DNA of 64,000 nt from Macrostomum lignano (lineage: Eukaryota), in the NCBI GenBank assembly GCA_002269645.1, contig NIVC01000010.1, positions 1,984,001 to 2,048,000 of the forward strand, in the 5' to 3' direction. A program made the translations under genes and the position numbers. The notes beneath the pieces were generated by a model. It was not told the DNA's origin. It saw only the letters and a program-made list of their open reading frames with translations, and made no database searches. Shown here piece by piece: positions 1 through 64,000 of this stretch. The stretch's first letter is position 1. Each line of letters starts with the position of its first letter.

Positions 1-737
1 GAACACCAATTTGTCACTTCATGTCAAAGCAGAATACGCAGCTATATAATGGACAGTAGGAGCACTAAAATTTTTGCAGAAGCTCCTAAAAAACAACATA
101 GTAAAAAATGCTTTAATTGATGAGGATCACGCACTTTTTCCCAAATCCCGCGCTAGCACATGGGCTCTAAATTTACTTGCCTACTAACAGTGGGCAATGG
201 GCATTTTTATCCTTTTTCTGCGAATTTTCATAGAATATATACTAGATATAATGTCTGGTCATACTAGTAGTCATAATAACATAGGCGCAGCTTTTTGGGT
301 CATAAATCATCGCTTTCGAAGCTGGTCTGACAGCCAACCTGCGCCTCACTCAGTGTTGAAGCGTGCGCCAGATGGTCTGAGAGGATCCGGGCGGTAGCTT
401 TTTTCTCATCATTTTGACAGGCCATCAAGATTTATGAGGTCAGAGCCTATTGTTCGTGTTCACTCAAGCGTGTGACAGCTTTGACAGCTATGCGTTTTAC
501 CCCTAAAAGTACCTTGGGATTAGCGATTAGCGATTTCTCTTCATTATTTTCACTTTCTATTTAATAAGAGCTTTCTAATGTATATTTTTTCATTAATTTC
601 TGTCAATCCTACGCGAAAGGTCATAAATCATTTTGTTGCGATTTTAAGTGATTTATGGCCGCACCTGTCATCTTTTTACGACCCTGTGGGAACCGATAGG
701 ATCTCTCGGTCACGTGATTCTGGGTAGCAACAAGCTT

Positions 738-841
738 AGCCAATCAGAAAATTCGGCGCTCATTTTAACAAAACGGCTCAGCCAATCAGAATCGACGTGT
801 TCCATTATAACAAACTGCGGTCCAGTTGGCGGCTATTTAAA
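738..841 (+). promoter_or_regulatory. Two CCAAT boxes followed by a TATA-like box in the left arm
   Basis: agccaatcag at 738-747 and 780-789; tatttaaa at 834-841. The motifs are conserved in the other arm. Function is inferred only. Confidence 0.4.
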
Positions 842-1247
842 CCGGAGTTTTTGGCCCGCTCGGACTCAACTTTGGCTCGGGCCCAGCGCGCAACTTCTGG
901 TTCCCAGAGCACGACCGTCGTTTCTTGATCCCCGGATTGCGACTTCCCCCATCATCATCAAGGACGAGTCCCCCGGTCGACAGCAGCGAACATCAAGCAA
1001 AGATCATCACCTGCTAGCTAACAGCGAAGATTGTGACAGCATCATTCCGAGTCTACAGCTGCAGAGCATCGAGCCGATTCGGTCGCTGTGGATTACCTGG
1101 TCTCCGGCTGTTGAGTTTCTGATTGGTTGGGTGAGAGGCTACCTAGACTTGCTTGATTGGGTGATCCCCTATCTGTCCCCTGTGGCAGTAGCTGAATTAG
1201 GCGCACACTTTTGCTCATTTTGTTCAGTAGTGCTGTTGCTGAGGCAG

Positions 1248-2104
1248 TGTAGAGTGTTCTACCTCCCGTTAAAAAAGGAAAAAAGAAGATAATCGTATAA
1301 TACTACTATAAGTAAGTAAGTACACGCATGTGCGCCTAAGCTTTGAATGAATCACGCTACCAGAAAAAGATGTTACCAGAATAATACGCCATGAGCCATT
1401 TTCCCCTTTTAGCGCAACACGTGAATTGTCATGATACTATTTTGGATCAAAAACTTGTCTATAAATACAAGCGATCTGAAGCGGTACCGGAGCCATACTC
1501 CCCACGGAAGAGGAGCGCTCCGAAGAGGAAGCCTTAGGAGGACTTCCTGATCTACCAAGTCAATCGAGACTCGGTCGAGTTGTTGCGGTAAGCCTTCCTT
1601 ATTTGCGCCTGTTGTGTTAGAGACGTCTCGCTCAAGTCTGTTGAGACTTGAGTCTATTCGAGTCTGTTGAGGCTCTTGAGTCTGTTTAGACTCCATTGGT
1701 TGCAGTCTCCAGAAGGACTGCCCCTGATAGATCTTAGAGGACTATCAGTGGTTTCCGGAGCTATACCTAGAGTGCATAGAGGCACTGCTAGAAGAAGGAG
1801 GCTTAATTTAGACCGCAGTTTGGCGCAGGGATCCCACTGTTAATTCGGAAGCTTCCCATTGGTCCGAGCGACAGAATCCGGCCGGAACTATTTGAAGAAG
1901 AAAGAAGAATCGGACCCGATCTACAAACGAAAGTCAGAAGTGACTATACGAGAGCAACTGAAGACAATCGAGAACTACTCCGAGAGATCTCCAAAGGACT
2001 CAAGGTAATTGAATACCTTCTGTTGACTTACTGGGTTGCCTAGCTGCTGAGCTAGAAGTGATTGTTCCTTGATTATCGAAAGTCGGGTAATAAGGAACAC
2101 ATCA
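1248..2104. mobile_element. Solo-LTR-like insertion (TG...CA, 4-bp target-site duplication GCAG)
   Basis: Absent from the homologous right arm, which reads gaggcag-aaatc. Begins tgtagagtgttc and ends gaacacatca (imperfect short terminal IR). Flanked by gcag at 1244-1247 and 2105-2108. Internal tataaata near 1460. Confidence 0.7.
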
Positions 2105-2360
2105 GCAGAAATCATTCAATAATACTGCTAGTAGTCTAAGACTCCAATTCAGTCTGAAGTGTGAAGTGAACTAAGGAGAAGGTTAAATCTAACAGTTATT
2201 TTTATCGGTTTTATTTCTTTGTTCGCCGATGGCTCAGATGAGAAGCTAAGCTAGTAGGCGCCGGTCACAGTGGACCAATGGCAAGGCAGTTCTCAGTCGA
2301 CCAATCTATCAAATCAGTGAGCAGAACTGCCAGAAGTGCAGAACCGGCGCCAGAGATGTT

Positions 2361-2516
2361 TAATTGATTCATTTCTGAGCCTGAGGCCCGAAGGCTTCCC
2401 TAACAAGGAGCCCGAAGGTCGAAACCCATCATAATATATTATTGATGGGTTTCGGCCTTTTCGGCCCCTTTCTGACTGGAGCCCTCGGGCCTCAGGTCTC
2501 AGAAATAAATCAATTA
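2361..2516. mobile_element. ~155-bp palindromic MITE-like element
   Basis: taattgattcatttctgag-cctgaggcc pairs with ggcctcaggtctcagaaataaatcaatta. Central hairpin gaaacccatca-taatatattat-tgatgggtttc. TA at both ends. Confidence 0.6.
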
Positions 2517-3065
2517 GAGTCCTGGCCCCCCATTCCTGTCAGATGGTCAGCCCCATGGTAGCTTGATCTTGTGGCGAGCAGTCTAGATCCTATTGCTAAG
2601 AGAGGGACAGCGAGAGACAAGCAGGGAGAATTTTGAAGGTATAGAGATCAGCTAATCCGCAGATTAACTAACCCGCTACCGTACAAGCCCGTGCGTCCTG
2701 GCTCACCAAACCGGAACTTTCGAAATCGGGCCTCCGACTAGAAGGGGCATTGCACTTACCTGCTAACTAGTGTCTTTTTGCTGTCAATCTCGAAGTCATA
2801 GCCGATGATAAGGGACACTGCTGGGACTCGATCGCATTGGCCATGCAGGTACAGAGGGGACTTGTGCAGGGGATTCTTGCAGTGGCGAGACTATGGGGTA
2901 GTTACATGTACTATTACATTGCTAAATACCAGCAGGAATTGTACTTTTGGCCTTCAACGTGCCAACCAGCCTCTGATCGTAGCGCTGATGATAGACTAAC
3001 TCGAACATCAGAGACCGCATGATTCATTACCCGAGCCGCTTGGCAAACCTAGAGTGCACAGAGTA

Positions 3066-4487
3066 GATCTCAGCGCCGATTTTGCACTATTGGCAATTTT
3101 GCTCACTGATTTGATAGATTGATCGACTGAGAACTGCCTTGCCATTGGTCCACTGTAACCGGCGCCTACTAGCTTAGCTACTCATCTGAGCCATCGGCGA
3201 ACAAAGAAATAAAACCGATAAAAATAACTGTCAGATTTAACCTTCTCCTTAAATCACTTCACACTTCAGATTGAATTGGAGTTTCGGACTACTAACAGTA
3301 TTATTGAATGATTTCTGCCTCAGTAACAGCACTGCTGAACAAAATGAGCAAAAGTGTGCGCCTAATCCAGCTACTGAAATAGGGGACAGGTAAGGAATCA
3401 CCCAATCAAGCAAGTCTAGGTAGCCTCTCACCCAACCAATCAGAAACTCAACAGCCGGAGACCAGGTAATCCGCAGTGACCAAATCGGCTTGATGCTTCG
3501 CAGCTGTAGACCCGCGATGATGCTGATGTCACAATCTTCGCAGATAGCTAGCAAGTGATGATCTTAACCTTGATGTTCGCCGCTGACGACCGGGGGAATT
3601 CGTCCTTGATGGTGACGGGGGAAGTTGCGACGTTCAAGAGACGACGGTCGAGCTCCGGGAGGTCAATTTAGACCAAGGTCCCAGAGGTGGAGCAGGAGGT
3701 GCCGGAGGGTGACGGCGGTGAAGGCCGGGGGAGGCGGCCGACGTGCCCGTCCGAGCGGGCCAAAAACACCGATTTATATAGCCGCCAACTGGACCGCAAT
3801 TTTTTATAATGGAACACCTCGACGCTGATTGGCTGAGCCGATTTGTTATAATGCATCGAATTTTCTGATTGGCTGACCTTGTTGCCACCCAAACTCACGT
3901 GACCAGAAGATCCTATCAGTTCCCTCGGGGCCATAAAAAATACGACAGGTGTGGTCATAAATTACTCAAAATCGCTACATAATGATTTATGACCTTTCGC
4001 GTAGGAATGACAAAAATTAATGAAAAAGCATACATTAGAAAGCTCTTATTAAGTAGAAAGTGAGGATGATGAAGAGAAATCGATAATCGTACTTTTAGGG
4101 GTAAAACGCATAGCTGTCAAAGCTGTCACACGCTTGAGTAAACACGAACAATAGGCTCTGACCTCATAAATCTTGATGGCCTGTCAAAATGATGAGAAAA
4201 AAAGCTACCGCCCGCATCCTCTCAAACCATCTGGCGCCAGCCTGAGCATTGAGTGAGGCGCAGGTGGCTGTCAGACCAGCTCAAACGCAATGATTTATGA
4301 CTCAAAAGCAGCAAAAACCGCGCCTATGTTATTACAAATACAAGTATGGCAAAATCATATAACTAGTATGAATTCTAGGAAAATTACATAAAGAGAAGAA
4401 AAAATGCCCATAGCCTGTTGTTAGTAGGCTAGTAAGTTTGGAGCCCAGGTGCGAGCGTGGAGTGAGGAAAAAAGTGCGTCCTCATCA
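3066..4487 (-). repeat. Right arm of the long inverted-repeat pair (~1.42 kb, uninterrupted)
   Basis: Continuous reverse-complement match to 118-1247 + 2105-2357. The spurious ORFs 648-1292(+) and 3249-3554(-) share WSPAVEFLIGWVRGYLDLLDWVIPYLSP, which confirms the homology. Confidence 0.85.
3773..3874 (-). promoter_or_regulatory. Two CCAAT boxes followed by TATATAAA in the right arm (pointing leftwards)
   Basis: ctgattggct at 3825-3834 and 3865-3874 (rc agccaatcag); tttatata at 3773-3780 (rc tatataaa). Confidence 0.4.
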
Positions 4488-4888
4488 TTATTTTAAAATT
4501 TGTCAGGGTGTGATTTTTGCATACTGCAATTTTTGCAAGTCCCTTAGACAAGAAATTAAGTAAAGTTTGCATAAAACTAAGATGTAACGACAACGAAAAA
4601 TTATTTTAGTTCTTTGGGGTTTTATTTATTTTCAATATCATAACGGAGAAAATCTTTATGCAAGGGATGCATCAATGACGACTGGTCGGTAATAAATATA
4701 CTTAAGTACATGTAGTCCTTCGAGTTTCAGTCGCATTTCGCCTCTCCAAGATCTCATCTGTAAGCTGATATCTCATGGAAAGTGAACTTGCAGTCTATGT
4801 GTTGAGTGTACTGTACTCCACCTGCTCTAATGTACGCCAGTTTGCAAAACATGTACATGCTGTATTACCATATGCAGTACGTACAGCT

Positions 4889-4974
4889 AATCCCGTACGG
4901 AATTCGACGTCGGCGGACGTCTGACCGACGTCAGTCGCCGAACGCCGACCGATGTCAAATTTCCGTACGGGATT
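4889..4974. repeat. ~86-bp palindrome / tiny MITE-like element
   Basis: aatcccgtacggaattcgacgtcgg ... ccgatgtcaaatttccgtacgggatt form an inverted repeat. Confidence 0.55.
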
Positions 4975-5393
4975 GCATTTTTTAATTAATACAGGCAAAT
5001 CGAGAATTTTTTTGTATCATCTGTCCCAGCCCCAGATCAGCATACTCCCAAACTTTTTATCGCGAATTGATACGCAAAATGTCAAAAATACTGCAAATGC
5101 ACATGTAAATGTGTATAGTCAAAAGTATAGCTACGTGTATAGTAGGAACATGAAACCTTTATTTGAATATTTAATGAATATTTATAAAATAATAAGCACC
5201 AATGTTCTATTAAATAAGCGTACATTATGCACAGGGTACACTTGTACTGTACATTTGACGTAATTCCAAGTAATATCGTAGTTGGCTGTTTATTTCTTTT
5301 GCAATTTTACGCTACAATAAACGGCGTTTATAATAAGATTTGATTTACGTGTAAATGAAGTAAATTAGTTACTTTTCCGATAATAAAAATATA

Positions 5394-5865
5394 CACTCAG
5401 CAACATGTTTAAGTTTCAACCCCAAAACCAGTAGTCAACTTTCCTCAGATCTCAGCCCCAAGTGACGCAGTTCACACCACGTCTTCGGGCTCGTATGGGC
5501 TGATTACGCAATCAAGCTGATATGAAGAAAAAGAAACTGATGTTAGTGTATTGTCAATGATAATACTAAGAAGTAATTAATTAATTCATGAATTAATTCG
5601 AGCAACTGCTCAAATCGACATCCGGGCTTCAAGCATGCCAATATAGCACGCCATCGCTCCGCGTTTGTCATTTGTCAGACCATTACGAATTCATGAGGAT
5701 TAAAACCTGAGAGTAGCAGCTTTAATCCAACAAAAAATTGCATCACCCACAGTTGAGACGAGGGAAACGCTGGCGCGGTGTGAATTGCGGACGTCACTTG
5801 GGGCTAAGATCCGAGAAAAGCTGACCACCGGCTTTGGGGTGGAAACCCCAACATGTTGCTGAGTG
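5394..5865. mobile_element. Non-autonomous Tc1/mariner-type TIR element (MITE), 472 bp, TA target-site duplication
   Basis: TA|cactcagcaacatgtt... and ...aacatgttgctgagtg|TA. The ~75-bp imperfect TIRs extend through agccccaagtgacg / cgtcacttggggct. No transposase ORF. Confidence 0.75.
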
Positions 5866-6648
5866 TACTTCGATAGCATCAAGTTTCTTTTTTTTCAGAG
5901 AAAAGACATGTAAAAGTCGATCTGAAACCTCTTTCAATAACTTTCCGTGTTATACATGTCGCAATAATACAAAACTCGTGTGCACCAACATTTTACACAT
6001 GTACATGTATAGGTGTAGATACGTATAGAATCGAGGAATAAAAAATACAAGCAGGTTGCACCACACAGTGCTCAGACGTAGCATGTACACCTGGAGTTAA
6101 AACGGCGAAAATTGCATTTGTATAAAAAATCGATGACAATAGAAAAATACAATGTACATACCTACAGAAAGATACATGTACAATGGGAATGCTAGGAAAG
6201 TTGTGAATCGCATGCAGTTATAAGCAACAGCACAGTATATAGCTACAATATAAGAATTTGTTCAGCACCTTAACTTGATCTGTTGTCAGAGATGGCTTCT
6301 TTTAAGATTCTACTTTGGACATAGATTCTAATTGACCAGAGGGAGGTACCGAATTTCGAAAAAATCTTTAGTTTTAATCGATTCGATCGTCTCAGTAGGA
6401 TTCGATGTCATGTTTATTGGATTCGAAGGTTTTTTCCAATGTGTTTTAATTTTAATAGTGCAAATCAAGTTTAAGTTGTATGTACGACAATTAGGATAAA
6501 TAGGGTAAATGTTAGGTCTTAGGTAGTAAAAAAACCGTACATTGTTCTGACAAAAAACTATGCTATCAAATGAGAAACGCACTTTTTGCACCCGAATAGA
6601 TTTTTAAAAGGGATTTTCAAAAAAAGTCATTTTTTACAATTTTTTTTA

Positions 6649-6775
6649 TTACAGCGCATCTGCTTCTTCGTCGGGATCATGTACACTCCGGCCGAATACT
6701 TGCTCCGAGGTTGTCAGATCTGGTGGAAGATCTGCTGCGCCCTCCTGCTGAATAGCCACCAGTTGTTCGGGTGGC
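6649..6775 (-). CDS. Probable terminal exon of the giant gene (PPEQLVAIQQEGAADLPPDLTTSEQVFGRSVHDPDEEADAL*)
   Basis: In-frame after an 81-nt intron (6856-6776). The stop TAA overlaps an AATAAA polyadenylation signal. Confidence 0.7.
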
Positions 6776-9700
6776 CTGAAGGAAGTTAGGATTGTTCACA
6801 ATATAACATCAGTAGCAGATAGACACTGAACACAAGTCATTTTTTTCGCAACTTACAGAAAGTCTTGGAAAGAGTTGGTTGGAGTTGATGATCCGGACTG
6901 ATCTTCGGCAGGATACTCGAAATCGCCCATTTCCAATCCGATCATCCTCGGTGGCGGCTCATACAGCGACGAAGAATCGGCCTCTTCGCTCTCTTGGCCG
7001 TCATTCTGGTTGTTACCGGCTTCTACTTCGATTAGATTGCCATCGTAGAGTGTCTCGTACGACGAGTCTAGTCTCAGATTGATCGATTTTGATCTTCCCA
7101 AGCTGCTAGATGTGAAGCGCAGTTCAGGTTCCGCTTCCATGCTCAGCAATTCGGATCTCGGTCTTCGGACGACGATATTTGGCGGCGTAGAATTTGTAGG
7201 TGTAGTAGAAATCGATTTCTTCTTGAGGCGATTCGGCTTCTGTTCTTCTCGCTCGATGGCGTCCTTCTTGATGCGAGGTCTCTCAGCAAGCGCAGTGGGA
7301 TTCGCTCTGCCACGGGAAGTCGCAACTGGTGCTGCAACGTCAGTTTGATGTTGAACCGGGCGGACTTCGCTGAACTCGCTATCCGACTCGACGCTGGTTG
7401 ATTCAGCTAAGCTGTCTCCTTCATGCTCATTCAGTGCATTTTTACGCGCTTGTCGACGGGCTTCGTCTATCAGGGCGTGATGCATTTTAGCGTCTTCTGC
7501 TCTTCTGCGCTGAACATCTTCGCTATCATCGCTGTCTCCGCGTTTTGGGGGCTTGCTCGCGTTCTGGCTCGACGTTCGCCGACGCGTTTTCACAGGTGAG
7601 ACGGAGCGAATCGGCTGGTTCGGTTGTTTTTTAACGCTGGCATCCCGGGCAGGTTGCACAACCGGAAGAGGTGGTCGACGTGGAGATTCCACAGTTGGGT
7701 TCCGCCTTCTAGAAGTAGCAGTTGTCTTTTCCTGACCCTCCGAGTCAGAAGATCCTGGATGTTGCTCAGCTAGACCCTTCTCTTTTGAGGAACGCAGTGC
7801 AAGAATCAGCTGGCGCCGAGAGGGAGTTCCGTACACATCTTCGTTGTCTGAGCCGGAAGAAAATTCCTTAGGTTGCTTGCTTGAACCAGAAACCGCTCCG
7901 CCTTGTGCGCTTGCCCGAACTGGAGTCTGTGTCGGGGCGATAGATGAACTGCCACCTTGAACTGACTCATTTTGATTGTCAGCCACCGTGCTATCTCTCG
8001 GTACTTGTTTTTTGTGAGACCGTCGGACCGTTCGCCGGACGTTTGGCTCGGCCCCGTCATTTGACATTGCCGAAACCGAGGGCAAACTTTTGGATGATGC
8101 CAATCTGTTGCGCCAGTCTTTGATTGAAATTTTAACTGTGGATCGTTCAGAAGTCGAAGTGGTGCTAGTTGAATCGCTAGCAGAGTTGTTTCGCTGTCTG
8201 TCGAAATAAGCTTCGTGCAGACTGGATTGCTGCAGAACCATTGAGTCGATTGTTGTGTGAGATTGATTGCTGGCTCTTCTGCTACTGAGCAGGGCAATGG
8301 ATGGCAGGCTCTTAGCTATTTCACGTTTGCGCCTTTCAGAGACCACAATGGTTAACTCTTTCTCCTCCTCGGGATCCTGAGCCTTGGCTAGCATTCGTTC
8401 GGATATAACCTCTGATTCTGAGCTGCTGCGATGCCTCAGAGCCAAACTGTCACCAAGCAGTGTTTGATGATCGAAGGAGTCAAACTTCTGAGATGCACTC
8501 TTCGATACAAGGCTATTAAATTCTTGGAGCTGTCGGTCGACCTCTGAACTGAGGCTTGACTCGTCGGACTTTAGAAGTCTCAGATCGGGCACAGAACGCG
8601 CGCCCCTGACCCCACTTCTAGGACTTGTCTGATCACTCGACATTGTGGAATCCTCATTACTGTATTCATCAACCTCATTGCCATGTCCACTGCTCTTGGT
8701 TGCTTTTGTTTCCATGTTTTCAGCTGCCGTTATCGTTGAGTCACTTTCTTGATCAGAGTCATTGGCGAATGATTTTTTGTTTAACCGATCATTTGGCTGG
8801 GACTCGTCTGAAACGCTGCGATGCTTCTTCGGGTCTTCTGATCTTCGTTTCGTCGACACAATTTCAAGGTTTTCTGACGATTGTGATAAGGAATCTTTTG
8901 AGTCGTCACTTTGATATTCTTTTCCACGCTTATCAGTGAGATCTTTCAGAGGTGTTATCTTAGAACTGCTAGTAGACCTTGTTTTGCGATCAGTTTCCTG
9001 TTTTAACATCTCCGTTGCTTCTTGTTCCCACATATTTCCGTCGCGTCTCTGCTCTAATGACTCAGATGACTCCGAACTAGACCGCTCTTCTTGTCGATAA
9101 TCTTTCAATAGGCTTGCTGCTGCTCGAACTTCCTCTGGCGTTTCACCTCCTGTGATTGACGAACGATCTGGTGAGCTCTGTTGTGCCTCAAGACGTTTTG
9201 GTTTCGCATATTTGTTAATGGAAGTGTCCGACAGTTCATTGGCTGATGATTCGTTACGCTCGTCAAGTTTTTTAGTCTTCCCTCGAGTTTCTTCCTTCAA
9301 AGCTAATTCGGATGATTCAGTAGGTGAATTTGACATTTCACGCTGTCTGGGCTTCATCTCACTGCTCTCAGTGGCCTCCGACGTTTCAGACATGGATGAG
9401 GTTCTAAATTGTTTTTGAAACCTACTCGATCGTTCTTCCTTGATTTTTTCATTTGAATCTGATGAACTTGACCGAGAATTGACCTTTTGAAGGTTTTGGT
9501 TCAACCTTAGAACTTCCTCATCATCTGAAGACTCGGCGATTTGTCTGTCCTTTCCTGTTTTAGACGGTTTGAACACATGCTTTCTTGATTCTTTCAGTTG
9601 GCTTTCTACTTTTTCGACAGTTTCCTCTGATGCAGTTGAAGAATCAGAGTGAGATCTTTCCCGAGTGCTTTCATTCGGTCCCAAAGCGGCTCCTTGCTTT

Positions 9701-12700
9701 CTGAGTTTTACTTTAGGGTCCTCAATTGTTTTAGATGCTTTTCTGTCTTCATTTACTTGCTCGGAGGCTTCTGAGGAGCCGGATAGAGAGCGTGTTTCAC
9801 CTGTAGTTGAATTTTTATCAGTATATTTTCCGGCAGAACTGGGCTTTGTTGAAACGTTTCTCCGTGCCGTTTCCACCTCAGATGAATCTGATAATTCATT
9901 TGACTTGGTTGTGGCTTCCCGAATTGCCTTGCTTTGTTCTGAACTCACACTGTTGTCTTCTGCTGCTTCGGAAGTTTCAGAAATGGAAGATCTTCCTGAC
10001 TGTTGAGTGTCTTCGACTAGCTCAGATGAATCAGATTGAGACTTATTTTGCTTCCTTCTTGAACTTTTTCCAGCGACCTTTTGTGGTACTTTTTCCGGCG
10101 CAGTTTTTCTCCCATCGTCATCAGATGAGTTAACAGATTCATGTGGTGTTGCTTCGTAAATCACGTTTCTCTGTGCTGGCTTCACACCACTCTCGTCTTT
10201 AGCCTTATATTGTTCTGAAAGCGGCAATCGTTCCGACTGTTTAGCTTCATTTGCGTATTCTGAAGCTTCTGGTGAATCTGACACCAAGATTCTGGGAATT
10301 TCGCCTTCTTCTGATGCATTTGACGCTTTGTCCGAAGTCGTTTTCATCTTATCACTATCAGACGAATTAGATGAGCTAGACAGAGAACGTATGGGCTTCC
10401 AACTAGACTTTGTGTTACTGACTTCTCCAGATGCATCGGATCTTGCTAGTACTTTGCTAATCGTTTCTTTCACCTCATCATCAGATTTAGCCTTAGATGG
10501 CTCTGAAAGCGGCGATCGTTCTGTCAGTTTAGCTTCGTTCACTTGTTCTGTTGCTTCTGATGAATCTGACACCGAGTTGCTCGAGCTTTTTCGTAGCTTG
10601 TTGCCTCCAACCTCTTCTGATGTATTAGGTCTTACTGACGCTTTTTCCGGAGCCTTTTTCGTCTTGCCACTATCAGACGATGGTTCTTTTACAGTGGAAT
10701 CTTGACTCACTTTGCGTTTTGCTGGCTGGATACCATTTTCGGTTTCGGCAGATGCATTAGACAATGAAGAATTTGAATCTCTGGTGTCTTCGGCTTGATC
10801 GGATGCTTCTGTTGAGCCAGACAGCGAATGTTTGGGTTCCCTTCTAGACTTTGTGTTAGCGACTTTTCCAGATGCGTCGGATCTTATTACTGGAACTTTG
10901 TTAGGTGTCCTTTTCACCTTATAATCATCAGTTGAGTCCGATGATTCCAGAGTTTTTGAGTCTTGAGTCATCTCTTGCTGTCCTGGCTGTTTTTCAGGGT
11001 CCTTAGTTGCTTCGGATGAAGACATTGTCTCAATATCTTTGATTTGATTGGATTCTGTTGGTGAATCTAAAAGAGGATGCATCTGCTTTCCTCTTGTCTT
11101 CCGATCATGGACTTGATCCGATGTATCGGAATTTTCCAGATCTTTGTTCAGAGTCGTTTCTACCTCATCGCTATCAGATGAGTCAGGTGATTGTTTTGGT
11201 GTCGATTCCTGAATCATCTCGTCTGTTTCCGGTTTCATATATTCGTCTGTTGGCTCGGGTGCTTCAACTTGTTCTGGTGATTCTAGAGAACGTCTTTGCT
11301 TCGTTTCTGGTTTGTTATTGTTGACTTTTGCTAATGCACCAGGTCGTAAGGATTCTTTGGTTGGCACCACTTCAGCCTCATCTTCAGATGAATTTTTTCG
11401 AGTGACATTGCGTTGTGCGGGCTTCAGTTCACTGTTCGTTGTTTCATCGGGTGCCTGAGAAAATAGAGACCTTTCTGATTGTTCAGACTGATTTGTTTGT
11501 TCAGATGTTTCTGACGAATCTGATTGAGAATCCATGTATCTCTTCTTTGACTTCTCATTGCTGACCTCATCTGATGCATCAGAGCTTACTGAAAATTTTC
11601 TAGGCGTCTTCTCCATCTTATTGGCATCCGTGGATCCAGTTGATTCTTTTGGTGCAGATTCCTCTCGGTGTGATTGCTTCACGTCATTATCCTCTGCCGT
11701 TTTTCTGTCCTTTGAAATTTGAGATTTTGGCTGTGGTCTATTCCGTATTAATTTCTGGTCGGCAGCTTCCTCAGATGAACTTTCTGACCCAGAGTCATTG
11801 CTTTCTTGTATAGAGACTTCTTGTTTTGCAGCCTCATCAGCAACCTCTCCAGCAAGTCCCTTTGATCTTGTTAGTCCAGTGTCGCTATCACTTCCACCTG
11901 GTGACTCAAATTCTGAACTGCTATGATGCTTCTTTTTATGCACTGGCTCGCCGTCTTCCAATTTTTTAGTCGAACGGGAAATCGAAGCATTTTGCGTCTG
12001 TTTCTTCTCTTCATGTGTTGGGATTACGCTTTCAAAATTTTCAGATGAATCTGACGAATCTATTTCCTGCGTACTGGAAGCTTTCTTAGAATCCGCATCA
12101 GGGACAATACCGGATGCATTTGGTCTTCTTGGCATGGCTTTACTTGCATTGCTGTCCGATGACTTGACATCGTGAGGTTCTTGACGTTCTCTTGGCTTTA
12201 CATCCCAAGTTTCTTCAGACGAATCCGATAAGCCACTGTGCGAACGTGTCTCTCCAGTTTTGCGAACTTTCTTGAATTGTTTGCCTCTAGCTTTTTCTTC
12301 TTCAGAAGACGAAGTGGCCTCTTCTGATGACGGGCGCTTAGGAGTTCTCGTCCTTTTTTGCTTAGCGGCGCTATCATCTTGTTCCAATTTAGAAGCTTCT
12401 GTAGGCTCTTTATTGGATCTTTTAACCCCATCATTTAGATTTTCAACAGATGCTATTTCATCGAAATCCTCATCGATATCATTGTCAGTCGCTGTCCCAG
12501 CTAGTAGCTGTTCCACAAGCATGTCGGTATCAGTGTGGCTACTGTCAACTTCTGCCATCATCTCCCTTGTGGCTTTGGCGCATGAAGAATCGGTGTCGGA
12601 TTGCTCGCTGTAAAGATTTCGAGGCTCTTCCTGAGTAAGAAGATTTTTCTGCCCCTCTGAAACATTTGGAGCTTTCGCTGCGATCGCTGCCTCTTCAGAA

Positions 12701-15700
12701 GCAATAACTTCTTCAATTTCTTCAGAGTCTAAGCGCCCAAACTGCCTAGCTTCTTTTTCATCTGTGTTCCGATCTTTCTCGCTAGCGACATCTTGATTTT
12801 GTGAGAAAGTTTTATCTTTACTGAGAGAGGTGTTCTCCTCTGACCTCTTTGGTGTAGCTTTTGCACAAGTTTCTGTCATTTCGGGAGTAGGACTGTCCAT
12901 ACTTTTTGAAGATAAATGAGCATCCGTGTCGCTGTTACTGGCAGAATCGCTCAATGATTCCTGATTTTGCAATTGCTGAGCTAAAATAGACGCACCAACA
13001 TTTGTCGGAGAGTTCTCGATAACAGTCTTAACAGAGTCTATTGAGTCACGAGTTGCTTGCTCATCGACCAGTTGTTGGTTGAGATTAGTTACTCCCGTAA
13101 TTTCAACAGGTGATGTCTTGGGTTTCTGAGTTGTTGGTTCAGGTTTTGATTCACCAGTTAGAGCGTCTTTGGTACTTGACGAGCTACCAGTAGGACCGGG
13201 TTCAGTTTCAGCATCAGACTCTTCCGTTGATTTCTTGTTTGAAACTGTTCCAGTGTCCGTGTCGCTGTCACTGATTTCAACTTGTTCTTTGCGTGTCTCT
13301 ATCGCTGACTGCGGCAACATACCAGAGCTGGTCTGGTCATAATTATGAAATTCTCCATTGCTTAGACTCCATTGTCTTCTTGGCGAGCGTGCTGCTACAC
13401 CATGAGAGCCATCTGTGCTCTCGACCATGCTGTCTGGAACATCTGAAGGCGTAGCAAAGCCGCTATATTCGCTCTGTGAGTTATAGTCATCCTCGGGCTC
13501 AGTTCTCTCCGAAATATCATCAAGCAGGTGAGGCTGGCTTGAATGAATATAATCCTCATGATCATAATCATCGAAATCGAAATTTCGAAATGATATCTTT
13601 TCTGGCGGCAGACTTCGTACATCCGGGTTCTCTGAAATCTGTGACGAGTTAATAGTCAGTGCTGTGTCGTCATCCAATGGCTGAGGCCCTGGAAGATCAA
13701 CGGGCATGGACTTCACCTTCTGATCGATGGGTATCTTCTCAGTTGGTGAAATTTTCTGCTCTGAGCTTCCCTCTTCATCGCTAAAGGATCCTTTGTGTTC
13801 TGCTGGATGGTCTGAAAAAGCCGCCTTTTGCCTGGCTAGTTTTCTTTTTCGTTCCCTTTCTTGTTGACTTTCTTTTGGCAAAGTAGGTTTTTCTGATTCT
13901 GATTCTGAATTCTCGTCCTTATCAGAGACCGACAAAGAGCTCGAGGATGACTCGTCAATACTTTTCCGACAATGGTCTCCAGTTTCTTCATTTATTTTAT
14001 GGAATTTCTCACTGCCAGATTCACTTTTCGGAGGATCTTCTGCTACATGTAGCTCAGTATGATGCCGATTCTGTTTCTTAATCGATTCCCCGTCTTTGTT
14101 AGAGCTCGAATTACTTGACACAGTGCTGTCAGACTTTTGAGACTTTTTATCATCAAATATTTTTTGCTGCTTAACATCATCGGAATCTTCATACATAATT
14201 GCTTCCTGAGATTGTACCTCATCGTCTTGACATTCGAAGTCACTTGGCGTTAAATGCTTATCCCAAAGCTGACTTGACCGACTGCCTTCCTCTTGATCTT
14301 TGAAACCGGATGACGAGACGGGCTCAACTACAGGCTGACCGAAAGTAGTGCCTTCACCTCTATTCTTAAAGTCACAGGGTGTTGCAAGCTGACGGGGACG
14401 AGCGCCTACGTCGGAGTCACCTAATGAGACGGACTCATCTAGCATCCCACGCAAAAGAATGGCTTCAGCTTGATCTTTGGCGTAACTCGGTGAAACGGGC
14501 TCCTCCGCAGGTTTTCCGGCTCGACCTTCGGAGTCACTGAGACAATCAGAATTAATAGAAATGTCTCGGGTATGATTGTCTTTCTGTTCATCTCTGGTGC
14601 AACTCGATTCACCCTCAAGCTGACGAGGAAGCATTGCTTCAGCTTGATCTGTGGTGTCACTCGGCGAGACGGACTCATCCTCAAGCTGACGAGGAAGCAT
14701 GGCTTTAGATTGATCTGTGGTGTCACTTGGTGAGACGGACTCATCTGCAGGCTTGCTGTTACGACCTTCGAGATCACTGGGAGATTTAGAATCATCCGAA
14801 ATGTCCCGGCGATGAGCATCTTTTCGTTCTTCTCTGGTGGCACTCGAATCACCCTTAAGCTCATGAGAAAGCATTGCTTCAGCTTGATCTGTGGTGTCAC
14901 TCGGCGAGACGGACTCATCCTCAAGCTGATGAGGAAGCATGGCCTTAGCTTGGTCTTTGGCGTCACTCGGTGAAACGTACTCATCTGCAGGCTTGCTGAT
15001 ACGACCTTCGGGATCACTGGGAGATTTAGAATCATCCGAAATATCCCGGCGATGGGCATCTTTTCGTTCTTCTCTGGTGGCACTCGAATCACCCTTAAGC
15101 TCATGAGAAAGCATTGCTTCAGCTTGATCTGTGGTGTCACTCGGCGAGACGGACTCATCCTCAAGCTGATGAGGAAGCATGGCTTCAGCTTGATCTGTGG
15201 TGTCACTTGGTGAGACGGACTCATCTGCAGGCTTGCTGTTACGACCTTGGAGATCACTGGGAGATTTAGAATCATCCGAAATGTCCCGGCGATGAGCATC
15301 TTTTCGTTCTTCTCTGGTGGCACTCGAATCACCCTTAAGCTCATGAGAAAGCATTGCTTCAGCTTGATCTGTGGTGTCACTCGGCGAGACGGACTCATCC
15401 TCAAGCTGATGAGGAAGCATGGCTTCAGCTTGATCTGTGGTGTCACTTGGTGAGACGGACTCATCTGAAGGCTTGTTGATACGACCTTGAGAATCAGAAA
15501 CATCCGAACTTTGTCGAGGACGAGCATCTTTCTGCTCATATCTGGTGGCACTCGATTCAACCTCAAGCTGGCGAGGAAGCATTGCTTCAGCTTGATCTGT
15601 GGTGTCACTCGGCGAGAGGGACTCATCCTCAAGCTGACGAGGAAGCATTGCTTCAGCTTGATCTGTGGTGTCACTCGGCGAGACGGACTCATCCTCAAGC

Positions 15701-18700
15701 TGACGAGGAAGCATTGCTTCAGCTTGATCTGTGATGTCACTCGGCGAGAAGGACTTATCCTCAAGCTGACGAGGAAGCATGGCTTTAGCTTGGTCTTTGG
15801 CGTCACTTGGTGAGACGGACTCATCTGCCGGCTTGCTGGCACGACCTTCGGAGTCACTGGGAGATTCAGAATCATCCGAACTTTGTCGAGGACGAGGATG
15901 TTTCTGTTCATATCTGGTGGCACTCGATTCACGCCTAAGCTGGCGAGGAAGCATTGCTTCAGCTTGATCTGTGGTGTCACTCGGTGAGACGGACTCATCT
16001 GCCGGCTTTCTGGCACGACGTTTAGAGTCACTGGGAGATTCAGAATCATCTGAACTTTGTCGAGGATGAGCATATTTTCGTTCATCTCTGGTGCCACTGG
16101 ATTCACTATCAAGCTGACGAGGAAGCATTGCTTCAGCTTGATCTGTGGTGTCACTCGGCGAGACGGACTTATCCTCAAGCTGATGAGGAAGCATGGCCTC
16201 AGCTTGATCTGTCGTGTCACTCGACGAGGCGGACTCATCCTCAAGCTGACGAGGAAGCATTGCTTCAGCTTGATCTGTGCTGGCCCTCGGTGAGATTGTC
16301 AAATCTGCAGGCTTGCTGTTACGACCTTCGGGATCACTGGCAGATTCAGAATCATCCGAACTTTGTCGAGGACGAACATCTATCTGTTCATATCTGGTGG
16401 TACTCGATTCACCCTCAAGCTGACGAGGAAGCATTGCTTCAGCTTGATTTGTGGTGTCACTCGGCGAGACGGACTTATCCTCAAGCTGATGAGGAAGCAT
16501 GGCCTCAGCTTGATCTGTGGTGTCACTCAACGAGACGGACTCATCCTCAAGCTGACGAGGAAGCATTGCTTCAGCTTGATCTGTGCTGGCACTCGGTGAG
16601 ATTGTCAAATCTGCAGGCTTGCTGTAACGACCTTCGGGATCACTGGGAGATTTAGAATCATCCGAAATATCCCGGCGATGAGCATCTTTTCGTTCTTCTC
16701 TGGTGGCACTCGAATCACCCTCAAGCTGACGAGGAAGCATGGCTTCAGCTTGATCTGTGGTGTCACTCAACGAGACGGACTCATCCTCAAGCTGACGAGG
16801 AAGCATTGCTTCAGCTTGATCTGTGCTGGCACTCGGTGAGATTGTCAAATCTGCAGGCTTGCTGTAACGACCTTCAGGATCACTGGGAGATTCAGAATCA
16901 TCCGAACTTTGTCGAGGACGAGCATCTATCTGTTCATATCTGGTGGCACTCGATTCACCCTCAAGCTGACGAGGAAGCATGGCTTCAGCTTGATCTGTGG
17001 TGTCACTCGGCGAGACGGACTCATCCTCAAGCTGACGAGGAAGCATGGCTTCAGCTTGATCTGTGGTGTCACTTGGTGAGACGGACTCATCTGCAGGCTT
17101 GCTGTTACGACCTTCGGGATCACTGGGAGATTTAGAATCATCCGAAATATCCCGGCGATGAGCATCTTTTCGTTCTTCTCTGGTGGCACTCGAATCACCC
17201 TTAAGCTCATGAGAAAGCATTGCTTCAGCTTGATCTGTGGTGTCACTCGGCAAGACGGACTCATCCTCAAGCTGACGAGGAAGCATGGCCTTAGCTTGGT
17301 CTTTGGCGTCACTCGATGAGACGGACTCATATGCCGACTTGCTGGCACGACCTTCGGAGTCACTGGGAGATTCAGAATCATTCGAACTTTGTCGATGACG
17401 AGCATCTTTCTGTTCATCTCGGGTGGCACTCGATTCATATTCAAGCTGACGAGGAAGCATGGCCTTAGCTTGGTCTGTGGTGTCACTCGGCGAGACGGAC
17501 TCATCCTCAAGCTGACGAGGAAGCATGGCTTTAGATTGATCTGTGGTGTCACTTGGTGAGACGGACTCATCTGCAGGCTTGCTGATACGACCTTCCGGAT
17601 CCCTGGGAGATTTAGAATCATCCGAACTTTGTCGTAGACGAGCATCTTTCTGTTCATATCTGGTGGCACTCGATTCACGCCTAAGCTGGCGAGGAAGCAT
17701 GGCTTTAGATTGATCTGTGGTGTCACTTGGTGAGACGGACTCATCTGCAGGCTTGCTGATACGACCTTCCGGATCCCTGGGAGATTTAGAATCATCCGAA
17801 CCTTGTCGAGGACGAGCATCTTTCTGTTCATATCTGGTGGCACTCGATTCACGCCCAAACTGGCGAGGAAGAATTGTTTCAGCTTGATCTGTGGTGTCAC
17901 TCGGCGAGACGGACTCATCCTCAAGCTGACGAGGAAGCATTGCTTCAGCTTGATCTGTGCTGGCACTCGGTGAGATTGTCAAATCTGCAGGCTTGCTGTA
18001 ACGACCTTCGGGATCATTGGGAGATTCAGAATCATCCGAACTTTGTCGAGGACGAGCATCTATCTGTTCATATCTGGTGGCACTCGATTCACCCTCAAGC
18101 TGACGAGGAAGCATGGCTTCAGCTTGATCTGTGGTGTCACTCGGCGAGACGGACTCATCCTCAAGCTGACGAGGAAGCATGGCTTCAGCTTGATCTGTGG
18201 TGTCACTCGGCGAGACGGACTCATCCTGAAGCTGATGAGGAATCATGGCTTCAGCTTGATCTGTGGTGTTACTCGGCGAGACGGACTCATCCTCAAGCTG
18301 ACGAGGAAGCATGGCCTTAGCTTGGTCTTTGGCGTCACTCGATGAGACGGACTCATATGCCGACTTGCTGGCACGACCTTCGGAGTCACTGGGAGATTCA
18401 GAGTCATCCGAACTTTGTCGAGGACGAGCATCTTTCTGTTCATATCTGGTGGCACTCGATTCACGCCCAAACTGGCGAGGAAGCATTGTTTCAGCTTGAT
18501 CTGTGGTGTCACTCGTCGAGACGGACTCATCCTCAAGCTGACGAGGAAGCATTGCTTCAGCTTGATCTGTGCTGGCACTCGGTGAGATTGTCATGTCTGC
18601 AGGCTTGCTGTAACGACCTTCAGGATCACTGGGAGATTCAGAATCATCCGAACTTTGTCGAGGACGAGCATCTATCTGTTCATATCTGGTGGCACTCGAT

Positions 18701-21700
18701 TCACCCTCAAGCTGACGAGGAAGCATGGCTTCAGCTTGATCTGTGGTGTCACTCGGCGAGACGGACTCATCCTCAAGCTGACGAGGAAGCATGGCTTCAG
18801 CTTGATCTGTGGTGTCACTTGGTGAGACGGACTCATCTGCAGGCTCGCTGTTACGACCTTCGGGATCACTGGGAGATTTAGAATCATCCGAAATATCCCG
18901 GCGATGAGCATCTTTTCGTTCTTCTCTGGTGGCACTCGAATCACCCTTAAGCTCATGAGAAAGCATTGCTTCAGCTTGATCTGTGGTGTCACTCGGCGAG
19001 ACGGACTCATCCTGAAGCTGATGAGGAATCATGGCTTTAGCTTGATCTGTGGTGTTACTCGGCGAGACGGACTCATCCTCAAGCTGACGAGGAAGCATGG
19101 CCTTAGCTTGGTCTTTGGCGTCACTCGATGAGACGGACTCATATGCCGACTTGCTGGCACGACCTTCGGAGTCACTGGGAGATTCAGAATCATTCGAACT
19201 TTGTCGATGACGAGCATCTTTCTGTTCATCTCGGGTGGCACTCGATTCATATTCAAGCTGACGAGGAAGCATGGCCTTAGCTTGGTCTGTGGTGTCACTC
19301 GGCGAGACGGACTCATCCTCAAGCTGACGAGGAAGCATGGCTTTAGATTGATCTGTGGTGTCACTTGGTGAGACGGACTCATCTGCAGGCTTGCTGATAC
19401 GACCTTCCGGATCCCTGGGAGATTTAGAATCATCCGAACTTTGTCGAGGACGAGCATCTTTCTGTTCATATCTGGTGGCACTCGATTCACGCCTAAGCTG
19501 GCGAGGAAGCATTGCTTCAGCTTGATCTGTGGTGTCACTCGGCGAGAAGGACTCATCCTGAAGCTGATGAGGAATCATGGCTTCAGCTTGATCTGTGGTG
19601 TTACTCGGCGAGACGGACTCATCCTCAAGCTGACGAGGAAGCATGGCCTTAGCTTGGTCTTTGGCGTCACTCGATGAGACGGACTCATATGCCGACTTGC
19701 TGGCACGACCTTCGGAGTCACTGGGAGATTCAGAATCATTCGAACTTTGTCGAGGACGAGCATCTTTCTGTTCATCTCGGGTGGCACTCGATTCATATTC
19801 AAGCTGACGAGGAAGCATGGCCTTAGCTTGGTCTGTGGTGTCACTCGGCGAGACGGACTCATCCTCAAGCTGACGAGGAAGCATGGCTTTAGATTGATCT
19901 GTGGTGTCACTTGGTGAGACGGACTCATCTGCAGGCTTGCTGATACGACCTTCCGGATCCCTGGGAGATTTAGAATCATCCGAACTTTGTCGAGGACGAG
20001 CATCTTTCTGTTCATATCTGGTGGCACTCGATTCACGCCTAAGCTGGCGAGGAAGCATTGCTTCAGCTTGATCTGTGGTGTCACTCGGCGAGAAGGACTC
20101 ATCCTGAAGCTGATGAGGAATCATGGCTTCAGCTTGATCTGTGGTGTTACTCGGCGAGACGGACTCATCCTCAAGCTGACGAGGAAGCATGGCCTTAGCT
20201 TGGTCTTTGGCGTCACTCGATGAGACGGACTCATATGCCGACTTGCTGGCACGACCTTCGGAGTCACTGGGAGATTCAGAATCATCCGAACTTTGTCGAG
20301 GACGAGCATCTTTCTGTTCATATCTGGTGGCACTCGATTCACGCCCAAACTGGCGAGGAAGCATTGCTTCAGCTTGATCTGTGGTGTCACTCAACGAGAC
20401 GGACTCATCCTCAAGCTGACGAGGAAGCATTGCTTCAGCTTGATCTGTGCTGGCACTCGGTGAGATTGTCAAATCTGCAGGCTTGCTGTAACGACCTTCA
20501 GGATCACTGGGAGATTCAGAATCATCCGAACTTTGTCGAGGACGAGCATCTATCTGTTCATATCTGGTAGCACTCGATTCATATTCAAGCTGACGAGGAA
20601 GCATGGCCTTAGCTTGGTCTGTGGTGTCACTCGGCGAGACGGACTCATCCTCAAGCTGACGAGGAAGCATGGCTTTAGATTGATCTGTGGTGTCACTTGG
20701 TGAGACGGACTCATCTGCAGGCTTGCTGATACGACCTTCCGGATCCCTGGGAGATTTAGAATCATCCGAACTTTGTCGAGGACGAGCATCTTTCTGTTCA
20801 TATCTGGTGGCACTCGATTCACGCCTAAGCTGGCGAGGAAGCATTGCTTCAGCTTGATCTGTGGTGTCACTCGGCGAGAAGGACTCATCCTGAAGCTGAT
20901 GAGGAATCATGGCTTCAGCTTGATCTGTGGTGTTACTCGGCGAGACGGACTCATCCTCAAGCTGACGAGGAAGCATGGCCTTAGCTTGGTCTTTGGCGTC
21001 ACTCGATGAGACGGACTCATATGCCGACTTGCTGGCACGACCTTCGGAGTCACTGGGAGATTCAGAATCATTCGAACTTTGTCGAGGACGAGCATCTTTC
21101 TGTTCATCTCGGGTGGCACTCGATTCATATTCAAGCTGACGAGGAAGCATGGCCTTAGCTTGGTCTGTGGTGTCACTCGGCGAGACGGACTCATCCTCAA
21201 GCTGACGAGGAAGCATGGCTTTAGATTGATCTGTGGTGTCACTTGGTGAGACGGACTCATCTGCAGGCTTGCTGAAACGACCTTCCGGATCCCTGGGAGA
21301 TTTAGAATCATCCGAACTTTGTCGAGGACGAGCATCTTTCTGTTCATATCTGGTGGCACTCGATTCACGCCTAAGCTGGCGAGGAAGCATTGCTTCAGCT
21401 TGATCTGTGGTGTCACTCGGCGAGAAGGACTCATCCTGAAGCTGATGAGGAATCATGGCTTCAGCTTGATCTGTGGTGTTACTCGGCGAGACGGACTCAT
21501 CCTCAAGCTGACGAGGAAGCATGGCCTTAGCTTGGTCTTTGGCGTCACTCGATGAGACGGACTCATATGCCGACTTGCTGGCACGACCTTCGGAGTCACT
21601 GGGAGATTCAGAATCATCCGAACTTTGTCGAGGACGAGCATCTTTCTGTTCATATCTGGTGGCACTCGATTCACGCCCAAACTGGCGAGGAAGCATTGCT

Positions 21701-24700
21701 TCAGCTTGATCTGTGGTGTCACTCAACGAGACGGACTCATCCTCAAGCTGACGAGGAAGCATTGCTTCAGCTTGATCTGTGCTGGCACTCGGTGAGATTG
21801 TCAAATCTGCAGGCTTGCTGTAACGACCTTCAGGATCACTGGGAGATTCAGAATCATCCGAACTTTGTCGAGGACGAGCATCTATCTGTTCATATCTGGT
21901 AGCACTCGATTCATATTCAAGCTGACGAGGAAGCATGGCCTTAGCTTGGTCTGTGGTGTCACTCGGCGAGACGGACTCATCCTCAAGCTGACGAGGAAGC
22001 ATGGCTTTAGATTGATCTGTGGTGTCACTTGGTGAGACGGACTCATCTGCAGGCTTGCTGATACGACCTTCCGGATCCCTGGGAGATTTAGAATCATCCG
22101 AACTTTGTCGAGGACGAGCATCTTTCTGTTCATATCTGGTGGCACTCGATTCACGCCTAAGCTGGCGAGGAAGCATTGCTTCAGCTTGATCTGTGGTGTC
22201 ACTCGGCGAGAAGGACTCATCCTGAAGCTGATGAGGAATCATGGCTTCAGCTTGATCTGTGGTGTTACTCGGCGAGACGGACTCATCCTCAAGCTGACGA
22301 GGAAGCATGGCCTTAGCTTGGTCTTTGGCGTCACTCGATGAGACGGACTCATATGCCGACTTGCTGGCACGACCTTCGGAGTCACTGGGAGATTCAGAAT
22401 CATTCGAACTTTGTCGAGGACGAGCATCTTTCTGTTCATCTCGGGTGGCACTCGATTCATATTCAAGCTGACGAGGAAGCATGGCCTTAGCTTGGTCTGT
22501 GGTGTCACTCGGCGAGACGGACTCATCCTCAAGCTGACGAGGAAGCATGGCTTTAGATTGATCTGTGGTGTCACTTGGTGAGACGGACTCATCTGCAGGC
22601 TTGCTGAAACGACCTTCCGGATCCCTGGGAGATTTAGAATCATCCGAACTTTGTCGAGGACGAGCATCTTTCTGTTCATATCTGGTGGCACTCGATTCAC
22701 GCCTAAGCTGGCGAGGAAGCATTGCTTCAGCTTGATCTGTGGTGTCACTCGGCGAGAAGGACTCATCCTGAAGCTGATGAGGAATCATGGCTTCAGCTTG
22801 ATCTGTGGTGTTACTCGGCGAGACGGACTCATCCTCAAGCTGACGAGGAAGCATGGCCTTAGCTTGGTCTTTGGCGTCACTCGATGAGACGGACTCATAT
22901 GCCGACTTGCTGGCACGACCTTCGGAGTCACTGGGAGATTCAGAATCATCCGAACTTTGTCGAGGACGAGCATCTTTCTGTTCATATCTGGTGGCACTCG
23001 ATTCACGCCCAAACTGGCGAGGAAGCATTGCTTCAGCTTGATCTGTGGTGTCACTCAACGAGACGGACTCATCCTCAAGCTGACGAGGAAGCATTGCTTC
23101 AGCTTGATCTGTGCTGGCACTCGGTGAGATTGTCAAATCTGCAGGCTTGCTGTAACGACCTTCAGGATCACTGGGAGATTCAGAATCATCCGAACTTTGT
23201 CGAGGACGAGCATCTATCTGTTCATATCTGGTAGCACTCGATTCATATTCAAGCTGACGAGGAAGCATGGCCTTAGCTTGGTCTGTGGTGTCACTCGGCG
23301 AGACGGACTCATCCTCAAGCTGACGAGGAAGCATGGCTTTAGATTGATCTGTGGTGTCACTTGGTGAGACGGACTCATCTGCAGGCTTGCTGATACGACC
23401 TTCCGGATCCCTGGGAGATTTAGAATCATCCGAACTTTGTCGAGGACGAGCATCTTTCTGTTCATATCTGGTGGCACTCGATTCACGCCTAAGCTGGCGA
23501 GGAAGCATTGCTTCAGCTTGATCTGTGGTGTCACTCGGCGAGAAGGACTCATCCTGAAGCTGATGAGGAATCATGGCTTCAGCTTGATCTGTGGTGTTAC
23601 TCGGCGAGACGGACTCATCCTCAAGCTGACGAGGAAGCATGGCCTTAGCTTGGTCTTTGGCGTCACTCGATGAGACGGACTCATATGCCGACTTGCTGGC
23701 ACGACCTTCGGAGTCACTGGGAGATTCAGAATCATTCGAACTTTGTCGAGGACGAGCATCTTTCTGTTCATCTCGGGTGGCACTCGATTCATATTCAAGC
23801 TGACGAGGAAGCATGGCCTTAGCTTGGTCTGTGGTGTCACTCGGCGAGACGGACTCATCCTCAAGCTGACGAGGAAGCATGGCTTTAGATTGATCTGTGG
23901 TGTCACTTGGTGAGACGGACTCATCTGCAGGCTTGCTGAAACGACCTTCCGGATCCCTGGGAGATTTAGAATCATCCGAACTTTGTCGAGGACGAGCATC
24001 TTTCTGTTCATATCTGGTGGCACTCGATTCACGCCTAAGCTGGCGAGGAAGCATTGCTTCAGCTTGATCTGTGGTGTCACTCGGCGAGAAGGACTCATCC
24101 TGAAGCTGATGAGGAATCATGGCTTCAGCTTGATCTGTGGTGTTACTCGGCGAGACGGACTCATCCTCAAGCTGACGAGGAAGCATGGCCTTAGCTTGGT
24201 CTTTGGCGTCACTCGATGAGACGGACTCATATGCCGACTTGCTGGCACGACCTTCGGAGTCACTGGGAGATTCAGAATCATCCGAACTTTGTCGAGGACG
24301 AGCATCTTTCTGTTCATATCTGGTGGCACTCGATTCACGCCCAAACTGGCGAGGAAGCATTGCTTCAGCTTGATCTGTGGTGTCACTCAACGAGACGGAC
24401 TCATCCTCAAGCTGACGAGGAAGCATTGCTTCAGCTTGATCTGTGCTGGCACTCGGTGAGATTGTCAAATCTGCAGGCTTGCTGTAACGACCTTCAGGAT
24501 CACTGGGAGATTCAGAATCATCCGAACTTTGTCGAGGACGAGCATCTATCTGTTCATATCTGGTAGCACTCGATTCAACCTCAAGCTGGCGAGGAAGCAT
24601 TGCTTCAGCTTGGTCTTTGGCGTCACTCGGTGAGACGGACTCATCTGCCGGCTTGCTGGCACGACCTTCGGAGTCACTGGGAGATTTAGAATCATCCGAG

Positions 24701-27700
24701 CTTTGTCGAGGACGAGCATCTTTCTGCTCATCTCTGGTGGCACTCGATTCACGCCCAAGCTGGCGAGGAAGCATTGCTTCAGCTTGATCTGTGGTGTCAC
24801 TCGGCGAGACGGACTTATCCTCAAGCTGACGAGGAAGCATGGCTTTAGCTTGGTCTTTGGCGTCACTTGGTGAGACGGACTCATCTGCCGGTTTGCTGGC
24901 ACGACGTTTAGAGTCACTGGGAGATTCAGAATCATCCGAATGGTTTCGGGGATATGCATCTTTTCGTTCATCTCTGATGGCAATCGATTTAGCCTCAAGC
25001 TCACGAGGAAGCATTGCTTCAGCTTGATCTCTGCTGTCACTCGGTGAGACGGACTCATCTGCCGGCTTGCTGATACGACCTTCGGTGTCACTGGGAGATT
25101 CAGAACTATCCGAACTTTGTGGAGGACGAGCATCTTTCTGCTCATCTTTGGTGGCACTCGATTCACCCTCAAGCTGACGAGGAAGCATTGCTTCAGCTTG
25201 ATCTGCGGTGTCACTCGGCGAGACGGACTCATCTGCCGGCTGGCTGACACGACCTTCGGAGTCACTGTTCGATTCAGAATTATCTGTAATCTCTTGGCGA
25301 TGAGCATTTTTTCGTTCTTCTCTGGTGGTACTCGATTCACCCTCAAGCTGACTAGGAAGCATTGCTTTAGCTTGGTCTGTGGTGTCATTTGGTGAGACGG
25401 ACTTATCAGCGTTAGTTTGTTCAGCAGGTAGCTTCTTGTCTAAAGACGCTTTTTTAAAGTCACATATTTGCTGCTTGTTTTCTGCTAACTGCTCAGAAGA
25501 TGAGTCATCATTGTCAGGTACCGGATGTTGTGTAAGTGACCTCTTTTCTGAAGCCGAATTTTTAGTGTCTCTCGTCAGTGGCTCTGATGATGGTGACTTA
25601 TCTGACTCTGAGTCATCAGCGTCACTGTTTAACTGATTTTTCGTGTCTGATTCTGCGTCTTCGTTTTCACCGGCTTGCTCATTAGCTGCAGGCATCTGAT
25701 CGGTGTACGAATCTTTATTTTCACGTGGTCTCAACTTTTTTAGTGATTTCGAGGCTAGAAACGGGTCTTCAGTTTCACTTTTTTGTTGTTCCAAATTTTC
25801 GGCAATCGAATTAGGAGACCCTTCTGAGCTGCGTTCAGTAAGAACTTTAGTTCTCTCAATTGACTGTTTTCCTTGACTGCCCCTCTGGCCATTCTTAGAT
25901 GAAGCTAATGCAGCTTTATTTCTTAAAGGTTTCAAGTTTTCATTATGATAATCCAAGGAAGCTTTCTTGCCGCTTGATTCTTCACCAGAGTCCGATTCCT
26001 TCGTTTCTTTGTTTTGCGATTCTTCGCCGCGTCTTTGTGATAATTCAACATGTTCGCTTGTTGAATCTCTTTGTTCCTCTTCAATTTCTTCAGCAATGCT
26101 CGAACAACTGCTGTCGTTCAGTCGTGAAATAAGCGTTCGGGAATTTCGGTCATCCTTTGCTGACCTCATTGAAGTATCAGGTACTTGTTTTTCAATTGAG
26201 CCTTTCTCCGCCGAAGATTGGGCATCAACTTCGTCGGGTCTATTCTCTCCACCTGGCTTTGCGTTTTCCCTGCCAACAGACTTCAGTTGGCCATCCTGTG
26301 AAATTTTATTCACATTCCCTGTCACACTTGTCTGTCCTTTCCGTTCTTTTTTTGGTTGCCGCTTATTTAGTGATCGACTCAGCATTTCAGTGTCACTCTC
26401 TGGGTCTTCTAAAGCCGAGGAATTAACACCATAGTTGGTTAATTCGCTTATATTTGCAGTCCCAGGCTTTGATTCCGCTTTGGATAGCGGCTCTGTAGAT
26501 TTTCCTTTGGTTTCGGCAGTTTCATTAGGTTGCAAGTTTGAGTAAGTCGATCGGCTCTCTGTAGATTCTTCATCAACTTTAGACTCGTCTGATAAGGAAT
26601 AATCGCTTTTAACGACGTTTGATCTTTCATCCCTGTCAGTGAGAAGCTTGTTGCCATCGTCTGAAACAGTAAAATCACAGCTATCTATTCGACGATTGGG
26701 CGATACCTCTGTAGAATCATCTAGGACAGAGGAGTGGCTTTTCATCTCTGCTCTGTCATCTTTGTCTCTTGTCTGACTCTGCTCACTAATGTCTGAGACC
26801 TGGCTTCCTGGCCTGTTGTCGGTTGAATCTGGTGAATCGCTATCGGTAGGCTGCTGTTTGGAGTTACTGTCTGCTCGATCAAATGGATGTCGGCTTGCGT
26901 CGATAGGGAACATATTAGTATCTTTGCCTTTTGGATCCATTCTTCTAGAGTTTTCAGAAGTCTGTTTTTTATCTTCGTCTGTTGAATCAACCGGATGACT
27001 GCGTAAAGACTGTTGTGTAAACTGGTCGTCCATTTGATCTGTTTTATTCTCTGGCAAGTATTTTGACGACTTAGGACCTCCGTGAGATCTGACGTCTTCT
27101 CTATTAGCATCTGACGAATGAGTTTTACCATCTTGGGTTTCAACTGAATGGTTTGTATCAAAATCCTTAATTGCATCATCTGTACTTTCGTTAATTCCTC
27201 CATTGACTCTTGCCCGTCTTTTGTCACTACTTTTCTCTACACCCTTGTCACCTGGCGGAACGCCTTCGTCACTGCGCCAGGGCGTATCATCTCGTCGCTC
27301 GCTGGTTGCAGCTTTACGCTTTTCAACATCCAATGAAGCAGAGGTGGTATGGTTTGAATGATTAGCGTGACCGCCGCTAACTGACTGAGTGCTGATTGGT
27401 TGCTCATCGTACACGATGGCTCCTTCTTTCTGCACTATGTCATTATCATGGGGCTCCTGATGCTTTGATTTATCCGTATCATGTATGGGTTGATTGCTGG
27501 TTTTTGCGTCTTTACTCGCTTCAGCAAGAGATAGATTATGTGACGAAGCTGCTTTCCGTTTCAAAGATTTGCTTCCTTTAGAATCTGATCTCGTGGCCTT
27601 TTCATTCCGCTTAAAACTAGATTCGCAAGAGTTGCTTTTACTATCATCCTGTGGTTTCGTTGTATCTTCGTAGTATTCACCTTTGACTTGTCGATTGTTT

Positions 27701-30700
27701 ATTGCATCGTCAGCCGCAGGACTGCTTTCTAGTGCACTTGGCAGCTTTACCTCTCCAGATTTAGGAACTAAACCTTCTGAAACGGATTCATCCGTACCAA
27801 TTTCCGAAACATCTCGAGATGTATTCTCATGGCCTTGCGTTTCGGACTGCTTTCGTGGTGCCGCCCGCGAGTCGGTTTGTTTCCTTCCCGGCTTGTTTCG
27901 TGAAGCTCGACCATCTTTGTTGTCACGTTCTGCTTCTGTTGTCGACTTTTGACTGATATCATCGCTTGAGGAATCATAGGCAATATTCTGGTCCTCACTT
28001 TGCTTCTTGACCAGATTCAAATTTTCTGCTGAATCTATTGAACCTTGGCCTGTTTGTTCAGGCCTTTCTACATCGTGTTTCTTTTTCGAAGTATTTCGAT
28101 CCGATTTCAGCTTTCTTTTGATTTTTCGAGCTGACGAATTAGATGATTCTTCATGAGCTTCAGATTCATTAGAGTCAGTGTCCTTGTCTGATGTCTCTGT
28201 GGCATCTTTGCTTTTCTCGCCTTGTAGACTGGCTAGTTCACCTTTCACTGAGCTGACGCGTACCGCATCGCTTCGACTTGTACTATAGTGTTTTTCTTTC
28301 TTCGCAGTCGTTCGGTCTTTCAAACTAGAACCCTCTTGGTCTAGAATAGATTTTTTTTCTGGAGTAAGCCTTAAGAGATCTTCAGCTTTTGAAGAGCTGA
28401 AGCGCTGCTTGTCTGATTGTAGACTTTCAGAGCCTTCTCCGTTATCCGTCAAGTGACTGCCGTGTTCCCTATCGCTGTGCTTACTTTCTGTTTCTGGATT
28501 CTCAGATAGTCGAATTTCGGACTCGCTGCTCTGCTTGTGACGGCTTGAAGGGTGCGTTTCGGACCTAAGTCCTATTTGATCATTGTCTGACGCATGGCTG
28601 CCAGCGCTTAGTTTTTTAGAATTACCGGTATCTGAGGGTTTGTCTGGAGAAGAATCTAGCTGACGACTTTTCACTACAAGACTTCGGTGACCTTCCAACG
28701 GCTTACTTCCTGGATCGTCTTTTGTTAGACCCCGTTGACGACTATCGGAGGCACCACTCCTAGACTTTTCATCCAAAGATTCGTACGAATAATGGTCTGA
28801 GGGTGGCTTCCCTGATCTATCTAATTTAATTCTTAGTTGACTATCATCAGATTTTGGACTTTTTGGCCTGTCATTTGCCGAAATAACTTCATTGCTGTCT
28901 GAGGCATCGCTTCCAGGCACCCTTTTCGAAGAATCAAAATCCGATGAGTAACTGCCTAAATTTTGGTTTCTAGACTTGCTTACTGTCGGGCCAAGTTTAT
29001 AAGCGTCTGCGGCATCGCTTTCAGACTCCTCAGTCGCAGAATTTTGTGAATCTCGTAACTTCAAAGGTCGCTTTCGGCGTTCGTCAATTGCCTGTTCTTG
29101 TTGATAACTGCTAGAATCACGCAAATCAGGACCGTCATTTGTAGAATCATTCGAATGTTTGTCTAATGGCAGCATTCCTGGCTGGCTGTCAGATAGATCC
29201 TCACTTGGAGTAAGTCTCCGATGGTCTGATACATCGACTTTTTCAGGCTCCTTGTTTGTGACATCACTTGGTTGACTATCTAAAGACCTCCTTCTTGACT
29301 TCAATGCTACTAAGTCACTATTTCGATCATCGGATGCAGCGCTATTTGCGTTCTTATCTTTAAAATCCTTCGGAGTCTTTGAAGAAGAAATTTCCGTGTG
29401 TTCTTCAGCTGGTTTAAATTTTCGATTGTCAAGGTCAGGGCTTCCCGACTTTGTTGGATCTGATTGAGGTCCGTCTGAAGACAACATTCCAGATTTATCT
29501 TTTTTTGGATCTGGTTTACAGTCACCAGAGACACGGGATCCAAGCATATCTTTTGCTGAAGTAGCTTTAGGACCGTGGGAGATATCACTTTCAGACATCT
29601 CAGAAGAATCACTTGAATGACTGTCAAGGTTTTGACTTTTCGGTTTGGCTTCGGTTGACTCAAGATGATAATTTTCTGAAGCATCGCTGCCATATTTCTC
29701 ATCGTTAGAATCACATGGACTTTGAGAAGGAATGGTTCTTGACAAAGATGTACTTTCAGTTGGATTAAACTGATGATCAAGAATTTCTGATACATCAGGC
29801 TGATGGCTCTGTGAAGGCAAAAGCCTTGGCCCTCTTGCGGCTGAACCTAGTTGATGGTTGTCAGAGATTTGTCTGTTATGCAATACTTTTGTTGGTCTTG
29901 GCTTAGAGCTATCTGGTGCATCCATTTGAGCATCTGTGTCCGTAGAATCACGCGAATCACTTTCCGAGGGCCTGCTTTCATTTTGGTCAAGAATCTGTGA
30001 TTGGCTTTTTGACTGTAGCTCTCTAGCCTTGCTGTCTACTCGATCGCGTGAATGACTTTCGGAAGATCGCTTTTTAGAACTCTCGTCTTCTCGACTGTTC
30101 AGATCACTGTCAGATGACTGAAGCTTCGGATTTTTGTTAGTTTGTTCGGCTAGGGGCACTCCAGACAGGCTATCAGTTGCATCAAGCTTACTTCTTTCTG
30201 AAGGCAGCATTCCCGATCTGCTCTCAGTTGCGTCACATAATTTACGATTGTCTATAGGCACCCATTCCGCTCCGTCATCAGTTACATCCGGTTTACCACC
30301 GTCTGAAGGCAGCATTCTTGAGATTCTTTCGGTAGCTTCAGGCTGATAATTTTCTACAAGAGGCATCAGCGATGTTCTGTCGGTTGCATCAGGCTGGTTG
30401 CCTTCTGAATACGACATTCCTAAGCTACTCTCGGTTGCATAATTAGGCTGACGACCGTCTGAAGGCAGCATTCTTGATGCCCTTTCGGTAGTTTCAGACT
30501 GGCGATTGTCTGAAGGAAGCATTACTGAACCTTTCTCAGATTCATCAGGCTGTCTGCCATCTGAAGATGGCATTCCTAAGCTGCTCTCGGTTGCCTGAGT
30601 TTGATTAACGTCTAAAGGCAGCAGTCCTGAGCCGCTTTCTATTACGTTGATATCTCGTTGAGAATTTTCTGAAGGCACTACTTTAAAAATGCTTTCAGTA

Positions 30701-33700
30701 ATTTCAGGAACTACCAACTGGCTTGCAGTTGCATCAGGTCGAATACCTAAAGGAAACTTTCCAGAGTTGTCCTCAGTTGTATCAGGATTACGACCATCTA
30801 AAGCGGTTTTTCCCGACATGCTCTCAGTTGCATCCGGTTGATGACCGTCTAAAGGAGGCACTTCTGAAGTGCTGTCAATTTTGATAGGCTGACCAACACC
30901 TGAACACGGCATTTCTGACTTGCTCTCTACTGCACGATGCTTATTACCGTCGGAGCGCGGCATTTCTGAGTTGAATTTGCTAGCTTCCGGCAGACGACCG
31001 GCTGAAGAAGACATTTGCGACCTGCTCTCAGTTGCATCCTGCCGATTGTCGCCTGTAGACAGCGTTTCCAAGGTTCTCTCTGCCGTATCAGGCTGGCCTG
31101 AACACAGCGTTCTTGAGCCAGTTTCGGTTGCATCAAGTTGACGACCGTCTGAAGGCAGAATTCTTGAGTCGCCCTCTGTTAGGTCAGATTGATGACTATC
31201 TGAAAGCTCTTTTTTAGACCTGTCCTTGGCCGTTTCAGGCTGAAGATCATCTGAAGGTGGTTTTTTTGAAATGCTGTTTCTTTCATCAGGCTGATAACCT
31301 GCGAAAGGTAGCATTCTTGATGTGCTCTCAGTTTTATAAGGTTTGCGAAATTCAGAGGTGTTCTCTGTTGTATCTGGTTGACGACCATGTACAGGAGACA
31401 CTTCTGAGGTGCTATCAACTGTAGCAGACTGATGACCATCTGAAAGAGGGGTTCCTGACATGCTCTCTGCTGCATCTCTCTGGCAACCGTCTGAAAGCAG
31501 CATCTTTGAGCTGTTTTCATTAGATTCAGGCTGAGGACCGTCAGTTAAAGGCATCACCGACCTAGTCTCAATTAAATTAGGTGAATGGCCGTCTGAAGAA
31601 AATTTTCCATAGCTTTCCTCAGCTGCATCATGTTCACGGCCACCCGAAGGACTTGTTCTCGACTTAATACCAGTTGCAGTAGGATGATCTTTATCGTCAG
31701 AAATTGCATGGTTGGAAGGCGCACTCTCAGAGGCAGCAAGTTCACTACCGCCTAAATAAAGCATTTCTGAGTTTTCCCTTGTTGTAGCAGGATGATGACC
31801 GTCTAAAGGAGGTATACCTAATGTGCTCTCAGCTGCATCAGACTGCTGAACGTATGAAGGAGGCACTTCTGAGGTGCCGTCAATTGCGTCAAATTGATGA
31901 CCATCCAAATGAGCTCTTCTCGACATGCTGTTCGTTCCGTCAGGCTTGTAACCGTCTGAAAGCAAAATTCCAGAACTGCATTCAGATACATCAGTATGAG
32001 AACGGTCTAGAGGAGGCGTTTGCAATCTTTTCTGAGCTGCGTTAGCCTGACGGCTCTCTGGAGGCGGAATTGTTGATATTCTCGGATCAGTTTGAGAAAT
32101 GTCTGAAGGCAATATTACTGGATTGTCCTCAGTAGTTTCAGGCTGAAGATTATCCGAAGGAAGCCTTTCTGACATGCTCTCTATTGCATCAAATTGACGA
32201 TCATGTGAAGGAAGCATTTCTAAATTTGTTTTGTGTTGATCCACTAGATGGCTGTAGGAGGATGGGCTCATTTGAGACTTTTCGTCTGCTAAACCCGCTG
32301 CAAACCTGTCGGACGGCTCCATGTCTGACTTTCCGTCTGTGGAATTCGCTGAATATTTGTTGAAATTATCGGACGCATCATTTTTTGCACCTACTAAACG
32401 ACTGTCAAGCGGTTTTAAATCTGAGCCTACGTCTGTTCGATCTACTGGATGTCTGACAGATGGTTTTATGTCTGCCTGTTCGTCTGTTAAATCCGCTGGA
32501 TGGCTTTTTGATGGTCCCATTCCAAAGCCGTTGTCTGGGGGATTCCCTGAATGGCTCTCAGACGGACTCAGATCTGACCTTTCGCCTGTTGAATCCGCTG
32601 GATGGGTGTCAGACGGTCGCGTATCTGATCTTATGTATGAAGGATGCGCTACATGGCTGTCGAATGGTCTCATATCCGACGTTTCGTCCACTGAATCCTT
32701 TGAATGTCGGTCTGACTGTTGCATTCCAGACCTCCCGTCAGTTTGATTCGCTAATTGATTATCGGACGGTGTGATCCCATACTTTTCGTCCATCTGATCC
32801 ACTGGATGCGTTAAAGAGGGTCTCAGTTCAGACTTTTCTTCGGTTAAATCTGCTGAACGTCTGTCGAATTGTTTCATTTCAGATTTCTTGTCCGTTGCAT
32901 CCTCTGGACGATTGTCAGAGAGTCTCAATCCAAATCTTTCAGCGGTTGAATCGATTGGATGGCTGTCAAACTGTTTCATATCTGACCTTTCGACTGATGA
33001 GTCGTGTGAGTTGCGGTCTGGCTGTTGCACTCTTGACTCTATTGGAACCGTTGGCTGTCTGTCGGAAAGTCCCATGTCTGAGTTTTCGTCAGTTGAATCC
33101 ACTGGGTCGGTGTCGGTCAGTCCGATTCGAGACCTTTCGTTTCTTTGATATACTGATTGGCTGTCAGATGGTCTCATATCTGACTTCTCGATAGTTAACT
33201 CCATTGGATGAGTGTCTGTGAGCCCCATTTTAGACCTCTCGTAAGTTGGATCAGTCAGAAGGCTGCCGGATGGTTCCAATCGAGCCCTTTCGTCGATTGA
33301 ACCTACTGGATAGGTGTCAGACTGTCGTACATCTGACCTTTTGTTTGTTGGATCTACTGGATGGCGGTCAGATTTTTTGTCAGCTTGATTAGCTAGATTT
33401 CCGTCGGAGGGTCCCTCTTGAGACTCCTCGCCTGCTGAATCTGCTGGATGTCTGTCGGACGGTCTTATGTCGGCTAAATTTTCGTCCGTTAAATCCCCTG
33501 GGTGATTGTCTGACTTTTGAATTCCAGACGGTTTCTCTGTTTGCTTCGCTAAATGACCGATCGAGGGTCTCGGTCCGGACCTTTCGTCCGTCGATTCTTC
33601 TGGATCTCTGTCGGACAATCTCATATCTGACTTTTTGTCAGTTAAATCTGTTAGACGTTTGTCGGACGGTCCCATATCTGATTTCCCTTCTGTTGAATCC

Positions 33701-36700
33701 GCTATGTCCCGGTCGGGAGGCCTAATTTCAGACCTATTATCTGTTGGAACCACTGGATGATGGGTCTTAATGGATCTTGCATTTGAAATTCCGCCAGTTG
33801 AGTCCTCTTCTTGGCTGTCAGATGGTTTCATTCCAGCGTTCTCGTATTTTGAATGGACTGAATGGCTGTCTGACAGTCCTTTTCCAGACTTTTCGTCTAA
33901 AGGATCCACTGGAAAGTTTTCGGACGATCTCATTGCAGACCTTTCGCCAATTTGATCTACTGAATTGCCGTCTGGTTTTGTGTACGATGGACTGTTTGGA
34001 TGCGGGTCTTTTAACGTGCCTTTCGTTAAATGAGGTTGCTGATTGTCATAAGAGTTGTCACCAGGCTCGTTTTCCGATGTTTGAGACTGGCGTCTGTCAG
34101 ATTGTTGGGTTCCAAAATTATCACGAGGCTCATCTGGCTGCGATGTCTCAGAATTCCCTTCCGAAGAACTCGATAGACTTTCGGACTTGTCCACAGAGGG
34201 ATAACGTCTATTCTCATTTGCTTCTCTAGGGTTGTTTTCTGCCGATCGACTTTGCGGATCTTGCTTGTTTGGTCCGCCAGAGTCGAACTCGGAAGGGCCA
34301 GCTCCTTGCTTCAATGAAGCTGATTTATCGCATTCGTTCTCATCTAGCTGCCCACGAATAGGAGGGTGGCTTTTTGGCTCACCACTATCAGCCTGTTGTT
34401 GATGTTCTTCAAAAAACCTTTCTCCAGACGGATCTTCCTTAGAGTTGGTGGCGCAATGATCAAAGGGCTGTTCATGTTTCCCAGAATCGGCTGGACGCTC
34501 AACAGACAGCCTGGGTAAATCAGGTTGACTACTATTGAACAGTTGGCTTCTAGGTTCCTCGGCAGGATCCTTAGCTTCGACGATATCGACGGCAAAAGAA
34601 TGGGAAATCGACTTGTCAGAGACGATTTTTCTTAACTTTTTGGGTGAGTCCGAGTCGATATGACCTTCACTGCTGTTTGGACTTGACATCGTATCTTTGG
34701 ATTGACTTTCATCAGTAAACTGATTTGCCATAGAGCTGCCGCTTACACCTGGTAATTTTTTTGGATCTTTGTCATCGTTATCACTCTGAACGGGCAATTC
34801 TCTCATGGTGTATTTGCGAGAATCCGGTTGAGTCTGGGCCGGTTCTAAACTTTGAATACTATGTTGAGAATCAAAATCAACCGAACCATGGCTCGGGGCT
34901 TGAGTTGCTTCGATTGCATCTGCCTTTGCTTCGGCATGTGGCGCTTTTGAAAATTTACCATCATAGCCTGACTTTATTTTTGCTTTTTCCGAATCCAAGT
35001 CACTGTGGACTTCATCAGAACTAGATTTACTAGCTTTAGCAGAAGCTTTCTGTCTATTGTCCCTTTTTGTTGATCGCTTTGCAGATGGCTTCTTCACAGA
35101 GGCCTCGTCGCTTTTGTCGGAGCCACTGGATTTTGCTTGACTTGATTGCTCAAACGATGCTTCTTTTCTTTCTTTACCATATTTTACATCTTTGGATCCA
35201 CTGTCATCATCAGTACTTCCAGAATGCCAATCTTGACTTCCATCGGATGTCGACTGGCGAGTTGACTTAGACTTTTTGTTCTTTTTTCTTCTTCCGCTTT
35301 TTTTCCGTGGCTTTTTACTACTCTCAGTTTTAATCGACTCGGAAGTTGACTGTTTCTCTGACCCACTTAAGCTATCGAGACGAATCTGATCAGTAACTCC
35401 TGAAATTTGAAGAGGGCTTTCTGGCTTTCGAAGCCGTTGACTACGAGGTTTTTGTTCTTCACCAACATGTTCTTTAGATCTTACGTCTTTATCAAGCGCC
35501 GTACCTGTCCGAGAATCGATGCCATCTGTTGGTTCTAACCTGTATTTACCTTCGTAGGTCTCTGGAGCAGCACTCATTAAAGAGGATTCTTTTTTCGTCA
35601 TTACAGACTCTAGATCTTTACCAAAGTTGTCTGCAAAATCTGGATAGGTTCCGTCAGCAGTATTTGACAAGGACATGGGAATCCTCATTCTCATAGGGAG
35701 CTGATGCTGTTCTTCAGGTCCGTCCCTATCCTGATGTGGCTCTTCACCTGACTGCAGACTAGTTGCATTTGGCAGGCCGTCGAAACTGTCTCGGTCAGGC
35801 TTTGGAGCAGAGCTGGGTTGAGCGACAGTTCGATTGTCAATTAAATCGGATTTCTCCTGATTAACTCGAGAACCCAGGTTCTCTTTAGTTGGCTTGATTT
35901 TCTCTTGAGCGTCGTCTTCAGTAACCGACGCAGCTGATTTTTCAAGTTTTGACTTATCGAGTGACGTCCAAGACGCTGTGGAATCAGTCGAAAGTTCATC
36001 GTTTAGTGAATTGCTGACAATAGGCCTTGTTAAGGTGTGCTCAGAGTGAGTATCACTACGAGCAGGCGCATCAAAAATTGGATGACTGGATTGTTCATCG
36101 GAAAGTTGGCCATCTCGCTTCTTGTCGAGCATACTGCTTTTAGCTGAAGGTTTGGAGCGTCTCATTTTCTTGCTGGGCTTCTTTTGGTTTGTGCCTTCAA
36201 CAGTTTTCCCGTCGACAGCGTCATAGTACACGTCAGAGTCTTTTGAATACTCTGTAGATTCCGCTGCATCGTTTGATGATGAGTCGTCCATTGAGAAACT
36301 CATTGGCATATGTGACTGATTTCGCTGCTGCTGTGGCTGCTGTTCAGCAGGTGCTCCCATCGGCATACCCTGCGGCTGCTGCTGGGGCTGCTGTTCAACA
36401 GGTGCTCCCATCGGCATACCCTGCGGCTGTTGTTGGGGCTGCTGTTCAACGGGCGCTCCCATCGGCATACCCTGCGGCTGTTGTTGGGGCTGCTGTTCAA
36501 CAGGCGCTCCCATCGGCATACCCTGCGGTTGTTGTTGGGGCTGCTGTTCAACAGGCGCTCCCATCGGCATACCCTGCGGCTGTTGTTGGGGCTGCTGTTC
36601 AACAGGCGCTCCCATCGGCATACCCTGCGGCTGTTGTTGGGGCTGCTGTTCAACAGGCGCTCCCATCGGAATACCCTGCGGCTGTTGTTGGGGCTGCTGT

Positions 36701-39700
36701 TCAACAGGCGCTCCCATCGGCATACCCTGCGGCTGTTGCTGTGGCTGCCATTGATCAGCTGTTCTTATTGGGATTTCGTGCAATCCATCGTCTGAAAAGC
36801 TGGCTGTAGTGTCACCCAACCTTTGTCGAGAATGTACATCCGTGCGTTCACCTATGGCTGCTCGTCGAGTGAGTCTGCGTACCTTCTCCATCAGAGGCTG
36901 CAGTTCGTGTTGTAAATTAGCAGCCTCCGGTAGGTCAGCCAATCGGTCCAGATCGGCCTCCAGGTCGAGTAGGCCATCTCGGACGTGGGCCTGATTAGCC
37001 GAGCGCTCGTCGCGTTCAGCCAAAAGACTTCCAACCTGGCCACTCAGCGAGCGAATCGTGGCGTCCTTCTGACGACTAAAATGAGAGAAAATCGTTTCTT
37101 AAAAACCAAATTGCTAAAGCAATACTTGCACTTCGTACTGAATTTCTAAAAACTGCGCTGCCTAAACTATAAAGCCCTGATAAAGAACTGTATTTTAAGT
37201 AGCTGCAGTTTCAGCTCTGCTTAAACCCTCAACTCAATCATCTAATTATTTAACACGTCAAAACCCTTCAACAATGATAAAATTGACGTAAATCAAGACT
37301 TTGACCCGCAGGACACTTCGCCAGGACCGGGCGCGAACTAGACGACTCACTTACACATACATTAGGGACTACATTCATACTAAAAAACCAATAACGTAAG
37401 CTTGTAAATGTTAAAACTTTAATCAGCTATCTCCCGGCTACCCCCTAAGATGAGGGAGCAACATAGCCGCTGGCGACACCGCGGGGGACCTCCCTGGCCG
37501 GCATTAACACTCAGTCCAAAACGAAGCATCTAACGCTTTAAGGGATAGCTGAAAAATGCAAGCGACTTCCCACTGTACCCATCGCTAAACTCCCTCCAGC
37601 CCAAAAAATCAGGAGAAAAGAGCTAACCCATCAGCAATTAGCTGTTGCATTGAATCTCCAAGTTCGCTACCACCAGCTGAAGAGAGCGCGGCGCCTCGCT
37701 GGCCAGAATCGGGCGTCAACGACCGAGAACGGAAAGCCGCAACACCTTGCCGACGCGCGGCACTTTCTGGCAAATGACGCTGTCTGGCTCCCGGGGCAGA
37801 CGCTTTTCGGTCCTCGTCCATCTCGTCCAGAAGCTCCTGTTGACGTTTAAGAATCGCTTGCGACTCGTCCAGTTGCTGTTTAACGTAGTCAAAACTGCGA
37901 ACTGTTGAGGGCGCCATCGGGATCAGGCGTTTCACTGAAAAGAGATTGTAGGAGTCCTTGGTAAATTTCGTCAAGGTTTAAGGATTTGTGAATTGGTCCG
38001 ATTGGGATGTAGTAACGATCAGTTTTCGTCGGGCAAAATTATATGAGGCAACAAACAAACCTAAATCTGTATTTGATGAGTGAGTTGTTTCGATATGCTC
38101 CAGTTGATTCTCGTTGTCTGTCATCGCTTTTTGATCTTTCTCGACGCTATGTCTGAAATCGATTTAGGAAAGGTAGAATTTTAATTTTTTTAAGAAATCA
38201 AAGATGAGTTCAGTTTTTCGGAAATTTTTTGTGGAAAGTTATTTCCTAAAAGTAAAAAGTCTTTTTAGCAACCAAATACGAGCTATGTAATGCAGATATT
38301 GAGTCGACAACAAAAGTTTGTTTGAACAGAATATTTCATTTAAAGCAGTTGACTTACTCATCACTTGGAGATGCGGTTTGCTCCGTTTGTGAACTTATTG
38401 TATGATCATCCTGCACCCTCTGCAACGAAAACAGTACAGAAAAGTGGAGGCTCAATTGCAGCGTAGAGCCACAGCAATTGCAAACTGCTTCTACTCGTAT
38501 TTGCTCATGCCGATTGATTTCTTCCATTGAAGTAAGTTGCAATTGTGTAACTTTCTTTAGTTACAGAACTCAGGTCTGACTCACCTCTACTGACTGCAGA
38601 GCCTTGTTTAGTTGAGCATTCGCCTTAAATAGATTGTGAAAAGTGTGAAATATGCGCAGTTTCGTATGGAGCTAGCAATATCGACGCAAAGTCACGCATT
38701 CGAGAGCAATTTGAGATGCTGCAACACACAGTTATACAGTTACTGTAATTTCTGAGCGAAACGAGACAGAACACAACTTTAAAAAAATTTTCGTCTGACT
38801 GTCTATCGTATACATTTGGGTGCCTTGCATACACAGACCAGACACACCCAGAATGTATTTGATGGTGGACCAGACCAAACACACCCAGAATGTATGGTGG
38901 ACTAGACCAGACACACCCAGAATGTCTTTGATGGTGGACTAGACCAGACACACCCAGAATGTCTTTGATGGTGGACCAGACCAAACACACCTAGAATGTC
39001 TATGATGGTGGACCAGACCAGACACACCCAGAATGTATGGTGGACTAGACCAGACACACCCAGAATGTATTTGATGGTGGACCAGACCAGACACACCCAG
39101 AATGTATTTGATGGTGGACCAGACCAAACACACCCAGAATGTATGGTGGACTAGACCAGACACACCCAGAATGTCTTTGATGGTGGACTAGACCAGACAC
39201 ACCCAGAATGTCTTTGATGGTGGACCAGACCAAACACACCTAGAATGTCTATGATGGTGGACCAGACCAGACACACCCAGAATGTATGGTGGACTAGACC
39301 AGACACACCCAGAATGTATGGTGGACTAGACCAGACACACCCAGAATGTCTTTGATGGTGGACTAGACCAGACACACCCAGAATGTCTTTGATGGTGGAC
39401 TAGACCAGACACACCCAGAATGTCTTTGATGGTGGACTAGACCAGACACACCCAGAATGTATTTGATGGTGGACCAGACCAAACACACCCAGAATGTCTA
39501 TGATGGTGGACTAGACCAGACACACCCAGAATGTCTTTGATGGTGGACTAGACCAGACACACGGCCAGAATGTCTTTGATGGTGGACTAGACCAGACACA
39601 CCCAGAATGTCTTTGATGGTGGACCAGACCAAACACACCTAGAATGTCTTTGATGGTGGACCAGACCAAACACACCTAGAATGTCTATGATGGTGGACCA

Positions 39701-42700
39701 GACCAGACACACCCAGAATGTCTTTGATGGTGGACCAGATCAGACGCACGGCCAGAATGTCTTTGATGGTGGACTAGACCAGACACACGGCCAGAATGTC
39801 TTTGATGGTGGACTAGACCAGACACACCCAGAATGTCTTTGATGGTGGACTAGACCAGACACACCCAGAATGTCTATGATGGTGGACCAGACTAAACACA
39901 CCCAGAATGTCTTTGATGGTGGACCAGACTAAACACACCCAGAATGTCTATGATGATGGACTAGACCAAAAACACCCAGAATGTCTATGATGGTGGACCA
40001 GACCAAACACATCTGTGTCTATGATAGATCGGGCCAGACCAGAAACACCCATAATGTCTATGATGGTGGAACAGACCAGACACCTAAGTGTCTAAATGTA
40101 AGGAGATGGTGAGCCACATACGACGTATGCTTCAGGTGTCTATGATGATAGAACAGATGCACTCTAAATTGTCTATGATGAAGGGCCAGAAACTAAATAG
40201 CGAGATCAGTTTTGCATCGAAAAAACTTTCTTACACTGAGAAGTTGCCGGTTTTCGTGATCCCGTCGACTGAGCGCATCAGTGAGTTGAGTTACTTGAGC
40301 TTCGCGCAGCGCCAATTGAGTTTCCAGCTGCCTAGCAACAGGCATTAGGCTCGATAGGCGAGCTACCTGGGATTTCACTCTGTTTGGTTCGGAAGAAATA
40401 TATTTGCGATTTCTTTGTGTTAGTCACCTAATCTATGTTGTACGGGCGTATGATTTAAATTTAACTGCCTTTTCATTGGCTAAAGGGCCGTAGACAAAAG
40501 ACGGTGCAGAAAGTACAGCAACGGGGTAGAAGTCACAATAGCCTACGTACATTGGGCATGCAAGAGGTGTAAGAGCCAATAATATTCTACGAGGAAGAGC
40601 CTTAAATGTAACAGATTTACTCGAAAAGATACTCATTTGATTTCATCAACGGCTTACTTATTGTTCAATTCGGCATTCTCGCGTTTTAGTTGAATCAATT
40701 CGATTTCCTGGAAAGTTGCTGCCGGTGGCGGCGTCGGAGGCGCGTCGTGTCGAGGCTTCGACATGGCAAGATTGGGCTTGAAATGAACCAATAGAAATGA
40801 TAAGTGAGTTATAAAAAGTCTGTCTGACAACGGCTTTTGTGCTACTATAGTTTTGTGAGCAGTGCTTTAATGATACATCCATCCCCAGTTATTTGATGGG
40901 GACGTCTTCATTAACCCAAGTTCTTCGATGGGACATCCGCTGCTTACCTATAGTACTTAGGGACATAGTTACCACCTCCAGACCTTTGATGGGACATCGT
41001 TAACAACCAAGTCCTTTTAAATGGATATTTAAACAAATTCTAGTCCACAATACTCAGTTCCAGCACGGTTTAACAACTCACATCAGTCGGATATCGATAA
41101 ACTCTTGTTGGAGTTCTACCAACATTTGAAGCAGAATTGTCATAACCGCTTGACAATGGTGCACCAAGCCGATGCCTTGTAGCGCTCTGATGATCACCGC
41201 CATAGTACGACGGCGAAATTGATCTCGACCTGGCTGCGTAGGCTGAGCGTTGCTGATCGGCAAGGCTATCTGGCGAATAGCTTACCGACGATAATCGCTG
41301 CTCCGTTAGGAATCGGTTGATATCGTTAGACATCGAGTCCAGGTGACTGCGTGTCTGACGCAACGAGTTTAGAGCCGAGCTGACAGTGACAAAATATATC
41401 AATGAGCGAAATGTGCGGTTAAATTTCGGTCGGGGTGTTATGATGCAGCATTGTAACATCAAAGACAATTTCATATAGCATCCAGGTTTTTATATAACAG
41501 GTGAAGTAATTTACGGTTGTAGAAAGTAATGTATGCTTGGTCGGTCTTGAACAGGACGTCTTCCGATTATTATAAGGTGAATTTTCTTTTGGTTAACCAT
41601 ATGAATAAGTATATTGTGGATGTTATTTTCTTCTTGCCTTCAATCATTCTATACAATCGAGTCCTGTCTATTGTCTTTAACCACGAACATCTCTATAATA
41701 CAAATTGTATGTTTCTATGTGTCCAGAAATGAGTATATTCTCAGGATAATTTTCGCTCGAATAATCAACCCGGTCATTTGTTTCTTTAATGCCAGCCAGA
41801 GAAGCACAGAGCACAGAGCAACTATAATGCTCATACATCGTATATAATTTAGTCCAAACACTCGTATACATTCCTAAAGCAAACACGCTCTTGCATGAGC
41901 GCTTACGCTGGTATACGAGCTTACATGTAGCTTTTAGCCTTTCTAGCCCACGCTAAAGTCAAGCTCAAAAGAGAAACAGCAACATACTTGAGCTGTCTTT
42001 GACTTTCTTCTTATCAGTCTGTAGGCAACAAGGTAAAAATGGGTGTCGGTATACTGAAATCTTCGCAATTCGCGAGTTTCTTAGACTTTCTTGCTCAAAA
42101 TTGGTCGGTTATAACTTTCTGCCCTAAAAGTGATAAGGTGCTATGGACGCATATTTTCTGAGTGCTGACTTTTTCAAAAACAATGCAGTCATAAAGATTA
42201 CAGTGAAGCCAAGCCCGTGAATCTCATATGAGATACCGCTGGCATTTTGCGTTGCCAAAGTTTCGCCTTATGAAGACGCACAAACATTCTGTTGCTACAT
42301 GTAACTAAAAAAGGTTTCTAGGTTGACGCAAAGTTTCGAAAAATATGAAATTTTATGACTCAGTCCCGGGCTGTCACCCGTAGGACAATTAATTCCACTT
42401 AGATTAGCGGCAATGAAATAAGATCATTGTGAAAAGCCGTACATGCATTCCATAGAAACTTGCATGATCAAGTGTGAATATCGCGCTATATTGTGCTCGA
42501 TCAAGATGCTGTATTTGGTCGAGCCCTTCATTTGTCCTGAATCAATTGTAATTACCTTCATGTACTTCTGTCACTCATAAAATTCATTGAAATCTGGAAA
42601 GTGAATTTACCTCGAAATACATACACCTATATGTAAACAATCTACATGAGCGACATATAGCTCATCTGATGCATCTGCAAGATCTTCTAAAGTGCCGAAT

Positions 42701-43596
42701 GATTCTCAGGAAAAAACTGGCGAAAAATTTGACAACTTGCTTCAGAGTTTAGGTTCAGATTTTGTTAAAATGCAGGATGGAAAACAGAAAGCGGACAGGG
42801 TACCAGGACTACTCAAGTAACATGTATATAGGACGCAACACTCGAAGTCTATGGTAAATGTTTTGAAGGCAACTTTTCGCCGAAAAATACTTTACAGAGA
42901 TAGCTGAGGTTTTAATTTTTTCAGCACGAAAATTGTTATTGCTTTTGGTAGGAGGCAGATCCAGTTCATCCTTTGATATGTTGTGCCTTTCTTATTGCTC
43001 TATCGATATTCATAAATCTTTTCGTTCTGAAATAGTTTTAAAGGCAGGTTTCACCGGAAAAATACACTACGGAGATAGGAAATTCACGATTTTCAACACT
43101 AAAACAGTGATTGGGTCTCCTAACAGTGTCAGAGAAAGTTCTAATCACACTATTTTGTGCCTCACATGCTGCTCTAACGACGTATTAATCGATTTTTCAT
43201 GTTAAGTTGGTCTGTCACTTGAAAAAACGTTTAAAATAATGACAAGACCATTATTTAGAAGAAATGTCATGGAACGACAACTTCTGGGAAAGAAAGCCGT
43301 TTGATGGCATGTGCTGTGCTGTACTACCAGGCACCCTCACATCAGAAATTTACATGGCTAATTAAAAGTGAGCATCAAGTACAATTATAGTACAGCTATA
43401 CATTCCTTATTTATTTATATTATTCTAGTAATTCGTACCTCACGCCAGGATCATTTCGATTGTCAAGCTGTTGGAGTTGCAGCCGGCTAGACGCAGAAGA
43501 GTGCCTTGCAGCTCCAACTCGTGCTGATCCGCTGTGCCACAATGGACGCCCGCGCTGAGGCGGTCCACCACTGTAGCTTTCAGCCGAACGTAGCAT
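6649..43596 (-). CDS. Giant (~10,508 aa) low-complexity Ser/Asp/Glu-rich repeat protein with N-terminal coiled coils; 9-exon model; function unknown
   Basis: Proposed coding exons (minus): 43596-43439, 41379-41082, 40776-40658, 40379-40235, 38419-38358, 38152-38061, 37934-37628, 37075-6857, 6775-6649. All introns are GT-AG and all phases are mutually consistent (total 31,527 nt). N-terminal exons encode heptad-like segments (EIELIQLKRENAELNNKVKSQVARL..QLETQLALREAQVTQLTDAL; VKQQLDESQAILKRQQELLDEM). Exon 1 is the least certain. Confidence 0.7.
6857..37075 (-). CDS. Giant single coding exon (30,219 nt, ~10,070 codons) of the repeat protein
   Basis: Uninterrupted ORF in the track (6853-37023, 10056 aa). 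Its 'start' is TTG, and the frame stays open to an acceptor ttttctctcattttag at 37076. The apparent stop lies inside a perfect donor (TTT CT|GTAAGT at 6856), which splices in frame to cttccttcag|G at 6775. Confidence 0.9.
14440..25420 (-). repeat. Coding tandem-repeat array built from 66-nt (22-aa EDESVSPSDTTDQAEAMLPRQL) and 174-nt (58-aa) monomers, with a 1332-nt higher-order repeat
   Basis: The marker ggtagcactcgattc recurs at 20566, 21898, 23230 and 24562 (spacing 1332). Shadow ORFs recur at 546/786/1332 spacing. 546 = 2x174 + 3x66 and 1332 = 5x174 + 7x66. Confidence 0.95.
29900..33750 (-). repeat. Degenerate ~60-nt (20-aa) coding repeat region (consensus roughly S-x-M-L-P-S-D-G-x-Q-P-D-A-T-E / P-S-D-x-H-P-x-D-S-T-x-E-x-S)
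   Basis: Recurring SGMLPSDGRQPDATES-like and PSDRHPADS-like units in the translation; recurring ccgtctgaaggcagcattc on the plus strand. Confidence 0.7.
36324..36748 (-). repeat. 51-nt coding tandem repeat, 8 copies of GMPMGAPVEQQPQQQPQ
   Basis: Unit ctcccatcggcataccctgcggctgttgttggggctgctgttcaacaggcg, near-identical copies. Confidence 0.95.
38834..40180. repeat. Intronic 37-bp minisatellite (ccagacacacccagaatgtctttgatggtggactaga), ~36 copies with 33-bp variants
   Basis: Direct tandem repeats within the intron 40234-38420 of the giant gene; decays towards 40180. Confidence 0.95.
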
Positions 43597-46111
43597 TGGT
43601 TTTATAATACCATTTGTTGTATGTTAGCGCTGTAAAAAATATATAAATAACTCAATATTATTTATTAATCGAAAATTTGTTGCTGAAGAGCTGTGCAGTT
43701 TTACCAAGAGAAGATATTAGAGGTTTATATTTTTTTAGTATTAGAGCTCTGTGGATCCACAGTCCAAATTTGTATTATTAAAAATTAAATTTTCGGGATT
43801 CTTTACGCACTAAAAGTTTTACTATTTTTTTTAAATGGTCGAAATAACATTAATGCAATTTTCGTTTGTCTATTGAAACAAAATTTTTTCATCCCATTTG
43901 TTTTATCGAAAGACTTTTACGTGAATGGAAACAGCGAAAGTTCAATTTATAAAATTTTCGTGGAAATCAAACTGTACTATACTATTATTAGTGTCTTCTG
44001 CATTTGCGTCATGCGGCCATTGATATTTATTTGTGATGAGCTACGACTATGACGGAAGGTTTTTTAGAGATACTTTTTCGAAAAACATAGGTAAATTTTA
44101 AATTCGATGCTGGAATAGACGTTTACTAAAGATCAGGCTTTAATTAGGAAGATAGCCTAATTTTGTAAGCTAATGATATTTTTTGTGAATCATTGTCAGT
44201 AATAAAAATTTCTTATTCAATTTTATTATAATTGTCTTAAGAGTCTTGCTCTGTCTTAAAATATTCAATTGCTAGCAAAGTTATATTAGTTTATGATGTA
44301 TTTACTTGTTTTAAAAACTAAATTTCTTTGGATTAACTTCTGAGCATAAGCCATAAGTCCAAGTATTAGTCTAATATTTTTACTAATAAATATAGATGTA
44401 AGTATAAATCTGGGAATAATTAATATACATCTAAGAAGGAATATCTTATTTTTAATTAGTAGCATTTTTATTGTCTATTAATAGCATTCTTAACTAGTAT
44501 TTAGTGATTTATTATACTAACCTTAAGTTTATTATATGTACCAGGTATTTCTTGGGATAACTTTTTTATTATTAGATTTTTTAGTCTAGGTTTTTTGCTA
44601 GATATATACTTTAGAAGGTCTAAATGTTGTATAATAGCATCCTTATTGGAAAAAAACCTTAAAACATAGCTTATGTTTTTTGCCATTGGGATACAAGATC
44701 ATTTTTTAGTTAGAGGCAGGGGGGGGTTGTATGCACCCTGAGTGCACTTTAAGCGACATAGGCACACAACCAGCAAGAGGCATTACTGCATTCCACTGAC
44801 TCCCCTGAGCAGGCATACAAGCGCGCTGATACGTATGTAGGCACACTCACACAGGAGTGTACAGTGGCCCTAACTTTATTTTATCGTTAGGCATGTACAC
44901 TTCACTGCGCCTTGGGGGGTTGGCTCTCAAGGCCATTAATTGCATGAGCAGAGCCAAGCCGAGATTCCAATCCAGCCCCAAATTAATGTGACTGCACTTG
45001 GAGTTAAGCCTGGGTTGCTGGCACACCAGAGCCTGCACTAGACCACAGGGCTATGGCCCCCTTGATACAAGATCATATGTAAGATATAATTATAGGTTAA
45101 ATTTTTTTAAAGTTTGGATGCTATGGCATCTCTATTACACAAAAATAGACCTAGCTTCAGTAGTTATCTAGCTATTCAACCATCTATTCTTTAGGAGTTA
45201 CTAAGATTAGTAAGATCATGACCTTCTTTATACTATATGTATTTTTCAAGATCTACTTTGTTTTACTTCAATCTCCTTAACATTCTACTTATAAGTTGTA
45301 TTTATAGTATGTTTCTTTTTATTTCACTCTTGAAAAAATAGCTTTAGTCTTGAATATAATTCTCAACATTTATTATAAATACTAGCCTAGACGATCTCTT
45401 TTGAATTACCAAATTGGTCACTCACCAAGTTGTTTTGTTCTTGGCTAAATTATTGTCTGTTTAATTTTAATTTTTTAGTTTTAAACAAGAAACAACTGTG
45501 AATATTTGGTATAAATAATATATATTTAAATAATATATAATATATAATATAATCCTATATATTTAATATAGATTTCATACAAATTTAATTTTAACAAAAT
45601 ATATGCATATTGATGCACATATTCTGCTCATTAATTAAATGTTAAATAACTTTTATTTTTTCAAATGCTTTTTATCAAATGTATAGGATTTAAATTTGTA
45701 TAAAAATATTTATGTTATATATAATAGATAAATCTAATTTTCTCAGTGTTTTATTATTGTATTTTATTAGCAATCTTTTAAGACTTCAAAGTTTCTTTAA
45801 TATTGCTTATAAAAGCCATCTATATGCTATATTTATACTCAAGTCATGCAAATATTGTGTATAGTCTTATTGTATTGGTATTATATTTAGTGGCTTATGA
45901 GAACAGAGCACATACCTGATTTATATTGAAATTATTATCTAGTAATTTTTATATTATTAGCTTTTTGGTTTAGACAATAATTATACCAATAAAAATCTTT
46001 CACTTTTCAGATCGTTTTTATCCAATTCTATGCAATTAAACTCAAGTAGCCATTGAACTATTGGTTGTATTCACTAAGGTAATGTGATTAATTTTGAAGC
46101 ATCTTCTCATC

Positions 46112-48920
46112 ATGGCTAAGAAAGCATCACTTCCACTGCCAGACCAGCAGCAACAGCAGAGTCTGTCTGATGCCATCAAAGATGGCTGGAACAGTCTGCG
46201 CTATCGACTGTCATTTCGCAGTTCGCACTCTGGAAGCAGCAATGCCAGCTATGTAGCAGGCAGCAGTTCTGCTACTACTTCTAGTAGCAATAGCAACAGC
46301 AATACAGATCGACGTTATATTCTTCGCCTGCGTAAATATCTTCCGATTTGGTTGCTAGGCACAGAGTATAACGTTGTCAATCTGTCAGACTCTGAACGCC
46401 TACAACAAGACTTGGCGTCACAGTTTATTCATTTAACTTACCGGCGCGGCATACAGCCAGGTCTGGTCTCCAGCGCCACTGGCCGGGTCTATCGCACAGA
46501 TGCCGGCTGGGGCTGCATGCTGAGATGCGCCCAGATGCTTCTGGCCACCGCTCTGTGCAGAATCTCTTGCCTGACTGACTTGCCATTGGATGTTGAACTG
46601 TTTGCGGACGATGGTCCATTGTCCATTGCTGCTCTGCTGACTGGCTGCGGACTTCAACCAGGCGACTGGTCTGGCCCGGCTACCGCTTGCAGGGCCCTGT
46701 CCAGTGTTGTTCGGCTGACCAATGATATCATTGGCCAGGGTAGGCTGCGCGTCCATGTGGCTAACGACTCCTGCGTCTGTAGGGACCGATTGATGTCGGC
46801 TTGGATGCCGGAGGATGATGCTTGCCACGACGATTCTACTGAAAAGTCTGTGGTTGGGGAAGATTCGGGAATTAAAATTCAACAAGATCAGGTAGGTTTA
46901 TTAATGGTATTGAGATTATTTTAATGAAAGATAAACTCCTGTTTATAATGTCTGTCGGGTCTTTGTCGAGCGAATCCTATCTAAAGGGTATTGTCTGTAT
47001 CCAGGAATGAGAGGTGAATCCTATACAAGTCTTGATCTATCTTGGAGCAATTCCCCCATGGAGTCTTTATCCATCTTGGAGCGATTCCTCTATTGAGTCT
47101 TTATCCATGTTGGAGCGATTCGCCCATGGAGTCTTTATCCATCTTGGAGTGATTCTCCCATGGAGTCTTTATCCACCTTGGAGAGATTCTCCCATGGAGT
47201 CTTTATCCATCTTGTAGCGATTCCCCCATTAAATCTTTATCCATCTGGGCAAATCCTCATGTGAGTTTTTATCCACCTGAGCTACATCCTCACGAGTATT
47301 TCTCCATCTGAGCAATTACCGTTGATTTGTTTACCATTTTCTAAAAATATTTTAGCAGTCGACTTAAAGTTCTCGAAGTTTGTTTGGATTTCTCTGCATC
47401 CCCGTCTGTTCCAGCCGCTGCCACCGCTGCTGCTGCTGCTGCTGCCTCTCCGTCTGGGCGGCGCCTCGCTCGCCCACCCTGACCATCTGGCAGCTCTGCA
47501 GTCGCTGCTCCGCCAGCCCTCCTGCCTCGGTGTACTCGGCGGCCGGCCTCGACGCTCCGTGTACTTTTGTGGTTACCAAGGCGACCGACTGCTCGGCTTG
47601 GATCCGCACGACAGATGCGTTCGGGACTGGCGAGCCCAGCTGCGGAACAGCCGGCCTCGGTTCGTGTCTTATCGCCGCCTGGACCCCAGCTGCGCTGTCG
47701 GCTTCCTGCTGGACAGCAGGACTGAGCTGGATAGGTAGATGCTGCTTCTCTGATGCTGGGCCAGCCTCCCAGATCCTCAGTTGCTGGGCCAGCCTCCCAG
47801 ATCCTCAGTTGCTGGGCCAGCCTCCCAGATCCTCAGTTGCTGGGCCAGCCTCCCAGATCCTCAGTTGCTGGGCCAGCCTCCCAGATCCTCAGTTGCTGGG
47901 CCAGCCTCCCAGATCCTCAGTTGCTGGGCCAGCCTCCCAGATCCTCAGTTGCTGGGCCAGCCTCCCAGATCCTCAGTTGCTGGGCCAGCCTCCCAGATCC
48001 TCAGTTGCTGGGCCAGCCTCCCAGATCCTCAGTTGCTGGGCCAGCCTCCCAGATCCTCAGTTGCTGGGCCAGCCTCCCAGATCCTCAGTTGCTGGACCAG
48101 CCACTCTATCAGATCAGTGTGTTAGGTATTGCTCTTAGATCCTCATTTTTCCTCTTACATCCTCATTTTTGCTCTTACATCCTCATTTCCCTTTTGCATC
48201 CTCATTTTCCCTCTTACATCCTCATTTTCCCTCTTACATCCTCATTTTCCTTCTTACATCCTCATTTTCCCTCTTACATCCTCATTTTCCTTCTTACATC
48301 CTCATTTTCCTTCTTACATCCTCATTTTCCTTCTTACATCCTCATTTTCCTTCTTACATCCTCATTTTCCTTCTTACATCCTCATTTTCCCTCTTACATC
48401 CTCATTTTCCTTCTTACATCCTCATTATCTCTCTTACATCCTGATTTTCCCTCTCAGATCCTCATCCCCCCCTGTCACAGTGCATCCTAAATCCCACTCC
48501 AGACTGCTGACCTGCCTGGACGTGGAGTGCCGCGGTCTGGCCTGTGTGGTGCAGAGCTCCCGCGACCTCTGGCCGCCATCCGGCGTCACCATCACCTCCC
48601 TGGCCATGTCAGACCAGGGCAGTTGCTACGCGGATGTTGGCCGAGCCAGTCTAGCTGGAAATGATAACAACAGAGGTCAGCCAGGGTACGACTGCGACGG
48701 AGCGGAGGACGCGGAAGGCGGCATTGTGGTTGGCGCATCGGCTAGCGAGTTCTTTCACCTGTCGGGCAGGTGCGGCATCAACAGCTCCAGACGGCCGAGG
48801 CAGGTGCTGCCTATTGACGATGAAGTGGAGCCTGATGCTGATGCTGATGCTGATTGCCAGCTGGAAAGCGATTGCGCAGATTCTGAGCTGTCTGAAGAAT
48901 TTGATTTCGTTATGATTTAA
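46112..48920 (+). CDS. ATG4: Autophagy cysteine protease ATG4 (peptidase C54), ATG4C/D-like, ~505 aa, 3 exons
   Basis: Exons 46112-46891, 47415-47734, 48503-48920 (an in-frame alternative acceptor at 48458 is possible). Motifs: WLLG, LTYR, DAGWGCMLRCAQM (catalytic Cys), PLRLG, LGVLGGRP, LDPH (catalytic Asp/His), LDPSCAVGF, and an acidic C-terminal LIR-like EEFDFVMI. Confidence 0.93.
47030..47310. repeat. Degenerate 34-bp minisatellite in ATG4 intron 1 (~8 copies)
   Basis: Unit cttggagcgattcccccatggagtctttatccat. Confidence 0.85.
47754..48095. repeat. Near-perfect 28-bp minisatellite in ATG4 intron 2 (~12 copies)
   Basis: Unit gctgggccagcctcccagatcctcagtt. The 84-nt period of the shadow ORFs equals 3 units. 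Confidence 0.95.
48133..48465. repeat. 20-bp pyrimidine-rich minisatellite in ATG4 intron 2 (~16 copies)
   Basis: Unit catcctcattttccttctta / catcctcattttccctctta. Confidence 0.95.
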
Positions 48921-49006
48921 AAGTACTTCAGAGTAGGAGACACAACTGAATTTGTTTTAATAATTCAGAAAAACGTTTTTTTTTAAAAATATTTTTAGTA
49001 CAATGT

Positions 49007-49012
49007 AATAAA
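49007..49012 (+). terminator. Probable ATG4 polyadenylation signal AATAAA
   Basis: 87 nt downstream of the ATG4 stop, in AT-rich sequence. Confidence 0.45.
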
Positions 49013-49064
49013 TTTAATCAGACAAGGTGCCAAGTTCTCTCAGTTATTTATTAATTGTTGTCTG

Positions 49065-50812
49065 GTGTATCCCACTCTACTGTCTCCCATGTCTCCCTCC
49101 CCCTCTATTTTATCTCCTAATTCTCCTTCTCGCTGTCTACTATCTTCCATGTCTCCCTCTCCAACTCTACTATCTCCCATGTCTCCCTCTCCCACTCTAC
49201 TATCTCCCATGACTCCTTCTTCCACTCTACTATCTCCCATGACTCCTTCTTCCACTCTACTATCTCCCATGACTTCTTCCACTCTACTATCTCCCATGTC
49301 TCCCTCTCCCCCTCTACTATCTCCCGTGTCTCCCTCTCCCACTCTACTGTCTCCCATGTCTCCCTCTCCCACTCTACTATCTCCCATGTCTCCCTCTCCC
49401 ACTCTACTGTCTCCCATGTCTCCCTCTCCCACTCTACTATCTCCCATGTCTCCCTCTCCCACTCTACTATCTCCCATGTCTCCCTCTCCCCCTCTACTGT
49501 CTCCCATGTCTCCCTCTCCCCCTCTACTGTCTCCCATGTCTCCCTCTCCCCCTCTACTGTCTCCCATGTCTCCCTCTCCCACTCTACTATCTCCCATGTC
49601 TTCCTCTCCCACTCTACTATCTCCCATGTCTTCCTCTCCCACTCTACTGTCTTCCATGACTCCTTCTTCCACTCTACTATCTTCCATGTCTTCCTCTCCC
49701 ACTCTACTATCTCCCATGACTCCCTCTCCCACTCTACTGTCTCTCCTGTCTTTCTCTCCCACTCTACTATCTCCCCTGTCTCCCTCTCTCACTCTACTAT
49801 CTCCCATGTCTTCCTCTCCCACTCTACTATCTCCCATGTTTCCCTCTCCCACTCTACTATCTCCCATGTCTCCCTCTCCCACTCTACTATCTCCCATGTC
49901 TCCCTCTCCCACTCTACTATCTCCCATGTCTCCCTCTCCCACTCTACTACGTATCTCCCATGTCTCCCTCTCCCACTCTACTATCTCCCATGTCTCCCTC
50001 TCCCCCTCTACTATCTCCCATTTCTACCTCCCCCTCTACTGTCTCCCATGTCTCCCTCTCCCCCTCTACTATCTCCCATGTCTCCCTCTCCCACTCTACT
50101 GTCTCTCCTGTCTTTCTCTCCCACTCTACTATATCCCCTGTCTCCCTCTCCCACTCTACTGTCTCTCCTGTCTTTCTCTCCCACTCTACTATCTCCCCTG
50201 TCTCCCTCTCTCACTCTACTATCTCCCATGTCTTCCTCTCCCACTCTACTATCTCCCATGTTTCCCTCTCCCACTCTACTATCTCCCATGTCTCCCTCTC
50301 CCACTCTACTATCTCCCATGTCTCCCTCTCCCACTCTACTATCTCCCATGTCTCCCTCTCCCACTCTACTACGTATCTCCCATGTCTCCCTCTCCCACTC
50401 TACTATCTCCCATGTCTCCCTCTCCCACTCTACTATCTCCCATGTCTCCCTCTCCCCCTCTACTATCTCCCATTTCTACCTCCCCCTCTACTGTCTCCCA
50501 TGTCTCCCTCTCCCCCTCTACTATCTCCCATGTCTCCCTCTCCCACTCTACTGTCTCTCCTGTCTTTCTCTCCCACTCTACTATATCCCCTGTCTCCCTC
50601 TCCCACTCTACTATCTCCCATGTCTCCCTCTCCCCCTCTACTATCTCCCATTTCTACCTCCCCCTCTACTGTCTCCCATGTCTCCCTCTCCCCCTCTACT
50701 ATCTCCCATGTCTCCCTCTCCCACTCTACTGTCTCTCCTGTCTTTCTCTCCCACTCTACTATATCCCCTGTCTCCCTCTCCCACTCTACTGTCTCCCATG
50801 TCTCCCTCTATT
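49065..50812. repeat. 30-bp strand-asymmetric minisatellite (ctcccatgtctccctctcccactctactat), ~58 copies, intergenic between ATG4 and ABCD4
   Basis: Direct repeats. Plus strand almost G-free. A 4-nt insertion variant (ctactacgtatctcc) recurs at ~49945 and ~50367, indicating a ~420-bp block duplication. Confidence 0.95.
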
Positions 50813-52010
50813 TAGCTCTGCTACCATTTTGTTCTCCCAGACTCTGTCTCACCGATACTGTTAAAAATTTCAAAGTTTATCTGCACTGTATTTGCATACA
50901 TGATCAATTGTACATGACCACCGCTCGTTAGCGGATTTACATTATCGAAGATTTTTTGCTGTATCTGTGTTATCAGTCATAATTTAGTTTGCTAAATTTA
51001 AGACCGATGTGTTCCAGTGATAAACATAGCCGCATGTCTGTATATACATGTGTAAATATTGATATATCCTTTGAATGTGCTGTACAGGTCAAACAGTTTT
51101 TATGTAGGTGAATTTGTTTCAACTTTCTTGCGCTATTATCTGTTTGTACGAATATATATAGGCGATGTTAATAACTTCATTTAATTAGCCTTGTATATTA
51201 CGTACCCTTTTAACATGGTAAAAGGTGTCACTATTTTATCAAAGAATATATAAAATATATTGATTTTTGTGGGGCAGGTTTAATTAATCGTTAAAGTGTA
51301 AATATGAATTGGTTAATTATTTTTACATACCATTTTAGTATAATTCGACTTTTATATTCTTATATAGGCAGTTATATATGACATAATCTGATTAATCTGA
51401 TATAATCTGACATAGCCTACTTAAGTTAGTAGAAAGTTAAGCGCTAACAAAACGACTCTTTATCGCGACTCCTTTACCATTCTGCAACTCACGTGATGCG
51501 CCCGTGACTCAACAGTCGCCTATCTGTCGCATTGCAGTCGTTTGAGTCGTGTAAAAGTCGCAAGAGTCACCCCAGGGTCACTAGTGAGTTGTTTGTCATG
51601 ACTAGCGAATCTTGTCAACTATATCTGTTGAACCGTAATGTATGACAAAAAAGCAAAATCTAGAAAAAAGAAGCTTGACTAGTGTACAATAATTGTGGAT
51701 TCATAATTCTGGACTAAATAAGTACCATAAAGTTATTTTTCCAGTTTTTTTCCGCGTTCGGCGGCGCGCAGAAGTGTTGAGCGCATTTGTCTTATCAGGT
51801 CTGAAAACAGTTTGGTGGGAAAGTGATAAATATTTATGCCATTTCACAGAGTCAAGTTTCGGTTCTCTGTCAGACTTTACTTTTAGTGCATTTTGCCTTC
51901 GTTTCTCATTCTGCATGCTGTTATGTATAAATAAGTAATATAACCGTCTTCTTGTGCCCTGCTCTTTCAGCCATAGTGGAAGATTGGCTGGCTTTAAAGA
52001 AGAGTTTGGT

Positions 52011-55000
52011 ATGTCCTACTTCCACGTGTCCAGCAGGGGCTCCTCTGTGCTGCCAGTGTCAGAAGCTGGCGCACAGAGTGACCTGTCAGCTGGCGTCGAT
52101 GGTGCCAGCGTGGTTGACCCTGCGGCTAAGTGAGTTATCGCTTTGTGCTGTGTCTGCGTTTCGGAGTGTAGATAAATGAAAATATGGCACTTTTTGAATA
52201 AATATAAGACAAATAAGACAGGCATAGAGAGAAGGCAGACACAAAGACAGACAAACAGACAGACACTGAGACACACAGATTGACAGACAGACAGACAGAC
52301 AGACAGCCAGGCCCACAGACAAACACTGAGACAGAAATACAGATTGACAGACAGACAGACAGACAGACACAGAGAGGCATGCTAATAGACAGCCTGTATC
52401 GACACTCACGCACACTAGATGGTGTACAAGCTGGACCAAGTGCAGGAAATATAAAAAAACTACTCCCATGCAATTTTAGATTCCAATTTAACATACATTT
52501 TGGGAAGCGAGTCTTTCAACTATTTCGCGTTGTATTTCCTAACGTCTGCTCAAAGAATACGGCACTGTTTGCATTTCTACTTCTACTCAGCGTTTTGGGT
52601 ATGTAGCTTATATATTTTTAAATAGGCTGTTTTATATTTAGGAATATTTTTTAGTATTTGGACTAGCTCAAATCCCCCCCCCCGAGGGGGAGATGAGGAA
52701 ACTTCAACTTAAGCATGAATTATTATTACTTTTATAAATTATTGGGATTTCTATCGATTGTGAAATTTGAGTAATCTGTAAGAATTAAGTCTCCAGACTT
52801 GTGTAGCTTCTGTTGATCAGAGAGGCTGGGGCAGTGTAAAATGGTGAGGCAAAAGATGGCGAGAAGTTTTGCTTCAAAATGATTTTTCAGAACAAATCAC
52901 CGCCTATAATGTCGGCATGATATCTAGTCAGTATTACAAGGCGCTGGGCGATACAGATGTGCCATTGTTCTGGCGAGTCACGCTCACGGCTTCGGCGCTT
53001 ATTGTTGGCATTGTGGCTGTGAGTAGTTTTTAAAAAAAACCTCGCTTACTATTAGTAGCGCATACGAATATCACTGTCGCAAAATTATATTTTCAGTGAA
53101 ATTTTTTCTTTTAGATAAAGAGTACCAAAAACTTTGTGTCCGGCTTGCTGTATTTGAATTTGCGACGTCAAATCACCGAAAATCTTCATCTGGCCTATCT
53201 GCACAAGAAGGCCTTCTACATGCTGCATATCTATACTGAGATTGACAATCCGTGAGTGTGCCGCTGTGCCGCTGTGTGTCTGCTTCTGTCCATCTGTGTG
53301 TCTGTCTGCTTGTCTGTCAGTCTGTCTGTCTGTCCATCTGTCTGTCTGTCTGTCTGTCTGCCTGTCTGCCTGTCCGTCTGCCCGTCACTAACCCAGGTAA
53401 TTCCTCACTCTCACGCAGCGACCAGCGAATCGCCCAAGACGTGGAGCGAATGTGCCGGGCCTTCAGCGGCATGGTTGACACCCTGCTAGTGTCGCCATTC
53501 ATAATCGCGTATTACACCTACGAATGCGTGAGGATCACTGGCTGGTTGGGTCCCGGCGCGTCTCTGGCATTCTTTGTGCTGGCCACCGTGGCCAACCGCT
53601 ACCTGCTCCAGTTGGTGTCGCGTGCCGTAGTCCGCCAGGAGGCCGGCGAAGGCGACTTTCGGCATCGACATTCGCAGGTGATAATTATAGAAATGCTTTG
53701 TTGACAGTTTCGAATGCTTGAGTTATGCAATTAGTAACAATTCTTGTTCATTCATTTTTCCCTAGATTAATTTATTAGTAAATTCATTAAGCCTCATTAG
53801 GTTATTATTACCTTCATTAAGCTCCATATTAGGCTATAAGTACATGTACATTCTTTATTCCTTACATAGGCTATTAGTACATTCATTAGGCCTTATATTA
53901 GGCTATTAGTACATTCATTTAGCTGCATATTAGGTTATTAGTAGCTCGTACATTAATTAAGCCTCATATTATGCTATTAGTACATTCATTTAGCTGCATA
54001 TTAGGTTATTAGTAGCTCGTACATTCATTAAGCCTCATATTAGGCAATGAGTACATTCATTAAGCCTCATATTAGGCTATTAGTACAATAATTAGGCCTC
54101 ATATTAGGCAATGGGTACATTCATTAAGCCTCATATTAGGCTATTAGTACAATAATTAGGCCTCATATTAGGCTATTAGTACATTCATTAGGTCTCATAT
54201 TAGGCTATTAGTACATTCATTAGTATTGACAGATTAAGCCAGCTAATCCCATTCATTTTCAGATCCGCATCAGTGCCGAATCCGCGGCATTTCACGATTG
54301 CGAACAAGTGGAACTTGAGCAGTGCTCAGCCTCGCTGGAATCGCTGCTATCGCTTCAACGCCGAGTGGTGCTTCGCCAATATGCGCTGACTGCATTTGTC
54401 AATTTCTGCGATTACGCGGCCAGCATTGGCAGCTACCTGTCACTGGCTGTGCCCATCTTTGCCGGAGTCTACGACAGCTTATCTAGAACTGACCTGGCCT
54501 CGCTAATTAGTCGCACTTTATTTGTAATGATCTACCTGTTCCACCAGTTCACTAAACTGATTGATTTGGCTATTGAGGCTGGCGACATTATTGGCACATC
54601 GCATCGCGTGTTGGAGCTGAGCGAAGCTTTGCAAAACTGTCACCGTAGCTGCTATTCGGATTGGTGCTTCGATTCTGCCGCTGCCAATGCTGCCGCTAGT
54701 TGCGACACCTTTGTTGTCGATAGGGTTGGAGATGCCGACATGGCGTTGATGCGACCGGTGTTGGAGTTTCGCGGGTTGTGCGTTAAACCGCCTGGACCGG
54801 GGGATAGACTGCTGATTAAAGGTGAGATGAGAGTCAGGTAGGGAACTGAGAATAGATTGAGGTGAGATGAGAGTCAGTTATGGAACTGAAAATAGATTCG
54901 GATGAGACTCGGTGAGATGAGAGTCAGTTAGATAACTGAGATTAGATTGAGGTGAGATGAGAATCGGATAGATAACTGAGATTAGATTGAGGTGAGATAA

Positions 55001-56827
55001 GAGTCGGGTAGATAACTGAGATTAGATGGAGGTCAGACTCGGTGAGATAAGAGTCAGGTAGGGAACTGAGATTAGACTGAGGTGAGATGAGACTCAGGGA
55101 ACTGAGATTAGATTGAGGTGAGATGAGAGTCAGGGAACTGAGATTAGATTGAGGTGAGATGAGAATCGAGTAGAGAACTGAGAATAGATTGAGGTGAGAT
55201 GAGAATCGGGTAGATAACTGAGAATAGATTGAGGTGAGATGAGAGTCGGGTAGAGAACTGAGAATAGATTGAGGTGAGATGAGAGTCAGGTAGGGAACTG
55301 AGAATAGATTGAGGTGGGACTCGGTGAGATGAGAGTCAGGTAGGGAACTGAGATTAGATTGAGGTGAGATGAGAGTCAGGTAGGGAACTGAGAATAGATT
55401 GAGGTGAAACTGGGTGAGATGAGAGTCAGGTAGGGAACTGAGAATAGATTGAGGTGAAACTGGGTGAGATGAGAGTCAGGTAGGGAACTGAGAGTATTGA
55501 AACACAGACTGGCTAAGAGCTTGTATAAACACAATTATTATAATTCACAAGTATAGTTTACCAACATTTTTTTATCTTTGCCTTATCAGTATTCAAATCT
55601 AATTTAGTGAGCAATACATTATAATTAAAGCCAATGAAAACAAGTAATGCTTATCTGTCTCTCTGTCTATTTTTACCGCGTGATATTGTGTTGAAATCAA
55701 ATAAATATTTTTAGTCTGTTTGAAAGTGGTGTGAGTGTGTGTACATTTAAAGGTCGGAAAATTAAACCTATTTTTTGTATTTTCTAAAGTACGCATTGTA
55801 CTCTTCACAATGTTCTTTGTTTTGCACTAATTTATTTTTTCTAATTTCTTTTTAAAAACAGGCCTAAGCTTATCCTTGAACCCCGGCGACTCCCTGCTAA
55901 TCACCGGTCCCAGCGGTTGCGGTAAAACGGCCCTTTTGCGAACCGTTTCCGGTCTATGGCGCCCGGCAACCGGAAGCTATTCAGAAGAGCGCCAAATTCT
56001 GATGGCTGTCAAAGGCGCCGCTGGCCGATCGAACGAGCCGCTGCAGGTTCTGTTCGCGCCACAGAGGCCGTACTTTACCGCTGGTGGCACCCTGCTGCAA
56101 CAGGTGCCTGCTGCTTTTTTCGTTTTTTAACCAAGTCTTTGAATCGCCCCAGTAACCAGCTCTAGAACCAGCCCTAATAACCAGCCCTAGTAACCAGCCC
56201 TAATAACCAGCCCTAGAATCGCCCCAGTAACCAGCTCTAGAATCGCTCCAGTAACCAGTCCTAGAATCGCCCCAGTAACCAGCCCCAGTAACCAGCCCTA
56301 GTAACCAGCCCTAGTAACCAGCCCTAGTAACCAGCCCTAGTAACCAGCCCTAGTAACCAGCCCTAGTAACCAGCCCTAGTAATCGCACCGCATTGCAGGT
56401 GGTGTTTCCCCGCCGTCTCACTGCTCAGCTGCGGACCAGCTTAGATTTCTCCTGGCTGGAGTCGCGCTTGGCGTTGCTGCACCTATCGGAGCTGCTGGAT
56501 CGCGGCGGTGGCAGTTCAAGCAGCGGCTGGGACTCTGTGATGGATTGGTCAGTCAGTCTGAGCCCCGGTGAGCAGCAGCGGTTAGTGACGCTTCGGTGTT
56601 TGTTTCACAGGCCGCGTCTACTGCTGCTTGACGAAGCCACCAGCGCTCTGGACTCGGATCTTGAAGCTGTTGTCTACGAATTGTTGCTAAGGGATTTGCC
56701 AGAACTCTGCCTGGTTAGCGTTGGTCATCGATCCAGTCTGCGGCGGTATCATCAAAAGGAGTTAGCTCTGACTGTTGATCCTGAGGTTTATTATATTAAA
56801 GACATTGATCAGCAGTCCTACATGTGA
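52011..56827 (+). CDS. ABCD4: ABC subfamily D half transporter, ABCD4-like (lysosomal cobalamin exporter family), ~663 aa, 8 exons
   Basis: Exons 52011-52129, 52480-52598, 52891-53018, 53115-53251, 53419-53677, 54263-54821, 55862-56103, 56399-56827; all GT-AG and phase-consistent. Motifs: [42 protein letters not shown] (EAA loop), Walker [15 protein letters not shown], signature LSPGEQQRL, Walker [14 protein letters not shown]-loop SVGHR. The N-terminal and TM segments resemble ABCD4 as recalled, not ABCD1-3. Confidence 0.9.
52232..52372 (+). repeat. (CAGA)n-rich microsatellite in ABCD4 intron 1
   Basis: gacagacagacagacagacag runs. Confidence 0.9.
53275..53385 (+). repeat. (TCTG)n-rich microsatellite in ABCD4 intron 4
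   Basis: tctgtctgtctgtctgtctg runs. Confidence 0.9.
53780..54225. repeat. ~32-bp AT-rich minisatellite in ABCD4 intron 5
   Basis: Unit attcattaagcctcatattaggctattagtac with variants. Confidence 0.9.
54821..55493. repeat. 40-bp minisatellite in ABCD4 intron 6 beginning exactly at the 5' splice site (~16 copies)
   Basis: Unit ggtgagatgagagtcaggtagggaactgagaatagattga. Confidence 0.95.
56150..56382. repeat. 13-bp minisatellite in ABCD4 intron 7
   Basis: Unit tagtaaccagccc with variants; ends just before the acceptor at 56398. Confidence 0.9.
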
Positions 56828-56854
56828 AAGCCAACGTTATATTTGGGACGATTA

Positions 56855-57425
56855 CGAGGGTTGTCACAGAAATGGCGGGAAGGGCTGGTACGGAGGGTGA
56901 CTGTGATATTCAAATTTGATGCAACTTGCGTCATAAGTAGAAAAAATCCAACGGTTGTTTTTTAAATGGGGTAAAAATTCCAATTCATTCCCCAAGTCGA
57001 GGGGTCTGCAAAGTCGGTCACGCAGCATCGCCATCGACTTTTCGACGAAGTCACCCCTCAGCCTGCAGCCTGCAACTGCTTCTGCTTCTGCTTCTGCTTC
57101 AGATTAGCTTCTGCTTTTTTTCAAGGGCTTATATGCTCGTTTGCTTATCTTCAGCTTCTTCGTTTGCTTTTGTTTTCGAATCGATGGTTCTGACTAAACA
57201 TCAAAAGTTTAGTCTATGGCCAGCATAGTAGGCTCGACTTGGTGCAACTCTATCCCTTACCCCTTGTTCTGATTATAGGCATAACTATTTAATGAATTGA
57301 CATTTTTACCCCATTTAAAAAACAACCGTTGGATTTCTTCTACTTATGACGCAAGTTGCATCAAATTCGAATATCACAGTCAGCCTCTGTACCAGTTTTT
57401 CCCGCTGTTTCTGGGACAACCCTCG
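56855..57425. mobile_element. Mariner-type MITE (571 bp, ~130-bp TIRs, TA TSD) immediately 3' of the ABCD4 stop
   Basis: TA|cgagggttgtc ... gacaaccctcg|TA. The TIRs share gtgactgtgatattc(a/g)aatttgatgcaacttgcgtcataagtaga..aatccaacggttgttttttaaatggggtaaaaat. Confidence 0.85.
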
Positions 57426-58852
57426 TAGAAAGTCAGGGGGCCTGTACACCCTGCGTGAGCGTGTGTGAGTGCGTGTCTGTGTACAGCATTGGCGCACAAT
57501 GTGAAGTGACGATGTCAGCGAATGCGTTGCGCGAAGATAAGCTTTGGTGATTCATTACCCTCCAAATGTCAAAATTTCCCAAAGGCCAATAAGTGTCGCA
57601 TGAATGTCCTTTTAACCGACTTAAAAAAGCCCACGAGTCTTTATCCATGCCTCCATGCCTGACAAGACGCAATTAAATATCAGTTAAATTAGACGTTGGT
57701 ATTTCTCTTTGCTCCCATTATCTTTATAGTTGATTTCTTATAGTTGTTACCAAATTTTCAATTGCTCAATAATTAGTTTTGCACTTTAGGCAATTCAATA
57801 TAGTAGTCTTAATAACTGCAAAAAATCCTGTTTATCCTGTATCCTGTAATGTCATTTCTAGTAGGGTACACAAATGATTGCTTTGAATCTCTATAATTTG
57901 CTTTTTTCATTTGTTTATTATGCAATAATTGTCTAGCTAGTTTATTGATTAATTTACCTGATTTCTTATTAATAATTATTAATGCATCACGTATGGTAGC
58001 ATTGTTTTCACGCTCATTCCGTTAAAGTTTTTACGGCAAAATTATTTTATTTTAGCTACTGTTTCTACTTTTGCGAGTAGTACGTTGTGCATATTCAGTA
58101 GATAGCTTCGTTTTTTGACCTGATCAGTAGAAGGACATTGTCTGAATATGAAATAGGAACTTTTCCATCACTTTGCCCGTGATCTCTGGTAGTCTGGCTC
58201 TAGTTGTCCCAGCGTTTTAATAGCCTGTTACTAACGTATTTTTTACATATCTTGCCGTTGTTTGTGTCCTGAAGTTTTCTAGTTTTTTATTTGATGTTCG
58301 TTTTTGAAACTATATTAACCGCGATTGGTAATTAGGAGCTTACATCTGATAGCGCCGAATAGTTGCTTAGAAAATAGGCAAGGTACACATGCCCATAGCT
58401 TGCCAATGCACTTCTTTATTAAAGATCATTCTTTTGTTGAAATTTTAGCTCAAGTGAGTTTTAGTTTGGTTTTGTTTGCCGGTACATGTACTCGTAAGTA
58501 CGCGCCGGGTTTTGCTAATAAACCAGACGATTTTGTTTGTAAGGAATTAGTCCGAGGTGCTCGTCACCGAAAATTTCAATTGTTTGATTTGAGTTTGTTT
58601 TTATTTTCTTTTGGATACATATGGTTTACTTCCACTGATTTCATCTGTGGTGTATTTTCGGCTCGAATTTAGGCATGTATTGTATTTTGCTGCATATGCA
58701 CCAACTGTTGGATAGACGTCTTATTCTCCTCAGTCACGGTTTGGAGTTCTAGCTGATGTGTCTCTTTACTGCGATGCAATTTTTTTTCACCGCATCGAAG
58801 GCATGAATGGAATCTTTGCACACTCTGCAGCAACTGTTGCATTCTAGCATAA

Positions 58853-58854
<2 letters not shown>

Positions 58855-58884
<30 letters not shown>
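58855..58884. repeat. (TC)n microsatellite upstream of the GPCR gene
   Basis: About 15 consecutive TC units. Confidence 0.9.
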
Positions 58885-58887
<3 letters not shown>

Positions 58888-59173
58888 CTGCTTCTCTTTT
58901 ACAATGGGGCGTATCAATGTGCGGGACGACAATGAAAAATGCAGTGCAGCCAACGCGAATAAGGTAAAATGAGTGGAGAGATAGATGGGCGGAGGGACTG
59001 GGTGTATAGTCGCTAAACAGCAGGACCCACCCACGGTACCCACCCATCTTTTTTTGGCGAAGTGGGTGTTTAGCAGTTAAAGCAGAACGAAACAAGGAGT
59101 TGTAATATAGCATCGCCAAACAAAAAAGGTAATATTAAAAATCAGAAGTTGCTTCATTCAAAGCGTCACAGCA

Positions 59174-62115
59174 ATGCGAAGTGAACCTCTTCTGCTGCTG
59201 CTACTGCAGCTTCTGTCTGTAGTCTACCAGCCAGCTGACGCTCAGGTGTGCCCTAGTGGCCGCGCTATTTCTAATCGACGCTTCGGGTTCACGAAATCGG
59301 CTGGTCAAGGCGTCAACGAGAGCTACGTTTATTTGGTGTTTGTCCAGGACGTCACTAGCAATTCGGGTCCGTTGGAATGCAGCGGGACTGCCAGCTTGTC
59401 GGCGATGCAACGATTGGAAGCCGGTCTGTGGGCCGCGTCCACCTTCCGCAGCCGGTACACGGGGGTGCTGTCGGGCGTGACCGTCGGATCCTTAGTGCTT
59501 GACGCGTGCCAGTCGGCTCTGATGCCGGCGCAGCTGCTGGGCAACTTGCAGTCCTGCGAGACTGTTTTCGGCAGCGATACTAGCACTCTAGTCGAGCCTC
59601 GCAACGTAGCCGCCTTTGTCGGCGTGGAATCAATGGACGAAGCTATGAACGCGTTTTCGGTTACCACCTCGTTCGGCAGGCCGGCTGTGACCTACAATCT
59701 GGCCTCCAGTTCGCTTCGCCGATCTGCCTACCCTCTCGTAGCTCGAGTGTCTCCCAGTGACCTGACTGAGCTCGATGCTCTGGTTCAGACACTGCTTCGT
59801 CTTGGTGTTCAACACGTCCAGGTGGTACACAGCGACGCCTCTGTGCAGGCCGGACGCTTTGTCACTCTGGCCGACTCGGCCCAGACTCGCCTCGCTTCGG
59901 CTGGAATCTGCGTAGTTAACAGGATCCCTATCTCCAGCACCGCCGCCTCATCCGTTAACGCTTTCTGGCGTATTCGACCTGTCCTGCTGCTCGTGACACG
60001 CTCCGATTTGATGTCATTTGCTTCCCAGATGCTGGCACTGAGACCTAGCAGCGGGACATTCACTTGGTTGCTGCTGGCTGAGCACTGGGACTCTGTCGGG
60101 TCGATAGTGGCTGGCAAAGAGAACTTTTTCTCTGGCGCTTTGGCAGTTGAGGTGTCAGCCACCGCGAACTACTCGGACTATCTCGCCTACTTTAGAGGAT
60201 TGCGACCGGACATGGCCGAATACCCGAAGAAGAATCCTTGGCTAGCAGATTTCTGGTCGGCTCATTTTGCCTGCAACTTACCGGGTAGCGCGAGTAGTAC
60301 TTATCCGACCACTTGCAACTATGCCAGCAATAATCTGCAGTCCATAGCCAGCGTACACGCGTCGGTTTATCGAGTAATCCAAAGCGTCGATCTTAGTCTG
60401 CACGCTCTCGAACTAATCCGACGTGATCTCTGCTTGTCCGGTGACGTCAGTTTGTGCTCGGCTTTCCGTTCCAACGCCAATCGCTACCGGCTCAGCTACG
60501 ACAAGCTGTTTCAATCCGCGAGTCTCGGCTACACAGATGTGGCGCTTGACCCAACCACAGGCGCTGCTAGCAAGTACAGCCTGTTCGTTAACAACTATCA
60601 AAAACGATATCCAGGCCATGCTTGGACTCGGGTTGCGGCCTACGCCTCCGGTAGCTTCAGTTTAACTGCTCAACCACAAGCCTATGGAACCGATGAACGA
60701 AACGTCACATGGGCGCCGAGCGGACTCTGCGATTCGCCCTGTCTTGCAAGGTGTCCTAGCAATGACACGTCTACAATGAGCCCGCCGACCACTGTTGGCA
60801 GCACGACTCTCGGTGGATCTGCGGCCACCACGAATTCGAGTTTTCTGTTGCAGACTCGCTACCGCATGCAGTACTGGGTGTACGCCCTGATTGTGTGCGC
60901 CAGTGTTGGCATAATCGTCACTCTCCTATTTATGATCTACATCCTGTTCAAGGTGCTCGCCCTGCCTTCCGAGCTAAAGAGCTTCAACACTCTCTGGTCG
61001 GGTCAGTTTCTTCTATTCTTCATTCTTGTCGGCTACGTTTTCCTGTTCGCCTGGGTGCCCTGGCCGTCCGTGGAGTCCTGCGGCACCATCCGGTTTATGC
61101 TAGGATTCGTTTACGCCGCCGTGTTCTCCATTCTAATGGTGAAGCTGCTCAATTTGATGAACGACCAGCTCAAACCAGTCTACCAGCTGTTGATGTTCGC
61201 ACTGGCCCTGTGCATCCAGGTTGCTGTCAATGTCGAGTGGCTGATCCTGGTGCCGATCACTACTCCCGTTGTTGATGGCATGCACCGCTGCGGTCACACC
61301 TTTGAGCAGCACCTGCAGTCGTTAGTTTACTGCATGGCTCTAATACTGCTTTGCACCTGTCTGGCAATTCGAGCTCACAGTATCGGGCGCAACAATCGCG
61401 AGTCAATTTTTGTTGGTTGCACGGCTGGTATCAGCATTCCGATTTGGATTGCCTGGTGCTTGGTCGGATCGCTAAACGATGTAAGTTTTTATAGGATTTT
61501 TATAGGACAATCTATAGCCAGTGTAATGAAACAATATCTCCCCGTTCGCTTCGCCAGGACATCGAAGTTAAAGACGCCAGTCAAGCCTTTGGTCTGTTTG
61601 TCAACCTGACGCTGGTCCTTTTGGTTGTCTTCCTGCCGAAGATTCATCAACTTCGCCGACTGGAGGATGCCAAAGAGGCGCCGGACGATATTGCGGTCGA
61701 CGTTGTAGACGACATGTACGACCTGGAGGATGCATACGCTAAAGAGCCGATCTACATGCTGACCCAGGGTGCGCCTAGCGTAGTCAGCGAGACGGCTGGC
61801 TTGGGCCAAGTCTACCAGCTCGCCTCCCCGGATGGCTTGGCCTTGCCCTCTCCTGCTGGCTACGCTAGGGCCAGGTCACTGCAAGGTGATCCCATCGTAC
61901 TGCCCTTGTCGCCCGGCATCAACGGCAGCGGCGGCGGCCCCCGTTCGGTGATCCTGGGCACGCGGACTCCGCGAAAGGCGTATTCGGACTACAATCCGTC
62001 TGGCGCCAGTCCGCGCGCCCCGCTGGACAGAACTGACGGGGGCGCGGCGGCGGCGGCCGGCGTCAACTCCAAGGGAACGAAAACCGAACGGCTGGCCAAG
62101 CTGGGCTTCCTCTGA
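59174..62115 (+). CDS. Class C (glutamate-family) GPCR, mGluR-like but divergent, ~954 aa, 2 exons
   Basis: Exons 59174-61480 and 61558-62115 (77-nt GT-AG intron, phase 0). Signal peptide LLLLLLQLLSVV, Venus-flytrap-like ectodomain (RLEA, LDAC, ARVSPSD, NPWLADFW..HFAC), seven hydrophobic segments with C in TM3 (ESCGTIRF), NRES in ICL3, and FLPK at the end of TM7. Confidence 0.88.
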
Positions 62116-63072
62116 GCACTTAAATCCTAATTTGGGAGTTGGTAATGCTTTAAAACTGTGTTGCACTTGCCTGAACTCTGAACCTGTAGAACCATTCTGG
62201 ACTACATTCTCAGTAAGCTAACATAGACAAATTTACTTCATTTAAATTTATTTCGTTTTAATGGCTCCACTCAGTGTAAGACCGATCGTCCACGAAGTAG
62301 TTGAATGTGGGTTCGTACATAAAAACATTATTTTTATATTGAGTTTTAACTCAAGTTTTATTCCCACACGTTATGTTTCAACTTTTAACTTGAATGTCTG
62401 TGCTGTGTTTGTCTCCCCCGCTAGATATTTTTACCAGTTTATAATAAAGGTTTTCTTGTAATCTGTTTTAACAAATCTTCTACTTTCTCATTTCTTTTAA
62501 TAATTACTTACTCGGTAAATCCACTAGTACTATGTTCGTTTAATCTTCCATATCAGTTATTGTTAATGGAATGGATCTGTGCTGCCATCATTATATTTTA
62601 TTATTTGCGTATGACGTACCGAAACACACGGGCTGTAGTGTAATAAAAGCATCGTATCCTTCATATTAAGGTAAACTATTTTTTATAGCACACTGTTCTA
62701 CAATACAATCTTTAATTTAAGTAGGCATGCAGAATCACAGTGTGTGTTGCGCTAATTTCTTTGTTATTTCCTTATCAAACTTAATTTTGTTATCTTTATC
62801 AATAATTTATGAATGCAGTATACAATAGAATTAGCAACAACAAATAAATTTGCTAAACCGTGTCAAAATAAATCTGTTTTCGTCGATATAGCTAGTATAT
62901 AAAGCTAGACTATAACTGTCTGTTTGATTGAAGAGATGAATTTGAGACCCATCTGTGCATATAAAAGTGCATTGAAGAAAAGGAAAGAGATAATTTGAGA
63001 TAATGGGGAGATAGCAAAATGAAAGTGGTAAAGGGGTTGAGAAAGAAAGAGACTGCAGAATATGAGAGTTTA

Positions 63073-64000
63073 AAGAGGGTTGTTTGAAAAAATCGCGACC
63101 TAGTAGCACAGACATGAGATTTGGTAGCTAAAAATGAGCGTTTTATTTCTTAACATACTGTAGTCCCCCATCAAGTCGATGATACACCTAAAGGATTATC
63201 CAGCGATGCTCAGGTGACCTGATATACTGTCTGAGTAGAACTCAATTGTTGGAGTGCACAAAAAACTATTCTGCTATGACCTCATCATCCCACTAGAGCT
63301 GTTGAAGCAGATAAAAGTCTGGCGGTACGAGGTCCATTCGTGAATGGCCACCGACTTGTGCGGCGGTGCCAATTGTCCTGCAGCAGCAGTACGGCGCCTC
63401 AGCTGAGCTTCCCCTCCACACGTTCTCATATGGCATTAAAACTCTCAGCTGTTGCGGCAGGTCTAACTCGTAGTACGCCCTCGTGATGGTATGGTCCTTT
63501 GCCAGGTAGCCACAGGCACACATCATCAGCATCGCAGAAGACTACGGCCATCACCTTTCCTGCTTACGGGGCCAGCCTTCGCTTTCCCACTGCTTAAACT
63601 GCATATGCTGCTTGTTGGACTCTGGCTGGAAATAGTGGACTTCAAGGTTTCGTTCACCGTCACCAAACGCTGCAGAAATCGATTGGGGTCAGCCTTAGAA
63701 AACTGATCGAAGATTCTGCTCAGCTGCAATCCGCGAGGATGATGTTGTCTGTCAATAATTTTGTCTGTCATTTGTGTTGTGGCGATTGTTGCGGGCTTTC
63801 CAGACCGCGGAAGGTCGTCTTCCAATTAAGCTTTTCTCTAAAAATTCCGCCGACCACTTTTTAACAGTGGTGTACATGCTCGATGGTGCGTCACGTAAAC
63901 AAGGATGCATAGCCACCATGTCGAAATGGCCTGATTTCCTGTTGCGTCATTAATTGCCTTCAAGCGCAAATACTTTATAATAGCGCTGTGCTTGGTTTTA
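63073..64000 (-). pseudogene. Decayed mariner (D,D34D-type) transposase with remnant TIR; continues beyond the window
   Basis: Frame-shifted motifs on the minus strand: HSAIIKYLRLK, TTVKKWSAEF, EDDLPRSGKP, FLQRLVTVNET (cf. FLRRIVTGDETW), KVMAVVF, LLQDN, DLVPPDFYL (cf. DLAPSDFYL), DDEVIA, HRW, GDY. A TIR-like gagggttgtttgaaaaaatcgcgacct lies at ~63075. Confidence 0.85.

Follow-up and report, generated by a model that had tools for sequence, protein, structure and literature searches.

Several animal proteins join a small module to thousands of disordered repeat residues. AHNAK, ankyrin-B/G, Drosophila Ank2-XL and Futsch/MAP1B each carry this part in one uninterrupted giant exon, and a role as tether, spacer or microtubule/membrane linker has been put forward for them. 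Piccolo/Bassoon and C. elegans CLA-1L are also huge and mostly disordered, with coiled-coil stretches and, close to the N-terminus, a short Q/P-rich repeat; CLA-1L also contains a multi-kb tandem-repeat exon. The giant exon of ankyrin-B has been described (PMC7401806), and a general rule is available for long internal exons that grow by tandem-repeat expansion, encode disorder and are flanked by short introns (PMC12457776). In the flatworm Macrostomum lignano, the adhesive proteins Mlig-ap1 and Mlig-ap2 (5,407 and 14,794 aa) contain large repetitive stretches and are without a homologue in the NCBI non-redundant database; they are secreted and Cys-rich, with KR regions of pI >14 and lectin, vWD, TIL, C8, TSP1, EGF and LDL domains (PMC6410801).

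The M. lignano gene described here belongs to the same generic class, that is, a giant exon with short flanking introns (552 nt and 81 nt) encoding a repeat-built protein with predicted disorder. It resembles the giant-exon cytoskeletal scaffolds in combining a small module with thousands of disordered repeat residues; however, it lacks ANK, ZU5, death, PDZ and MAP1 regions and has instead a predicted coiled coil as its putative targeting module and a strongly acidic tail (pI 4.8), which is approximately 2-3 times longer than in AHNAK, the giant ankyrins and Futsch/MAP1B. With Piccolo/Bassoon and CLA-1L it shares size, disorder, the predicted coiled coil and a short Q/P-rich repeat towards the N-terminus, and with CLA-1L also the tandem-repeat exon, but it lacks the piccolo-type zinc fingers, PDZ and C2 domains. 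Mlig-ap1/ap2 share the species, giant size and repeats, whereas the present protein is Cys-poor and acidic and has neither a recognisable domain nor a signal peptide.

The window (the whole stretch of 64,000 nt analysed, from contig NIVC01000010.1 of assembly GCA_002269645.1, with positions counted from its first letter) contains a minus-strand open frame of 10,081 codons without a stop (37098..6856). The gene was rebuilt as 10 exons (43596-6649, minus strand; Table 1) in a phase-consistent chain with GT..AG at each border, and every splice end is identical in the paralog L002. The giant exon is bounded by an acceptor (...ctcattttAG before 37075) and a donor (GTAAGT at 6856-6851). A preliminary description of this DNA had claimed an uninterrupted exon of ~10,070 codons between an acceptor at 37076 and a GTAAGT donor at 6856, a coding end at 6649 and a product of ~1.1 MDa; the exon proved to be coding, with 10,073 codons and those borders, the coding end is exact, and the rebuilt product has 10,521 aa (1,155 kDa, ~1.15 MDa; computed pI 4.77), with a predicted full-length mRNA of ~32 kb. 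The start in exon 1 is common to the GenBank models P0006 and P0004, as is the long form of exon 2 (end 41082), while the internal ATG of exon 3 is a possible alternative start. The exon 8/9 junction (...QQLIADG/RQKDATIRS) was found in P0001, P0004 and P0006; the last-intron junction is also used by the transcript-based GenBank model of the paralog L003, and the spliced C-terminus is present in P0005.

Table 1 Features of the rebuilt gene and of its giant exon (positions in the window)
Feature	Position	Strand	Characteristics
Exon 1	43439..43596	-	158 nt; opens with ATG (MLRSAESYSGGPPQRG...); donor GTACGA; phase-consistent chain
Exon 2	41082..41379	-	298 nt; first predicted helix, then Ser/Tyr/Gly-rich linker
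Exon 3	40658..40776	-	119 nt; long predicted helix starts here; internal ATG (MSKPRHD...)
Exon 4	40235..40379	-	145 nt; predicted coiled-coil helix
Exon 5	38585..38623	-	39 nt; ANAQLNKALQSVE; found in P0006 and P0004
Exon 6	38358..38419	-	62 nt
Exon 7	38061..38152	-	92 nt; unusual donor GTTTGT, kept in paralog
Exon 8	37628..37934	-	307 nt; predicted helix and linker; donor GTTAGC, kept in paralog
Exon 9 (giant)	6857..37075	-	30,219 nt, 10,073 codons, 95.7 % of CDS; open frame and splice borders
51-bp (17-aa) array	36324..36748	-	QQPQQQPQGMPMGAPVE; near-perfect, 8.3 copies
Old degenerate 17-aa periodic zone	30049..33951	-	open-frame aa ~1050-2350; ~75 periods
Young array	14449..25458	-	52 x 22-aa and 42 x 58-aa units (66 and 174 bp); ~3,670 aa
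Non-repetitive C-terminal part of giant exon	6857..14448	-	~2,530 aa; S/E/D/K-rich
Last intron	6776..6856	-	81 nt; GTAAGT ... CTAAC ... TTCAG
Exon 10	6649..6775	-	127 nt; ...L PPEQLVAIQQEGAADLPPDLTTSEQVFGRSVHDPDEEADAL; stop TAA 6651-6649; exact match to end of P0005

Codon-position composition is typical of coding sequence. The non-repetitive parts of the giant exon (3,621 and 2,522 codons) contain no in-frame stops, while the remaining five frames have 68-383 stops each; from base composition, the probability of no stop is ~1e-92 and ~1e-62, respectively. Since the unique parts alone are stop-free and the five other frames are stop-rich, the giant frame is open neither by chance nor merely through its repeats. 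We consider it very probable that a giant disordered protein is genuinely encoded at this locus.

The ~500-aa N-terminal head is predicted to consist of long alpha-helices of the coiled-coil type (residues 50-82, 106-194, 207-240, 250-282, 326-385 and 388-413), the sole basis for the coiled-coil state being a single-sequence AF2 model. In this model, one unbroken helix of 89 residues spans exons 3, 4, 5 and 6, with pLDDT up to ~90. The head had been missed in the preliminary description.

The tail is built from three repeat generations: a 17-aa unit in eight copies, a degenerate 17-aa zone and a 22/58-aa array. The first of these has two extra units in L002. The degenerate zone has the consensus S-D-M-R-P-S-D-x-H-P-x-D-S-T-D-E-K/R, later S-x-M-L-P-S-D-G-R-Q-P-D-A-T-E-S, and its autocorrelation peaks at lags 17, 34 and 51, with the register kept over hundreds of residues. 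In the young array, all complete units are exactly 22 or 58 aa long, and higher-order periods of 240, 306 and 1,332 bp are present. Three motifs exceed their shuffled counts in this array, namely M[LI]P (89 vs 0.5), PSD (85 vs 6) and D[SAT]T[DE] (57 vs 2), and they are enriched in the old 17-aa zone as well. The tail probably grew in several rounds of tandem amplification, from a 17-22-aa unit bearing the M-L-P, P-S-D and D-[S/A/T]-T-[D/E] motifs.

The product of the giant exon is dominated by S (17.1 %), D (10.3 %), E (9.4 %), A (7.1 %), P (7.0 %), R (6.9 %), K (6.4 %) and Q (6.3 %), and is poor in C (0.20 %), W (0.11 %), F (1.0 %) and Y (1.3 %). In the protein as rebuilt, normalised hydropathy averages 0.35 (boundary 0.44); only 2 % of 61-aa windows lie on the folded side, mostly within the head, and AF2 gave the C-terminal 642 aa a mean pLDDT of 44.7. 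The ~10,000-aa tail is thus predicted to be acidic, Ser-rich and intrinsically disordered. No segment of the protein model is TM-like (top 19-aa Kyte-Doolittle mean 0.89), and the N-terminus (MLRSAESYSGGPPQRGRP...) has no hydrophobic core of a signal peptide. Pfam, applied to 7,081 aa from the giant exon and to all upstream exons, yielded no real domain, and together with hydropathy it bears out the earlier claim that a globular domain, signal peptide and TM segment are absent. The claimed density of phospho-acceptor motifs did not stand: S-x-x-[DE] (375 vs 338+-13 in shuffles) and [ST]-P (173 vs 161+-11) are numerous yet purely compositional.

Neither a PDB sequence search nor Foldseek gave matches. 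An exhaustive phmmer search of the N-terminal 448 aa and the C-terminal 642 aa against 1.84 billion (1.84e9) representative proteins found M. lignano copies only, with no outside homologue and no characterised family; by these searches, the gene is lineage-restricted to M. lignano. As had been claimed, the protein has none of the domains that mark ankyrins, MAP1B/Futsch, AHNAK, titin or flatworm adhesives. A giant ankyrin was rejected because the upstream exons encode only helices and linkers without ANK, ZU5 or Death matches, and MAP1B/Futsch because the MAP1 homology regions are absent and the termini retrieved M. lignano copies alone. AHNAK has a PDZ domain and ~128-aa repeats, whereas no PDZ was found here and the periods are 17, 22 and 58 aa; in titin-type PEVK, P+E+V+K reaches ~70 % in ~28-aa units, compared with 26 % here, and no Ig or Fn3 is present. 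Piccolo/Bassoon was likewise discarded, as Pfam detected neither double zinc fingers nor PDZ or C2 domains, whether in the window product or in the fragment labelled piccolo (P0007), and Cys amounts to 0.2 %. The "Protein piccolo" label belongs to the UniProt fragment A0A1I8GX79, a frame-shifted ab initio model, and is unsupported by any detectable homology. For the t-SNARE label of A0A1I8HJK3 and A0A1I8GEQ8, there is no SNARE/syntaxin Pfam match in the corresponding exons, no TM segment and no PDB sequence match.

How could such a protein work? We lean slightly towards a joint reading in which a real, transcribed and lineage-restricted gene encodes an anchored tether or scaffold; the mechanism itself, a coiled-coil-anchored tether or scaffold, is put forward tentatively. 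The coiled-coil head would pair the molecule or dock it onto some cellular structure, and the tail would act through bulk properties, i.e., length, charge, phosphorylatable serines and well over 100 reiterated short motifs. It could then be a long flexible polyelectrolyte tether or brush, or a multivalent scaffold, with no folded active site. "Filament or spacer", as the protein had been termed, is a reasonable analogy, and the "intracellular" placement is suggested solely by the missing signal peptide.

A different role, which we consider unlikely though worth weighing, is that of a nuclear or nucleolar acidic phosphoprotein, a condensate scaffold like Nopp140/treacle, Ki-67, SRRM2 or SON. 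Its acidic Ser clusters, alternating with basic patches, would be heavily phosphorylated and would serve to organise a nuclear body or to coat chromatin. Ki-67, SON and SRRM2 likewise hold repeat-built disorder in one very large exon. The likeness to Nopp140 and treacle, which have acidic Ser/Asp/Glu clusters (CK2-type sites) alternating with Lys/Arg stretches and no fold, is strongest in the C-terminal 2,500 aa: here, acidic Ser clusters (SDSSE-type) alternate with basic K/R stretches and a few isolated helices occur. S[DE]x[DE] is found 27 times against 16+-3.6 expected, and strong basic clusters such as KKPRKKSGRRKKNKKSK and RKIKRKLKSDRNTSKKKH are present. However, the alternation is loose and confined to the C-terminal part, and NLS-like K[KR]x[KR] motifs (13 vs 11.3 expected) show no enrichment over composition. 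Pfam detected no LisH, SRP40_C, FHA, Ki-67 repeat, cwf21 or RS domain, and phmmer found no homologue from the Nopp140/treacle, Ki-67, SRRM2 or SON families. The predicted N-terminal coiled coil and the different motif-bearing central unit also set the protein apart from Nopp140 and treacle, than which it is some 7-15 times larger; to our knowledge, 1.15 MDa is far above any nuclear scaffold of such type.

Another question is whether the giant frame represents one protein at all, or shorter spliced isoforms, a decaying or redundant duplicate, or an array length produced by assembly. All public models are shorter than the rebuilt protein (191 to 4,503 aa). Because transcript assembly collapsed the repeat arrays, within which short-read transcripts collapse, the GenBank model of the locus (BOX15_Mlig001306g1, "hypothetical protein") ends at 4,503 aa. 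Its internal "introns" are collapse artefacts: they lack GT..AG and are placed, with a slip of 1 nt, on repeat words that are identical. The Mlig_3_7 annotation was made from RNA-seq and de novo transcripts (PMC5730564), and its models P0006, P0004 and P0003 match the rebuilt exons 1-9 and the last splice junction; transcript-based models reach both ends of the giant exon, covering ~4,470 aa on the 5' side and 1,976 aa on the 3' side. The protein had been suggested to be undescribed, which is true only in part: GenBank already lists the locus under truncated "hypothetical proteins" (PAA94490.1, PAA68769.1 and PAA50746.1), and UniProt has fragments misleadingly named "Protein piccolo", "MAST3" and "t-SNARE coiled-coil homology domain-containing protein". 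Its gene IDs are absent from the supplements of M. lignano papers in which they were sought.

The redundant assembly contains three copies of the locus (that in the window, L002 and L003), as a redundant duplicate would imply, but all three, independently assembled, are frame-open (at least 6,824 codons in L002 and 1,977 codons in L003), and the unique 18 kb of the exon is independent of repeat assembly. Between the window and L002, introns diverge by 3.9 % and carry 29 indels over 3.6 kb, of which 24 are not multiples of 3, whereas within the giant exon the unique N part diverges by 1.4 % with five indels, all in frame, and no nonsense changes against 5.5 expected (P = 0.0035). Selection thus keeps the frame open: the copies carry no nonsense changes and only in-frame indels. 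We judge it improbable that the frame is not one protein. Residue identity is constrained more strongly in the head (dN/dS 0.34), the sole part clearly under purifying selection, than in the tail, where constraint is weak (1.08 against L002; head versus tail, Fisher p = 0.006; 0.60 for the C part against L003). Array length varies 1.8-fold between copies, and a 97-aa deletion was also found; with dN/dS near 1, much of the tail is therefore dispensable in detail. Hence, with regard to the tether or scaffold reading, some of the tail size could be repeat bloat that is nearly neutral and not a tuned spacer. The variable array length and the tail dN/dS would also suit the reading in which the frame is not one protein. 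In the giant exon, synonymous divergence (0.013) is patchy and lower than in the introns (0.039); the copies may thus look more conserved than they are, through gene conversion between them.

The Ser-rich tandem repeats of the giant exon also recall mucin PTS exons, but coiled-coil heads are typical of cytoplasmic proteins. That the protein is secreted as a structural or gel component (of adhesive, mucus, rhabdite or eggshell matrix), comparable with Mlig-ap1/ap2 or with mucins, whose repeats likewise lie in giant exons, is the least probable reading: M. lignano does make giant repeat-rich secreted proteins (PMC6410801), but the present one lacks a hydrophobic N-terminal signal, whichever candidate start is used, and has little Cys against the "high cysteine content" of the adhesives and an acidic pI with 13.3 % K+R against their strongly basic KR regions (PMC6410801), no C-type lectin, vWD, C8, TIL, TSP-1, EGF, LDL, CTCK or SEA domain by Pfam and, in contrast to a mucin, 30 % S+T+P with 19.7 % D+E and no TM segment.

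Two minor observations concern details of the sequence. The repeat peptide QLEDESVSPSDTTDQAEAMLPR, quoted in the preliminary description, occurs exactly five times, together with many near-variants, and an AATAAA at 6650-6645 overlaps the stop codon of exon 10.

The analysis showed a transcribed gene whose product joins a coiled-coil head to an acidic, Ser-rich, repeat-built and disordered tail of ~10,000 aa. On the minus strand of the window, one open frame runs from 37098 to 6856 (10,081 codons), and the giant exon recovered within it has the same AG acceptor and GTAAGT donor as those given in the preliminary description. Splice-phase chaining of open segments resulted in a ten-exon gene model, in which the coding sequence of 31,566 nt carries a single terminal stop, overlapped by an AATAAA, and corresponds to a product of 10,521 aa with a computed mass of 1,155 kDa and a pI of 4.77. 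The giant frame is composed largely of S (17.1%), D (10.3%), E (9.4%), A (7.1%), P (7.0%), R (6.9%), K (6.4%) and Q (6.3%); scarce residues are Cys (0.20%), Trp (0.11%), Phe (1.0%) and Tyr (1.3%). To our (unsystematic) knowledge, the 30.2-kb exon is perhaps among the longest uninterrupted coding exons documented for animals.

Exons of the giant gene as obtained by splice-phase chaining (window positions)
Feature	Position	Strand	Characteristics
Exon 1	43596-43439	minus	
Exon 2	41379-41082	minus	
Exon 3	40776-40658	minus	
Exon 4	40379-40235	minus	
Exon 5	38623-38585	minus	
Exon 6	38419-38358	minus	
Exon 7	38152-38061	minus	
Exon 8	37934-37628	minus	
Exon 9 (giant exon)	37075-6857	minus	30,219 nt, 10,073 codons; 5' pyrimidine-rich tract and AG; 3' GTAAGT at 6856-6851
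Exon 10	6775-6649	minus	

A key question is whether such a frame could be due to chance or be driven by its repeats. Both possibilities were ruled out, as 18 kb outside the repeats stays open in just a single frame. In-frame stops are missing from the two non-repetitive stretches (3,621 and 2,522 codons), with 68-383 stops in each of the five other frames, and the probability of a stop-free reading calculated from base composition is ~1e-92 and ~1e-62, respectively. Since these stretches are stop-free in this frame only, the frame is not a by-product of the repeats. The codon positions also display a coding-type bias (position 1 G-rich, position 2 A-rich, GC3 0.36-0.40). Within the array of 22- and 58-aa units, a second minus-strand frame is open as well, over 346-601 codons (14439-16244 and 16926-17966); it is the one misread by truncated public models, namely, in the tail of PAA94490.1 and in much of A0A1I8GX79.

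Exons 1-8 and the junction into the giant exon are identical in the transcript-based GenBank models PAA94490.1 and PAA68769.1. The end of the UniProt fragment A0A1I8GXB1 is exactly the spliced C-terminus of the rebuilt model, whose last splice junction is also used by the GenBank model on L003, a paralogous copy in the same assembly. RNA-seq (StringTie/TACO), together with a de novo transcriptome that had been mapped, is the basis of the Mlig_3_7 annotation (PMC5730564); because this annotation is transcript-based and the models agree, all nine introns and both giant-exon ends have indirect support from RNA. The introns flanking the giant exon are short (552 nt and 81 nt), which agrees with the known requirement of short flanking introns for the splicing of very long exons, cited in PMC12457776. 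The intron between exons 4 and 5 harbors a minisatellite (38650-39950) and is 1,611 nt long here versus 741 nt in L002, the other paralogous copy; the remainder of this intron, aligned to L002, is 20% diverged, far beyond the other introns.

Searches in the public records revealed that the gene is present there in pieces. The spliced N-terminal query was 98% identical to a 408-aa UniProt fragment of Macrostomum lignano, and an exhaustive phmmer search, in which the N-terminal 448 aa and the C-terminal 642 aa were compared with 1.84 billion representative proteins, matched four proteins, all four from M. lignano: PAA50746.1 (1,976 aa), PAA68769.1 (3,783 aa), A0A1I8HJK3 (408 aa) and A0A1I8GXB1 (191 aa). 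In this search, neither terminus had a homologue outside M. lignano; the termini match no characterised family, only M. lignano copies having been returned. A word-indexed search with the C-terminal 601 aa gave zero matches because its prefilter was swamped by low-complexity candidates, and the M. lignano copies came up in the exhaustive search. PAA94490.1 (BOX15_Mlig001306g1, 4,503 aa) is a fellow member of the PAA68769.1 cluster, and its locus, L001 (NIVC01000010.1, 1,988,439-2,037,596), is base-for-base identical to window positions 53596..4439. The giant gene is the Mlig_3_7 gene annotated as "hypothetical protein". The public model ends at 4,503 aa because four of eight Q/P units were dropped and ~10 kb were jumped inside the big array. 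This jump was ruled out as an intron: there is no GT..AG, the identical word CCAGAGATGA stands at both sides, and a one-base slip accompanies it, which makes it a repeat-collapse artefact.

Four fragments from the ML2 assembly (A0A1I8GX79, A0A1I8GXB1, A0A1I8HJK3 and A0A1I8GEQ8) represent one gene under three unrelated names. "Protein piccolo", "MAST3" and "t-SNARE coiled-coil homology domain-containing protein" were rejected as names of fragmentary or frame-shifted models with no domain or homology support. The gene IDs were found neither in the full texts nor in the M. lignano paper supplements searched. The protein, which may be undescribed according to the preliminary description, is uncharacterised; its sequence was already public, truncated and split into pieces. 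This is a concrete annotation failure: in the public record, the gene appears as five truncated pieces under different names, and this arose because short-read transcript assemblies collapse coding tandem arrays.

Three repeat generations were distinguished in the tail. The first repeat is a near-perfect 17-aa unit, QQPQQQPQGMPMGAPVE, present in 8.3 copies. A degenerate 17-aa zone (open-frame aa about 1050-2350), assessed by autocorrelation and fixed-register rows, keeps its register over hundreds of residues, with the consensus S-D-M-R-P-S-D-x-H-P-x-D-S-T-D-E-K/R followed by S-x-M-L-P-S-D-G-R-Q-P-D-A-T-E-S; an iterative HMM count recovered only 23-36 units, an undercount explained by the 17-aa unit being too short. 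The young array (aa 3881-7550) consists of 22-aa units (52) and 58-aa units (42), no complete unit departing from these two lengths, with higher-order periods of 240, 306 and 1,332 bp. Compared with shuffles, the motifs M[LI]P (89 vs 0.5), PSD (85 vs 6) and D[SAT]T[DE] (57 vs 2) are enriched in the young array, and all three are strongly over-represented in old and young arrays alike. Such common motifs suggest that a single ancestral unit may lie behind both. Between repeat units, pN/pS was 0.64-0.75.

Two further copies of the gene exist in the assembly: L002 (NIVC01001372.1), in which the frame stays open over at least 6,824 codons, as far as the fetched DNA extends, and L003 (NIVC01003573.1, at a contig end), with 1,977 open codons. 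Divergence is low between the window and L002 (pS about 0.012) and higher between L003 and either of them (pS about 0.07). Between the window and L002, the introns differ by 3.9% substitutions and 29 indels in 3.6 kb, 24 of which are not multiples of 3. For the unique N part of the giant exon (3,609 codons), the values are 1.4% substitutions, five indels, all in frame, and a dN/dS of 1.08; for the head (small exons and exon 9 codons 1-108), they are a pS of 0.032, one indel, in frame, and a dN/dS of 0.34. The difference in dN/dS between head and tail is significant (Fisher p = 0.006). The C part compared with L003 (1,944 codons) has a pS of 0.054, four indels, again all in frame, and a dN/dS of 0.60. 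The giant-exon N part is free of nonsense changes, whereas 153 substitutions placed at random would be expected to give 5.5 of them (P = 0.0035). In L002, the array measures about 2,058 aa versus 3,670 aa in the window, with only 8 unit sequences in common, and at the edge of the array L002 has lost 97 aa in frame. These comparisons therefore indicate that selection preserves the open frame and constrains the head, with residue identity and repeat number drifting in the tail; in the latter, what selection holds appears to be the frame, the composition and the short motif, not the residues or the number of repeats.

Synonymous divergence between the window and L002 is 0.013 over the giant exon versus 0.039 in introns and a pS of 0.032 in the small exons, and it is patchy, ranging per 600 codons from 0 (codons 270-869) to 0.038 (codons 3270-3869). 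Gene conversion between the copies may contribute to this low and patchy divergence. The frame of L003 is shifted 60 nt before the last donor by the deletion of one base at 5865-5870 (GCGGAAG to GCGAAG), and PAA50746.1 ends in a shifted tail because of it. We regard the deletion as an assembly error since A0A1I8GXB1, a fragment of this variant from an independent assembly, does not show it and has an intact ending.

In the single-sequence AF2 model of the head, helices were predicted at 50-82, 106-194, 207-240, 250-282, 326-385 and 388-413, with low-confidence linkers between them; helix 106-194 spans 89 residues at a pLDDT of about 90. The input was an early 448-aa N-terminal model with a short form of exon 2, and its numbering is ~68 lower than that of the final protein from exon 3 onward. 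Comparison of the head structure with PDB (Foldseek) returned only generic helical hairpins at E >1, and phmmer against PDB sequences returned nothing specific. Mean normalised hydropathy is 0.35, the charge-hydropathy boundary being 0.44, and only 2% of 61-aa windows fall on the folded side, mostly within the head. The AF2 model of the last 642 aa has a mean pLDDT of 44.7 and a few isolated helices. The most hydrophobic 19-mer has a mean of only 0.89 (Kyte-Doolittle), and therefore there is no TM segment. Neither the small exons nor the 7,081 aa of the giant exon scanned with Pfam contain a real domain: a Rep-A_N match in the array (whole-sequence E = 2e-7) was discarded as a summed repeat artefact, no single stretch passing, and Cgr1 and Gon7 matches were both below threshold. 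Pfam and hydropathy thus agree with the earlier view that a globular domain, signal peptide and TM segment are all absent. The claimed density of phospho-acceptor motifs did not hold up, as the counts of S-x-x-[DE] (375) and [ST]-P (173) are no more than composition alone predicts.

Another important question is what kind of protein this may be. That it is the product of a real gene encoding a giant disordered protein is, in our view, highly probable. Every runnable test of membership in the known families compared (domains, composition, homology) failed, and the diagnostic features of the giant-exon and adhesive families considered in the preliminary description are missing, as had been noted there. 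Long internal exons typically originate by tandem-repeat expansion and encode disordered products (PMC12457776), a general pattern that the giant gene follows. It is an orphan addition to the known class of giant-exon-encoded disordered proteins, unusual in its size (1.15 MDa; 30.2-kb coding exon) and in the clear contrast between a head under constraint and a tail that drifts. In its proposed way of working, it would be closest to giant-exon scaffolds such as AHNAK, giant ankyrins, Futsch/MAP1B and CLA-1L/Piccolo. We tentatively suggest that the predicted coiled-coil head dimerises or docks and that the tail would owe its action to bulk properties (its length, its net negative charge, serines open to phosphorylation and short motifs repeated many times), serving either as a multivalent scaffold or as a flexible brush or tether.

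In its C-terminal third, the protein is similar to acidic Ser-cluster proteins of the Nopp140/treacle type; that it would be an acidic phosphoprotein scaffold of the nucleus or nucleolus seems unlikely. Similarly doubtful is an unrecognised macrostomid-specific megadalton structure, in which a coiled-coil-anchored hyper-acidic polyelectrolyte, carrying well over 100 reiterated M-L-P / P-S-D / D-T-T-D motifs, would serve to construct or space some cellular structure found only in these worms, or to seed a condensate. It is very improbable that the giant frame, kept open among the copies, fails to be expressed as a single protein. A secreted protein of the matrix or adhesive type is likewise very improbable: signal peptide and adhesive domains are absent and the protein is Cys-poor (0.2%), acidic (pI 4.8) and domainless, in contrast to the M. 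lignano giant adhesive proteins Mlig-ap1/ap2, which are rich in Cys, basic and equipped with domains (PMC6410801). Should the frame be translated in full, the product would be among the largest proteins of any animal and nearly all disordered, and its giant size and near-total disorder would make it a natural test case for selection on giant disordered chains. The function of this orphan megadalton protein is directly testable, as RNAi, in situ hybridisation and transgenesis are feasible in M. lignano.

Several neighbouring features were observed in the window. An open segment with a Peptidase_C54 (ATG4 autophagy protease) match (46088-46921, plus strand; E = 7e-20) points away from the giant gene, whose start lies at a distance of about 2.5 kb; a 501-aa Peptidase_C54 gene is called at the equivalent place in L002, and L001 has no gene call there. 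The stretch between the giant gene and this ATG4-like gene (44000-46000) has 29% GC versus 43-52% elsewhere. At 49040-50930 (L001 2733-4508), a minisatellite of extreme GC skew (-0.4 to -0.5) can be read through in several frames, on either strand, with ORFs of 300-600 aa (e.g., GEGDMGDSRV.../WERETWEIVE...); the 532-aa protein called here in GenBank has no Pfam domain and seems to be spurious, a tandem repeat taken for a gene. Open segments at 63296-63999 (minus strand) resemble a degraded transposase (LEDDLPRSGKPATIATTQMTDKIID...), with no Pfam match at E <= 0.01. Exons of an ABCD-type half-transporter (53246-56824, plus strand; ABC_membrane_2 and ABC_tran, Walker A GPSGCGKT, LSPGEQQR signature) are preceded by a 5' region (52.0-53.4 kb) full of (CLSV)n/(TDRQ)n microsatellite, and synteny is conserved, since an ABCD-type half-transporter flanks the paralog in L002 too. 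An intronless 811-aa ORF at 59174-61609 (plus strand) encodes a class C GPCR (ANF_receptor and 7tm_3) with an N-terminal signal-like segment, and its GC3 is 0.63 versus 0.39 in the giant gene.

What the first reader, a model, noticed from the sequence alone, without database searches (positions are those of the whole stretch)
19234..24562. Satellite-like higher-order repeat (1332 nt = 5x174 + 7x66) inside a protein-coding exon
The array is organised like centromeric higher-order-repeat DNA. 66- and 174-nt monomers form 240/306/546-nt blocks, which form a 1332-nt unit present in three essentially identical copies (20566-24561) plus a diverged fourth. A diagnostic variant (gctgaaacg, FSKP) marks the same position in each of the three identical copies (~21271, 22601, 23937). 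All monomers are multiples of 3, so unequal crossing-over resizes the protein without frameshift. This predicts a length-polymorphic (coding VNTR) protein under frame-preserving selection.
Basis: seen in the sequence. Interest (0 to 1): 0.7.

Follow-up and report, generated by a model that had tools for sequence, protein, structure and literature searches.

The report
Nested tandem repeats in giant flatworm gene
A 1,332-base block built from 12 shorter repeats occurs four times in a row, almost letter-perfect, inside the 30-kb exon of an uncharacterised, probably unstructured giant protein of the flatworm Macrostomum lignano. The pattern is real in this assembly, but it is a known way for repetitive protein genes to grow, and the copy number has not been checked against reads.

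Summary
Window 19238..24577 has period 1332 with one mismatch. That makes four copies, not three plus a diverged one: three are 100% identical and the fourth differs at 1-2 nt. Each unit is 5x174 + 7x66 nt, nested as 240 + 546 + 546 nt. It sits inside a larger 96-monomer array (14437..25512).

The array lies in one stop-free 10,056-codon ORF on the minus strand (6853..37023). With five inferred upstream coiled-coil exons, the protein would be about 10,415 aa. It is acidic, Ser/Asp/Glu-rich, has no Pfam or PDB match, and is predicted disordered.

The window is Macrostomum lignano Mlig_3_7, contig NIVC01000010.1. That assembly was built by Canu from PacBio CLR reads and polished with Pilon. GenBank annotates only a 4,503-aa model for this gene.

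The most likely mechanism is recent in-register unequal crossing-over or slippage in a length-tolerant disordered region, with selection mainly against stops and frameshifts. Paralogue dN/dS is 0.60, and internal indels are multiples of 3.

Length polymorphism of this array was not testable. A second coding repeat in the same gene (51 nt) differs in-frame, 8 versus 10 copies, between two copies of the locus.

Spider-silk genes show the same architecture, so this is a new member of a known kind, of modest interest.

The parts
6853..37075 (-). Giant exon of about 30.2 kb. The ORF 6853..37023 has 10,056 codons and no stop. A likely splice acceptor (ttttctctcattttag) lies just upstream, at 37076/37077.
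   Evidence: ORF list, translation, stop counts per frame, acceptor sequence.
14437..25512 (-). Whole coding tandem array of 96 monomers. They are 22 aa (66 nt) or 58 aa (174 nt, which is the 22-aa core plus a 36-aa insert). One monomer is 54 aa. ORF residues 3838-7529.
   Evidence: Monomer table, clustering into types, TRF.
19238..24577 (-). Stretch with perfect period 1332, 4.01 units, with a single internal mismatch.
   Evidence: Lag-1332 mismatch list.
23245..24576 (-). HOR copy 1, first in gene orientation, monomers 7-18. Order: L5 s1 | L6 s2 s3 L7 s4 | L6 s2 s3 L7 s4.
21913..23244 (-). HOR copy 2, monomers 19-30. Identical to copy 1.
20581..21912 (-). HOR copy 3, monomers 31-42. Identical to copy 1.
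19249..20580 (-). HOR copy 4, monomers 43-54. It differs from copies 1-3 only at 19944 (T here, A in the others), giving Ile instead of Phe in RxSKP.
19944..19944 (-). The only variable site among the four copies. The ancestral-looking state (Ile) is in copy 4. The derived Phe is at 21276, 22608 and 23940.
   Evidence: GCTGAAACG occurs only in three copies, and all other L7-type monomers have GCTGATACG.
36324..36748 (-). Second coding tandem array in the same exon: 51 nt (17 aa, MPMGAPVEQQPQQQPQG) x 8.3 copies at 96% identity. The copy of the locus on NIVC01001372.1 has 10 units.
   Evidence: TRF, alignment and unit counts.
37628..43596 (-). Inferred upstream exons: 43596-43439, 41379-41082, 40776-40658, 40379-40237 and 37934-37628. 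They encode about 340 aa of Ser-rich and coiled-coil-like sequence. The annotated CDS starts at the ATG at 43596.
   Evidence: Gene range in L004. GT-AG junctions and an open spliced frame of 10,415 aa. The splice choices are inferred and were not confirmed.

Best explanation
The feature is a three-level nested tandem repeat inside the giant exon of an orphan Macrostomum lignano gene. The gene encodes a protein of at least 10,056 aa (modelled at about 10,415 aa). It is strongly acidic, rich in Ser, Asp and Glu, and probably intrinsically disordered, with an N-terminal coiled-coil-like part.

The hierarchy has three levels:
- An old 66-nt monomer, with a 108-nt insertion in some copies, diversified into types that are 82-92% identical.
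- A five-monomer 546-nt block duplicated (99.3% identity).
- A 1332-nt unit (240 + 546 + 546) was then amplified to four copies very recently (99.85-100% identity).

The likely mechanism is in-register unequal crossing-over or sister-chromatid exchange, or replication slippage, between similar monomers. This step is inferred. Every unit is a multiple of three and the region has no fold to break. Such events therefore only lengthen or shorten the protein, and selection acts mainly against stops and frameshifts. That part is shown indirectly.

Three copies share a derived Phe codon that copy 4 lacks. This implies at least two rounds of duplication after that mutation. The copies are far more alike than the paralogous loci are to each other (2-5% divergence). 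So the expansion, or its homogenisation, post-dates the locus duplication.
For: Structure.

Coding status:
- The frame has 0 stops in 10,056 codons against about 510 expected, and the other five frames carry 36-571 stops per region.
- The source record carries transcript-based gene models at this locus. They are 4,503 aa here and 3,783 aa in the paralogue.
- A further model, the 1,976-aa partial PAA50746.1, covers the C-terminal part of another copy of the gene.

Constraint:
- dN/dS is 0.60 over 1,947 codons against the copy on NIVC01003573.1.
- The four internal indels there are 3, 15, 3 and 9 nt.
- pN/pS between monomers is 0.75-1.0, so there is little constraint on residues while the frame stays open.

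Disorder and orphan status:
- Ser is 17% and Asp plus Glu 20% of residues, with net charge -654.
- AF2 gives mean pLDDT 40.6 and no secondary structure for one unit.
- Pfam and PDB give nothing significant.

Copy-number change in the same gene: the 51-nt array has 8 versus 10 units, in frame.

Tandem arrays are common here:
- A 37-nt intronic minisatellite in the same window has its own 249-nt higher-order period.
- The genome paper reports simple and tandem repeats as 15% of the genome (PMC5730564).
Against: - No reads or independent assembly of this array could be examined.
- The assembly was built by Canu from PacBio CLR reads and polished with Pilon using short reads that multi-map in such arrays. 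The exact copy number and the 100% identity could be partly technical.
- The other loci show gaps around the gene. NIVC01003573.1 ends 1.6 kb from the array, and NIVC01002734.1 starts about 10 kb upstream of where the giant exon would begin. So this gene was hard to assemble.
- Expression of the array itself is not shown. By my approximate model, the GenBank model stops about where the identical copies begin.
- The mechanism is inferred from the pattern, not observed.
- The disorder prediction used a single sequence.
Confidence: 0.72

Rival explanations
1. Assembly or polishing artefact. The true locus has fewer or more 1332-nt units, for example one Ile-type and one Phe-type. The four near-identical copies would then result from Canu mis-resolving CLR reads from three similar loci, with Pilon homogenising the copies.
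For: - The assembly method was Canu 1.4 on CLR reads with Pilon polishing from Illumina and RNA-seq data.
- The genome paper's REAPR check called only 64% of bases error-free.
- The assembly holds three copies of the locus, and the third is represented only by contigs that stop short of the array.
- Three copies being exactly identical is unusual.
Against: - The array is only 5.3 kb, within reach of CLR reads.
- The 30-kb ORF is intact, so the consensus quality is good.
- A private variant is kept in exactly three of four copies, and the flanks are distinct.
- Paralogous loci differ by 2-5%, so mixing them would not give 100% identity.
Confidence: 0.2
2. The repeat number and the perfect homogeneity are themselves selected. 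Under this reading the 444-aa unit is a functional module, for instance a multivalent binding or phosphorylation scaffold. Concerted evolution would then be maintained by selection rather than being a near-neutral by-product.
For: - The conserved core motif DQAEAMLPRQLE recurs in nearly all 96 monomers.
- There are many S-x-E and S-x-D motifs.
- In spider MaSp1, extreme homogenisation has been discussed as possibly selected (PMC1885213).
Against: - pN/pS between monomers is 0.75-1.0.
- No fold is predicted.
- No homologue outside Macrostomum lignano was detected, although two of the three searches were unreliable.
- Four copies that differ by at most one substitution carry no information on selection.
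Confidence: 0.12
3. It is a non-coding satellite or minisatellite that merely happens to be open. On this reading the giant ORF is not a real protein-coding exon.
For: - No homologue or domain was found.
- The GenBank model is truncated, apparently near the start of the identical copies (my approximate model).
- Residue-level constraint inside the array is weak.
Against: - There are zero stops in 10,056 codons against about 510 expected, including 6,364 codons of non-repetitive sequence.
- dN/dS is 0.60, and the indels against a paralogue are in frame.
- Canonical splice sites join upstream exons in frame.
- The GenBank gene models for both ends of the gene come from the genome paper's RNA-seq-guided annotation.
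Confidence: 0.03

Closest known systems
Higher-level repeats in single-exon spider dragline silk genes (Latrodectus hesperus MaSp1 and MaSp2; Ayoub et al. 2007, PMC1885213)
   Same: - Both are very large single coding exons.
- Short motifs group into ensemble repeats, which group into a higher-level unit. In MaSp1 that unit is about 120 aa, repeated 20 times at 97.5% nt identity.
- Homogenisation is attributed to unequal crossing-over.
   Different: - Silk is Gly/Ala-rich and secreted, with conserved N- and C-terminal domains.
- This protein is Ser/Asp/Glu-rich and acidic, with no signal peptide seen in the modelled N-terminus and no conserved terminal domain.
- There are only four units here, but each is larger (444 aa) and they are more alike (99.85-100%).
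Centromeric alpha-satellite higher-order repeats
   Same: Monomers diverge by 10-20% within a unit, while whole units are nearly identical. Unequal exchange is the accepted explanation (general knowledge).
   Different: - Alpha satellite is non-coding, with hundreds to thousands of units and a centromere function.
- Here there are four units inside an ORF, with monomer lengths constrained to multiples of 3 and two monomer lengths (66 and 174 nt).
Coding VNTRs and macrosatellites in animal genes. Examples are the human LPA KIV-2 repeat, mucin tandem-repeat exons and filaggrin (my own knowledge), and the Chironomus Balbiani ring genes (PMC4192438)
   Same: In-frame tandem units change protein length. 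Such arrays are often missing or truncated in assemblies and annotations. The central tandem-repeat regions of the BR genes were not recovered in the Chironomus tentans draft genome.
   Different: - Those proteins are secreted or structural, with known roles and documented allele-length variation.
- For this array, neither the function nor the polymorphism is known.
GenBank models for the same gene in Macrostomum lignano. PAA50746.1 is BOX15_Mlig005348g1, partial. There are also unnamed models of 4,503 aa and 3,783 aa.
   Same: They cover the same gene or its paralogues. PAA50746.1 is 86% identical to ORF residues 8857-10040.
   Different: All are fragments, and the 4,503-aa and 3,783-aa models are each too short to span the array. 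The full protein of about 10,400 aa and its HOR are not represented in the records I could reach.

Membership tests
Higher-order repeat (HOR) tandem array, structural definition | Two or more distinguishable monomer types that are clearly diverged from each other | tested here: met
   Seven monomer types occur per unit (L5, L6, L7, s1-s4). Identity between types is 82-92%.
Higher-order repeat (HOR) tandem array, structural definition | The multi-monomer unit is repeated head to tail, with much higher identity between units than between monomers | tested here: met
   There are four units of 1332 nt at 99.85-100% identity, and lag-1332 identity is 99.95%.
Centromeric or satellite DNA | Long non-coding arrays of hundreds of units or more, at a centromeric or heterochromatic location | tested here: not met
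   There are four units (96 monomers, 11 kb in all), inside an ORF and flanked by ordinary genes: Atg4, ABCD and a family-C GPCR. Chromosomal position was not testable.
Coding VNTR (length-polymorphic in-frame tandem repeat) | The repeat lies in an ORF and the unit length is a multiple of 3 | tested here: met
   Units are 66, 174, 162, 546 and 1332 nt, and the frame stays open throughout.
Coding VNTR (length-polymorphic in-frame tandem repeat) | Copy number differs between alleles, individuals or gene copies | tested here: inconclusive
   This was not obtainable for the 1332-nt array. The 51-nt array in the same exon has 8 versus 10 copies between two copies of the locus.
Coding VNTR (length-polymorphic in-frame tandem repeat) | The repeat is transcribed and translated | not testable with these tools
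   The GenBank models come from the genome paper's RNA-seq-guided annotation. They cover the 5' part here and the 3' part in a paralogue, but not the array.
Spidroins | Conserved spidroin N- and C-terminal domains and Gly/Ala-rich repeats | tested here: not met
   There are no Pfam hits in either flank. Gly is 1.8% of array residues.
Mucins | A Pro/Thr/Ser-rich repeat domain together with a signal peptide and VWD, SEA or Cys-rich domains | tested here: not met
   The array is Ser/Asp/Glu/Ala-rich, with Thr at 5.6% and net charge -353. No such domains were found. The modelled N-terminus has no obvious hydrophobic signal sequence (by eye).

The most novel reading that the evidence does not exclude
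The gene encodes one of the largest single-exon proteins described in an animal, about 10,400 aa from a 30.2-kb exon. It would be a flatworm-specific, highly acidic disordered scaffold. Its central array would be turning over fast enough that paralogues, haplotypes and laboratory lines differ by kilobases, giving heritable protein-length variation with a phenotypic effect.
Probability: 0.15. Interest if true: 0.5.

Novelty: new member of a known kind. Interest (0 to 1): 0.3.

Why it matters
- It is a clean, small example of higher-order repeat formation inside a reading frame, in a laboratory model animal where RNAi and transgenesis are available. Three nested ages of duplication can be read directly from the sequence.
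- The GenBank annotation of this gene appears badly truncated: 4,503 aa against about 10,400 aa. Other copies of the locus are fragmented at this gene in the assembly. This matters to anyone using the M. lignano gene set.
- If copy number varies between lines, the array would make a convenient marker. It would also be a test case for how much length change a disordered protein tolerates.
- None of this changes current understanding of repeat evolution.

Tried and rejected
**Homology searches with the word-indexed tool.** I used the C-terminal 700 aa and the array plus its upstream flank. Both returned nothing. These negatives are unreliable. The exhaustive HMMER search found PAA50746.1, which overlaps the region queried and should have been hit there. 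Low-complexity words probably saturated the candidate list.

**Fetching the paralogous array on NIVC01001372.1.**
- The 10-kb flank limit stops short of the array.
- I rebuilt the annotated 4,503-aa protein from the window with two splice variants, hoping to reach the paralogue through its cluster.
- Neither variant is in the collection.
- My splice model or its 3' end is therefore not exactly the annotated one.

**Domain and structure searches.**
- Pfam on both unique flanks, the candidate upstream exons, the spliced N-terminus and the HOR unit gave only sub-threshold coiled-coil noise.
- One Rep-A_N hit was an artefact of summing repeated weak matches. No single stretch passed on its own.
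- PDB sequence searches gave nothing beyond a weak lamin coiled-coil hit at E = 0.067.
- I made no fold search, because the model has pLDDT 40.6 and would give meaningless matches.

**Other checks.** Rfam and tRNA scans of the window were empty. Searching papers, and the supplements of the genome paper, for the locus name Mlig005348 found nothing.

**Identities rejected.** On composition and absence of domains, I rejected mucin, spidroin and secreted adhesive-protein identities.
Full report
**1. What is in the sequence**

TRF reports overlapping periods of 66, 174, 240, 306, 414, 480 and 546 nt over roughly window 17-25.4 kb. The stretch with perfect period 1332 is 19238..24577, with one internal mismatch: 19944 versus 21276.

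The unit at 19234 matches them at 1330 of 1332. There are therefore four near-identical copies. The 'diverged fourth' copy in the finding is in fact 99.85% identical.

**2. Anatomy**

The array lies in one ORF on the minus strand, 6853..37023, of 10,056 codons. I anchored on the recurring motif DQ[AS][EK][AT][MI][LI][PSL] and split one 80-aa segment into 22 + 58 aa. This gives 96 monomers: 52 of 22 aa (66 nt), 43 of 58 aa (174 nt) and one of 54 aa. They span ORF residues 3838-7529, window 14437..25512. A 58-mer is a 22-aa core preceded by a 36-aa insert.

Clustering monomers at 96.5% nucleotide identity or above gives this order:

L5 s1 | L6 s2 s3 L7 s4 | L6 s2 s3 L7 s4

This order is repeated four times, as monomers 7-18, 19-30, 31-42 and 43-54. 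In the register that follows monomer boundaries, the copies are:
- copy 1: 23245-24576
- copy 2: 21913-23244
- copy 3: 20581-21912
- copy 4: 19249-20580

The three levels show different identities:
- Different monomer types within a unit are 82-92% identical.
- The two inner 546-nt blocks are 99.27% identical.
- Whole units are 99.85-100% identical.

The flanking monomers (1-6 and 55-96) are a mosaic of the same and related types. They are 97.7-100% identical to their counterparts inside the core. The four units are therefore the youngest layer of an older, continually rearranged array.

Copy 4 and every other L7-type monomer have GCTGATACG (Ile). Phe is thus a derived state shared by three copies. 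This implies at least two duplication steps after that mutation.

**3. Is it coding?**

The ORF frame has 0 stops in 10,056 codons, where base composition predicts about 510. The other five frames have between 36 and 571 stops per region. The 6,364 non-repetitive codons are as open as the array.

A strong acceptor (ttttctctcattttag) lies just upstream of the ORF. Five upstream ORF pieces can be joined by GT-AG introns into an open 10,415-aa product, or 10,423 aa with an alternative junction. These splice choices are inferred.

**4. Source of the window**

The neighbouring family-C GPCR ORF (59174..61609) is 97% identical to a Macrostomum lignano protein. The contig look-ups show that locus L004 is 100% identical to window 41972..64000. 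L004 is NIVC01000010.1, positions 2,025,972-2,050,827, from assembly GCA_002269645.1. The window is therefore M. lignano Mlig_3_7, contig NIVC01000010.1, positions 1,984,001-2,048,000.

GenBank annotates a minus-strand gene starting at the ATG at window 43596, with a 4,503-aa product. With my splice model, that length would end 6-14 residues before the first HOR copy. This fits an annotation that stops where reads start to multi-map. It is only approximate, because my reconstructions were not exact matches.

**5. Other copies of the locus**

The same assembly holds two more copies of the Atg4-ABCD-GPCR neighbourhood.
- NIVC01001372.1 carries a 3,783-aa model of the giant gene, which runs off the fetched locus.
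- NIVC01002734.1 begins only 2 kb upstream of Atg4.
- NIVC01003573.1 ends inside the giant gene, 1.6 kb from the array. It carries the partial 1,976-aa PAA50746.1.

These copies allow three tests.

- **(a) Substitutions and indels.** Against NIVC01003573.1, the C-terminal unique region is 96.2% identical in DNA.
  - The four internal indels are 3, 15, 3 and 9 nt. One further 1-nt indel lies about 50 nt before the stop.
  - dN/dS is 0.60 over 1,947 codons.
  - This indicates weak purifying selection on residues and clear selection on the frame.
- **(b) The 51-nt array.** Against NIVC01001372.1, the 51-nt coding array at 36324..36748 has 8 units here and 10 there. This is an in-frame 102-nt difference in otherwise 98-99% identical sequence.
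- **(c) Relative age.** The loci differ by 2-5% while the HOR copies differ by 0-0.15%. The amplification or homogenisation of the HOR is therefore younger than the locus duplication.

I could not retrieve any other copy of the 66/174-nt array itself.

**6. Nature of the protein**

Over the whole protein, Ser is 17.1%, Asp 10.3% and Glu 9.4%, with net charge -654. The array alone has net charge -353.

No Pfam family reaches threshold in the flanks, the modelled N-terminus or the unit, and there is no PDB relative. A single-sequence AF2 model of one unit has mean pLDDT 40.6 and no secondary structure. That fits disorder, with the usual caveat for predictions made without an alignment.

Between monomers, pN/pS is 0.99 for the 66-mers and 0.75 for the 174-mers. 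Residue identity is barely constrained while the frame is preserved. Function remains unknown. The best guess, marked as inference, is a giant acidic and probably phosphorylated disordered scaffold attached to a coiled-coil N-terminus.

**7. Mechanism**

The pattern is what repeated in-register unequal exchange or slippage between similar monomers produces. It consists of nested units, breakpoints that coincide with monomer boundaries, identity that rises with unit size, and a derived variant spread to three copies.

A non-coding 37-nt minisatellite in an intron of the same gene (38834..40083) has its own 249-nt higher-order period. The genome paper puts simple and tandem repeats at 15% of the assembly (PMC5730564). 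The process is therefore general in this genome.

What is specific to the coding arrays is the period. Those inside the ORF have periods of 51, 66, 174 and 156 nt. The non-coding arrays in the window have periods of 37, 34, 28, 20, 30, 32, 40 and 13 nt.

**8. Caveat on the assembly**

Mlig_3_7 was built with Canu 1.4 from PacBio CLR reads and polished with Pilon using Illumina and RNA-seq reads. REAPR called 64% of its bases error-free. Short reads multi-map in identical units, so polishing can homogenise copies. CLR assembly can also miscount units.

Several points argue against a gross artefact:
- The array is short, at 5.3 kb.
- The 30-kb frame is intact.
- A variant is kept in exactly three of four copies.
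- Mixing the 2-5% diverged paralogues could not yield identical units.

I put about 0.2 on the copy number or identity being materially wrong.

**9. Comparison with known cases**

Nested coding repeats in giant exons are well documented. Black-widow MaSp1 is a single 9.4-kb exon. Four ensemble repeat types form a unit of about 120 aa that is repeated 20 times at 97.5% nt identity. The authors invoke unequal crossing-over (PMC1885213).

[quoted passage not shown] Human coding VNTRs such as LPA KIV-2, mucins and filaggrin are further examples, from my own knowledge.

The resemblance to centromeric HORs is structural only.

**10. Verdict**

The HOR structure, coding context and frame preservation hold. 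Length polymorphism is plausible and supported for a sister array, but it is untested for this one.
- This is a new member of a known kind, of modest interest.
- The practical by-products are the apparently truncated annotation and the identification of an orphan protein of about 10,400 aa.

Noticed in passing
window 36324..36748 (minus strand, same exon): A second coding tandem repeat: 51 nt (17 aa, MPMGAPVEQQPQQQPQG) x 8.3 copies at 96% identity. The copy of the locus on NIVC01001372.1 (L002) has 10 units, an in-frame 102-nt difference.
   Followed up: yes
window 6853..43596 (minus strand): GenBank annotates only a 4,503-aa product for this gene, and 3,783 aa plus a 1,976-aa partial in the other copies. 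The open spliced frame gives about 10,415 aa, so the annotation appears truncated near the start of the identical repeat units.
   Followed up: partly
L001/L003 (NIVC01002734.1), L002 (NIVC01001372.1), L005 (NIVC01003573.1): The assembly has three copies of the giant-gene, Atg4, ABCD and GPCR neighbourhood, 90-98% identical to the window. One contig starts 2 kb upstream of Atg4 and another ends 1.6 kb from the array. This fits the redundancy reported for the DV1 line and shows the gene was hard to assemble.
   Followed up: partly
window 38834..40083: A 37-nt minisatellite (34 copies, 89% identity) in a putative intron of the giant gene. It has its own higher-order period of 249 nt (4.9 copies, 92% identity).
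   Followed up: no
window 47754..48465 and 49070..50809: Dense minisatellites within or just beyond the Atg4-like gene region: 28 nt x 12.5 at 99% identity, 20 nt x 16.8, and 30 nt x 58. The last one explains the strong GC skew (-0.4 to -0.5) at 48-52 kb.
   Followed up: no
window 56128..56382 versus L001 6505..8035: A short-period repeat (13 nt by TRF) within the ABCD transporter gene region. It is about 250 nt here but about 1.5 kb in the paralogous contig NIVC01002734.1. This is a large copy-number difference between copies of the locus.
   Followed up: no
window 6853..6910 versus L005 about 5890..6016: A 1-nt indel about 50 nt before the stop gives the two gene copies different C-terminal tails. 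UniRef A0A1I8GXB1 (191 aa, named 'MAST3') matches the last 150 aa at 95% identity and runs 41 aa beyond them. The name looks like an automatic label.
   Followed up: no
tool behaviour (versus 44): The word-indexed protein search missed a relative (PAA50746.1, 86% identical) overlapping the low-complexity query, which the exhaustive HMMER search found. Negative results from the indexed tool on Ser/Asp/Glu-rich queries should not be trusted.
   Followed up: yes
window 59174..61609 (+): An 811-aa ORF for a family-C GPCR with ANF_receptor and 7tm_3 domains. The GenBank model PAA94493.1 for this contig is 954 aa, so the model includes further sequence beyond this ORF.
   Followed up: no
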